This document shows, one piece after another, positions 1 through 64,000 of a stretch of 64,000 nucleotides of DNA. The stretch covers positions 1 to 64,000 of the forward strand of contig NGBS01001183.1 in NCBI GenBank assembly GCA_002245135.1, read 5' to 3'. Below the pieces are notes generated by a model. That model was not told where the DNA came from. It worked only from the letters and a program-made list of their open reading frames with translations, and searched no databases. Every line of letters begins with the position of its first letter. Within the stretch, counting starts at the first letter, position 1. A program made the position numbers and the translations under genes. Source of the stretch: Proteromonas lacertae. Taxonomy: Eukaryota.

Positions 1-835
1 TTCTTTCTCTCTGCATCTTGATGCTTAATTTTCTCTTCTATCTCTTTTTGTTTTCTTCATCTTTTTTAGTTATTTCAGCATTAAATATTTCAATTCAGCA
101 TCCAGTATATCAATATCAGTAACATCAAGAAGTGTAGTATCAGACCTTGGTGACATTGGAGGTGTAAAGGTAGGACTTTGGCTACTTAATAAATCATCAG
201 CAGATGTTCTTGATTCAGTATCTTTCACAATTATACCCATTGGTTCTTCATCAACAAATCAGAATCCTTAACAATCTTTCTTTTCTTTAAATGAATTAAT
301 TCATCATCACTATCAATAACTGCTTTGTTTTAGGTTTCTTTACAGTATCAGTTCTTCTTTTATAAACTCTTTTAGGTTTTTGAGGTACAGTTGGTGGTGG
401 TGGTTCTTGTTGTGGTTGTTGTTGTTGTTTTAACTGAGGTTGAATAAAAGGTTTAATCTGTTTTACATCTGGTTTTACTATACTCTTCATCTCTTCGTCA
501 CTAAAGTATAAATTCATATACTCATTTTGATCTAATGTCTCTAGATGTTTAATGGGAATTAACTTCTGATTATCAAACTTACATGAAAAGCAATAATAAA
601 CTGCTGTAGCTGACTTCTCTAATTCGATATAGTTGAATTGTGGTGGACTTTTGCTTCTTCTTTGATTTTTGCTGTCATCATAAGCCAAACTTTGAATATA
701 CATTTCGTCGCAAAATGTCTTTAAATGCTGGATGTTACGACTCACTTTCTGATAGAACTCATAAGCCTGTCCCTTTAATGGAAGCTGGGAGCATAATTCT
801 GAATTGGTTGGTTGTTTGACTCTGTCTGCTGGCAT
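1..835 (-). CDS. Orphan intronless protein with a Q/P-rich and then acidic region. It probably continues to the window edge through three single-base deletions.
   Basis: The 179-aa ORF is 296..835. Adding one base at about 325, 257 and 53 continues it as AVIDSDDELIHLKKRKIVKDSDFVDEEPMG...KEIEEKIKHQDAEKKE. No recognisable family. Confidence 0.45.
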
Positions 836-1016
836 TTTTGATTGAATGATTGAATAATTAATTTTCTATTAAGGTAAAAAAAAGCAAAAATAAAATACTG
901 AAAATGAGTAAGAAAAGTGTGAATGAAAAATAAAACGGTTTTTCTTTATGTAATATTTAAGGGGGTACAAAAATAACTTTCAAAAATCAAATACGAAAAA
1001 AAGACTATATATAAAA

Positions 1017-1400
1017 TTAAATATTTATGATTGGTTTTTGAATTTCAATCTCAGGTTTATTAATAGGAATAATTTCTATTTCTGTTTCTAATTGCTCTTC
1101 ATCTTCATTATCACTAGCATTTCTAGAATTTATTCTACTATTTTCAGGTGTTAAAGTAAATGGAATAGCAGAAACAATAGTAGATTTTCTTAATGCTAAT
1201 TGAACAGCAGGTTCTGGCTCAGCTAATATTTCACTTAATTCTGGAGGACAGGCTTTATGATAACACCATGCACATATTCTCTTGCATTTATAAAGAACCC
1301 ATAGAACTACACAACCTAATAAAATATACAGTTCTTGTTTCAAACCATTTAAAGTATCTTTCATATCACCTAACATAACTAATGATGAATTATATGGCAT
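1017..1400 (-). CDS. Small orphan single-pass membrane protein
   Basis: 127-aa intronless ORF with one hydrophobic segment (LYILLGCVVLWVLY) followed by a Cys/basic patch (KCKRICAWC). Confidence 0.5.
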   Translation of the reverse strand: MPYNSSLVMLGDMKDTLNGLKQELYILLGCVVLWVLYKCKRICAWCYHKACPPELSEILAEPEPAVQLALRKSTIVSAIPFTLTPENSRINSRNASDNEDEEQLETEIEIIPINKPEIEIQKPIINI

Positions 1401-1464
1401 ATTATGTGAAATTATTTATATATAAAAACGTATAGAAATATAAAAATGAATTTTAAACCAAAAG

Positions 1465-2052
1465 TTAATTAATTATACAGGTAGGTGATGTAGTTAGATC
1501 TACTGTAGCTACCCCCGGGATAGGACTTGTAGAACAATCTACTTTAGCAATATCTACCTTTGGTCGACCCTCGGCAGTGGAACTATTCTCTACTTTACGC
1601 TTCTTATCTTCTCCACTATTATCACTTCCTTTCTTTACTTCTTCATATCTTCTCTTCTTCTTATTTCTACACTCTGTACAAGATTTATAGAATACACCTT
1701 CACTCTTATAACCAAATTCATCATTAGCTTTCTTCTTACCACAAGTACTACATATCTGTGAATCTGGATCTAACTTTGTTATATCCTTTCTTTTTTAGGT
1801 TTAGATTCGCTTTGTTTTTCTTCCTTCACTTCTTCTTCTTCTTCCATTGTTATATCAATATCATCACCTGGTTGTTCACTCCATTCTGGATCATCTTCAT
1901 ACTCTTCAATCACAGAATACATACCATCCAACATATCCTTAAATACTTTAATAATTAATGATTTTACTTCAGACATATCATTCTCATACATTTCACCTTC
2001 TTGTAAGTGTTTTTCAATATTAGCATCTAATTCGTTTTTGTATATCACTCAT
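1465..2052 (-). CDS. Orphan acidic protein with a C-terminal CxxC...CxxC zinc finger, frameshifted in this assembly
   Basis: ATG at 2052 (MSDIQNELDANIEK after removing one A at about 2036). ORF 1779..2048 continues after a one-base deletion at about 1793 into RKDITKLDPDSQICSTCGKKKANDEFGYKSEGVFYKSCTECRNKKKRR...TCIIN, with TAA at 1467-1465. Confidence 0.55.
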
Positions 2053-2180
2053 TTTAATTTATGTAGATTATTTCAAAAATCGCAAGAAATTTATGAATGA
2101 AAAGAATTATGTAATATTATGTTTATTTCTATTCAGCCAATCAAATAACAAAAATTCAATTAAAACCAATGATTTAAGAA

Positions 2181-2522
2181 TTAGTTATGAAATCTTAGTC
2201 TTTCTTCAATGATGTTTTTTTCATCAATACCATAACGCTTTAACATCTTTGTTTTTCTGCGCTCTTCTTCAGGATCAACCCATTTTCTAGGGCGTATGGT
2301 TGCTTGTGCTACTCTGGTTGGTTTATGAATTGCACGCCATTCTTCATACTTTCTGTCATCCTCATCAGCTGTATCAGAAGTATACCACATTACTACTGGA
2401 GGTGGCTCAGCTACTATTCTAGCTACTTCACTTTCAATGATTGCATAGATTCTTTCAAAGTCTTCATCTTCACGCTTATTTCTATCTTCTATATTAACAT
2501 TCTCGATCCAAATTCTTGACAT
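2181..2522 (-). CDS. Orphan intronless charged protein
   Basis: ORF MSRIWIENVN...EERLRFHN, about 113 aa from the ATG at 2522. Protein-like composition but no recognised motif. Confidence 0.5.
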   Translation of the reverse strand: MSRIWIENVNIEDRNKREDEDFERIYAIIESEVARIVAEPPPVVMWYTSDTADEDDRKYEEWRAIHKPTRVAQATIRPRKWVDPEEERRKTKMLKRYGIDEKNIIEERLRFHN

Positions 2523-2663
2523 TTTTTTGAAATTATGATTGATAAAAAACAATAAGAAAAAGTTAAATGAAATTATATACGAAAAACAAAAGAAAAATTT
2601 TAACCCATAAAATTACTCATACACTAAAATATATAAAGAAATTTAAACTCACCACTTGCTCCA

Positions 2664-2780
2664 GTATAACCCGTACCAAAAACTAATTTACACTCAAATC
2701 GCTTATTCTTACCTGTAGAAGGCACCTAAGAATAGTCTGGTACGGGTTACCCACCTACAGTGATATTCTTACGGTTATAC
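2664..2780. repeat. Nested inverted and direct repeat cluster with hairpin potential
   Basis: TAACCCGTACCA (2667-2678) is the perfect reverse complement of TGGTACGGGTTA (2738-2749). Inner pair TATTCTTA (2704-2711) / TAAGAATA (2727-2734). GTATAACC (2664-2671) pairs with GGTTATAC (2773-2780). TATTCTTAC is directly repeated at 2704 and 2764. Confidence 0.7.
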
Positions 2781-3037
2781 ATATATAACTGAAATAAATA
2801 TGTAACTGTTAGTGACTGCATAATTATGTCAATACCTATAATTATTCTGGTGTAGATCAATTTTTAGTGATCAAGTCTTTTATGTATTATAAACAGCTGT
2901 GAACATAATAAATGTGCAATTAATTTCATTAATAGTTTCTACCTCACCACATGTATACTATTTGTTAAAAAAAAAGGTAAATCTACAACAAATATAAGAA
3001 TTTAAAATATAAAAAAGATAGTATATAATATCTTATA

Positions 3038-6000
3038 TTAGACTTTATTTGTTGTTGAAAGTTTGTTTGTTGAACTTCTTGAAGATGTTGATCTAGCAAC
3101 TTTATCAGCTGATTCTATATAGAACAACTCTGGGTTGGATAATGAACATAATGTCAAATCACTACACACGAGAATATCAGGTTCTAGAGGATATTTACCA
3201 TTAGATGCGTTATTTCTCAAATTTTGTCTTTGACTATTCAAAATAAATATAAAAACAATTATAATTATACATTTTCAAGTTTGCAGATGATGTTCCACTT
3301 CCTGAACCACCAGTTGGTCCACTTAATGAAGATCCAGTGGTTGTAGTAATTTCATGAACCCATAAATAAGTCACTTTCGATCCAAATTGAATAATGATAA
3401 TGAAAAATGTTCCTAATTCAATACCAAGTCCTCTAAACACCAATAAAACAGAAGGATCATCAGCCATTAAGTAATTCAAAGGAACTTCAATAATTCCCAT
3501 AATACATAACAATGCAATTGTCATAGCTAATGACATTGATTCATTGAAATCAGAAGCAGCATTTCTTACACTCCAAGCCAATTTAGCACCATAACAGAAC
3601 AATAAGAACAACAAAACAACTTGAACAATTCTATTAAAAGATAAATATAAATATAAATATAAATAATATATAAAATATACACAAAATAATCATTCTGAGT
3701 GCATTCTACTAAATAAACATCTTCCAAATAATTAGAATATGTGACACTCAATCTTAAAGTATGTACACTTCCATCTACAACCCACCATATTGTTAAATAA
3801 ATTAATTCACAGAACATCATCAACGCAATCATCTGCAGTAACTGTTTATTAGCAATTTTAACTCTTGCTAATTTCTTATTATTGAATAGTTTATGAATTC
3901 TCCATGCTTTTGAGAATATTATACTGAATAGTAATAAAACACTTAACGCTAATCCCCACACTCTTACAACACAAACCCAAGAACTACTTGGTTGGAATAT
4001 AAAGAATAAACCTTCTGTAGCAATTAACAAAATAGCGAATAACGAATAGAATAAGAAAACTGGACTTGCACTTAATATGACTTTAGTGTTACGATATAAA
4101 CCAACTAATGCTGATACAACTACAACAAATAGATAATTAATTACAGCAAACACAATAATAACAATTCTAATAACTTCATTGTAAGAATAATTAGAAACAT
4201 CTTTATCGAAAGTACACTCTTTAGCTTCATCAATATCATACAATATTGTATCAGGAATTACTTTCACACCTTGTCTTGGAGTGACTAATTCAATATCACC
4301 ATTTTGTATCTTAAACACTGACACACTCTTTGATAAATGATTGTTATGTTTGAATTGAACAGTACCACTTGGTGCATCATATCTTATGTTGAAATAACTC
4401 AATCTTACATAAGCTCTACTTGGGAATGATGCTGATGTTTGTTCTACAGAATATTCTACTGATTGCTTCCACAGATTAATTGCACTGTATGCTGCTTCAA
4501 TACTTTCAGACATTTGTTGATACTTTGAAAATCTTTGAGTAATAGCAAATTTAAATGATTGACTTGTTGTATCAGACAACACTGTTGAATAAGATGATAC
4601 TACGAAACTACCAGATAGAGCTTCTAATACATCATCTGTATATTCAAATGGTTCATAATGGAATAAAATTGGGTTGAATTGAGAAAAATCTACACCTAAA
4701 TCAATCAATGATTTGAATAAAATTTGATTCTCATTTGATTCAAATATGTTCATTACAGCAACTCTTCCTATTCTGGAGATGATATCTGTAACATTCTCTA
4801 ACAGTTTTGCTATATCAGCTGTTGAATAAGGTGAGAAGAATGAAGATAATTCTACTGTATATCCATACTTTACTGTTTGTTCGCTTATTGCTTCAGCTTC
4901 AATTTTTGCACTATTAAATATAAATAAACAATATATACTATTCATCATTTAATCCTATAATAACTACACTAGACAATCCTATATCTTTTAAATAATTCAA
5001 AATGATAGGTAATTTTTGTGATATTGTTGTTCCAACAATAGTTGCACATCTATAACACTTATTACCGTTATCTCTACCAGTGTCTATGAATAACATATCA
5101 TTATCATTTCTATTAGCATATCTACTAACTTCATCTCTACAATAAGGAGTCATACACCCAATAATTATCTCATAATTGTTACTTTGCACTATTTCTCTTG
5201 TCTTACCAAATATCAGATCTTTAGCTGGGAAGAAATGAACACCTATTAATTTCCTATTCAATAAACCACCATTTTCATTTATCTCAGATACTGCTACATC
5301 TTCAATAAATGACATATATATTTCTGTTCTTATTCCTACATCTTTTTGGTGTATAAATGCAATATAAGCAGGATCACTGTAATACATCATATCCTTTCTT
5401 TGTGTATCACAGAACCACCCTGTATAATTACTGTATTGATTATACACTGTTGGCTTTATTAAATCCTCTGGACCATATGTTACTAATAATGATAAATCTG
5501 ATTGAATTACAGCTGCAAACATTCTTCTAGAAACTATATTGTTACTATTTACTTCTATTGTGCCAGCTGGAACTGAATTAACTAATGTATAAACATTTTT
5601 GAATAATGAAACATCATATTGATCAGTTGAACTAAGTTTACTTACCACATTACCCCATATCTTCACAGCATCATAAGCAGCTTCTAATTCTGAATTAATA
5701 AATAGTTGTGGTCCTATCTTCGAATGTAATACATCATTGAATTCAGATGCTAAACTAATAACACTAACATCTGATGTTTTATCGTCGCTTAAAGATTCAA
5801 AATATGCATCTAAAAGGACATGACCTACCATATCATTTGGATGTTCTACTTTGTTCAATATATTTTCATCTACTAAAACACTTATTACAGTATAAGTTGG
5901 TGCTTTTAATCCTTCATTCGACATTTCATTAAACAAATCAACACTATCTTCACCTAAGAAATTTAAAATATAGCCACCACTTCTTAATACTGTCTTTATT

Positions 6001-9000
6001 GTACGAACTGTTGTACTTGCATCAGTATAATCAATATTACCAATTATACTCATTGATACATTAGAGAAACGAGCATAGGTCCATTCATATACATCACTTG
6101 AATATTCATCAGTACTTTTATGTATAAATACAACATTAGTTGTGTATTCAATTGTATATCTTAAAGCAACTTCAGCTATTTGTGATGTATGTTTACCAAA
6201 CGCATATGTGTGATTATTACATTTTATGTTGAAGTTTGTACCAGTGAAGAACCATATCAACTCTTGTGATTCTACTATTGGCGATAATGCATTATATGTA
6301 TCATGATTATAACCACCAAATATGTAATGAATATTCTTATTATCTGATAAAGCTTTGTTTAAAGCTTCTTTATAACCTTCTATAGATGATTTAGCATCAT
6401 GGAAATAATAAACAACTTTTGTACCACTGAAATAATCATCATCGTTTATTTCTGTCAAACCTAATAACACAGATTGCAAAATAGGAATTTCATCTTCTTT
6501 CCAATCACCAGTAACTGAGAACATTAAAGCAATTGGATATGTAGTTGGTGTATAAGAGCTTCCAATTGTTGATTCACTAAAATCGCATAATTTCATATTT
6601 GTATCTGAATAATAATATGCTATTGGAACATCATTTCTTGCTTGTTCATATACCAAACTCTCTTTACCATCTTCATCTACTTTAAATATCACTACATTTC
6701 TTGTTAAAAATTGATTATGAGCAAATGTTATCACTCCTTCTGGAGATTCAAATGATGCTTTTAATACACTTTCTCTTATAGCTGAAAAGGTTAATTCTGC
6801 ACTTTCATTTAATGCAACAAATGCTAAACGTAAAGCTGAATATGATCTTTCAATATAATCTGAGATTGGTTCTGACATACCAAGTCTTTGTTGAATACCA
6901 GATCTGAAATTTTCATTAACTTCAGAATCAACTAAATAATTATAACCAGTAACACCTTCAAATGATGTATATCCTTTATCTTTTAACTCAAAATAGAATT
7001 CTAATGATAAAACACTTAAATAAGGTTCTGTTAATCTCAATGAATCTAATGTTCTTTTAAGAATATCAAAGTTTTCGACAGAATCCATAAATATGATAAT
7101 ATTCCTATCTTTATTATTTGAAACAGATGTGAAGGTCTGTAAAAATTGAGTTAACAAATTCTGATCTAATTTATCATATGTAAATGGATCATATAATGTA
7201 TAATGATATCTATCAAAGAAAGTCTTTACAAATGAAGTAACATAATACCCTGTTGAACCAATTAATAAGTAATTATCATAATATCTATTAATCATAACAT
7301 TCAAAATATTCTCGTAAAAAGTAGGATGGAATGAACCAATCAGAATATTAGTTTCACAGAAATTAATATCAATCTGAGCAACCATTAATACTATAACATC
7401 ATTATCATTAGCTGTAGTTACTATTTCATTAAGACATTCAAAAGAAACAGAAATGACAATAAACAGAGGTTTATTTGCTTCAATATATTCTTTTATGTAA
7501 CTAGCACATTGAGATTGAACTGATTGAGTATCATAAATATCACCTTTCAATACATATCCTTGAATACCTCCTAATGTATTTACTTCATCAATTACTAACT
7601 GATATGAATCAACAATACCACTGCTTGTCTCTGAGGAACTACCTGTTATTGTTGCTACTAACAACACTCTTAACACATTCACATCATATTTTTCTCCTTT
7701 ATTTTCTAAATCATCATAACTACATCTTTTACCACTATATTCTGGAATATACCAACTCCATGCATCTGGGCTTGCATGATCAAACTTTGAATAAACAGTA
7801 TTAAATGAACCTGTTGATTTTTCATATTTTGCAACAAAGAATGGTAATGTAACATGATGACTTGTTTCTAAAGTAATTGTACCTGCACCTGCATCTATTT
7901 TTTCGCCATAGAGGTTGTATCTGAAACTATTCCAATCTGAACTTATATTCTTTTTTAATCCTTCTGCTATTAAACTAATACCAACATAACATGATAAAAA
8001 CAGAGCTGAAGGTTTTTCAGCTGAGGCATAATGATAAGCATATTTCTTCATTTCAGTATTAACTTCAGAATCAATATCAGGGAAATAATGTGATGGAATA
8101 TAAATTCCATCTAATTCATCATCTGGTGCTTCTGCTAATTCTTCAGTTTCTAAACCCATTATAAAGATACCCCATTTTGTTTTATCTATTTTCATGGTTT
8201 GACATAATTCTAAGAATTGTAATGCTTCATCACCATTCAAATACACCATTATAACTCCTCCATTTGCATTATTTTCATCATTAAACAAATAAGTTTTCAG
8301 TTTCTGTGTACTTAATGTAAATGTATCATTAATAAATATATCTGAAGCAGATTGGTGAACTAATAAGCCACTGGATGCATCAGTAAATATACTAAAGAAC
8401 AGCTTACTTTCACTATTACTATCACCAACAAAATAAACAAATTGGTTGATATCTAAAGTCAATATAAACTGTAACAATCTTGAAACATATTGATTTGGAA
8501 CTGGACCTGTATAAATTGTATTGAAATTACACTCTTGACCTAAACTCTGCTTTGGATATACAAATACTTTATTATGTTCTTTAGCAGCATGCTGTGCTAC
8601 TTCTTTACATGACAAAGTGGTACAACCAATAATACCAACAACTTTTTCTCTAGATAAAGGTTCATGAACTAATTGTTCAATCTTTGAATCATCTGATTCA
8701 TAATCTATTAAAACTGGTTGAAATGTATAACCTTCTACAAATCCATCATCAGCTATTTTTCTTAAAGCGGTCATTGCACCATCTATTGCTTGTACATCAA
8801 CACCACTTCTTGCACCAGTAGAACTAAATAACACAATAATTTCTATCTTTGGTATTTCTGTTCCATTTAATGCGTTTTCATTACTCATATTACATTCTAT
8901 ATATATTTTATCAGCATAATAATCTTCATATGGTTTTGGAGAAATGGTAATTCCAGAATCATAGATATTTGTAGTAGCAAAACCTTTTGTAGTTGCATTA

Positions 9001-12000
9001 TCTTCAATAACTTTTCTTATTCTTAAATAATCTTTAGCCAAGTTATTTGGTAAAAATTGGATTAATCCTTGAGGTGTATCATATGTTGTTTTCATTAAAT
9101 CCTCTCTTAACACAGAAGCTTTAGCATTTCTATTAGAATTTAGGTAAGCTTGATAGAATATATAAATTGAACTAGCAGGTCTTGAAAACTTTTGAACTAG
9201 TGTGGGTTGATATGAAATATATCTTGTATAAACACTACCAAAATCATCAGCAACAGTAGAATGTATTTGTTGAGAATCAACAGAGATGATATAAAAATGA
9301 CCAATCAAATTCTTGTCAACCATTAAATAATCAATATCGATGGATAATGATGTATAAGTCGGAGGTTTCATATCATTTGAAACAAGTGCATCTAACAACA
9401 ATTTAGCAGATTTTCCCATCAAAAACGATATAAACATAGCACCATTTGGAGCTATTCTTTTTACTAATGTTGCTAGTGGTGATAAATCAGTATTATCATT
9501 AGGACAACCATACATTAATACAATATTAAAAGCATAGAAATCTAACTCTTCTTTCAACTTGTTAACCATTTGTTCAGATGTTGTGGTCATACTATAAACA
9601 AGTACAAATGATGTACCAGTGTAGTGTTCAACTAACCAAGGAGTTATCATAAAATATGAACTATAAGGATTTGATAAATAAATTGTATTTGACAAACACT
9701 CATCTCCTTCATATTCATAAAAATAGAACAATAATTTATCATCCAATTTCATTTGTTTGTTTAATGTTCTTCTCAATTCAGTATTCCATCCACCAAAGAA
9801 TGCTTGTATTTTGTATTTCTCTTTAAATTCATTAATTATTTCCATCGCTTTTGTTACATTATCTGGTACTGAAATATAAAATGGTGATAAATAATCAGCT
9901 GTTGTTATTTCACTTTCGTCAATCTGTAATCTAATGTATTCTACCATAGTAATTGTTGACCCAATTAAAAGCAAACTGTCTCTATAATAAGCTGGATCTT
10001 CTGGTATAATAATTCCTATTGGTAATGTTAAAGGTTCTATCTTAGAGCCCATTCCTTCATGTTGAACATCACATATATAATACGGATATTGATTCAATGT
10101 TTCTCTCCATGTTTCACCATTCCATCTTTCATTAATTCTTTCAATTGCTCTAATAACACCATCTTCTTCAACTTGACCAAACCAATTACCTTGTAAAACA
10201 AAGTTATCACTTCCTACTTCAACTGTTCCTAATAATGTTTCAACTGAAGTTGTATAGAATAATGAACGGATTTCATCAATTGTCATTGTATTTGTTTTCT
10301 TAAGTACTGTTGCTAATAAAGCTACAGTTGATTGATATATTGCATCATAATAATTTGGATCTTCTGATAATGGAGCAAATGACTTATACTTTGTAAAGAA
10401 ATCAACATTTAATGGTTGAGTTTCTGAATAGAATAGAGTTGAAAATACATAAGCTCCTTCTGTATATGTTGGATCATCATATTTTGCTCTTTCTGAATCA
10501 TAAATATACACTGGAAATTTCTCAAATATTTTTGTGATATTATTATCATTTGCATCTTTTAATATTGTATAAAGTGTCTTTAATAGTATTTCTGAAGTAG
10601 TCTTTTTACCTACAACTAAAATACTTATTCCTTCATCATACTTCTTTGTAAGATATGTCAAATGCTCTAACATTTGAGAATCTACATTTCCATTTAAATC
10701 TAAAACTTTATCACTCACAGGTTTATAATTAATTGTAGTTGTTACATCAACTATTAATGCTCTTGAATGACTATAATCTGTATCAGTAATTAAAGCAAAT
10801 TTATCTTGAATTCTAAGCAAGAAATAAATCAAAGGAGCCAATATTCTTTGAGCTGGAGATGCACTAGCATAAATAATATTTGAAGAACAATCTCCACCAT
10901 CATTAATACCTGTATAAATCATTAACATATTCAAAAACTCTAAACCATCTGTTAAATATGTTTTTGTTTGAGTATTACAACCACCAATTATTATATTAAA
11001 TCCTCTTTTCTGTAATTTCACTAACAAACCAGAAGCTTCGCCAGCATCTTTTGGACAATCATAGATTTCATGCTCTATTCTTTTAAAATGAGTTAGACCT
11101 TGAATATTATTATTCTCAATTGTAAGAATACCTGTAAAATAACGATAAATTGTATTGGATGTATTAAAATTTGTAATATCTAAAATAAAAGCAACACCAA
11201 CAATATCAGTTTCAATCATTGTCCTATCATCTATGAAATTAGTTTCATAGTATTTATCATCATGATCAAAAGTATTCCATACTCTTGGATAAACAGGAAA
11301 TATAAAGTCAGAATATACTTTGACATTTAACTCTTCATTCAATATTTCCATAATATATAATGTAGTTGAAACATAATTACTAGAATACAGTCTATAAGTA
11401 CCAGATGCAGTATCTAGATCATTATTATATAATCTGTTTCTAAATTCTGTCGATGTTTTTATATCATCACTCATATAAGTTTGGAATGTTCTTAAACCAT
11501 TATAAGCAGCTGCAGTAACAGACGAAATCAATTCGGATGGTTCTCCTTTATATGTACTGATTTGGTCCATTAATATTGCATTTAATGTAGAATTAATTTG
11601 TGTAGAATACAGTGCAACTCCATAACAACCAACTAAAGAATCATAAGGTATATTATTCTTTTTACAATAATTCTTTATATCATCTTTTGGATAATCAAGC
11701 ATGATCATAGGGAAATTGATATTATCAAAATGAGTTACTAAACTTGTAAACATTGTATGAAACACTGGCGCTGTATATTTACCTAAAACAGTAAAAGTAG
11801 CACATCGATCAACAGGCATTAAAGTATCGTTAAAATCTTGTATTACTTGTTTCAATCCTTCTTCTGAATCTAAGAATGTGGAATTATAAGAAAACATATA
11901 AGCTTCATATGAAAAATCGTTTAATCTTTTAGTAATGAAATGCTTAGTTGCATTAGCCAAAGCAGAATCATCAAAAATACCATAAACACAACTGTGAGAT

Positions 12001-13311
12001 TGGTAGAATTGTAAAACTGGGTATTCAGCAAATTGATTAACTATTGCATTGAATTGTAATATATTCTTATAAGCAACTTCACCTATACTTTGAGATGGAC
12101 TAATTAATAATTTATCTTTCTCTTCTAATATTTCTTCAACAGCATCTCTTTCGCTTGGGAGTGTGGTTCCTACAAAAGTCAATATTGAAGATGACTTATT
12201 CTGCATCATTCTTTCAATTGAAGCTGTAAAATTACCATCAAATTCAGAGTCAACTAATATTTCTAATTCTCTACCATTCACTCCACCATTTAAGTTGATC
12301 AAATCTATTACCAACTGAATATTATCAGATAATTGAATTCCTTCATAAGTTCTAATATCATACAAAACACCAACATAATAAACATTTGTTACATGAACTC
12401 CATTTAAAGGATCTTCTTGGAATGAGCATTGTAATGTCTTGTTATGGAAGATATTCGTAGTATGAACAAAAGTATTTGTCTTTTGCAAAATAGCAGTTGA
12501 ATTCTCATCATACTATTCACATAATAACAATTATATATATATATATACCATAACTAACCTTAGAACATTACAGACATAACCATCATATTCAACAGTATAA
12601 ATACCGCCTGGACTAATTTTTTGATCCAAATAATTTTCATACAAATGAGTTCTATATAAATCAATTGAAGTTGATGAAGCTAATTGTACAGCCTAAATAG
12701 TTAAATATAATTATATATATATACAGACATCCAATATCTTAAAGTATCATAAGTAGTAACAAATTCATTTGACACAACAACATCCACACCTAATAAATCT
12801 TTCAAATAAACTTGAACATCATACATTGATGTATGATTAATATAACTAAAATAATGTCCAAATGAATAATAACCAGTGAAATTAGTAGCTGTATCAGTAT
12901 TTATCTTAGTTGCTTGAAGTTCATCTAATGTAAATGAAACGACTATCCAATTATTCTCATTTGTAATTCCTTTTTGGTATAGAATTGAAAACAAATCTTT
13001 GTTATAAATAGATTCAGCTGTTATAAAAATAGAACCATTATTTTTCAATAATAATATTTGATCAGCAATACGAATAGCTTCTTCTGTTTTATTCTTTTCT
13101 TGGATAATATTGAATTTTGCAAGTGTATTAATACCATAAGTTGCTAATTCTTGTTTTAAAAGTTCTCCTATTGATTCTCCTCGACTATAAACAATATATA
13201 TATTTAATAATAATACCCTGTATCACCAATAATAAACACATTTTCAAGAGCTTCTTCAGATGCAAATCTTACAGCTTCATATACAATATTTGGACCTAAT
13301 GGACCAGTCTA

Positions 13312-13343
<32 letters not shown>

Positions 13344-14946
13344 CAAAAACAATATTATTTTCACACATATTACCTTCAGCATAACCCATAAAGAATATTT
13401 GAGTATCAAGATTCTTTGTCCATTCAACAATCTTATTCCTTGTAGTTGTATTTGATATTAAAAATACAGCTGATACACTATAAGTCTTTATTGTAGTAGT
13501 TAATGTTGATTTTAATTCATCCATACTATCAATTTGATTTAATGACATATATAATGGTGTAATTGATTTATCTAATACTCCTCCATCTTTATTAATTGAT
13601 CTGATAGCTTGAATCATTGATAATCTAACTGTTCTATCAACATAAATTGTATCATCACTAAGTTCATTAATGAATAAAATAGTAACCATTTCATTTTCCT
13701 ACAATACCTGTTTCATAATTGGCTAATACATCGCATTTGTTAGGATTTGCTTCACCAAATACATTAAAAGGATCATTTAATTCATCCATATCTACTCTTC
13801 TTAAAGTTCCATCTGCCCAATCAGAATCGAAATATGCAATATAATAAACTGTAGAAGTATAATGATTACTTCTTAACATCATTTGACCACCTGTAAAATC
13901 GATTGGTTCATCATATATTGAAGATAATAATGTATTTGCTTGATTGGTTGGTATTCTTTCATTTGCTTTAAGAAGTAATTTCACTATTCCAATTCTATGA
14001 AGATTAAAATTAATATATATATACACTTTATTAACCACCTGTTTATCTTTATTTGTTAAACTAGCTATCAGCAGAAATCAAATTGGTATATTCAGTCAAA
14101 TCTTCATTTGATTTATCAGAAAATACTTTGATATATGCTGAAACTTCCCATAAAGCATTGTAGTTAGTCTTCATATAACGCACTAATTCATCAGTAAATA
14201 AATATAAGAATCCTAAACTAATTTTACTATCAACATCAACTTTATCTTTAATATAATCGCCTAATATTTTAAGATGTTCTTCATTATCTATTGTGGATAT
14301 AATATAACTTCCTTCTCTTCCCTTTATATTTCAAAGCTTCAGCTGCAACTCTCTCAATTTCTGTCTTATTGACATCTGTAATTGTATATGCTGCAATATT
14401 CATTCCAACTGATTTACTAAGCAACGTAAACTGTTCTAAAACCACTGCATTTGCTGTATTATCCTTACCACCGATGAATACAAAATTTGGGTAGAAATTG
14501 TATACCATAATAGAAACAACTATAAATTAGTTAAAATAATGATGATGTATACCTGTTTCCATTGAATATCCTATCATATCTCCTGGAATTATGTTGACTG
14601 AGCAAATTCTTGGAGGAATTGGGTTAAAACACCAAACTACTATATCTGAATGTTTCACAGAGAAATCGTAATTATATATTACATCATCACAATAGCTGAA
14701 AACCAAAGAAACAGTAGCTTCTTTAAAAGTATCAAACAATCCAGACAAAGTTTCGTTACTATCTCCATGCGATGTAGCACTTTGTATAACTTCTATTTTC
14801 TTAACTGGATCACCTCCATTTATATAATTGGTGTAAGCTTCTAACGCATAATAAAAATCTTTGCCTGTATCTTTAGGTTTCAAATATCCTATTTTAAGAG
14901 AACTAACACATGTTAGAAATAATAAAAAATAAATATAAACCATCAT
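3038..14946 (-). CDS. Giant class C-type GPCR A: signal peptide, 9 tandem UrtA/AmiC-like periplasmic-binding (Venus flytrap) domains, 7TM and a Ser/Thr-rich tail, about 3,860 aa
   Basis: Frame-restoring GT-AG introns at 14520-14552, 13995-14024, 13309-13344, 13185-13216, 12693-12724, 12513-12548, 4911-4938, 3631-3680 and 3234-3270, plus three apparent +1 indels (about 14324, 14066, 13695). PBP motifs: FFGGWNTELRR, GCTTLSCKE, YPKQSLGQECNFNTIYTGPVPNQY. 7tm_3 motifs: SASPVFL, CVVRVW, KAWRIHKLF, VRNAASDFNES. Confidence 0.85.
13317..13343. repeat. (AT)n microsatellite inside a 36-nt intron
   Basis: Uninterrupted AT dinucleotide run within intron 13309-13344. Similar runs occur in introns near 12535, 38520 and 52655. 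Confidence 0.9.
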
Positions 14947-15087
14947 CAATAAATAACGAATAAAAAGTTTGGCTCGAAAATGATAAATCGTCATTACAAT
15001 TTTGTTTAACAAAAATAACTAGCAAAATACATCTCATAAAAATCATAACTTATTAATCTTAACAAAATAATAATTATAAAACCAAAT

Positions 15088-16166
15088 CTATATCCTCATT
15101 TTATAAATATCACCGTTAGAAGATAGACAATTCAATGTTTTATTATATATAGAGCATCCTACAATAGGATATGCAGTTCTATAACATAATTTATGATTCT
15201 CTTCAAGAGTTTTACTCTTCTTTTTCTCTCTCTCTTTTTCATTATTTTTTATGTAAATTTCATTACAATCTCCAACTAATGCAACTCTATCATTTTCTGT
15301 AGCACTTTCTTCGCTATTATTTAAAGGATAAATTCCTATAATATTCTCTTTAAATGGTATATTAATCATTTCATTTGTTTTTTGAAATGTTTTATCAACT
15401 TGATACAACATATTCTTACAACTAACATATAATTTATTATTATTATATGCTAATGCTGTACATAAATCAGCTGATGGTTGAAATCTATTTATAAAGCCAT
15501 TTCTATTTGATTCTCTTAAATCATAAAACACGATATTATTTTGACAAATTGTACATAATATATTGTTATCTATGAATTCGAGCGATAAAGGATTACCAAT
15601 TAAAGGAATAGATCGAACTAATTCGAAATTCTTATAAACACACATTGTATTACTATAATAATGAGTTGTAGCAAACTAAAATAGAGTTTATTAAATATAT
15701 ACTATTGTATTATCAGTTTTATTAACTTTTATTGAGCTCCACCCTGGTTGCATTACATTTTCATGTTTTATAGGACGAGACTCAGTTTTCATCTTCTTTT
15801 CAGGTTGTGTCATAGAGTTTGAAAGATGAAATGTCTTTATTACTCCTTTCTTATCAGTTGAACATAAATATTCTATATCAATGTAAAAGAATTCATTATA
15901 AATACTATTACTAGCAACATCAATTGACATTATACTACAATCATTTCTAAAAAAATGAGAGTAATTCAACATTTTGTTTTCTTCATTCAACTATAGCTAT
16001 TATCAAATATTATTTATACACTATATTGAAGTATATACTCATTACAACAAGCAAAGCCTGTAAATTCCTCACTTACTAATTTTTCACAATTAAATGCACT
16101 GCATGTAGGATAATGAAATAATTCATCCTCATTACTTTTGTATTTATAGAGTAAAACCTCATTCAT
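15088..16166 (-). CDS. Putative WD40/beta-propeller protein, multi-exon
   Basis: ORF pieces 16014-16247, 15691-15990 and 15088-15645 are separated by short CT..AC segments (minus-strand introns). Beta-strand repeats such as IVFYDLR, LCSTDKKGVIKTF and LNCLSSNGDIYKM. Confidence 0.5.
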
Positions 16167-16260
16167 TTTATTAAGCAAAAATATATCCGTTTCTATTAGT
16201 TTTTGAATTTTTATGTTTTTTTTTAATTCAGTAAATATATACAGCATAAATATTTAATAA

Positions 16261-16586
16261 ATGAATACTAAAGAAAGCAATGAAGCCGAAGAAAAAGAGT
16301 ATAGTTTAATATTTATAAAATTAGTAATGTAAGTAAAGAAGGTTATTCTGAGGCTATAGATGAAGAGGTAGATTATGTGCCTGAGCATTTGCCAATGATT
16401 AAATTGGATGAAAAAGCTAGAGCTACTTTTGCAGATGAAGTTCTACCTAAGTCTCCACTTCTTCCTTATGCGTCTTCTATTATTAGACAATCAAGTCGTA
16501 GAGGAAGTAAAATAAAGAATCGTTTTTCAGAAGCTTTAGAGACTGAGAAAGAAGTTACAAAATACTTGACAGAAGAGAAAGATTAG
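16261..16586 (+). CDS. Small hypothetical protein, about 100 aa, one intron
   Basis: ATG at 16261. Intron 16299-16324 (GT..AG, 26 nt) joins in frame to ORF 16377..16586. Confidence 0.55.
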
Positions 16587-16683
16587 TTATATTTAATTAT
16601 TTATAATAGTATATTTTAAAATAATAGTTGTTTATTTAGATAAAAATGAAAAGAAAAAGACATAATCATTAAAATTTATTAAT

Positions 16684-18123
16684 TTATAGAGATTTAACAG
16701 GAAGAGCATCATAAGTATAATCTCTGGGTGCTTTCTGATTAAAAATTATTCCAATTAAATAAAATGCAGCTGGTATTAATATAATAAAGAATATAAAACC
16801 AATAATCAAAGACAATTTTGAAGTTGGGTTAGTAAAATCATAATCAGATGTAATTGCTTTACATTCCACTGACCAATTCTGCGGAATTGATGCACTCATT
16901 AATTGTAAAAATGTATTATATTCACATGGCTATAATATATATATATTATATAAGCAATACCATTTCACATTTGTCAATTGTAAAAGGAACATGATTAAAT
17001 GTAATATTAACATAAAATCTATCTTTATTAACTTCTGATTGTAATAATTCAACAATTACATTTGATGCATATGGAGGTTGACCAATGAAATTTGGATAAT
17101 GTAAAGCAGATAATAATGCTAAAACTGTACTATCATGAGCAGAATATAATATAAATTTATGTTGTTTACTATTCAACAATAATTTCAATAAAAAATACTT
17201 TTCTACATTCTGTTTAATATTCTCAATTGTTTTATTCATTCTTTCTACAAAATCCTTTACAATTGGACCACCACTTAATCTTCCTACAACTTTTCCTTTA
17301 TAACTATGAGATGCTAATAACTAATTATTATTATACTGATTATAAAAAAATACATCCATCAATTCTTGGCCTTTTTTAATGAATTCTGGTGTTAATTCTT
17401 TCATTTCTATTAACATAATATATTTACATATATATACTTAATCTATCTGATATATTCTGTCTATACATCACATTTAATTCATCAAACATTGTATTAAAAT
17501 GACTAATGCTTGGTGGTTCAACTCCTGTCATTTGTGAGAGTTTATTTAAATACTCCTGGTTTTGTTTTTGAACTTTTACTAAACTTTTTTCTTTCCATTT
17601 CTTTGACACTAATTGGGAGAATCTTGGACAATTATCATAAGCTCTTAATAAGAAGTCATATTCAACTGGAACTGTGTGTATTGGAACAGGATTAAAGTGA
17701 TTTGGTAAATAGGTATTTGTTTCACTTTCTTGTGTACCATCAAACATGCCAAGTAACAAACTTTGAGCTGAAACAATACAACGATTTACATCTGTTGCTC
17801 TTACATATACTTCATTTGATTTGTAGGCTGAATTGATGAAATGTAATTCATCAATATATCTTGCTTTTAGCCATAATCCTAGTTGATATTCCTGATACAT
17901 TCCCATAGAAGTCAATTCTCCAGCTTTTCTATGTTCCATCCAATTCTCTTCAGGTCCATTTGGAATAGGGTTACATGTCTAAGTTAATTATAAAACATTA
18001 AAAGGGAAATACTGTTCGATCACCGTGTCTTATCACAATATATGTTGACAGCAATTTATAATTCTCTCCTATAACAATATGAACAATAAGATTAAACAAA
18101 AACAAAAAGCCTAGTGAAAACAT
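16684..18123 (-). CDS. Histidine acid phosphatase (branch 2, lysosomal/prostatic-like) with signal peptide and C-terminal TM helix
   Basis: RHGDRT motif just before intron 17979-18012. Also GELTSMG, YVRATDVNRC and YSAHDSTV motifs, a hydrophobic N-terminus from ATG 18123, and TM LSLIIGFIFFIILIPAAFYLIGIIF. Confidence 0.9.
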
Positions 18124-18168
18124 TTTAAAAATGACTTTCAGGTGTGCCAAAATATTTTTTTGAATAAA

Positions 18169-18751
18169 ATGTTCTCCCTTAAAATAGTTGGTTATAAGTA
18201 TGATTATAATAATATATATACATAGTATAATATCTGGCTCACTGGCAGCTCTTGGTGCAGTGTGTGGTAAAGTATTTTAAATACTCTATTATGTAGTATT
18301 CACAAGATTTACCTGTAATAATTAAACAGTCTCTGTTAAAGTTATGTAAATATGTTGAAAATACAGATAAGCAATGCAAATTTGTATATGATCATTTAAT
18401 TTTTGTTGTTAGATGTTTAAATCTGCTAGTATTACAATGTTCATAATAATGATTTTATTGAATACAATCATGATGTCATATTTTGTAGAATCGATGCATT
18501 TAATTGGTCCTTTAAGAGCAACTGTGTTGAATTATGCTTTCAACTTCTTATTTTCTGTATATTTTAGGTTATAATTAGTATAAAAACAATAGGCTATATT
18601 TGGTAATCTTCTGTTTCATGAAACACTCTCTTTAAAATGGTGGACTGGAGCAAGTATGATTTTGGCTGGTATTTTGTTGTTATCAATTAATAAATACGAT
18701 GAAAAAACACAGAAAAATCCTAATTCAAATCACAGTAACAAGCAAGATTAA
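18169..18751 (+). CDS. TMEM42-like small DMT-superfamily membrane protein, multi-exon, absent from the ORF track
   Basis: Exon translations SGSLAALGAVCGK, ATVLNYAFNFLFS and AIFGNLLFHETLSLKWWTGASMILAGILLLS are separated by short GT-AG introns. Stop at 18749-18751. Confidence 0.75.
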
Positions 18752-18794
18752 TTAATTTATTGTTTTTCTTAGTTATTACTGTTTAAATTTATTA

Positions 18795-19925
18795 TTACAT
18801 TGACATAACAACAGTTTCAGGCCAATCAAATGCTTGTACGTGATTTAAAACAGCTTCACAATCAGTAAATGGTACTTCTTTTATATATGACTTTAATTTA
18901 CCATCAGTTATCATTTTAGAAATATCATTAACCATCTTTTGAACTTCTGCCTTGGTGGATCTATCAAACCATTCTTTAATAGAAAATCCAGAAATTGAAA
19001 CATTTCTAGTGATTAATGAAGGTGATGGTATGACCAATGGATTAGAATATAAAGAATGATATGAAACAAAATCTCCACTCTCTCTATTTCATGTAAAAAA
19101 TAATATAGATTTTATATATACTCTAAACAATCAACTAATTTTGTAGAAATTGTTCCACCTATCGCATCTACTACTAATTTTGCTTTTTTACCATTCAACG
19201 CTTTCGTTATTTCTTCTATACTTGTACCAATTGGATTAGCATTCAATTCAGTTAATTTCTGTGAGTAATATTTTCCATGTTTACCTGCTTTAAATACATT
19301 AATCAAATTTAAATTCATTTCTCTAGCTTGTTGAACAATTGAAAAACCAACAGGAGTTTGTGGTCCACTTTGTATCACTGTATCTCCAGGTTTTAAATTA
19401 CCAAAATCATGTAGTATTCTATATGCATATGCATGACTTGACATGATAGTAGCACATTCCATTGGAATTGCATTATCAGGTAATTTACATATATCATTGT
19501 CATACACTGTAGCATATGTACACCATGTGCCTGTTGATTTTGTAAAAATCACTTTGTCTCCCTCTTTAAAATCTTTTACCTTATCACCCACACTTGACAC
19601 TAGTCCTACTCCTTCAATACCAGCAACAGCAGGTAATGAAAAAAATGTTGAATGTCCTTCAATCTATAAGTATTAAGAAATATACATATACAGCAGCTAA
19701 ATCTGTGAATTTCATAGGTGCTCCTACTACTTTACACAATATTTCATGGCCTTTAATTGGTGGTATATCGATATCAAGCTTTCTATTATCGAAAAAAGTA
19801 AATTGTATTATATACACTAAAACATCTTCTGGCCTACCAAATTCATCAAATAAATAAGCACTGGAAGATGCTATATTAGCAAAGTTTCTTCTACAATGTC
19901 TTAAAAAGTGAGAAATTTGAATCAT
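18795..19925 (-). CDS. Mitochondrial trans-2-enoyl-CoA/ACP reductase-like protein (MECR/Etr1, MDR family)
   Basis: Presequence-like MIQISHFLRHCRRNFA. Motifs FGRPEDVL, LPAVAGIEGVGLV, GTWCTYA, AYRILHDFGNLKPGDTVIQ and ISGFSIKEW. Intron 19664-19691 and others. Confidence 0.8.
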
Positions 19926-20029
19926 TTTTGATTCAAGGCTTGATATGCTTGATAAAATAAGAATTTAAGTTTTCTGTTGAATAGAGAAACAAATAGAGAT
20001 AATAATAATATCAATAATAATAGTTCGTA

Positions 20030-23000
20030 TTAATTTTTTGTAATAACCAACCCTTTTGAATTTCTATGGTTTAAAAAAGTAGATCTTTGTGTCACTGTGG
20101 TTGTTGAATGGAAAGCTACAGATCGAGTAACATGAGATGAAGATATATGACTATCTGTTTCAATTAACGATTCTTCATTTGCAAATATATACACTATCTT
20201 TGGTATTAACTGTAACAATGTTAAAAACATTATACATATATTGTAACCAACACCTCGAATTAACAACAAGGAATTACGATGATCATCAACTATAAAATCC
20301 AGAAGGAAAAACACCAAAGGTAATGCAAATAAGATTAAACTGGATAACATCAAAAATAAAGAATCATTAAACTCATTAGCGACATTCTTCGTTCTTATAG
20401 ACATTATCAAAGTATAAGCTACAAATATTCCAACATATGATGCAATAACAATAACAAATGGATAAGAAAATGAGCATTCTTCTGTGAAACTTGAAACTAA
20501 AAATGTACTTTCACTCTCAAGGAAATATAATGTATATTCTGATTTAGTGGTTGTTAAATATATTAAAATTATTATTAAAACTGGAATGTACTGTATTATA
20601 AAGAATTTTATCCATTCAAGAAATGTAATTGAGATTTTATGAACTCTCTTCTTCTTTGTCTTACTATAAGCAATTGCTTTTGAACAATATGTTTCTGATA
20701 TAAGTAGCATTGATGTACAACTAAATAATACTCTCAAACCACATATTATTGAGTTTTTATCAATCTGCATAACCAATAACAAAACACTCACATCAGCTAA
20801 TGTGAATGAGAAATGTAAAAGATAACTGAATAATGGAGATGCACATTTGACTATTCTTTTCTTTCTATATCGGAAAGAAAGATATATTGAAGCTATTATT
20901 ATCAACATATTAGCACCAAATAAAGCATAACCCATTATTCTTAATTCTTCAGATTTTGGAATTATACGAGTTTCTGCTTTTGTTATGTATTTATCTGGAA
21001 CTCCATCTAAAAATGCATTTGGATAATATGATATTGTCTGTCCTATCAATGGAGAATCTTGACCAAAATTTACATCATCGATTATATCGATTATATATAT
21101 TGGTCTTATTAAATAGTTAGAATCAGTCATTTGAATTACTCCACTTGGTGAATCATATTTCACATCTTTCATTGACAATCGAATGTATTCATTTGAAGGC
21201 CATTCTTCAGAAGCTCTTTCTTGTGCTTTTTGTATTGCCAATTCAAACAAAAAAACACTTGAATAACTAATTTCATAATCAGCAGATACATAAAAATTCT
21301 TTGAATAACGATTGTATGCTTCTTTCAAAAAAGCTGTATTAGAAATAGTTGTAATAGCTTGATGATAATTTATTGGAATAAAACTTCCTTCAAAATCATT
21401 TAAATCATACTTTCTAAAGTCATAATGATTATAATTCAGGAATAAAAATTCTATCCTCTTTTTGTTTAATTCATTCTTCTTATAAACGGGTAAACATGAT
21501 TTTAGATGTTCTTCAGTTAATGCTGTTATTAGTACTATATCACTCACCGATTCTGACATTCTTGATACTGCTTTCATTGTTACTTCACAACTTCCGCCTT
21601 TCTTTATTATTTTATATCCAAATGAATTAAGAGACAAATAATCAAACATCTTTCTTGTTGTATCAAAATACATCTCTTCATTCTCTTCATCCATTAGAAT
21701 ATATAAATTATTAAACTTGAATTTAAAAAATGAAAATGATGCTTCTAATTTTTGAGATATTATTGGAGCTGAAAACAAAAGTATATGGAGAATAGAATTC
21801 TCCATGACTTCTTACAAAACTAAAGAATATTTTCTTATATTTATCTGCTATCTTACTTACTATTCCTTGACATTCAAAATCTAAACATCCAAAAAATGAT
21901 ACTACATCTTCATGTTCAGCATATGGAAGTGTTGCATTTTCAATTTCAATTGCTATCAACTATCACTGTATTTAAAACGATAAAATAACCTAAAATACCA
22001 CCTCCCTCATTAATTTGATCAACTGCAAATTCTACTCCTAACCAAGTATTATATTTCTCTTCTTTTATTCTATAATCATTCTCTATTACTAATACAAATC
22101 TTTTTCTCTTTTCATATTGATATATTCCATCATGTGTTGTTTAAAATCACAAATTTTACCTTCATTATCTTTTATCCATTGACTAAAACTGTCAGCTTCA
22201 ATTATATCCAATGGACTATTACCTATAACATAGTTACCATTAACTATCATTATCCTATACACCTTTTCTAGAAATTACATTATTCTTTTTTAAATTGATT
22301 ATTCCTGATCCATCAACAAAATTTTTACCTGACATTCCTTTTCTTACTGGTATAGCTTCAAATGAAAATGCTTCTTTTACACCTTTTGACCATAGTTTGA
22401 TTGCTGTATAAGTTGATTCAAATACATTACTTACAATGACTGAATCTTTATATCTATAAATCGCTTTTTCATAGAAATTTCTTTGATTAGAATACTCTCT
22501 AGACTGTTGTTTACCAATTATTGAAAACCAAGACCCCCAGATTGTATGATAATTAAAATATTGCTCATTTCCTTTCAAAATAATATCACTAATAAAATAA
22601 TGTATAAATAAGAATTTTGGGTATGTAAATCTACTATACATCAACTTTGCTACTTCTAAGGAATATTTGGGATGTAAAATATCTATAACTAATGCTCCAT
22701 CTGTATATTTTTCATACAGATAATCAAATAGTGTTTCATTTTTGTCATACAAATAACCATCGTAATCTATGCCCAATTCACTGAATAAACTGCATGCTAC
22801 AGTATAAACTACATTACTAAATGAATCATTACTATACAATATGATATAATAATTAAAATTTATTTCTGTAAATACAGCTTTACCTGCTTTAATTAAATGA
22901 TTTGCATTAATATTTGTGATTATTCCAAATGCATCACAGAATTCACCTGTACTTATTCCTGAAAAGAAAAACAGTTTCTTTGACTTTGTAAAATAAGTCC

Positions 23001-26000
23001 TTAATGACAAATACTCTTCATGCCAATTAGCACCAAATACAGCTGTCATTCCTGTTTGATCCATTACTTCTTTTCCTAACATACCAATTTTTGATTCATC
23101 AGACATTGTATTAACTACATCTAATTCTATTCTATTACTAATAACTCCATCATTATCATTAATCTCATTCACAGCTAGTAATGCAGCACTAACTATTTCT
23201 CTACCAATTGTTTCATCTTTTCCTGTTAATGGAGCTAATACAGTAATTTTATGAGATGGTAATTTGTATTTTGCACCAATACTTGTAATGTTTAAGTTAC
23301 AAATATACACACCTGTATTTAAAAACTTATTATATGGATTTGGTTTGCCCAAATCTTCTTTACTCAGTATTTTCATTATTCCTTCATTATTTCCATCATA
23401 ATATGATACAAACACTGGTCTATAAATCATATTATTTGTATTAACAAGCATCTTTCCAGCAGGAGAATCATATGGTTCTTCATAGAATTGATTTCTGGTT
23501 TGATTAATAAATAAATGCTTATATATATTCTGAACATTTGCCCAATATTTCAATGAAGAATATATTCCTTCATGAAAATGATTTATTGGCATATCATCTG
23601 GTAAAGGGTATTTCAACAACTCTTTCAAATGACTATTCTCTGCAGTATCAATGGAATTAAAATAATGACCAACTCCATAAAACGGATATACATGATTAAT
23701 TCGCTACTTCTTCTGATGTTGAAAAGGAATAGAGTATATAATCAGAAGGACTAACATTATGATTTACAAATAGCTTGATTCAACATTATATGTTGTTGAC
23801 TTGTTCCTAAGAATAATATCACTCCTCCTTTGGGTAATCGAGATATTATAGAAGTTGCAACTGCTTCTATATTTGAACCAGATTCATCAGCGACTAATGT
23901 AGCACTTACAGTTCCACCTAAATAAGTAATGTAATGTTCAGCATATGAAGCAAATTTTGTTGAGAATGTCTCTGATATACTAATTATAGCAAAATTATGC
24001 TTCTTCTCATTTAAACATCTTTCAATTACTATTTCTGATGTACGAGGATCTATTCCAACATGAGCAACACTTCCAGTACAACTTTCTCCACCAAATAATC
24101 CAACATGCCAAACTAATATTTTCTTCTCCACAATTTTAGAATAAATTAAATCAATACATTTTGAATTTGTTACAACAAACATAACAGTATATGTAGCACT
24201 ATCAAGTAAATCTATTGTTTTGGTTGCACATATATATTCATCAGATTCATCATCAACTACTGAATAATCTAAAAGAAGACCTTTTATTCCTGGATTTTCT
24301 TTATCATTGTTTATTTCAGTAACTGTGGCAATAAATGTCTCTTCTACACCTCTATAACTTTGTGCATATTCTCCAGAATTTGATGTTATTAACAGTGCTT
24401 TCACTGTCTCAATAACAGATACTTCTTCTCCCATTGGTTTGGAATGATCACATTGCTTTCCATAATTCTCATCTAATTCCCAATTATATGGTTGTGGAAT
24501 AGATTTTATACTACTTCTAACAACAAAAGCACCAGTTAAATTATATTCATAAATGTAAATATCACGAGTTAGGTAATTACTCTTATCAAATATTGTTGTT
24601 TTTTCATCATTTAAATATAACGATGTTATATAACTTTCTATATCCTCTAATTCTAAACCAGCATTTTCTATTGCAGTTTTCATTGCAATAATGCCAAGTG
24701 CTGTTGAAAAACTATCATCAACTAGATTAACAAATCCTATATATTTTTGTAACATTGGAGTATATTTCTTTATAATTGAACTGTCAGTGACTGGAGAATC
24801 TACACCTGAAACATAATAAAGAGGATATGGAATTACATTAACATGTTTTTTAACAAGAGTTGGAGTAACTGTCATAGAAAAGACTTGCATAAGATTTGGA
24901 TTAATTGATAGGATGGCCAGTTTAAGATAATTCAATAACTTGATTAAATCCTTAACACCAAGAAAAGTGAAAATAAATGAACCATATTTATTAGTTGTTG
25001 AATCGATAAGATTTCTAACAAACTGAATTGTAATTGCATTTTGCAAGGTTATTTCTATATTGGCTTGAATATGAAAATCAGATTTTAATTGGTTTTCCAA
25101 TATTTCTCGAGCTAAATCCCATTTCTCACCTTTATTATACAGAATAATAACATCTTTTTTATTCTCTTGACTTGTTGCATAATTCTGTATTAAACTAATA
25201 ACTTGATTTGGTATTGGACCTGTATAAAATGTTGCTATTTCACATGTATTACCTTCCATTCTATTTGGAACAATTAATACAGCCCCAAATTCTAATTGAA
25301 TTGGATTAATTAATTTTCGACAATAAACTGTTGTACATCCAACAAGAATACCTGTTGGGTATTTACTTAACAAATTATGGATTTTATTTTCAAAATATGG
25401 ATCTCCATCATAATAATCTTGAACAACTAAATTCAAATGAGCACCTAACACACCTCCATTATTATTAATTTCATTTATTATAGCAACACATACTAATAGT
25501 ATTTCATAATAATGAGGTTCATCTTTCGACGATATAACTAACATCACTCCAAATTGGAATTGTTCTAATTTTTCACCTACTTCATTATCATCATTATTAT
25601 ATTTCCAATTACATGTATAATACATATCACCCATATATTTAGTTGTGTAAGGATTTGGGGCATAACTAAAATCATTTTCATAAAATGTTTGAAAGTTATA
25701 ACTCATTTGACCATAATAATTTGTTGCTGTTACTGTCATTATTGAATGAGGCATTGATAAATGATGATTACTTTCCATTACTAATTTTCCCAACGCAGTT
25801 GCAACTACCATATCATTTATTCCAACTAATAAATTCTCCACTTCTATTGATTTACTATGTTCAATTGTAGCTTCCCATAACTGAATAGCAATGGTTGAAT
25901 AATACATATCAGTTGTGAAATATGGGATAAATGGATAAACATCATGTAAAATTTTTTCCATTCTTGTACCTTCTGCACCTGTATGTGCTGATAAGAAATA

Positions 26001-29000
26001 ATGACCAACTAAATATTGGTAATATCCAGTGTATTTCAGTTGGTTTACATCAAGTCCTACTGCAAATATTGTGTATTTTGGAGATATAATTCCATTATCA
26101 TGAGCTCCTTTTATAAAATCATATTTCGCTGCTGCTTCTAATATTGACACTACTATTCCACCATTTGGCATATATGTCATTATCAATTTAGCTAAATACT
26201 GTGTATTTGTTACTGTATAACCTACTAATATTGTTTTTAAAACATGTATATTTAAATGAACTAAATCAGAAATTAAAATATCTTTTGCTGTTCTACCATA
26301 GTAACTATTCGTATAAGCAATAATAATTTGTTGAGATTTTTCTAACACTTCTCTTTGAATATAATATTGAAGAATATACTATTATACAATAATAAAAAAT
26401 ATATATAAAATAATATACTCTGTTGGTGAAAGGAATTCCTACATAAATTATATTTTCTTTACATTCACATCCTTCATAGTTATGTGGATAGATCAATATC
26501 ATTCCCTTACTTTTTAGAAAATCATAGCTTTCAATTCTCATTTCAGAATTACTCATACCTGAGATAATCTTTACACCAGAATCATATAAAGAGTCTATAA
26601 TTTCTTTTAGACCATCTGTTTTAGAATCAGCATTCTTAAATATTGGTAATATAAGCATTCCTCTAACTCCACCTTGATTCTCATTGATTAATCTTATCAT
26701 TAATGTATAAGAATGTAATAATGGTAAATCTTGATATGAATAATCACCTGTAAATGATAATATTATACCAATTGGTAATGTTAACCTTGGATATTTTTCA
26801 CTTCCAGAATCTCTCCAATTACAAGTATAAACTTCTTGTTGGAAATACTTTGAATACCATACTCTAGCTTCTTGAACAACTACACTCACAAATGAAATTG
26901 GCTCAATTCCCATTTGACCCATTTTTAATAAAATTATTGAATGAGAAACAACATTGTCTATGGTTAATTTGACTCTGCCAATTTCAGTTTCTATTTCATT
27001 TTTATAAAGATATTGAAGTATATCTTCATTACTAAACTCTTTTGTTGATTTAAGACTTCTTGAAATCAATGACAATGCTAATAAATAGTTAAATTCAGTA
27101 CCAGTATATACATAATTGCTACTTAATATTTGAGTTATCTTGTTTAAAAATGGTAAACTTGAGGGATAATATGGAATGGTATTACTGACAAAATAATGAC
27201 CATATGTATATACACCTCCAACATTCAAGAAATCGGCACTAAAACAAAAAATGGGAGTAACATCACCATGAAGGTATGATGTTGAGGATTTATACAAATT
27301 GAATAAATTGTACAGGTTCATACTTCTCAATGTAGTTATTATATAATTTTTGGTTGGACCACTCATTAATTTATTGATAAAAGTCTGAATACCTATTAGT
27401 GGAGTATCATATTTGGAAATATCTACAATCACTTCATAATCAGATAGAGATTCTGTATTCTTGATTGAATCAATAACAATTGAATTATAGTTCATCATAT
27501 CAGAATCACTTCCATCATAAACAAAAGCAGTATTTATATTATAATTATATACTAAGTAATTGATTGCAGTAGATACATATTGATCAGGTGAAGGGGACAT
27601 AAAAACTACATTCTTTTTACATATATTTCCAGTATTAAAACCAGTATAAAATAGTAAAGCGTCATTAAACACTGATCTAGCAGCAAACATTCGAAGAAAT
27701 GACATTTGAAATCCTCCAATATACAGTTTTATATTATATTTTTCCTTATCATTAATCAAATCTCCTGTTGTTACATTTGTCAGAGGACTTTCATATTGAT
27801 GAAATATCTAAATCATTAAAAAAAAGAAATATTCATACAATTACTCGTTTATTCAATAAACTATTACCTCTTATATCATTCACATACCATTTCAATAATA
27901 GCATTATGTTCTTTGTATTATAATCATTTGCAGCTTCGGTTATTAACCCAATATGTAATGGAATATTCTCGATCTCTTCATTAATTCTTGAAACACTACA
28001 CACTTTGGATTCATTTGTATAAATCTAATCAATAAAATAAAACTTAATAAAAATACATTTAAATCATAACCATTAGAATAGATTGGAGCTGGGATTGAAT
28101 ATGAAAATAATGTCTTATAATCCAAACACATATTACCTCCAGCATCAAGTGAAGTACAAACAACCTTACCAATATAAAATCCTTTTGTTAGATAATAACT
28201 GTTCGATAATTCTGCATTGTCAATTTCAGAAGTATGTAAACTGTGATGATACGTTTGTTGAATATTTTGTAATACTGAAGATCCAGAATAAGACAACTTT
28301 CTTGACATTGCATCAGTTATTAATAATATAGATTCATAAAGTGTCACAAAGTCTTCTTCTAATAATGATTTTATTATTCCACCTCTCTCTTTGATTTTTG
28401 ATGAGATATCTTGTACTCTATCATTATTAATCACAGGTAAGAATGAGCCAATAATATAAACACTTTGTGCAAAAACAGGAGATATTCTATTAGGAGTAAT
28501 AATGTTTCGAAGTAAAAAGTTATATGCAAATGTTGGATAAGAATAACATGGAATATTAAAATGTTTAAAATCATGAACTATTAGCAGAATTGATTGGTAT
28601 TGATTTGGATTAATATTAGAATTGCAAATCATCATAAATTTATTCGCAAATTGATCTTTACTATATGTAACTGAATCAAAACCATTTTTGTTATTCTCTA
28701 TATAACTAACTGCTGCATCTTTTATTCCTACTGAAATTCTATTGAATTGAAATATAACTATTATATTATATACGGATCAGCATCATAAAATATATGAACT
28801 CTTAAGGAATTTTGGGCAATAAAATCTAATGCTAAATATAAACTATTATCTGGAACTCTAGTGTTTATTAGTGTATTTGGTAAACATATTCCTCCTTCAA
28901 ATGGTTGATATACTAATAAAATTTTATCATTCTTTACCATTATATCATTCATATCTATTATATCTTTCTTTCTATACATATATATATATTGAATATTATT

Positions 29001-31808
29001 GTTATACATACGTTAATAATCCAGTAAAAGCAATTACTTCAGGTTTTTCTGCATATTCATTAATCACATCTAATATTTCACTCACATTGGATTTATAATA
29101 AGGAAATATAGGTTGGATTATACCATAACTGAAACTACTGTAAGAGTTTATCAAGTCACATACTTCAAGTATTACTTCAATTTGAGAAGAACAATAGTCT
29201 ACTCCGAATAACTCATCAGTTGGGAATAAACCAATCAAATAATGCTTTGATTTAGCATAATTATATAATGATTTAGTATCTAAATATGAATTACAATCAC
29301 ATAAACCTCCTCTATCATCAAAAATATATGATAAAAATTGACCTGATGATGGAAATTCTGTATCAAATTCAAATTTTCCTACATATTTTGTTAATAGTAT
29401 TCTGGTGTAAGAATAACCAGTCACAGAAAAGGACATTGGACCATTGATTGTTGAAATTGAGGAAGTATAAAGTAATCTAAATATATACATTAATAAGGTA
29501 TAATATACTCTCTTGTGTATTTATATTCATAAGATAATGCATTCATAATTACTTTCTTGTAATACATTACAGTATAATAACCAATCATAAAGTCAGTTGT
29601 ATAGAATGGAATGCTATGTCTACCTATTATCTTCATTTTATCATCAAACTCTCTTATATCATTATTATAATCTAATTTTGGATCAAATAGCAAAAATGTA
29701 ATATAATCTCCATCAACTGAGGGATTATAATCATAATACTCATCAGGATCAGGTATAACTAGTGGATAGAGTACTGGATTATAATGTAATGTTTTATAAC
29801 AGTATAGAAATAGATCTCTATATTCTGGTTCTAATAATAGAATTGTATATCCATTTGCTTCATCCTGAATTTTTGATTCATCTTTATTAGCTATTCAATA
29901 AATAATATTACAATAATATTAATACGATCAAATAGATGTTGTCTCATAAAATTTACACCAACATATCCTTCAGCTTTTGTTAATTCTTTTAGTGAATATC
30001 GATAAATTTTATCTTGCGGATAACCATTACTGATTAACTCTTTTTTCATCCAATTTGATATTAAATCACTATATCTAAGAGTTGAACTTATAATAACTAG
30101 TGGTTTGTCTTGATTCTTTCTCAAATACCATGTATATAGCATTTTGAATTTAGATTCAAATGATAATCCAGAGTATATAATTTTTGGAGCTACAAGCACT
30201 GCCTGTAGAATACGTAGTTGCAAATACTTTAAATTCAGTTATGTTTTGATTATCTAATTTTTCTACCAACTCATTTCTTTCTAGTACTCTCATTGAGGTG
30301 AAAATATAATTCCATTTATTTTCTTTGTAATAAGAAGATAACTATCAATATAGAGAGAATATATTCATATATTCATACAATTTTAATAATCTCATCCATT
30401 GGTTTTGAACCATCAATAATAATTGGATATATCATCACTTTCTTAATATCATTCTATTATATAAACAATAATAATTATTAATAATAATTAATACGCTTAA
30501 GTACATATCTCTAAGCGCCATCACTTCTGCATCTAGTACATATCTTTCATTGTTGCGATAACTATAATGACTGTTACTCAAATAGTTGATCAACACAGCT
30601 CCATAACTCATTCTTTGTAATTGAGAAGTAGAAAATGAACAACTAACGTCTGGTCTTCCAAATACATCAACATAAGTCATAAAACGATCAAATACTACTT
30701 TATATATAATCGTATAGTTGTTATTAACAGAAGAATATTTACCAATAACATTTGGAGATGTTAATACATTTTGTGAAGTGAAATATAGACTTTTATCATT
30801 TGAATACTTAACATACTTCTCATATATTGTTTCTACAAAGATTGAAGATTTCATATTTCTAACATCATTATACGCTTGTTCAAATGCTTTATATAACATA
30901 CATCTATAGAAGAATTAAATATTACAACTATACAATTTCATTATTTTTATATCATTATTATGATCAGTAACTAGATTCAGATTATAACTATAATCAGTTG
31001 ATTGTAACTCAGATGGTAGTAATATTAACACATTTTCCCACTCTGATGAACTTGGCATATTATTATGATATGCAAAATCATCTAAGTCAACTATCACTAT
31101 TTCAAATTGAGTCATTGAAGAAAGTGGAGTAATTAATTTGGTCGAAATTGTATTAAAATCTGATATTATAAACAATTCTGTCAATTCTGTAGAGGAGGAG
31201 TTTAATTGAGTTAATTTGGCATTTAACTCATTTTCAGGTGTAGAACTATCTATTTCTATGTAATTGAATGCCAATCCTAATATATCTGCTAATTTTATCA
31301 TGAATGTCTCGATTTCATCAGAATAATATGATCTTTGGAAAATCATTGAAATTGGTTTAACTTCACTGTAATAGATCATTACTAAATAATATTTATATAC
31401 AAATAAAATATACATTTTTCTATCGTTTTGGTTATTGAGCCAAAATGAACAACGTTAGAGTGACATCTTCCTACAACATAAGGTGTAGTTGACCACAGTG
31501 TCATTGAATAGTTTTTAAATGCTGAATTAATGTAATCCATATCTTTAAATATAACGGAAGTAAAAACAGTGAGTAATATCCTGAGTTTTGAAAGCATATA
31601 ATATATCATTAATTTTACTTCCATCAGATGATGTACTCATTTTTATAAAATCAGGTAAATGATCAACTCCAGTGTCATTTAAAATGATCTTAAGATCATC
31701 GATAAGCTGCAAATCTACAGATGAAGAAGGTCCATCTTCATAAATAAAACCTAATTTTACTTCATTTGCACTAACTACAACTAAAAACAAAACAAAAAAA
31801 ACGATCAT
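20030..31808 (-). CDS. Giant class C-type GPCR B, paralogue of A: signal peptide, 9 tandem UrtA/AmiC-like domains and 7TM, about 3,800 aa. It has 8 apparent single-base indels.
   Basis: Introns at 31382-31413, 30904-30933, 30454-30494, 30342-30378, 29891-29925, 29477-29508, 28972-29011, 28739-28773, 28025-28056, 27808-27838 and 26379-26418. Motifs YPHNYEGCECKENIIYVG, GCTTVYCRK and TFYTGPIPNQ. 7TM with CASPLF, CGLRV and TKNVANEFNDS. Confidence 0.8.
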
Positions 31809-32383
31809 AAAGACAGTCTTAATACAAAAAAACGACTAACTGATAATTGCATGATGGAATAACTACAGAACGACCAACATTTACATTAAATGTTACTTAA
31901 AACATCCATTATGGTGATTAAATCATTCAAATGAACCACCTTTACACCCTTATCTATAACATTAGTAGTATCTTTTCAATTACTACGCTTATCGCTGTTT
32001 TAAAGTTATACATACCTATAAATAATTTTTATGACTAATTCTATACATATTTTTATGGTCCTTATTAGAATGACAGATAAATTGATCTAGAAAACATAAA
32101 TACTATAAAACCTCTTCAATATATTTCTTTCATGGTATTGTCACCATTATCTTCTTTTCAATTATTATACATCTTCTTATAAATCATTTTCATAAAAATG
32201 GGGTATGTGAATTGTCACTCAAATTTTTCATAAACCCTATTCATTTCTTAATAAATTCATCCATTTGATTATTAATACATTAATAAACCCAAAGCCATAC
32301 ACAAATAAAAACAATAAGAAATTTTCTTATCATTAAATGCGAGCAATTTATGAAAAATTAAAAATAAACTAAAAAATATCTCT

Positions 32384-34525
32384 TTAATCTACTTCTTCCA
32401 TTGTGCTATCACCAGCAGCACCACTATCCTCTTCTAATGGTGGCATATCTGCATCATCAGCATTGTCATTATCATCATCATCAACACTTAATCCTAACTT
32501 AATCAATCTGTGAATTCTATTAGCAAATACAACTGGTTCTTCTAATGAGAATCCTGATGTTAATAAAGCTGTATCATATAATAACCAAATTAAATCTTTT
32601 ACAGTCTTATCACTCTTATCAGCTGCACTCTTTTCTCTTAAACTAACAACAATTGGATGTGTTGGATTGATTTCCATAGATTTCTTTGATGTCATATAAC
32701 CTCCCATAGCATTGTTTCTTAAAGCTTGAGCCTTCATAATACGTTCCATATTTGCACTCCATCCATATTCACCTGTAACTAAACAACATGGTGAATCAGC
32801 TAAACGTTCAGATACTGTAACTTTTTCTACTTTATCACCTAATACTTCTTTTACTAATTTGCATAAATCTTCAGTTTTGGCTTTTTCTTCTTCGAATTTC
32901 TTCTTTTCATCTTCAGTTTCTTCAATCTTTAAACCTTCTTTTGTGGCACAGATCAATTTCTTTCCTTCATATTCTTTTAATTGTTGAATGGCATATTCAT
33001 CAATTGGATCTACCATGTATAATACTTCATAACCTTTCTTCTTTAATTGTTCTAAGAATGGTGAGTTTTCTACAGCTTTTCTGCTTTCACCAGTGATGTA
33101 ATAAATACCTGGTTGATTTTCCTTCATTCTAGCAATGTAATCATCAAATGATATTTCTTCTTCACCACTCTTTGTTGATTGATATCTCAATAATTTAGCA
33201 ATCTTATCTCTATTGGCATTATCTTCATGAATACCTAATTTCAAGTTCTTTGAGAATTGTTCATAGAATTTCTTGTAATCTTCTTTGTTTTCAGCAATTC
33301 TGTTGAACATTGTAATACATCTCTTTACTAAGTTCTTCTTAATAACTCTCAAGATCTTGTTTTGTTGTAATGTTTCTCTTGAAATGTTCAATGGTAAATC
33401 TTCAGAATCAACAACACCCTTAATGAAGCTTAAATATTCAGGAATTAATTCTTCACAATCATCCATAATGAATACTCTTCTTACATATAATTTAATGTTG
33501 TTTCTCTTCTTTTGTGTTTCGAATAAATCAAATGGAGCTCTTCTTGGTACAAATAAGATAGCTTTAAATTCTAATTGACCTTCAACAGAGAAATGTTCAA
33601 CTGATAAATGATCTTCCCAATCATTTGTTAAACTCTTGTAGAATGCAGCATATTCTTCATTGGTAATATCTTCCTTCTTTCTCATCCATAATGGTTTTTG
33701 TTTGTTTAATGTTTCCCATTCATGTGAGACTTTCTTTACCTTCTTTGTTTTCTTTTCTTTCTTTTCATCATCCTTCTTAGCTTCATCTTCATCTACTTCC
33801 TCAACTTTTGGTTTGTCATCATCTTCTTTTTCTTCATCTTTCTTATCATCTTCAGCTTCATCGTCAGTAATTTCTTCTTCAGTTGTTTTTTCTACGTATA
33901 ATTTAATTGGGAAACCAATGAATTCACTGTGTTTAGCAACTAAATCCTTCAGTCTTCTTTCTTCTAAGTATTCTAATTGATCTTCCTTTAAGTATAAGAT
34001 CATCTTAGTACCTCTTGTTAATACTTCACCTTCAGTGTCTCTTTTAACTGTGAATGAACCACCAGCTGATGATTCCCAAACATATTGTTCATCATCGTTG
34101 TGTTTTGAGACACAGACTACTCTATCAGCTACTAAATAAGCAGAATAGAAACCAACACCAAATTGACCAATCATACTAATATCAGTTGTACCAGAACTTA
34201 AAGCTTCCATAAATGCTTTTGTTCCTGACTTTGCAATAGTACCAAGGTTGTTGATTAAATCAGCTTTAGTCATACCAATACCTGTATCACGGATTGTTAA
34301 TGTGTTATTTGTCTTATCAGCTGTAATGGCGATGTATAACTCTTTTTCTGAATCTAACTTGGATGGATCAGTAAGAGACTCATAACGGATCTTATCTAAA
34401 GCATCTGAACAGTTTGAAACCAATTCACGAAGGAAGATTTCTTTGTTACTGTAGAAAGTGTTGATAATAAGACTCATCAACTGATTAATATCAGCTGAGA
34501 AGGCAAAGGTTTCTGAATCGCTCAT
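32384..34525 (-). CDS. HSP90: Cytosolic heat shock protein 90, intronless
   Basis: 713 aa with [29 protein letters not shown] and C-terminal MEEVD. Confidence 0.99.
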
Positions 34526-34591
34526 GGTTGAAATGAATTAATGCAAAAATAGGCAAGAAAACTTAAAATGAAATTCTAAATGAAATTTATC

Positions 34592-34668
34592 AGAATATTC
34601 TATTGTTCTATTGCATTTCTTCTGATTGGTTGATTTGAATTTCTAGTGTTTTCTAGAACAGTCTAGAT
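34592..34668 (-). promoter_or_regulatory. Putative heat-shock elements and CCAAT box upstream of HSP90
   Basis: aGAAtaTTCt at 34592-34601. Degenerate nGAAn array TTCtaGTGttTTCtaGAAcaGTCtaGAT at 34641-34668 in 5-bp register. ATTGG at 34625-34629. Confidence 0.6.
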
Positions 34669-34920
34669 CATTTAATCTGTTTTTACATAGAAATAATATT
34701 CATTCATTGAAATAAATCCAATTTATGCAAATTTCATGAGTTATAATCCGGCCATTTTCGATAATCATTGTCATCATTTTTTTCATTCCTCTTTATTTTT
34801 GATTTTTTATTTATTTAAGCTGTTTGATAATATCATTCAAATGAAATGAAATTTAAAAAATCAAATAAAAGTATACAATTAGACATTACACAGTAAAAAG
34901 AGTAAAATTGAGTGTTTATT

Positions 34921-35692
34921 CTATACAATCAAATTAGCTTGATCTTTGATAAATCCAACTGCGCGATGTTTAATTGATTCTTCAGCTTTTCTTTTGATTA
35001 TGTTTTTCTTTTTCTTCTATTGCGCATATTAATAATCCTATTATTATTACCATATTTTTAACTCTCATTAACAAATAATAAGATATGTAGAAAAGAGTTC
35101 CTAAGTAGATGATCCATAAAATGCTTTCAATAACAACCATTATTTGACTAATAGCTAACTGATGATTACCAATACCAAACCAGCCATTAAAATGGTATTT
35201 ACCTGATAAAGAATAGTTTAATGAAGCAACAGTAAATATTACTTCACCAATAAGCTGAGTAACCTTATGGATAAAGTGATAGTTGGTTAATTGATGTAAT
35301 GCTAAACATATGAATTAAGAAATATATTATTCTAAACCTGATTTCATCGAAACAATAGCATAACCAGAAAAACCAATTGTTGCAAGTATTGACAAAAGAA
35401 TCTGAACTATCGGTTTTTCACCAAGAACTGCAAAAAATGTGCTACTGAACACTATAAAGATAATAATCTAAGAATTACCATTGAAGAATAAAGCACTCAT
35501 CAAAATAATAAAATTAATATGCAAAATTAGACAAAAATTATAATGTTGTGGTAATTCTACTTTAATTTCATTTAAATCAAAATGAATTAAGTTGAAAGGT
35601 TCTGATTTAAACGGATAATTCAGATCACGAAATTCATGACGTGGTAATGTTTCTTCTTGAACTACTTGTTTAGTTGTAACTGTTTGCAACAT
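34921..35692 (-). CDS. Four-TM membrane protein, possibly a divergent SCAMP-like protein
   Basis: NYPFKSEPFNLIHFD resembles the SCAMP NWPP..IHHD segment. Exons joined by three short introns give four hydrophobic segments. One apparent +1 indel near 35074. Confidence 0.4.
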
Positions 35693-35801
35693 GGCAGAAA
35701 ATAAATAAAAAAACTATTATCGATAGTTGAAATACAATCGATAGTTGAACCTGATTGTGACAGATTTATATTCAGTTTTTTTAATTTTTCAAAATAGAAT
35801 T

Positions 35802-36137
35802 ATGAGTCAAATAGAAGGAGAAGAAGGTATATAATTGTGATCTGTATTTTAGTTATTGATCAAGATAGACTTAATGCTTTTATTAATGCTTGCACTAGCA
35901 AGTCCAGAGTATTAACTATACGAGCATGTATTTCTATAGATTTATCAAGAAGCCACAAAAGAAGAAGTACGAAAACAAGAAGCTATTAGGCAGCAGTTCA
36001 AACAAGGAGAGTTTTCAGAATATCTCAAAGAACATAATGTATTTCTTGTTGTTATTTAATATATATAGGATGAAACATTTCAATCCATTCCTAGAGTCCC
36101 ATCAACTACAGAAAATAATGAAAATAATAATACATAA
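35802..36137 (+). CDS. Small hypothetical protein, about 80 aa, three introns
   Basis: Spliced frame MSQIEGEEVIDQDRLNAFINACTSKSRIYQEATKEEVRKQEAIRQQFKQGEFSEYLKEHNDETFQSIPRVP...T*, joined by three GT-AG introns. Confidence 0.55.
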
Positions 36138-36168
36138 GTTAATTATAATTTATTTTATTTCTTATTAA

Positions 36169-37313
36169 TTATGCTACACTGTATTCAGTTTGTCCATATA
36201 ATTTTAAAATTGATTTACTTCTTTTTCCCATCAAATACTTATTAAACGATGATGTTTTTGTCATACTTATATCTTGAATCACTGATAATGTCGGATAATT
36301 CACTATTTCACATTTACTGTTATGTACACATGTATTAATAGACAATTCAAACTCTACAGTGCTAGTTAACACTCGTTTTTCAACTCTTCTTCTCTTTTCA
36401 AAGTTATCATCATATATCTCAGGATTATGCATTATCCTAACTGATCTTTTAACGGCAGGAGGAGAGTCAGTAATACTTCCATTATACTCAAAATCGTTTA
36501 TTGGTAAAGGAGATACATTTTTACTATTCATACACTCTTGAAATGTCTTATTACTTGGAATTACTGTTGGATATGTATTTGATGAAGTAACAGAATTTGG
36601 ACTGGAATTAAGGCTATGCAATGGAGATAATACACATTCGTCTTCCTCATCTTCATTTATTGTATTAATTGTAGATGATATTGTTGAATATACTCTATAT
36701 TTGATTGGAGAATCGTTAGTGTTTGGTGATGTATGAGTTGATTCAATTTGTGAAGATGGAGGAGTTGTTATTTCTTCTATCTCTTTTGAATCTTCATATA
36801 TGTTAGATTCTTCTATTGTAGATGAAGAGGAAGAGGATGTTATTTTTGATTGAACTATCTGTTTTGGTGGTGTATTAGAGTCTAATTCATCAATTGTTAA
36901 ATCTAGTTGATTTATTGTGCTATTCATTTCTTTCAATGATTGTACAAATTTCTTATCTATTATTGGACTAGCATTTTGATGTTGCTGTGGTTTCTTACAG
37001 AATAATCTATTCCTAACTCTTGATGGAATGGTGAACAATATTTTATTCTTTTTATTTGAAGGTATTGGAGATACTAATCCTTTTAATTCATCACTTAATG
37101 GTGGAGATTTCAAAGAATTTGTTTTAGATATTCTATTATTGTGAATTTCTTTTGTATTAGGAGTCTAGACTATAATTATATAGTTTATACTGAAAATAGG
37201 ACATGATTAGGTGAAAGTTCAGGACTTTTAGGAGTTTCAATCAAAATTTCTTTCATTGGCTTTAGAATACGATGACGTGGTTCATGTAACACTGGTGAAT
37301 TGATGTAATCCAT
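36169..37313 (-). CDS. Ser/Pro/Thr-rich, probably disordered hypothetical protein
   Basis: ATG at 37313. Intron 37165-37190 joins in frame to ORF 36169..37113. Many SP/TP dipeptides. Confidence 0.6.
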
Positions 37314-37464
37314 CGATATATCAAATGAAAAATGAGTTTTAAAGTTTTCGCGGTTTTGTGGGCTTGTATAAAGCTTGATTGAATCTTTTTTATTTTCATT
37401 TTTTCACACCATAAATTAAGGAAAACTTAAATTACATACATCAGCATAAATTAAAACGAAATAA

Positions 37465-39988
37465 TTACTTAATTATCTTTCTTCTTTTTGGTTTTTCAAC
37501 ATAATCTGAACATTTTTCTTCAAATTTTCTTTTACCACCTTTTGGTTTTATTCCATTTTCCTTTTTAACCTTAGTAATAATTTTGGAACTTGTATTTATA
37601 TTCATTGATTTTTGTCTTTGTTTATAATACTCAATCTCTTTTTCATAATCCTCTTTTAAAGTAAGCTGTATCTTATAAGCATCATTATAAACTATTCTAG
37701 CATTAATAATATCTCCAATATTAAACTCATCTCCTTCATTTACTTGACTTTTATGTAATAATGCATCACTTTTCATCCCAACATCAACAAAATAGCCAAA
37801 ATCAGTAATATTTCTAACTATACCATTCACAATATCACCAACATTATAATTACCTTTACGTTCATCAATAGAATCAGATGTATTTATTGTAAATGGAGAA
37901 TTATAATCTCGAGGATCATAATCTATAAAAACAATAGAACAAATAATATATATTTAAATAAATACTTGGTCTTTTCAACTCATTGATGATAAACTCCAAA
38001 CTATCATAATCACAATCCAATTCACTACTTTTCTTCTTAATATCAATAGAATCTAAAATTGATGTATATTTCTCTAAATCATTAAACACATCAACAACAG
38101 ATTTAATATGAAGTGATGATAATAACTTCCTAGTTAATTCATAATCAGATGGATGTATTCTAGTCATATCTAATGGTTCATTACTGTTAGGAATTGAAAA
38201 AAAACCAACACATTGTGTATATATCTTTTCACCAATACCTTTTATATTAATAATATCTTTACGACATCTAATTATATTGGAAGATGGTGATGATGATAAA
38301 TGGATTGAATTATATATCTTCTTTGCTATTGATGAGTTTAAACCAGATACTTTCTCTAATAATTTAACACTTGCCGTGTTTATATCGATAGGTATTTCAT
38401 TAACGCAATCACTTACTATGTCATTGAGTGATTGTATTAGTGATTTAGATGATATATCATGTTGATATTGACCAACTCCGAGACTTTCAGGTGGAATCTA
38501 ATTAAAATGATAATAATATATATATATATATATATACTTTAACATATTCAGATATTGGATTTAATGGAATTCTTGCAATCATTATTGAACTAATAAATAA
38601 TGGATCAATATTTGGAAATTCATTCTTAGCTTCTACTGAACATGAATATACACTGGTACCTGATTCATTTATCATTATATACTTTAAGTCTTTTATTTTA
38701 TTCTTTATTAATATGTTAATAATCGTCTTTACATCATTAGAAGCTGTGCCATTACCAAGGGAAATTAACTATATTTATAATAATAATAATAATAATAATA
38801 CATCAACCTTATATTTAACTACTTTTCTTTCAATAACATCTTCACATTTATCATCATTCAAATTAAATATAAATGTATCTATCACATCACCATGATTGTT
38901 TATAATACAACATTTACAACCATGTGAATATCCTGGATCAATTCCCATTATTATATTAGTATGAGTATAAGGCGGTAACATTAATAATTGCTTTAAATTA
39001 CGATTAAATATAAGCAATGAATGATCTAATGATTTTTTCTTCAAATTTTTTTCTATTGATTTTAACAAAGATGATTTCAAATGATCTTTCCATGCTGTTT
39101 CTATACTACAATTAATAATGGATGTATAGAGTGGTTGTAAATAACCATTTTTAAAATATATATCTCTCATTTTCAATTGAATATAACTCTGTGCTTTTTC
39201 TTGTAGCATTTGATGAAGTGTTAATGATTTTTCTTTTATACCTCTTTTTATTGCTAAATATTCTGTTGGTTTTACTGATACAGCTAGTTTATTAAATCCA
39301 TTGTAATGAATGTACTTTTGTTTTAGCTTTTCATCTTTTTTAGCAGCTTCTGAGAGTTTTGTTTCATATCTTAAATTTGATTCAACAATTGGTAATATTG
39401 TATCTTTAATTTCTTTATTCTGAAAAATTGTTGTTGACAATAGATCAATTAATGAATTCTCTACAACTGTCTTAGATAAAGAGTTGTTTGTTTGAATTTC
39501 TTTAATTAGTGAATGGTATTCATCTAAATTTACTGTGTTGTTAGATAATTTTTCAACTAAAACTGTTAAACCATATTTTATAGCAACTTTAGCTTTTGTT
39601 AATTTCTTTGGTTTGTAAATTGTTTTAAGTTGGCTTAGATCTTCCTCATCTTTACATTTGAAAATTGTTTGCGATAATTCTTGTGTTAATATTCCTTCAT
39701 CCTCCAAGCATTGACTAAATTTTATTTTATCTTCTTCAAATATCTTTTGTGAGTCGTATTGGCTAATTACTTCACGAATTATCTCAGGTTCCGCCCCATT
39801 TACTCTAAAAATGTATATAATACTTATATACTGATTTCTTCTATATCTATATATGAAAGGAACAGTATATCCGTCCTGAGATAGTTTAACAATGTTATCA
39901 ACCTAGATATTAGTTAGTATTACCATACATATTTCACAGGAATATTTAGATTCTCAGATACAGTTTTACATATTGAGAAATCAGTCAT
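37465..39988 (-). CDS. SRBD1: Tex-family / S1 RNA-binding domain protein 1
   Basis: N-terminal GYTVPFIYRYR, YqgF-like MGIDPGYSHGCK, LDMTRIHP and C-terminal S1 domain GIVRNITDFGYFVDVG. Several short introns. Confidence 0.88.
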
Positions 39989-40525
39989 ATCATTTGAATT
40001 CAGCTTGAATTATGGTTTGATTCATTAAACCGCCAAATCAATTTGTGTTTTTTGGCTTTTTTCTCATCTAATTTAAGTTATTTATCGTTATTATGCGTAT
40101 AAATTATTTAATAATCATTTAATTAATCTTATTATGAAGGGAAATCATGTCTAGAAGCTATAATCAAATCATCAATTTTTCTTTTTTTTATATTTTAGAC
40201 TATTTTTTGATCATTCAGATCGATAGAATCACAAATAAAATATAAAAATGAGTGTAATAACCCTCATTGTCGATATAATGAGTTTTTGACCACCTGTAAT
40301 TGATCATTATCTAATGACATAATGAACTGAGTATGTCCAAATCCTTCAATTTCAGCCGTTAATTCGCAAAGAAGTCAATAAAACAAACAAAAACCAAGCA
40401 AATGCTTGCCAGCCAATCAAAATCAGCAAACGTGAAGCTTGAATAGCCAATAGTCTTTCTACATTTCAACTCATTTCATTTCACTAATTCGTTTTCTTTG
40501 AAACGACTATCACAACTCTACTAAC

Positions 40526-42645
40526 ATGAATCCAGATTCTGAAATACCAATTGTGCCAATCTTGAAGACAGAAGGTAAAAAGAATGATTCTCCCGTCTGG
40601 GCTATAAGCTTCGATCGTGGTGGTGAACAAGTGAAGATGTTCGAAAAGATTCAAGATGGGGAGGGAATTAAGGGCAAATGCAACCTTTGTAACAAGAAAT
40701 ATGTATAATTTAAGTGTTTATTACGTTTTAGAATATGCCAAATTCAACAACAAGTACTTTATTGCGTCACGCTCGTTCAAAGCATATAGATGTCATCGGT
40801 AAAGACCAAAGATGGACAAAAAGTGTGACTACTTCATCTACAAGACGTCTTTTCACCAAAAAGAGATATCAATATGCTTTAGTCAAGTGGGTGACAGGTA
40901 ATAGTCGTCCAGTCTCCATCGTTGACGATGATGGTTTGAAATCTGCATTTTTATTGTGCAATCAATTCTCAGTATTACCATCAGTCGCTACATTGAAGAA
41001 GAATATACAATTTACATATGATGAAGCAAGAGAATGTATCAAAAAGCTTTTACACTCAACACCAGGCAAATTCTGTTTATCAATCAAGTCCTGGATATCT
41101 AATGACTTTACCACATATTTAGGAATTTATTTACACTATTATAATGAACATAAACAAGAGAGAGAATCATTTTTACTAGATTTAATCCCATTGAAAGATA
41201 ATTCATCACATGGAATGGCTGTAGAATTCATAGAATCCATCAAAGCCTTTGGTATAAGTGATAGAATCTTCTGTATCACAACTGACTGTGGTAGCTTAAG
41301 TAGTAATTTTGTAAATCAAGTTGATTTATGGTATACAACCAATCATATCCCTTACAAACTATCCAACACATGGATATTATCAATTGAAGATGCTATAACT
41401 CATGCAGTTAAATCCTTCTTCTCACAATTCCAAAATGATTTAGAAAGTATTCGAAAATCTATTCGTTTCATCAAATCATCAGGTTTGAGATCAAGCAGAC
41501 TTGACGAAATAATCAACAGAGATTTCCCAGACTTATTGAAGCATACCAAATTATATTTAGATAACAACAAACAATGGACATCAACCTGTGAAATGTTAGA
41601 CAATTACTGTTTCTTAGAAAACGCAATTGCTGCATTTTACAACAATCTCGAAGATTCTAGCTTCTGTGATACAGAGAATGAGTTTTATGTTAATTCTATA
41701 TTAGGTAATAACAACAATGGAGTTATTCCAAACTCTGTTAATCCAACCTCACAATCATCAGCTGCTTCCTCATCTTCAGCTGTCAATACACCAACTATAA
41801 GTAGAGAAACAATAGTACCAAGTCAAGAAACAATGATTAGAATAAAGGAAATGAACCAGTTTTTAAGTACAATCTACAGTGCATATACATTTGTGAATAG
41901 AAGTAATGTATTGCTAAGTAGTTCATTGGTAGTATATGATACAGTGATTGAGACATGTGAACAACAATATACAACTAACAAATTCCCTAATATTCAAAAT
42001 GAAATCAATGAATTCTATAACAAATTGATTGATTTTTCTCAACATAATAACTTCGCTGCTACTGCTTCATTAATATTTGATCCAAGATTTAAAGATGGTT
42101 ATTTAGTTGAACATCATTGGAATATTAATGAAAAGAATAATAATGATTCTATTAATACCTATTTACATGATGTATATGAAACTGAACCACCAGTCGATAA
42201 TCCAGCTAATCCATCTCAACCATCAATGCCAGTAGCTAAAAAGATGAAATTAGATAAGAAAACTAATGAACAATTTGAAGCATATAGTCATGAACCAAGA
42301 GAACAGAATTCTGAATTGTTTAATTTAATATTCTACTGGAATAGTCATGATTTTGGTACTGTTAATAAATTTGCTAAAGACTTGATTGTTATTCCACCAT
42401 CTTCTAAAGAATTATCTGATTGCTTTAACACATTAGATACTTTCTTATCAGATCCATCATCTGCTTCTATGACTGGAGATGAAATCAGAAAACATCAATC
42501 TCTTCATCATTGGATTAATGGACCATTAAATGATTTCTCTCCTTCAAAAATGATCTACAGTGAAGATAATATGAATTGTGTTAACGACAATACAAGATTG
42601 AGTGTAGATGAACTTAAATTAGAAAATGTACCAGTTCCAATCTAA
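40526..42645 (+). CDS. BED zinc finger plus hAT transposase-derived protein, probably domesticated (ZBED/DREF-like architecture)
   Basis: Exon 1 SPVW...CNLC is joined via intron 40703-40731 to TSTLLRHARSKH (BED finger). hAT landmarks: RPVSIVDD, ITTDCG, WTST, FDPRFK and FYW...FAKDLIVIPPSS. Confidence 0.8.
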
Positions 42646-42794
42646 ATATTTACTTAGAAACCCTTTATACTATATATTATTAACTATTCTTTTTTTATTA
42701 ATTATGTTGTTTGTGATATTTTACAAAAAGAATGAGAGAATAGTTTGATTATTGTTTGAATTTTTATTTCAAAATAGATTTTTATTTTTGAAAA

Positions 42795-44736
42795 ATGTCA
42801 GAGTATGGTTGGAATAATGATGATCAAAGTGATGAGTCAGAAAATGTATATAAATTTATATATCATCTACAATAGTTTTTTCATCCAAAAGCTGGTAAAG
42901 ATGGTGTGATGTTTATAATAGATTGTAGAAGTAATATGTTTGAAAAGAATAGCGATGGAATTGTATATCATACATTTTTATTTCAATAATAGCCATATTT
43001 TGTTGTATCTTTACAAGTCTTATTACAAGTGATGACAGCTAAAATTGTAAGTTCTGAAAATGATTATATTGGTGTTACATTCTGTGGAAGTACAGAAAGC
43101 AAGAATTCAAACTATTTCCCAGAAATATTCATATATCATGACTTGGATGTGCCATCTGCACAAAGAATGAAAGAAATTCAAACACTGGTAGACAATCCAA
43201 GTCTATTTCTAGAGCAAATAGGTAGTAAAGATTCATCAACTCCATTACCACTTCAACATGCATTATGGACTGCTTCTTTAACATTTAGTACAGCTAAAAT
43301 GACAAAGAATGATTTTCAAAGAATGTGGATCTTCACTAATGATGATAATCCTTTAATTAATGATAAAGACAATGTTGATAAATTCTTAGTCAAATATAAA
43401 GATTGTCTGAGTTTAAATCAAAAAATTCAATTATGGCATATGAATAATGGAACTAATACATTTGATTGTAATCTATTTTATAATCAACTAGTAATTCCAC
43501 CAATGACAAATGAAGATGTTTTTATTGATGGTGGAAATGGATGTTTTGATGATTTATTAGATACAGTAAAGAGAAAAGTGTTTAAAAAAAGAGCAATGGC
43601 AAGCTTAGAGTTTGAAATAAGTGATGGAATATCAATGGCAATTGAATTATATTGTATGTTTCAAAAAATGAGAAAACCATCTCCAAAGTGGTTAGACAAA
43701 AGAACCAACATTCCAACAGTGTGTGAAACAAGATGGATATGTGAAGAAACAGGTCAAGTTTTATTTCCAGAAACACAAATAAAAACATACCAAGAATATG
43801 GTGGTGAAAAAGTTTGGTTTAGTAAAGATGATATGAATGATATTAAGAACTTCGGTAAGCCAAATATCAAATTATTAGGATTTAAACCTATTGATTCATT
43901 GAAAGACTATTATAGTATGAAATCTCCTTATTTTATTTATCCAAATGATGGAGATATGAAAGGATCTACTAAATTGTTTGCTGCTTTGTTAAAACAAATG
44001 CATAGCATGAAGTATTATGCATTAGTTTCAATGATTCCAAGAGCAACTAGTTCTTATAGATTATGTGCATTATTACCACAAGTATATTGTTTATTATTAT
44101 TATTATTTTATCTAGATTGAGAATCCAGATGATGATTCACCCAGTGGAATGCATTTATTACCTTTACCATTTGCAAATGATATAAGACAATTGGAATTTG
44201 ATAAATCATTAAGAGGAAATGAAGATCAAGTAAAAAAGGCAAAGCAAATGATTGATGCTCTTGAATTTAAAGAATTTGACTTTAGGGGTATTGAGAACCC
44301 TGTATTACAAAAGCATTATGCTGCTATAAAGTCATTAGCTTTAGATGAACCTGATATTGGATATAATGAAGAAGAAGATGATACTTTTAAACCTGATGTA
44401 GAGAGTTTAAATAACAACAAAGATGTAATTGTTGATTTTGCTGAAAGTGTTCATTGTACTCCTGCTGATGCATCTTATGTTAAACTTACTGGTACAACCA
44501 CAGCAACAAAAAGAAGTAGAAAAGATGCTGATTTAGATGATGATGGTAAACCCAAACAAAAGAAAGTAAAAGCTGAAATTAATTTTGATGATTTACCTGA
44601 TATTACTAAAGAAGATGCTCATAAATATACAATACCTGTGTTAAAAGCGTGGTTAAAAAGTAGAAAGTTACCTATATCAGGTAAAAAGGAAGATTTAGTT
44701 GAAAGAGTGATAAATGCTTTAGATAATCCTGCATAA
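42795..44736 (+). CDS. KU70: Ku70 DNA end-binding protein with C-terminal SAP domain
   Basis: vWA start DGVMFIIDC, IFTNDDNP, LLGFKP, FIYP, LPFANDIR, ENPVLQKHY, and SAP domain TIPVLKAWLKSRKLPISGKKEDLVERV. Three short introns. Confidence 0.93.
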
Positions 44737-44907
44737 TATCAATATTAATAAAAATATAATGATAAATTGTTTATGAATTTGTTATTTTGTTTCTTTTCAA
44801 CTAAGAAGTATCTGTCAATTAATCTTTTTTCTGTTTCTTTTTTTAAAAACAACAAACATACATTATAAGTATCTATATTGTTTATCAACCATTAGAGTTT
44901 ATTTTAA

Positions 44908-46053
44908 TTACATCTCAAAAGATGATTTTCTAGCTGGTATTTCACTTGGATGAGCTAATAAAGCATGTTCAATATTATCACCCCAATTATCTGAATTCTC
45001 AGCATACCAATCGATTGTTTTCTTCAAACCTTCTTCAAATGTTGTCTTATATTCCCATCCTAATGCATGAAGCTTACTAGAATCAATGTGATATCTTAAA
45101 TCATTAAATGGTCTATCATGTACATAAGTAATGAATTCTTGTTCTCTATCAGCTAAACCTAATAAACCAATGATTCTGTGAGCGACTCTATATACATAAT
45201 AATAACATAAATATACTCATAATTGCATATTTCAGTAGCATCAGATCCACCAATATTGTAAATTTCACCTATCTTACCTTTGTGACAGATAATATCAAAT
45301 GCTTCAACTACATCATCAACATACAAGAAGTTTCTCAAATTCTTACCATCTCCATGGATTGTACATGGCTTTCCTCTCTTTAATTGGTTGTAGAATTTTG
45401 GTATAACTTTCTCTGGATATTGTCTTGGACCATATACATTATTACCTCTTGTAATAATAATTGGAAGTTGGAATGATCTATAATATGATTTAGCAATGAA
45501 TTCAGCACTTGCTTTTGTGGCAGCATAGGGATTTGTTGGCTCTAATATGCTGTTTTCTACCATTCCACTTTGATCCATCTTTTGTTCACCATATACTTCA
45601 TCAGTTGAAACATGAATGAATCTCTTGATTTTACCATAACATTTTGCTGATTCTAATAAAACGTGAGTTCCCATCACGTTGTTTTCAGTAAATTTGATGG
45701 AATTACCAAATGAATTATCAACGTGACTTTGAGCTGCATAATGGATAATAGTATCAATTTCCTCTGATCTTAAAATGTGATTTACTAAATCTGAAGATAA
45801 GATATTTCCCTACAGAGTAAAACAAAGAATTTGAAATACTTGAATAAACTTGTAGTTTGGTGCATCTTTAATTACATCTAAGTTCTTTAAACATGAACAA
45901 TAGTCCAATTTATCCAAGTTCACAATTTTATATTGTGGATACTTTTGGACAAAGTGAATACAGGCATTTGATGCTCTATATGCAATAGATGCTAATATAC
46001 ATGAAACCTGCTCCTCCTGTGATTAAAATGTTATGTGGTTGATAATCTGTCAT
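44908..46053 (-). CDS. dTDP/UDP-glucose 4,6-dehydratase (RmlB / RHM N-terminal type)
   Basis: NILITGGAGF, LDKLDYC, AAQSHVDNSF, HVSTDEVYG, YAATK, TRGNNVYGP and DRPFNDLRY, with short introns. Confidence 0.93.
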
Positions 46054-46148
46054 TCTTTAAATATTTTGATGAAGTTCGAAGGTTTGAGAGTAAGTTTTTA
46101 AAATATCCGAAATTAAAACAATATTTTCATAAATATAAATATTACAAA

Positions 46149-47231
46149 TTAACAACATTTCTTTTTTTGATTGTTTGATGGAGAATTTGGATCAATATTA
46201 ATAATTCCATTATTATTATTGCTTTTATTATTAAATGAGGTTGATGGAGTGACACATGGAGTACTACTATTCGATTTTGGCATGCCTCGATATTCTGGGT
46301 TGATTTTAACTCCACTTTCAGATTTACTTGGATCAACTATTCCATTCCTAACTCTATCGTATATCTCTTCTGCTGTCCTAATAAAAGCCAAATTTACGTT
46401 TGTACCTTCTCTAGCAGAGGTTTCACAAAACAACAATCCATTTTCTGAAGCAAACTTCTCACCTTCTTCATAAGTCACTTCTCTTCTATTATCAGGAACA
46501 TCACATTTATTACCAATCAAAAATATTACTATATTATCATTGGTTGCATTCTTTTTCACTGAACTTAACCAAGATCCGAGTTTCTTATAGGATGTTTTGT
46601 TTGACACATCATATACTAACAATGCACCAGCTGCTTCTCTATAATATGCTCTTGTAATAGCTCTAAAATCTTCCTGACCTGCTGTATCCCAAATTTGTAG
46701 TTTTATTGGCTCTTCTCTTACCATTACAACTGATGTACCAAAATCTACACCTATGGTTGGTTCTGCTGTATCTCTGAACCTTTTATCTGTGAATTGTAAT
46801 AATAAGCAAGATTTGCCTACTGCTGTTGATCCTACAATAATATACTTCATAGTATAATGATAGATTGATTGATCTATTTTTTTTGTATCTGGAACTAATG
46901 CTTGTGTAGGCAGATTTGATTCAATATTCTCATTCTGTTGTGGTGACACTGGAGAAACTACCTCATTTGGTGATGTTGCTATTGGTATAAACGATTGACC
47001 ATTTGGTTCGTAATACACTGACTCACCATCTATAAATTCTTCTATATCTGTAAAAGGAGATCCAGCCTCTGAATAAATAATGCAATTAGGTGAATATAAA
47101 CATTTCATTTTTTCACTTATCTTCTTTAGCACACTCTCCCAATCTTGTGGTATATTCAATACTATACGTTTACCATCTTCCTTCTTACCGTTATTTAAAA
47201 AAACATCCAACCTTACTTTGCTCTTACTCAT
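46149..47231 (-). CDS. Rab2/Rab14-group small GTPase with an N-terminal extension of about 120 aa
   Basis: GSTAVGKSCLLLQFTDKRF, TIGVDF, WDTAGQE, NKCD, ETSA and a C-terminal CC prenylation motif. Intronless 360-aa ORF. Confidence 0.88.
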   Translation of the reverse strand: MSKSKVRLDVFLNNGKKEDGKRIVLNIPQDWESVLKKISEKMKCLYSPNCIIYSEAGSPFTDIEEFIDGESVYYEPNGQSFIPIATSPNEVVSPVSPQQNENIESNLPTQALVPDTKKIDQSIYHYTMKYIIVGSTAVGKSCLLLQFTDKRFRDTAEPTIGVDFGTSVVMVREEPIKLQIWDTAGQEDFRAITRAYYREAAGALLVYDVSNKTSYKKLGSWLSSVKKNATNDNIVIFLIGNKCDVPDNRREVTYEEGEKFASENGLLFCETSAREGTNVNLAFIRTAEEIYDRVRNGIVDPSKSESGVKINPEYRGMPKSNSSTPCVTPSTSFNNKSNNNNGIINIDPNSPSNNQKKKCC

Positions 47232-47381
47232 CTTTTAAATAAAGATTAATGAAAGAACACAAATCTAATTTGAGAAATTAGTCGTTTCATTTTTTTAGGT
47301 TATTCATAAAATTAAATGTGGTTTATGAAAATAGCAATTCTGTTAAAAACACTATCAAATAAGCAATAAGAAAAAAGTAAT

Positions 47382-49036
47382 TTACTTTATCTTTCTTTTT
47401 TTAGCTTCTTGATCAGCTTCATCAAATACTGACTTATACTGCAATATATGCTTTGATATATCAGTAGTATCAGCTTTTGAAAAAGGAGAAGGTTCGCAAT
47501 TCAATCCATTCTTTTTACAATATGCTCTAAAACCATTCAAAATCCCTCTCTTCACATCAGGGTCAGGATTTCTAGAATAAACTCTCACAACAGATTCATC
47601 AAAATGTTGAAGTGTCAAATTCGTAACTTGAGATCTTTTAATAGTAATATGAGCATAATCATTCCACGATCGATAGAAATGAGTATGTAATAAAGGATCA
47701 TCTTCTTTATTACAATGACTTAAATTGATTGTATCTAGAATCATATCATCTTCAGTAATTTTTACTTCACTTCCTGATAAACTAATAATATCTTGAATTT
47801 TAATCATTTGTTTGTCTCTTATTTGTTCAGTGGATAGTACAATTTCGTCTACAAACTTATATAAATCTCTATTTCTCATTCTTTTGATAATTTCTTGAGC
47901 TTTATGAAGCAATGGATCTTTATCTAATTCTATTTCTTTTAATATATCATCAGTTAATTTACAATATTCTTCAATATCCATGTTCATGACGCATCTTGTA
48001 TATTTATGATTTAATGCTCTATCTGCTTCTATTAGCACATCAGAAATCATTAATTCAATTGCTCTTACTACACGATGAACATAAATCTAAATTATTACAT
48101 TATAATTAATATATTTAATACTGTTTGAAATAAATTATATCTTGCTTGAAAGAACTCACAAACTGACAATACTTCTTTAGAATGAAAGCATAACTCTTCA
48201 TTTATAACATACGATAAATCTATTAATCTCCTATAATCAACTGGAGTTGGAATTCCACAATAATATGTATCTCTCATCATATAATCAAATTTATCAACAT
48301 CAATACTATTGAAGGGATTAGATACAATTTGATAGAGAAAATGATTCTGTTTTTTATACAATACTTCAGCTGGTGGAGGTTTGATTAATTCCTGAATAAA
48401 TTGTATTTCTTCTTTACATAATTCTATTTGATATTTCTCAACCATATATTGTATTATTTTACAAGACATATCTTCATGCTCAATTTTTAATCCAGGACAA
48501 GCTTCTGATACTACATGTGAGTAAAACAAATGAGAAAATGGACCATGACCTATATCATGAAGTAAACCAGCTAATTGCTAAGAAATGAGAAATAAATATA
48601 TTAATAATTATAATACAATGCACATTCTTTGACTGTCAGATACATCTAATGATGGTTGTCTTAGGCAAATTCTATCGATAAACTCTTTAGCTAAATGTCC
48701 AACACCTAGACAATGTGTGAAACGATTATGCGTTGCTCCAGGATATACATAACTTCTATTTTCATATTATTAACATATATTAGCATTATATATTATACGC
48801 TGCACCTAATTGTTGGATGGAACGCATTCTTTGAAATTCAGGTTTGTCAACAAACTATGTTTTGATCAAACAATAAAATAATACCTCTTTAACAATTGGA
48901 GTCAACTCTATATTACCATGAATTGGATCATGAACGAATTTAGGTTTATTGCTCCCTTAATAAAATGATATAGATTATAAATACCTAAAATTTCAATGTC
49001 TTGAGAGAATCCTGATTGAGAAAAAGAAGGAAACAT
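47382..49036 (-). CDS. SAMHD1-like HD-domain dNTP triphosphohydrolase without a SAM domain
   Basis: DPIHG, FQRMRSIQQLG, VYPGATHNRF, LLHDIGHGPFSH, EHE, IDVDKFDY and RDLYK across several short introns. Confidence 0.92.
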
Positions 49037-49160
49037 TTTGAGACAAAAATAAAATAGTAATTCGTTTCATCATTTTTGTTTTTCATTATTTTAATTCAAA
49101 CCAACAACAAAAAACAACTGAAATTAATATAATATTAAAATAACTATATGAGTAATGATA

Positions 49161-51014
49161 TTACTTTGATTGATTAGTTTCTATGTTAACAAGATTGATA
49201 ATTTCATCAATTTTACCACTTTGAACAAGCCACTCTCTAAAAAATGATTGAATAGCTGCATTTAATTCATTCTGATCATCCTCTTCTAACTTCAATTCCT
49301 TTATCTTTTCTTTAAAACCTAATAATGCAGTTCTTCTAGCTTGAATAACCTGCAAATATTCAGGTGGTAAAGGTAATGTATTAACAGGTGGAGGACCAGA
49401 TTCAGGAACTGTAAATGGTGAGAATTCTTCAGGTGGTAATTTAGTAGCTGGATATAAGGAACTTTGCTTTTCATGAACCATTTCTGGATCAATTGCATTT
49501 TCACCTTTTTCCTATCAAAAATGAAATATAAATATACATCAATAACATGATCCCATCTATTAAATGATAAAGTTCCTTGAATAGTTTTACCTGGTACAAC
49601 TCCACTCTTATGAATATCCTTCCACATATTGGAATAAGGAGCTGAATGTGGTGCAAATGTTAATAAACGACAATCACCAAATACAACAGGAGAAAATGTA
49701 GTAAATACTTCAAAACTACATTTTAAACAGTTTCTATTTATTATTAATAATAAATAAGTATAACAATTATACGCGATTCTTAACCTTCTACAAATTGTTA
49801 TAATACGACAATCTTCACAATTTTGAACAGTTACAGCTTTTGAAACACATCCTATCATTATTAAACACTTTTGACAACCACTTATATGAACAAATGTAAA
49901 AAATGAATAAAGGAAAATATAAATAGACAAATAAAATTATATGTAAAAAAAGAAAAAAAATGATATTTTGCATCTCTTAATAAGAATATATGTGATTTTA
50001 AACAGTCATAAATACAAATAACTTGTGGATTTTGTCTAGAAGGAGCTGGATTATACATACTTCTAGATATATTTTGAATAACAAGTGGACGAGTTACAGG
50101 TGTTTTTGGTATTGATGATGATGATGATTCACTTGATCCATCAGTGGAATTCTTTAATGAATTTTGATCATATACCTTCAGATTGTTATGTAACCAATTC
50201 TAATTAATAAAATAATAATAATTAATACTCTAAAATCTTTTGCAAGTACTCCACTCTCTTTACGATATTTTGAAGGTAATAAATCATATAAATGAACTAC
50301 TTCTTCATTATAATTAAATCCACCACTAAATAAGAACTCAAAATCATTAATTATATCATTGGGAATTACATATTTTGATAAATCAATTTGACCAAATACC
50401 AAGCCAAACATTCCTTCTTCATTATCTAATATAAAATTGATTCTATTGGTTTCTTCTGATATTAATTGAGATGCATTGGATGATAATCTCTTTGTTGGAC
50501 TGGTTATCATTGGTGGAGAGGATGGGTTTGAGCTGGCTTGAGGTGATCTATTATCTACCCACATATCATCAGCTACTGGCTTAGATGGTTGTCTAACATA
50601 CAATTGAGTGAATAAGAATAACGCTAAATGTGTGCATGTTAATGGTGCTCCTTTTGTATCTTCTCCAAGTAAAACTATTTTGAATTAAAGTAGTATTCAT
50701 ACCTCTTTCACTTAAACGACAGAATATTTGAAACATTTCAAAGCATCTATTACGATATTAATGCAAATTATACAAAGAAGCCTCTTTTGCTGACCATCCC
50801 AGAATTTCTATTGAATATTTTAGCCACGTTGTGTATCTAAAATAAGAAAAAAACAATGAGGATTATACGTTATATGCCTTGGATCAACCTCTCTAATTTT
50901 GTTCATTAGATCAGTAAAGGCAGCAAATGTGTAACTTTTCGATCCTGATGATTGTTGAGAGAATCTTAATGATCCATGCTCAAATATTTCATTTTTAATA
51001 CACAGATATACCAT
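49161..51014 (-). CDS. TBCC domain-containing protein 1-like
   Basis: TBCC beta-helix segment VHISGCQKCLIMIGCVSKAVTVQNC...PVVFGDCRLLTFAPH, C-terminal LPPEEFSPFTVP and FREWLVQSG, N-terminal LFTQLY. Multi-exon. Confidence 0.75.
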
Positions 51015-51132
51015 TATTTTTGAAAATCAATTAATACACAAAAAGTGTGTATTAATTATGTATTGTAATGTATTTTAAAAAATAGAGTAAAAGAGGTATT
51101 ACATATTAATTTAAATAGTAAATTTATTATTA

Positions 51133-54100
51133 TTATTTGGTAGAAGTATTAGTTTTAATGTCTTTTGCTATTTTCCATCCCATTTTCTTTGCAATTATCT
51201 CACTAACTGTTTTCTTCACTTTAGATCTCTTCATATCTCTATCTGTTATAAAGTAATGACCTTTTTCAAACAATGTTGGTTGTGAAATATACTCATCTAT
51301 TGATAAATCCTTATGTCTGTGTCTGTTCTTTGTTATATGCAATCTCTTCGTACATTCACCACAATATAGCAATTTACAGTTTTGACAATAACTGGTAGCT
51401 TCTCTAAAGTTACAATCATTACAAATCGGACCTCTATCATCTAACAAATTCAAATTAATATAAATCAACTCATGATAAGCTCTTTCACCATTCTTATGAA
51501 ATAATGCACAACAATCCTTACAATATGGGATTTGACAAACAACACAGAAGAAATTAGCTACTTTTTCTTCACAATCCATACATATGATAGCTGTAGGATA
51601 TTTCTTTTCAGGTGGTTCAGGTGGTAGTTGTGGTAATGGCTGCTTAGCTGCATTAGCTTTACTTTTTGGTGATAATGTAACGGATATTTTTTCCCCTTTT
51701 TCTTTCTTTGCTTCTTCTTTTTTCTTTTCATCCTTTTCCTTCTTTTCAATTTTAGCTGTAGCAGCACTATCAGGATCTTCTTCACCTTCTAAATAAGCAC
51801 CAAATTTCTTCTGTTTTGAGATTTCATTAAACAATACTTGTCTTTGTAATGTTGCATGTTCTGTCACAATCCAATGTTTATTCAAATCTTCATTAAACTG
51901 TTCTTCCTGTTTTGATAAAGCATTTAAATTCCTTTCATATTCTTCTAAATTCCATTTTATATATAATTTATGATATTCCAATCTACACAATTTACCTCTA
52001 ATTATTCTTTGTATTTCAGTAGCAGCTTTGTTCTTTAATTCTTCAAATAGTTTTGCCTTTTGTTGTACATGTCTTATAAACATACCAATTGAATCTGGTA
52101 ATATCAATCCTAATGACATCTTTTCACTATATTTACTCTCCTTTTCATTCATATTACAGAAATAACACTTAATTGCTGGTATTCTATTAACACCATATTT
52201 TATGTTACAATAGATTCCTGTTGCTGTATCCCACTTGTGTTGTGTATCTGAATACTTCTTACCATTATTATGTTTATGAATCCAACAATATTCACAATAA
52301 TCTTTTAAACAATCAAAACATCGATATTTACCTTTGTTTTTCTTACATGCATTACATCTAAAATAAATAATATAATAAAAATATAATATACATTGCTACT
52401 GTAGAACTATTAGAATCAGCAATAACAAATTTGCATTTCAAATGTTTATTTTCAGTCAAATCATAAGCATGATGCGCAAAATTAACTCTATATTTCATCT
52501 GTTTAGCTGAATTCAACCAATCTGCCCAGAATAACACATACACCCATTCATTATCTCTTAAATATTGTCCTAAATTATCAACAGTGAGATGAACTAAACA
52601 AGTTTCTCTTTGAATTGCTACTTCTTGAATATATTCAGATTTTGTCTAAAGTATATATATATATATATACTTTCAAATATTTGTATCTTTTCATTGCTAA
52701 ATGTCTTCTTACAATTGACTGTACCAATGTGATAGATTTTATTTTCTTTTTCCATCTTCCTTGCATTAATATATACTTCCACTGTTGAAAACATAATTCT
52801 TTATTTCTTCTTCCTTTATGATCCATAAATTGAGTAATTAAGTCTCTATAATATATTCTGCAATTCGATAATAAATGCCACCATCTCATATATCTCAACT
52901 TCTGTAATCTATTATATGATTTATTACTAATATCTCTCACTACTTTTCTCCTTCTAAATGATTGTAACCAAATCATAAATATCTTTTGTTTATAAACTTG
53001 TAGTGCTCTTTTACTCTTTATTCTTACAAATCGTCTATTCTGTGATATTCTATACATTACTCTCAACACTCTTCTCATCTGTAATTTGATACTATTTGGT
53101 TCAAATTGCTTCACTTTCTCTCTCAAATATTGCTGTGTTTGTACATTTAAATAGAATTTCTCCAACACATATTTACGATGTAAACTTCTATGTTTTCTTT
53201 CATACCAATTTCGAGCTTTTGTCATTCTTTTTCTATCTGTTACTGTATCTTTCCAGACTCTTTCTATCCATTTTCTTTGTATTTCAACTAATAAACTATG
53301 ATAGAATTTATCTGCCTTTTCTATCAGCTGTTGATCATTATCTGCATTCCAGAATGAATATGGAAGAATCATCATAAATATATTTCCTACATACTTATTA
53401 TGCATTCCACAGAGTTTTATATATTCAATCCATTTTTCAAATAGATGTTTTCTTTCATGAATACACCAAAATTGAAATGCTTTTTCTTCCTGTTTTTTCT
53501 TATATTGATATTGTATTTTATTCAATTTCCATATCATCATTACTCTTCGTTTTATATTAGTTGTATGAGACTTTTCAATTCTGTAATAGAAATACCAAGC
53601 TCGAATAATGATTCGAGTTAAATACTTAAAATGAAATCTTTGGATTTTAGTATACATATGCCAACGGTTAAACATTCTAGTTTCTACATTATGTTTAAAT
53701 ATATTCTCAGCTTTTACTACTTCCATCCATTTTTCCATTAATTCACCCAACGGTGTTATCTTTTCTATATACAATCTTCTTGCTTCAATTTTCCAATTTT
53801 TCATTACTGTCCTATACACTCTAGTCTTATATTTATATAAACAAATTGACAATACTTTCCATTTCCGAAGTATTTGTTTTCTTGTTTGGTTATTATAATG
53901 TTTTTCAGCAACTACCATTTCTTTTTCTATTCTCTCTCTCCAATGTTCTTCTCTACACCATTCAACGTATTTCTTCCATGAGACTAATGCTTTATCAAAT
54001 ATTTCCTTTCTTTTCCTTCTCCACGTTTGTAATACTTTTAATCTCAGTTTTCTTCTTTCATATTTCCATTTTAATACCATCATTGCATGTATTAGTTGTA

Positions 54101-55778
54101 GTTGTTGTTGTCTTTCTTTCTTTGCAATCTTTCTACCTACATGACCTCTATAAACTCTTTGCGTTGTTCTTATACTTGAGATTTTTATTTGTTTTGCAAA
54201 TTCACTATATGATGATTTTGGTGATTTTAGAAATCGACATAATCTTAAATATAACATTAAATTCATATCACTATTACATAGAAACACATAATAATTTGGA
54301 TCTGACTTTTGATTTATTCTTAACTATATATTATAACATTAGTAAATATATACATATTGCTTATAATGATGAACCATTTCCATTGCTAAGTTAATTGAAT
54401 TAATAATCTCTTGATAATCTACACTCTTAATTTTCCTCATTGTATACTATTCATAATAATAAAAATAAAATATTAATACATGCATTTGTAGTTTACCAAT
54501 AATCTGTCTTGAACTCTTCAATACTTTTTCAACCATTTGTGGTGTAACAATATCTAAACATTTCTTCATTGCAGATACTCTAATTCTAGCTAAATGACCT
54601 CTTATTAATGCTTGAATAACCACTGAACAATCACTATATACATTAAACTCATATTTCATCTTCTTCAATATCTTTTGTGCTTTTCTAACTCTCCAATTAC
54701 ATTGTATTACTGATGCTTTATAATTGATTAATTTAACATGATACAATCTCTTTGCTTTATAACATCGAAATGCACATTGTATAATAGTTGCACAGAAATT
54801 GATATTATGACGAAGTTTTTCAAGTCTGTATACTTTCTTGGCATTGTAAGATCTCCACACTTTTTGTATTCTTGTTGCATTATTATAATACTATAAATTA
54901 ATATTTATTAATATATATATTTATACATATAACCAAACTTTATTCCTCCATTTACCAAATGCAATGTGTTTTATTCCTTTATATAATAATTCTTCAATAT
55001 TATGCAATAAAGACATTCCATATAATACATCCATTCTTTCATGTAATTCCTCATAATCTTTTAATTGCAATTGATATATAAAATTCTATTAAAAAATAAT
55101 TATTAAAATATATTGATTATATACTCTCCACCTTTCCCATGCTTCTCCTCTTATATAATAATCTGCAGTTTTACTGAATTTAATTACTATTTCTGCACCT
55201 CTTTCAAGTCGATTGAATTTCAGTTGAACTATTTCTTTTGCCTACATATATTATTTTAATTCATACTGTCATATCTTCAGTTGGTATTAAATTAAAGGTT
55301 GGATGACGAACAATTACTGGTTTATTATCTTCAGGATTTACAATTTGATTTTTTAATGCTTCTCTTATTATATCAGGAGTTTCCGCAGATACTGGAGGCT
55401 CTAATGATTTGTCTTTAGAAAATATCCATTCTTCCCATCTTTGAGCTAAAATACTTGTTGAATTTGCTCTTTTAGTGCTTGAGGATGTGGATCGTGCAGA
55501 TTTTTTAGGAACAAATGGAGGTACTCCCAACCTTTTTTGACCTGGTAAAATTTCAGTGTAAGGTTTAGGGTGAATATATTTTTCTGTAAGTGCTGGGAAG
55601 AAAACATCATTGGATTCATAATTTGTCTATTTCATTATAATAATCAGATTTATACTTTCTGATAACTAACAGTCTTTTTCTTTTTGGTATTATTGAATTT
55701 AACTGGAGATGCTGAATTAAGAGTCGGTAGTATTGGACTTGATTTTGTACCTTGTATTTGCTTCTTTTTGTTATTCAT
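51133..55778 (-). CDS. Large protein with IQ motifs, Sfi1-like Trp-periodic repeats and C-terminal B-box zinc fingers
   Basis: IQ motifs IQCAFRCY, IQALIRGHLAR and IQRIIRG. Repeated xxxW(K/H/Y) helices in ORF 52635..54287. B-boxes CMDC..C..C..YC..C...H. Exons linked by short introns. Confidence 0.65.
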
Positions 55779-56048
55779 ATGCGAAAAAAAGATAAAAACG
55801 ATAAAAGTGATTTGATGTTGGCTTGATATTTTGAAACGAATAAAATTATTGAAAATATTAATAATCTAAATCTGCAAATCATTTAATTTTATCATACATG
55901 AAAAATAACTATGTGCAAGATGAATATTTGCTTTAAACTTCTACTGAATAATTATCTATGTCACTTATTTATTAACTAAATGATATAACAACATATATAG
56001 TAAATTATATTAAATTTTATATATTATTCACATTGATTGTTCAACTTT

Positions 56049-59000
56049 TCAGATTTCATCATCTTTTGGAGTTTCTTTTGGAGATTCTCTAGGAGTATTT
56101 ATTTCATCGATTGCAGTATGTTGTAAAGATGTATTTGGTAATTGGTTTAATGGAGTAGATGATGGAGTAATACTTGCACCGCTTTCCTGATTTCTACATA
56201 ATTCAATCTGTCTCTAGATAAAACAATAACAAAAGCAACAAATATACTAAATCAATAGAACCCTTTCTCATAGCATGAAATGGAGTTAAAGGAATGGCAT
56301 AATTATTTATTTTGTTTTTACTAATATAATTCTCTTCTATATCATCTAATATAAATTCATGATCTTCATTTGTGTTTGGTAGATGAAGAATATTCTCATC
56401 TTCTGTATTAATTGTTGGATGAATCATTTCATCAAATTGTGGACTATAACAATATAATCATAAAATAATAGTATATACTTTTCAGTACGAAATAATCTAC
56501 AATCTTCATCTATTACATAATCTTTAGAATTGACTAAATTTATTCCTACAAAAGGTTCAATTTTTATTACATTATCATTATTATTCAATTTTGTACTCAT
56601 TTTACCACTCAACAATGTAAAATAACCATTCAATTCTGGATTTTCCCCTTTTTTATATTTTATTAAAGTTCCTTTTTCTATTATTTTATTCAACTATTCA
56701 TATAATAATAACACAACTAATAAATACATTATCATCACTTACACCTTTAAAATCAGGTAATATTTCATGTGCTACTTTTTTAGCAACAAATTTACAAAAT
56801 GATAATTCTAAATCTGGAAATTCCTTCATTATTTCGTTAAATTCATTTATGGGAAATCTAAATGCAACAGCTTGTGTAGAAGTAACAGTAACAGTGTAAA
56901 ATCTTACTTTTCCACTTATAGTTGATAATGTACCAAAGATATGACCTGGATAAATAATACTACCTACATCTTCACTTTCAGTATCATTTTCATCTTTTTC
57001 CATATTTTGATTTACACCTTTTAAATCACCTAATGATGAGAGTGAATTCTGTGTTTCAATATAATCACTTGACTGCGATCTCTTCATTCTACCCATATCT
57101 GCAGATGTCACTTTTTTGAATAAACCTGTATTTAAAGCAGCATGTTCTTCTTCTATATAAATAGAGTATTAATAACATACTATGCACATTTCTTATTGTT
57201 TCATTTTTCAAATCATCATCTTCATTATTCAACACTTTTCGAAAATCTTGATTGAACGAAACTTTTGCTAAACCTCTTTGCATAATTAAAAAACCATCAG
57301 ATGGATGGCCTTGTATAAATATTGTGTCATTCAATTCATATTCATTTATTCTAACAAATTTGGCTAATCTTTTAATGATTGTTTCAGATTCAGAACCAAT
57401 ACTATAAAAGATTGGATTTCTCATCATCATTTCTACTGGAGTAATTGGCTTTATTCTAGTAAAACGATGATTTATTACAATATGAGCTTTATCCAACATT
57501 TCCACTATTCTTTCAAACTCTTTCTCTTCTAAATCTCCAGATTCTACTGATTTTTGACAAGCGGTATTCAGTCTATTTAAAACAATATCTACAGCTTTAA
57601 TTGTCTGAATCTCTGGAATTACATCTTTATATACTCTGTACAATTCATTCAAATAATCAACAGCTTTATCAATATCTTTTCTCACTGAACCATATACACT
57701 GAAAGCAATACTTTCTTCTTTACTTAAAAGTGTAAAAAATCTCTTCTTAGCTACACGATAAGCAGCAATATAACCAACTGTAACTTCCCATGCTTTTGTA
57801 ACTTGATAAATCAAATATCTTCTGACTAGCCAATCGAATAATGGATAATTAGAAAGGATTTCTATCAATGCAAATGGTTTTATTCTTTTTACTATTTCAT
57901 CCCACTGTTTCATACAATTATCATCATCTTGATGTAATAACAAACGATCTTGAACTGTAGAATTTTCTTCTAATAATATTAATAAAGCTGGTTTTGATAA
58001 CAAACCATCAATATTCTGTTTCCAATATCTATTTAATAATAATAATAATAATAATATAAAAAATACACTGCTCTTACTGTATTTAAGAATTTCTTTCTTG
58101 CCACTCCAACTGCATCAACATCAGTTGCAGAAAGATCTTTAATATTTGATTTATATCGCAACTAACAAATAAATTACAAACATCTATATATACTCTTCTA
58201 TGTGCAGCTGTTTTATGATCATCTTTTCTAAGTTTTGGATATTCTTCAGATAAATCTGGAATAAATGACCAAACAGAATCCCAATTAGCAAATATACACA
58301 ATTTCTTTTGCTACTTAAAATAAATAATAAGAATTTTATACCAATAAGTTTTGAACTCTTCCTTTTATTCTATCATAATACTGTCTCATTACTCCATTGT
58401 AGATTTCTTGTTCAAATACTGGTGATCTTGTCATACCCAATGCTTTTACAATTAATCCACTAGTTGAACCATTCACAAATGTTGTTAAAAATGCTATTCC
58501 ACCAACAAAAAACACGTATTTCTTTTCAATATCCTATTCATATTACATTAATTACATATACTCTATCAATATCATCTTGATGTGCTACTACTAAAGCTAA
58601 AACCAATGATATTGCTCCTCTTAAACCAGAATATGATATTACTATTGCTTCTCTCCAATTCATACCATAACCAAACTTAGATAACGGATAACTATACAAT
58701 CAATAAATATTTATATACTAAAGAAAACCAATCATTGCGAATCTCACTACATTTATAAATAAAAAGAATAGTATCAGATATAACCAATCATAACCATCTA
58801 TCGATTCATCTAAAAATGATTGTTTCATTATAATTGCACCTGTTATTACAAATATCACTGTATTAGCCATATATGAAAACACTTCCCAAAAATGATTCAT
58901 TATTTTCTCTTCATCACTTTTCATTGATTCAAAACTACTCAATACTATACCATAAGTTACCAATGTTATTACTCCACTAACTTCACAGTAATATTCACTT

Positions 59001-59782
59001 ATATAAAATGACATATATGTTAAAACAACTGTTAATACTACTTGACAGATTGAATCTCGGATTGTTGACATTAATATATAACAAATCAATCCTGTTAATA
59101 AACCAATTACTCCTCCTCCTAATGCTAACTGAAAGAATGTTCCTATTGCTTCACCTACACTTGAATCAATACCTTTAAAAAAAGTGAAAAATACTTGAAA
59201 ACCAACCATTGCTGTTCCATCATTCAATAATGATTCACCTTCTACTAATAAATTAAGCTGATGAGGTGCACCTAGTTCGTGCAATAACGATACAACTGCT
59301 ACTGGATCTGTTGCACTGATTATTGAACCAAATGTAAAAGCACAATACCAGTTCCAATTATAAGGAAAGACATAATGAGCATAGATTGCTACAAATACCA
59401 ACGTAAATACAACACCAGGACCAGCTAATATTAAGATCTAATTATAGAATAATCACTTATACTTGAACGAAAGACTTATTCATTGTATGATAGTCAGCAT
59501 TAATGGCACTATCAAATATTAATGGAGGTATGAATATATATAGAATCAAATGAGGATTCATATGACGCCAGATATCGAGATTCCTCTCGATAACCCTAAT
59601 ATTATAGCAAGATTCATATACTCTGATCCCTCGGCAATAGCACTGTATACTATTCCCACTAAAAATAACACGACAGTGTATGGAACAGGAATTATCTTAC
59701 CATAAACCTTTATAAGTATTCCTATGAACAGTGCTATAAAGAAAAATATAGCAGATTCAGCACCACTTAGCTCTGCAGACAT
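56049..59782 (-). CDS. CPA1 Na+/H+ exchanger, SOS1/NHX7-like, with C-terminal cyclic-nucleotide-binding-like domains
   Basis: FIPPLIFDSA, SATDPVAVV, EGESLLNDG and SGLRGAISL. cNMP-like IFIQGHPSDGFLIMQRG and PGHIFGTLSTISGKVRFYTV. Multi-exon. Confidence 0.88.
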
Positions 59783-60340
59783 TGCTGATTCATCAAAAAT
59801 CTAAACACGATCTGAGCTTTGCTCATAATAAGATTTTTGAGATTGTGTAATAACAACATTCTGCATATATTTATAACACAAACATGGTAATATTGCGTTA
59901 ATTAAATTACTATCAGTTAGATATTTAGGTAATTATGAAAGTGATTCATAATTTAAGGTTCATTATATATAGTGTGTATTTCATGTATGTATAATTATCC
60001 CAAAGCAATTTTAATTCTGCAGGATGTAATAATACATATTTTGAAACATATATGACCATTTGTGGTAGAAATATAACTTTAGAGAATATGAATAAATCTA
60101 TATCCATTTCAAAAAGCAGAACTATCCAAATTTACTTGAATTGAATAGTAAATTAGTTTATTTTATGAAGAAAATTAATAATGTATTGTTTGTGATATAA
60201 CCTTTTTTTTATTCAATAAGAAAGATAAAGATCGAAATTTCTCATTTAAGCTTCAAAACACTAGTAAATAAACAGCAATTATATATCCCTCATACATTAA
60301 ATCAAATATCTAATTCTCAGTCAAAATAATGTAGATAATT

Positions 60341-62176
60341 ATGATAAGTCAAAATACCAAAATCCAAAATTATAAAATGTATTTTGGTATAATAGAATCT
60401 ATAAGAGGTATTTCATGTTTATTAATTGTTTTGTATCATTTTTCTTCAAAAAATGTGACAAATGGATTTTTAGGTGTAGATCAATTCTTTGTAATATCAG
60501 GTTTTTTAATCATATTCTCAATTCACCATAATGACAGTAAATCTTTTAATGTTATAAATTATATGAATAAAAGAGTGAAAAGAATATTGCCATTGAAGTG
60601 TGTTGTACTATTTTATGTTTTACTACTTGATAAATATTATTTTAAAGAAACAATTACAGATTTAGAATTGGATAGTATTACAGCTTTTTTATTCTATTTC
60701 AATTTCAAACTAATTAAAGACAATAACAACTATTTTTCATCTCCTTCTATAAATTTAATATTGAATTTTTGGTCATTGTCTGTTGAGGAACAATACTACT
60801 TATATGTATTAGTTATATCATTCATAACAATAGAAATTTCAAATACTTCTTCAATATTATTCCATGCAACTGCTCTATTGATATCTTTTGCATTATTTAT
60901 TTTTTACTTCAATAAAGATTATGTTTTTTCATTTTATAGTATATACACAAGAATATGGGAGTTTAGCTGTGGCTCATTGATATATTATTATGATTTTAAA
61001 TTTACCAATGAAATATGTGTAAATATATTGTTCTTTTTCCAATTATTATTTGTATTTTCTAAAGTAAATGGATGTATATGTTTTATAATAATAAATGTAA
61101 TTACATATTTTCAACTTAGTTATTCTAAGAATAATGAAGGTTGTTTATTCTCTAATAATATCATTAGATTTGTTGGACGAATATCATACTCAATCTATCT
61201 TATCCATTATTCAAATATTCACATATTTCCTATTAAATATGCAGTATTAGCTATATTTGTTGGTAGTGTATTAATGTATTATGTAGTAGAAAAGCCAGCT
61301 AGAGATAATCTAAGTGCATCATATATAGTTTTTTTATATATACTTTGTTTCTTATTCTATCATAGACTATACAATAAGGATAATAGATTCTCTATACAAA
61401 AAAATATAGATAAATTATTTATAAAGGATATGTGTTCTTATGATGTAATTGATAAGTTACACTTATCAAAATATAAAGTGTTATTATTAGGTGATTCTCA
61501 TGTATTACATTATATTAGAGCTGTTTATGATAATAAAAAAGAAGTTGAAGTTTATCATTCCTATTTCATAAATACCAATATGCAGAAAGGTAAATATGAT
61601 GATATAAAATACTTATTGAAATATACATTTGATATAATTGTGTTAGGATTTTGGCAAGAATTAAATAGAAAGTCTACATATGAAGATAGTATTTTTCATT
61701 TAATAAATGAAATACAAAATATTACAAATAATATACTAGTCATTTCAGATAATCCATTTTTGTTTCTTGAGCCTAATAATTGTTTATATACTTCAAAATT
61801 CTGTTATGGAATTGTAGATGTTAATTGCTCAATAGTGAAAGCATATAATATATCAAAGTATACTTATCCTAACAAATTAAATGTATATGATTATAGTATC
61901 GAAAAATATACTGTTAAAGGTAATAAATGTCTATTTGAAATAAATGATATTCCAATATATAGAGATCACTATCACCTATCTGGAGGTTTTGTAGAAAAAC
62001 TATTAATGAAAGAAATTCACAAAATTTTGAATAGAATAATGAAGAAAGATATATGGAAAAATGAAAGAATAACAAGTGTTATTTTTCATTGTTTGGAAAA
62101 AGATCATAATATATATAAAAGTGATTGTATAAATAATAACTATAAAATAAGATCTTATAATTATAACTATAGTTAG
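60341..62176 (+). CDS. Acyltransferase-3 plus SGNH fusion (OafA/OatA-like O-acetyltransferase), intronless
   Basis: ESIRGIS..YH, GFLGVDQFFVISGFLI, RVKRILP, FWSLSVEEQYY, GRISYSIYLIH and VEKP. SGNH motifs GDSH and DHYH. Confidence 0.88.
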   Translation: MISQNTKIQNYKMYFGIIESIRGISCLLIVLYHFSSKNVTNGFLGVDQFFVISGFLIIFSIHHNDSKSFNVINYMNKRVKRILPLKCVVLFYVLLLDKYYFKETITDLELDSITAFLFYFNFKLIKDNNNYFSSPSINLILNFWSLSVEEQYYLYVLVISFITIEISNTSSILFHATALLISFALFIFYFNKDYVFSFYSIYTRIWEFSCGSLIYYYDFKFTNEICVNILFFFQLLFVFSKVNGCICFIIINVITYFQLSYSKNNEGCLFSNNIIRFVGRISYSIYLIHYSNIHIFPIKYAVLAIFVGSVLMYYVVEKPARDNLSASYIVFLYILCFLFYHRLYNKDNRFSIQKNIDKLFIKDMCSYDVIDKLHLSKYKVLLLGDSHVLHYIRAVYDNKKEVEVYHSYFINTNMQKGKYDDIKYLLKYTFDIIVLGFWQELNRKSTYEDSIFHLINEIQNITNNILVISDNPFLFLEPNNCLYTSKFCYGIVDVNCSIVKAYNISKYTYPNKLNVYDYSIEKYTVKGNKCLFEINDIPIYRDHYHLSGGFVEKLLMKEIHKILNRIMKKDIWKNERITSVIFHCLEKDHNIYKSDCINNNYKIRSYNYNYS

Positions 62177-62187
62177 TTGATATAGAT

Positions 62188-63177
62188 ATGATACTATTAT
62201 TTATTTCTTTATTATGCTGTATATTTTTCCCATTATGCTATGGATTATTTATTCAAACAGATCAAAAAAATGATTTTAGCTGGAAATATAAATTGAATAA
62301 CATAAGTGTATGTTTGTTTTTACCAAGCGCAGTAGATGATTTTCCATTTGTACAAGGCATTATAAGTAGTGTTGATACATTTTGGCCTAAAGGAATAGGC
62401 AAAAAGATACATTGGATTGACAATTTTAATGGAGTATTACCCTTTAATTACTCAAATGATTGGACAATAATTAGAGCATCAACACCTGATATAAAAGTGG
62501 CAATAATGAAACAACAATACAATTCTTACTCTTCATATAAGTATTGCATACCTAACGAATTTATTGCTATGATCGACTCTGATTCACCTTTTATGTCTTA
62601 TGCAAAATATAATATTTTATTTGATACAAATAGAAGACCGTTTATTCTATATACTTTGAAGTTTAGAGACTCAAGGTGGGATCCAAGGCAAATACTAAAG
62701 TCAAATAATTCAGATTGGGGAGATGTTATGTTTACATATCCTATTATTGTTAAAACTAAACATGTAGAAGAGACATGGAATTACATTGAAAAAGTTCATA
62801 ATTCAACATTAGTGAAATTAATGGAAGAGTATGTATTTGGGCAATTTGGTACATTTTTGGAGTATATACACATAATGAAGTATGAAAACCAATATTCGTT
62901 GATAAATGCAGAAGAAAAACCCTTTCCAACTAGATGCACTATTCATTTACCTTATTCATATGTTCATGTTAATTTTGGGAAAATTCAGGGAATAAATGTT
63001 CTAAAACATATAGATGTAGTTCAAATGAATAAAGTGATTAATTATTTAATTGAACAAGGAATATGTGCTGAAAATAGAAAAAAATGTAAAAATTTTGATG
63101 AGAAGAAATTTAAAAAGAATTCTTATACAATTGAGACAAGATATAAAAACTATTATTCTAATTTAGTATCACAATAA
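62188..63177 (+). CDS. Secretory-pathway protein, putative GT-A-fold glycosyltransferase
   Basis: N-terminal hydrophobic signal/anchor and a DxD-like motif FIAMIDSDSPF. Intronless 329 aa. The family assignment is tentative. Confidence 0.45.
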   Translation: MILLFISLLCCIFFPLCYGLFIQTDQKNDFSWKYKLNNISVCLFLPSAVDDFPFVQGIISSVDTFWPKGIGKKIHWIDNFNGVLPFNYSNDWTIIRASTPDIKVAIMKQQYNSYSSYKYCIPNEFIAMIDSDSPFMSYAKYNILFDTNRRPFILYTLKFRDSRWDPRQILKSNNSDWGDVMFTYPIIVKTKHVEETWNYIEKVHNSTLVKLMEEYVFGQFGTFLEYIHIMKYENQYSLINAEEKPFPTRCTIHLPYSYVHVNFGKIQGINVLKHIDVVQMNKVINYLIEQGICAENRKKCKNFDEKKFKKNSYTIETRYKNYYSNLVSQ

Positions 63178-63222
63178 AGTGTTTTTTCTGATATGATTGT
63201 GTGTTAGTTAAGAATTTAGATA

Positions 63223-64000
63223 ATGTTATTTTCTGATTTTATATATTATTATTATGGATATAAGACACTTTTGAAATGTAATGAAGTTGATTTAATTGAA
63301 ACTGCTAAAAGAGAAGGAAGTATAATAGTATCTAATTCATATATAGAACTAAAAAATATTTGTTTTCAGTCTGTAAAATATAATCTAACGATAAGTGAGG
63401 GATTACAGAAATATATAGACAATGCGAAGAAGCTACTTAAAATGTATGATAATAAATTATATCATTCCAACATAATCAACATTACAAAACCTAAAAACAC
63501 TGTAATACATTATTTAGATGAGTTGTTCTTTAAGTATGAATCGATAGGTTTAAAAAATATTCATAAATGTGGATTTGTTTTAGTTGCTGGTGGAATAGGT
63601 GAAAGATTAAATAACAACGATATAAAAGTATCTTTACCTATAGATCAAATAAGTGGATATAGTTATTTAAGACTATATTTTCGATATATAATGTCATATC
63701 AAAATATATCAGGGAAAATAATATATGTATGTATAATGACATCTGAATCAACTGATCTTATGATAAAACACTATCTGGAAGAGAATAGTTATTTTGGATT
63801 GTCTTATTCACAATTATTATATGTTAAACAAAGTAATGTGCCATCGTTTCATGATAGAAATTGTAAGTTACATTATAAGAATGGTAAAATAATAGGTAAG
63901 CCTCATGGTCATGGAGATATACACATATTGTTATTGAAAGTATATGAGATGTTATTCATTCATAGAACAAAATTTTAAAAAAATGGATTGAAAAAGGTAT
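63223..64000 (+). CDS. UDP-sugar pyrophosphorylase (USP type), running off the window
   Basis: FVLVAGGIGERL, IMTSEST, ENSYFGL and KPHGHGDIH. Intron 63940-63965 restores the frame into NKILKKWIEKG. Confidence 0.88.

What the first reader, a model, noticed from the sequence alone, without database searches (positions are those of the whole stretch)
3038..31808. Two giant class C-type GPCRs, each with nine tandem Venus-flytrap domains
Seen: splicing the tiny introns merges about 20 ORF fragments into two co-oriented genes (14946->3038 and 31808->20030). Each has a signal peptide, nine ~390-aa repeats and a 7TM with class C signatures (S/CASPxF, FNE/DS). In A the repeats start at LKIGY, VTILF, YYVGVL, IVGVAF, TLPIGII, IEIIVLF, LRVLLV, YPIALMF and AYIAFI. 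Known: canonical class C GPCRs (mGluR, GABA-B, CaSR, T1R) have one Venus-flytrap domain per chain. Inference: these are multi-flytrap 'antenna' receptors with an ectodomain of about 3,500 aa, either sensing several small solutes or acting as a long spacer/adhesin. I do not know of this architecture being described, but I cannot search. Automated annotation would probably split it into many small genes.
Basis: partly seen in the sequence, partly recalled or inferred. Interest (0 to 1): 0.92.

Follow-up and report, generated by a model that had tools for sequence, protein, structure and literature searches.

The report
Nine-flytrap giant class C receptors
A single-celled eukaryote carries two neighbouring genes that are predicted to make 3,800-residue cell-surface receptors, each with nine copies of a bacterial urea-binding-type domain stacked above one G-protein-coupled-receptor membrane domain; the copies have lost the urea-binding residues and likely form a stiff stalk rather than nine urea sensors.

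Summary
Genes A (14946→3038, 3863 aa) and B (31808→20030, 3794 aa) each give nine ~390-aa repeats plus a 7tm_3 domain. Splicing 20 tiny introns is not enough: 11 small frame breaks remain, probably assembly errors. An 80% identical orthologue reads through six of B's eight. Homologues join array and 7TM in one reading frame, so the link at intron 4911-4938 does not rest on the splice model alone. The repeats resemble bacterial urea-binding UrtA, not the mGluR/GABA-B flytrap. They keep the fold and a cysteine pair but not the urea pocket. Each of the six membrane-nearest positions forms its own lineage across paralogues, so the array order is old and fixed. A predicted three-domain model suggests fixed packing. 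A separate lineage (P0021) also has nine repeats, five with a complete urea site. The domain pairing was listed in 2014 and a four-repeat Capsaspora protein is public; I found no paper on long arrays. The scan earlier noted a five-flytrap octopus receptor on other DNA (unchecked). No RNA evidence, ligand or G-protein test exists. Verdict: new variant of a known kind.

The parts
3038..14946 (-). Gene A: 10 exons, 9 introns, 3 frame breaks; model 3863 aa = signal peptide + 9 UrtA-type repeats + 7TM + Ser/Thr-rich tail
   Evidence: Pfam
13724..14898 (-). A repeat 1 (m9, most distal); holds frame breaks near 14325 and 14066
   Evidence: 53 bits with independent profile
12417..13686 (-). A repeat 2 (m8); a frame break near 13699 lies in the linker before it
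11232..12380 (-). A repeat 3 (m7); the only A repeat lacking both conserved cysteines
10062..11201 (-). A repeat 4 (m6)
6576..10025 (-). A repeats 5-7 (m5 8883-10025, m4 7713-8846, m3 6576-7673); folded together
5400..6539 (-). A repeat 8 (m2)
4205..5369 (-). A repeat 9 (m1, next to the membrane), split by intron 4911-4938
4911..4938 (-). 28-nt intron joining the array to the 7TM exon; if retained, a stop codon follows at once
   Evidence: sequence; P0003 ends and P0020 begins at this place, P0001 and P0022 read through it
3375..4174 (-). A 7TM (7tm_3), with intron 3631-3680
20030..31808 (-). Gene B: 12 exons, 11 introns, 8 frame breaks; model 3794 aa, same layout as A
26812..31760 (-). B repeats 1-4 (m9 30630-31760 weak, m8 29290-30596, m7 27989-29196, m6 26812-27958); frame breaks near 31560 and 30176
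   Evidence: 18, 67, 58, 123 bits
20978..26778 (-). B repeats 5-9 (m5 25602-26778, m4 24441-25559, m3 23290-24404, m2 22140-23253, m1 20978-22104); six frame breaks near 23771, 23698, 22266, 22139, 21954, 21772
   Evidence: orthologue P0052 is one open frame over 26327-20033
20198..20947 (-). B 7TM (7tm_3), no intron

Best explanation
A and B encode class C GPCR-type proteins with nine UrtA-like flytrap domains that lack the urea-binding residues and likely pack into a stiff extracellular stalk, whose membrane-nearest domains would pass a shape change to the 7TM and, in A, likely to a G protein. Shown: layout, UrtA likeness, loss of the urea site, fixed order of positions m1-m6 across paralogues. 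Predicted: fold and inter-domain packing. Inferred: the 11 frame breaks are assembly errors; distal domains act as spacer or as surfaces for large ligands; any small ligand binds near the membrane (m1-m2); A couples to G protein while B, which lacks part of the TM3-TM6 lock, may be a partner subunit.
For: 13 of 150 listed homologues carry 5 or more repeats plus 7TM in one chain. P0022 aligns to A residues 1264-3839 and P0052 to B residues 1699-3794 (79.5%, 2 gaps) as single frames. Best PDB matches are UrtA by sequence (E 1e-17) and fold (Z 46.7, rmsd 2.5 A over 384 residues). None of 117 family domains keeps more than 2 of 5 core urea residues (residues from PMC10392092). Pocket columns evolve at background rate: A vs P0003 16 of 44 against 49%, B vs P0052 26 of 37 against 78%. 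Two cysteines are the best conserved columns (99% and 93%) and A m7 lacks both, as expected of a disulfide. Domains group by position: m1 15 of 15, m2 15 of 16, m3 11 of 13, m4 11 of 12, m5 8 of 10, m6 6 of 7. The three-domain model has pLDDT 84, pTM 0.82. A keeps the TM3 Lys and Arg, TM6 Glu and both disulfide cysteines.
Against: No transcript, protein, ligand or signalling data. Frame breaks are denser in the receptors (11 in about 24 kb) than elsewhere (3 of 22 other gene models flagged), which fits decay as well as patchy errors; five breaks have no orthologue cover. Rigidity rests on one pTM from a 20-row alignment, without coordinates or error maps. Lack of pocket conservation cannot exclude fast ligand turnover, and m2 is partly conserved (P0001 vs P0022 8 of 9; A vs P0001 6 of 9; but A vs P0003 1 of 9). 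No G protein gene lies in the window and no whole genome was held.
Confidence: 0.5

Rival explanations
1. Multi-ligand antenna: each of the nine domains is a working flytrap tuned to a different small solute, and closures are relayed along the array to the 7TM.
For: Positions are old and distinct (11-21% identity within A); both lobes and the fold are kept; P0021 keeps complete urea sites in 5 of 9 domains, so arrays with working pockets probably exist.
Against: Pocket columns are not more conserved than background in 10 of 10 protein pairs pooled over positions, whereas bacterial UrtA pocket residues are reported as strictly conserved (PMC10392092).
Confidence: 0.22
2. Adhesion or contact/mechanical receptor: the array is a surface adhesin or tether binding host or bacterial surfaces; the 7TM reports force or only anchors it.
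For: Ectodomain of about 3,480 aa with many N-glycosylation sequons (31 in A); other class C hits use long repeat stalks (21 TIG domains in P0164); the B-type subclade has lost the TM3 Arg.
Against: A-type members keep the full class C activation motifs; no autoproteolysis domain was hit in Pfam; copy order is fixed rather than variable.
Confidence: 0.15
3. The architecture is real in the lineage but these two copies are pseudogenes in this isolate.
For: 11 frame breaks cluster in the two genes; 19 of 22 other gene models show none (a lower bound on breaks).
Against: 0 in-frame stops in 7,657 codons, where 1.3-6.6 would be expected at an assumed 2-10 substitutions per indel (chance of none 0.27-0.001); identity to P0052 stays 73-79% per domain across the breaks; unrelated genes also show breaks.
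Confidence: 0.1
4. The array and the 7TM are separate products (secreted array plus short receptor), or the fragments are separate genes.
For: Unspliced, intron 4911-4938 gives an immediate stop, so a secreted form is possible as a minor product.
Against: The intron falls inside repeat m1; P0001 and P0022 lack the break; B and P0052 have no intron there; no new signal-peptide-like stretch inside the array.
Confidence: 0.03

Closest known systems
GABA-B receptor (class C GPCR)
   Same: 7tm_3 with a type I flytrap joined by a short stalk and no cysteine-rich domain; best fold match for a family member's m1+7TM model (E 4e-27) and best Atlas hit (0.94).
   Different: One ANF-type flytrap per chain versus nine UrtA-type; whole-chain rmsd about 25 A, so the predicted flytrap-to-7TM geometry differs or is uncertain; dimerisation untested.
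mGluR / CaSR / T1R
   Same: 7tm_3, TM3-ECL2 cysteines, FNE motif.
   Different: No NCD3G cysteine-rich domain; different flytrap subfamily; nine copies.
Bacterial UrtA (PDB 8hic, 7s6e, 7s6f, 8tg1) and AmiC
   Same: Fold, C-terminal extension and cysteine positions.
   Different: Urea residues lost; below the TIGR03407 cut-off; fused in tandem to a eukaryotic 7TM.
Non-animal Peripla_BP//7tm_3 receptors (de Mendoza 2014, fig. S3 text; Capsaspora CAOG_05347; chytrid KAJ3101170)
   Same: Same domain pairing; CAOG_05347 has 4 repeats and the chytrid protein 2.
   Different: Their 7TMs fall outside the A/B clade; fewer repeats; I saw no discussion of repeat arrays.
BvgS/EvgS sensor kinases
   Same: Tandem flytrap domains in one receptor chain (search listing; details recalled).
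   Different: Bacterial kinases with two flytraps of another structural class (recalled); no 7TM.

Membership tests
Class C GPCR (7tm_3) | 7tm_3 domain above Pfam cut-off | tested here: met
   96.3 bits for A's main exon and 68.5 for B, cut-off 33.5
Class C GPCR (7tm_3) | Seven membrane helices | tested here: met
   Seven hydropathy peaks after the array in each model; seven long helices in the P0024 model
Class C GPCR (7tm_3) | TM3 and ECL2 cysteines | tested here: met
   Both in A and B
Class C GPCR (7tm_3) | TM3 Lys/Arg and TM6 acidic residue; TM7 PK motif (as listed in PMC3727952) | tested here: inconclusive
   A has Lys, Arg, Glu but Ser for the TM7 Pro; B has Lys, Asp and PK but lacks the Arg
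Class C GPCR (7tm_3) | Flytrap domain directly before TM1 | tested here: met
   m1 ends about 10 residues before the 7TM in A and B
Class C GPCR (7tm_3) | Obligate dimer | not tested
   The complex predictor was not available
Class C GPCR (7tm_3) | G-protein coupling | not testable with these tools
   Needs an assay; no genome held to list G proteins
mGluR/CaSR/T1R | NCD3G cysteine-rich domain between flytrap and 7TM | tested here: not met
   No hit and no room for it
GABA-B | Single ANF_receptor-type flytrap | tested here: not met
   Nine repeats; Peripla_BP_5 449 bits versus ANF_receptor 42 bits on the long ORF
GABA-B | C-terminal coiled coil | not tested
   Tails are 99 and 55 aa and 30% Ser/Thr; no coiled-coil program was run
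UrtA urea-binding proteins | UrtA fold | tested here: met
   Z 46.7, rmsd 2.5 A, 384 residues
UrtA urea-binding proteins | Trp120, Ser122, Gln144, Tyr190, Asn246 | tested here: not met
   At most 2 of 5 in any of the 18 A/B domains; positions mapped by motif through P0021
UrtA urea-binding proteins | TIGR03407 cut-off 492.75 | tested here: not met
   349.8 bits summed over six stretches of A's long ORF

The most novel reading that the evidence does not exclude
These are multi-site GPCRs in which nine different pockets are mechanically coupled along a rigid array to one 7TM, with A and B working as a pair; the parallel nine-domain protein P0021 would be a true urea-sensing GPCR with five intact urea sites, built from a bacterial transporter subunit.
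Probability: 0.22. Interest if true: 0.88.

Novelty: new variant of a known kind. Interest (0 to 1): 0.68.

Why it matters
Class C activation models assume one flytrap per chain acting through a dimer. A family with nine ordered, position-specific flytrap domains shows the 7TM can carry a very different ectodomain and raises the question of how, or whether, distal domains signal. It also shows that the bacterial urea-binding protein was used to build eukaryotic receptors, and P0021 gives a direct test for a urea-sensing GPCR. A published domain table lists 116 class C 7TM proteins and 7 G-alpha in the gut flagellate Proteromonas and none in eight Blastocystis isolates; giant receptors like these could be part of the sensory kit lost with motility, if the host lineage is confirmed. 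Gene callers split these genes, which probably explains why they are overlooked.

Tried and rejected
No whole genome was held. No sequencing run was listed, so splicing, expression and the frame breaks are unchecked; this blank is no evidence. The metagenome scan gave one weak, useless locus from 102 pattern matches. My first guess, Blastocystis with poly(A)-made stops, was dropped: the gene models end in genomic stops, the TGTTTGTT motif follows only 1 of 18 gene ends examined, no Blastocystis entry is named among the best 120 Hsp90 hits, and the published table gives Blastocystis no class C receptor. The Hsp90 tree did not place the host among named groups. An automatic parse hid several of B's breaks as false introns; rejected after the P0052 alignment. 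Tiny or atypical introns at the 11 breaks were rejected for lack of typical candidates. Colinearity of P0021's nine repeats with A's was tested and not found. The TM7 column was mis-mapped and ignored; TM7 was read. The complex predictor was not available, so dimerisation is open. Literature searches for multi-flytrap class C receptors returned no description; several were noisy, subscription papers are missing, and key supplements were not seen.
Full report
Observation. The window is 27.7% GC with short AT-rich introns. On the minus strand, A runs 14946→3038 and B 31808→20030 with three ordinary genes between them. One ORF of A (4941-12512) holds 7 Peripla_BP_5 stretches, and both genes end in 7tm_3. 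Curated models give A 3863 aa (9 introns, 3 frame breaks) and B 3794 aa (11 introns, 8 frame breaks), with no internal stop once the breaks are bridged by X. All 20 introns begin GTAT and are 28-50 nt. A profile made from 83 homologous domains, leaving out A, B and four close orthologues, finds nine repeats in each; B's first is weak (17.6 bits) but above the best of 200 shuffles (5.7). Those homologues were themselves collected with a profile seeded on A's repeats.

Is it one protein? No RNA data were available. Homologues give independent support. The word search found P0001 and P0002 (2 of 5864 candidates) and P0003 (1 of 4002). The exhaustive search with A's last 400 residues found 1554 proteins and listed 150; 24 of the 150 have two or more repeats plus 7TM in one chain and 13 have five or more. 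P0022 aligns with A residues 1264-3839 and P0001 with 1714-3725, straight through the intron 4911-4938 position. P0003 stops and P0020 (88% identical) starts at that position, which fits a shared intron. Most homologues lack a signal peptide and look cut at introns, so their repeat counts are minima. No close homologue covers A's first three or B's first four repeats, so the joins there rest on the splice model and the profile.

Frame breaks. None of the 11 has a typical intron of the right phase around it. P0052, B's orthologue, is one 2094-aa frame over 26327-20033 at 79.5% identity with 2 gaps, covering six of B's eight breaks. There are no nonsense codons; 6% of substitutions would create one, so 1.3-6.6 are expected if decay gave 2-10 substitutions per indel, a ratio I assumed. 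Other genes also show breaks (1-2100 and near 49940). Against pure error: only 3 of 22 other gene models were flagged, though that parser found just 3 of B's 8. I put assembly error at about 85-90%.

What the repeats are. The best PDB sequence matches are urea-binding proteins and AmiC; NCBIfam gives UrtA, below cut-off. AlphaFold2 on A's m5-m4-m3 (1164 aa, 20-row alignment) gave pLDDT 84.2 and pTM 0.82; the best folds are UrtA (TM 0.87; Z 46.7, rmsd 2.5 A), above GABA-B flytraps (Z about 31). A pTM that high for three domains suggests fixed relative packing; this is an inference, as I had no coordinates. Using the residues in PMC10392092 (passages), mapped by motif through P0021 (Ser274 mapping least sure), none of 117 family domain rows, partial ones included, keeps more than 2 of 5 core urea residues, while 6 of 18 domains from P0021, P0033, P0034 and P0084 keep all five. 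Pooled pocket columns were not more conserved than the rest in any of 10 pairs; the intact-site control gave 90% against 47%, but it was picked for intact sites. Exceptions are m2 and m1 in some A-type pairs (8 of 9 and 7 of 9 between P0001 and P0022), not shared by P0003. Two cysteines are the best kept columns, and A m7 lacks both.

History. In a FastTree of 95 of 135 domains (short ones and six proteins left out), domains group by distance from the membrane: m1 15 of 15 (support 0.93), m2 15 of 16 (0.89), m3 11 of 13 (0.95), m4 11 of 12 (0.80, with B m7 inside), m5 8 of 10 (0.90), m6 6 of 7 (0.87); m7-m9 are unresolved. A's repeats are 11-21% identical to each other but 44-55% to the same position in P0003. 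So at least six positions predate the split of A, B and many paralogues. On a 7TM tree of 40 of 123 rows, 18 family members form one side of a branch with 99/98 support; P0021, Capsaspora CAOG_05347 (P0033), P0034 and the chytrid protein P0084 lie outside (names). P0021 is an unnamed 3745-aa single frame with 9 UrtA stretches and 7tm_3; 7 of its 8 full repeats group together with UrtA-like domains of other proteins and are not colinear with A's, which suggests a separate expansion. It is cut at the N-terminus, so nine may be a minimum.

The 7TM. A keeps both disulfide cysteines, TM3 Lys and Arg and TM6 Glu; B and its subclade lack the Arg and often have Asp. PMC3727952 (passages) names these residues as crucial for GABA-B activation. 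A model of family member P0024 (pLDDT 85.7, pTM 0.75) matches GABA-B best, with whole-chain rmsd near 25 A. A division of labour between neighbouring A and B is a lead only.

Host. Hsp90's best single-domain named matches are stramenopiles at 75-77% (oomycetes, Placidida, Cafeteria), with unnamed relatives at 99% and 91%; the tree left it on a long branch. PMC12129017 (passages; table S5 rows) lists Proteromonas lacertae at 27.0% GC with 116 class C 7TM, 182 periplasmic-binding-like and 7 G-alpha proteins, and eight Blastocystis isolates with no class C 7TM or G-alpha. A Proteromonas-like gut stramenopile fits but was not tested.

What is known. PMC3971589 (passages; supplements 2-3; file 1 not searchable) lists a Peripla_BP//7tm_3 architecture without copy numbers in the text I could see. 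PMC12716839 (passages; section 9) describes varied non-animal ectodomains and no arrays; its supplementary file 12 was not held and could list the Capsaspora protein. PMC12842992 (passages) and PMC5608401 (term search) had nothing on it. Nine searches found no multi-flytrap class C receptor; one search listed only an EvgS paper (listing seen). The Proteromonas genome paper was not found or read. An earlier scan note reports a five-flytrap octopus receptor (unchecked); look-ups by sequence and place were empty.

Verdict. A real and striking architecture, a new variant of class C receptors. The layout is about 90% secure; the stalk mechanism about 50%.

Noticed in passing
P0021 (unnamed, 3745 aa): Single frame with nine UrtA domains and a 7tm_3; four domains keep 9 of 9 and one 8 of 9 pocket residues. 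A strong candidate urea-sensing GPCR from another lineage.
   Followed up: partly
window 4911-4938: Intron retention would end translation at once and give a secreted 8.5-domain ectodomain; the intron position appears shared with P0003 and P0020.
   Followed up: partly
window 20198-20947 and homologues P0052, P0030, P0032, P0035, P0029, P0037, P0039, P0041: A whole subclade lacks the TM3 Arg, often with Asp for the TM6 Glu, while A-type members keep both.
   Followed up: partly
window 1-2100, minus strand: Small ORFs with cysteine clusters and several frame changes; no convincing Pfam hit on those scanned; errors or a decayed element.
   Followed up: no
window 49161-51014, minus strand: TBCC-domain gene with a frame change near 49940 in a T-rich run.
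   Followed up: no
window 60335-62173 plus; 44908-46053 minus; 63220-63975 plus: Acyl_transf_3+SGNH O-acyltransferase, a nucleotide-sugar dehydratase and a UDPGP-like gene: possible surface-glycan genes; origin not tested.
   Followed up: no
window 46149-47231, minus strand: Intronless Ras/Rab-family GTPase with an unexplained N-terminal extension of about 125 aa.
   Followed up: no
window 15088-19925: Between A and B: a beta-propeller-like gene, a histidine acid phosphatase with a C-terminal hydrophobic stretch, an ADH_N oxidoreductase, and a possible small plus-strand gene at 18169-18751.
   Followed up: no
P0164, P0063: Class C 7TMs with 21 and 13 TIG domains: another long-stalk design in the same receptor class.
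   Followed up: no
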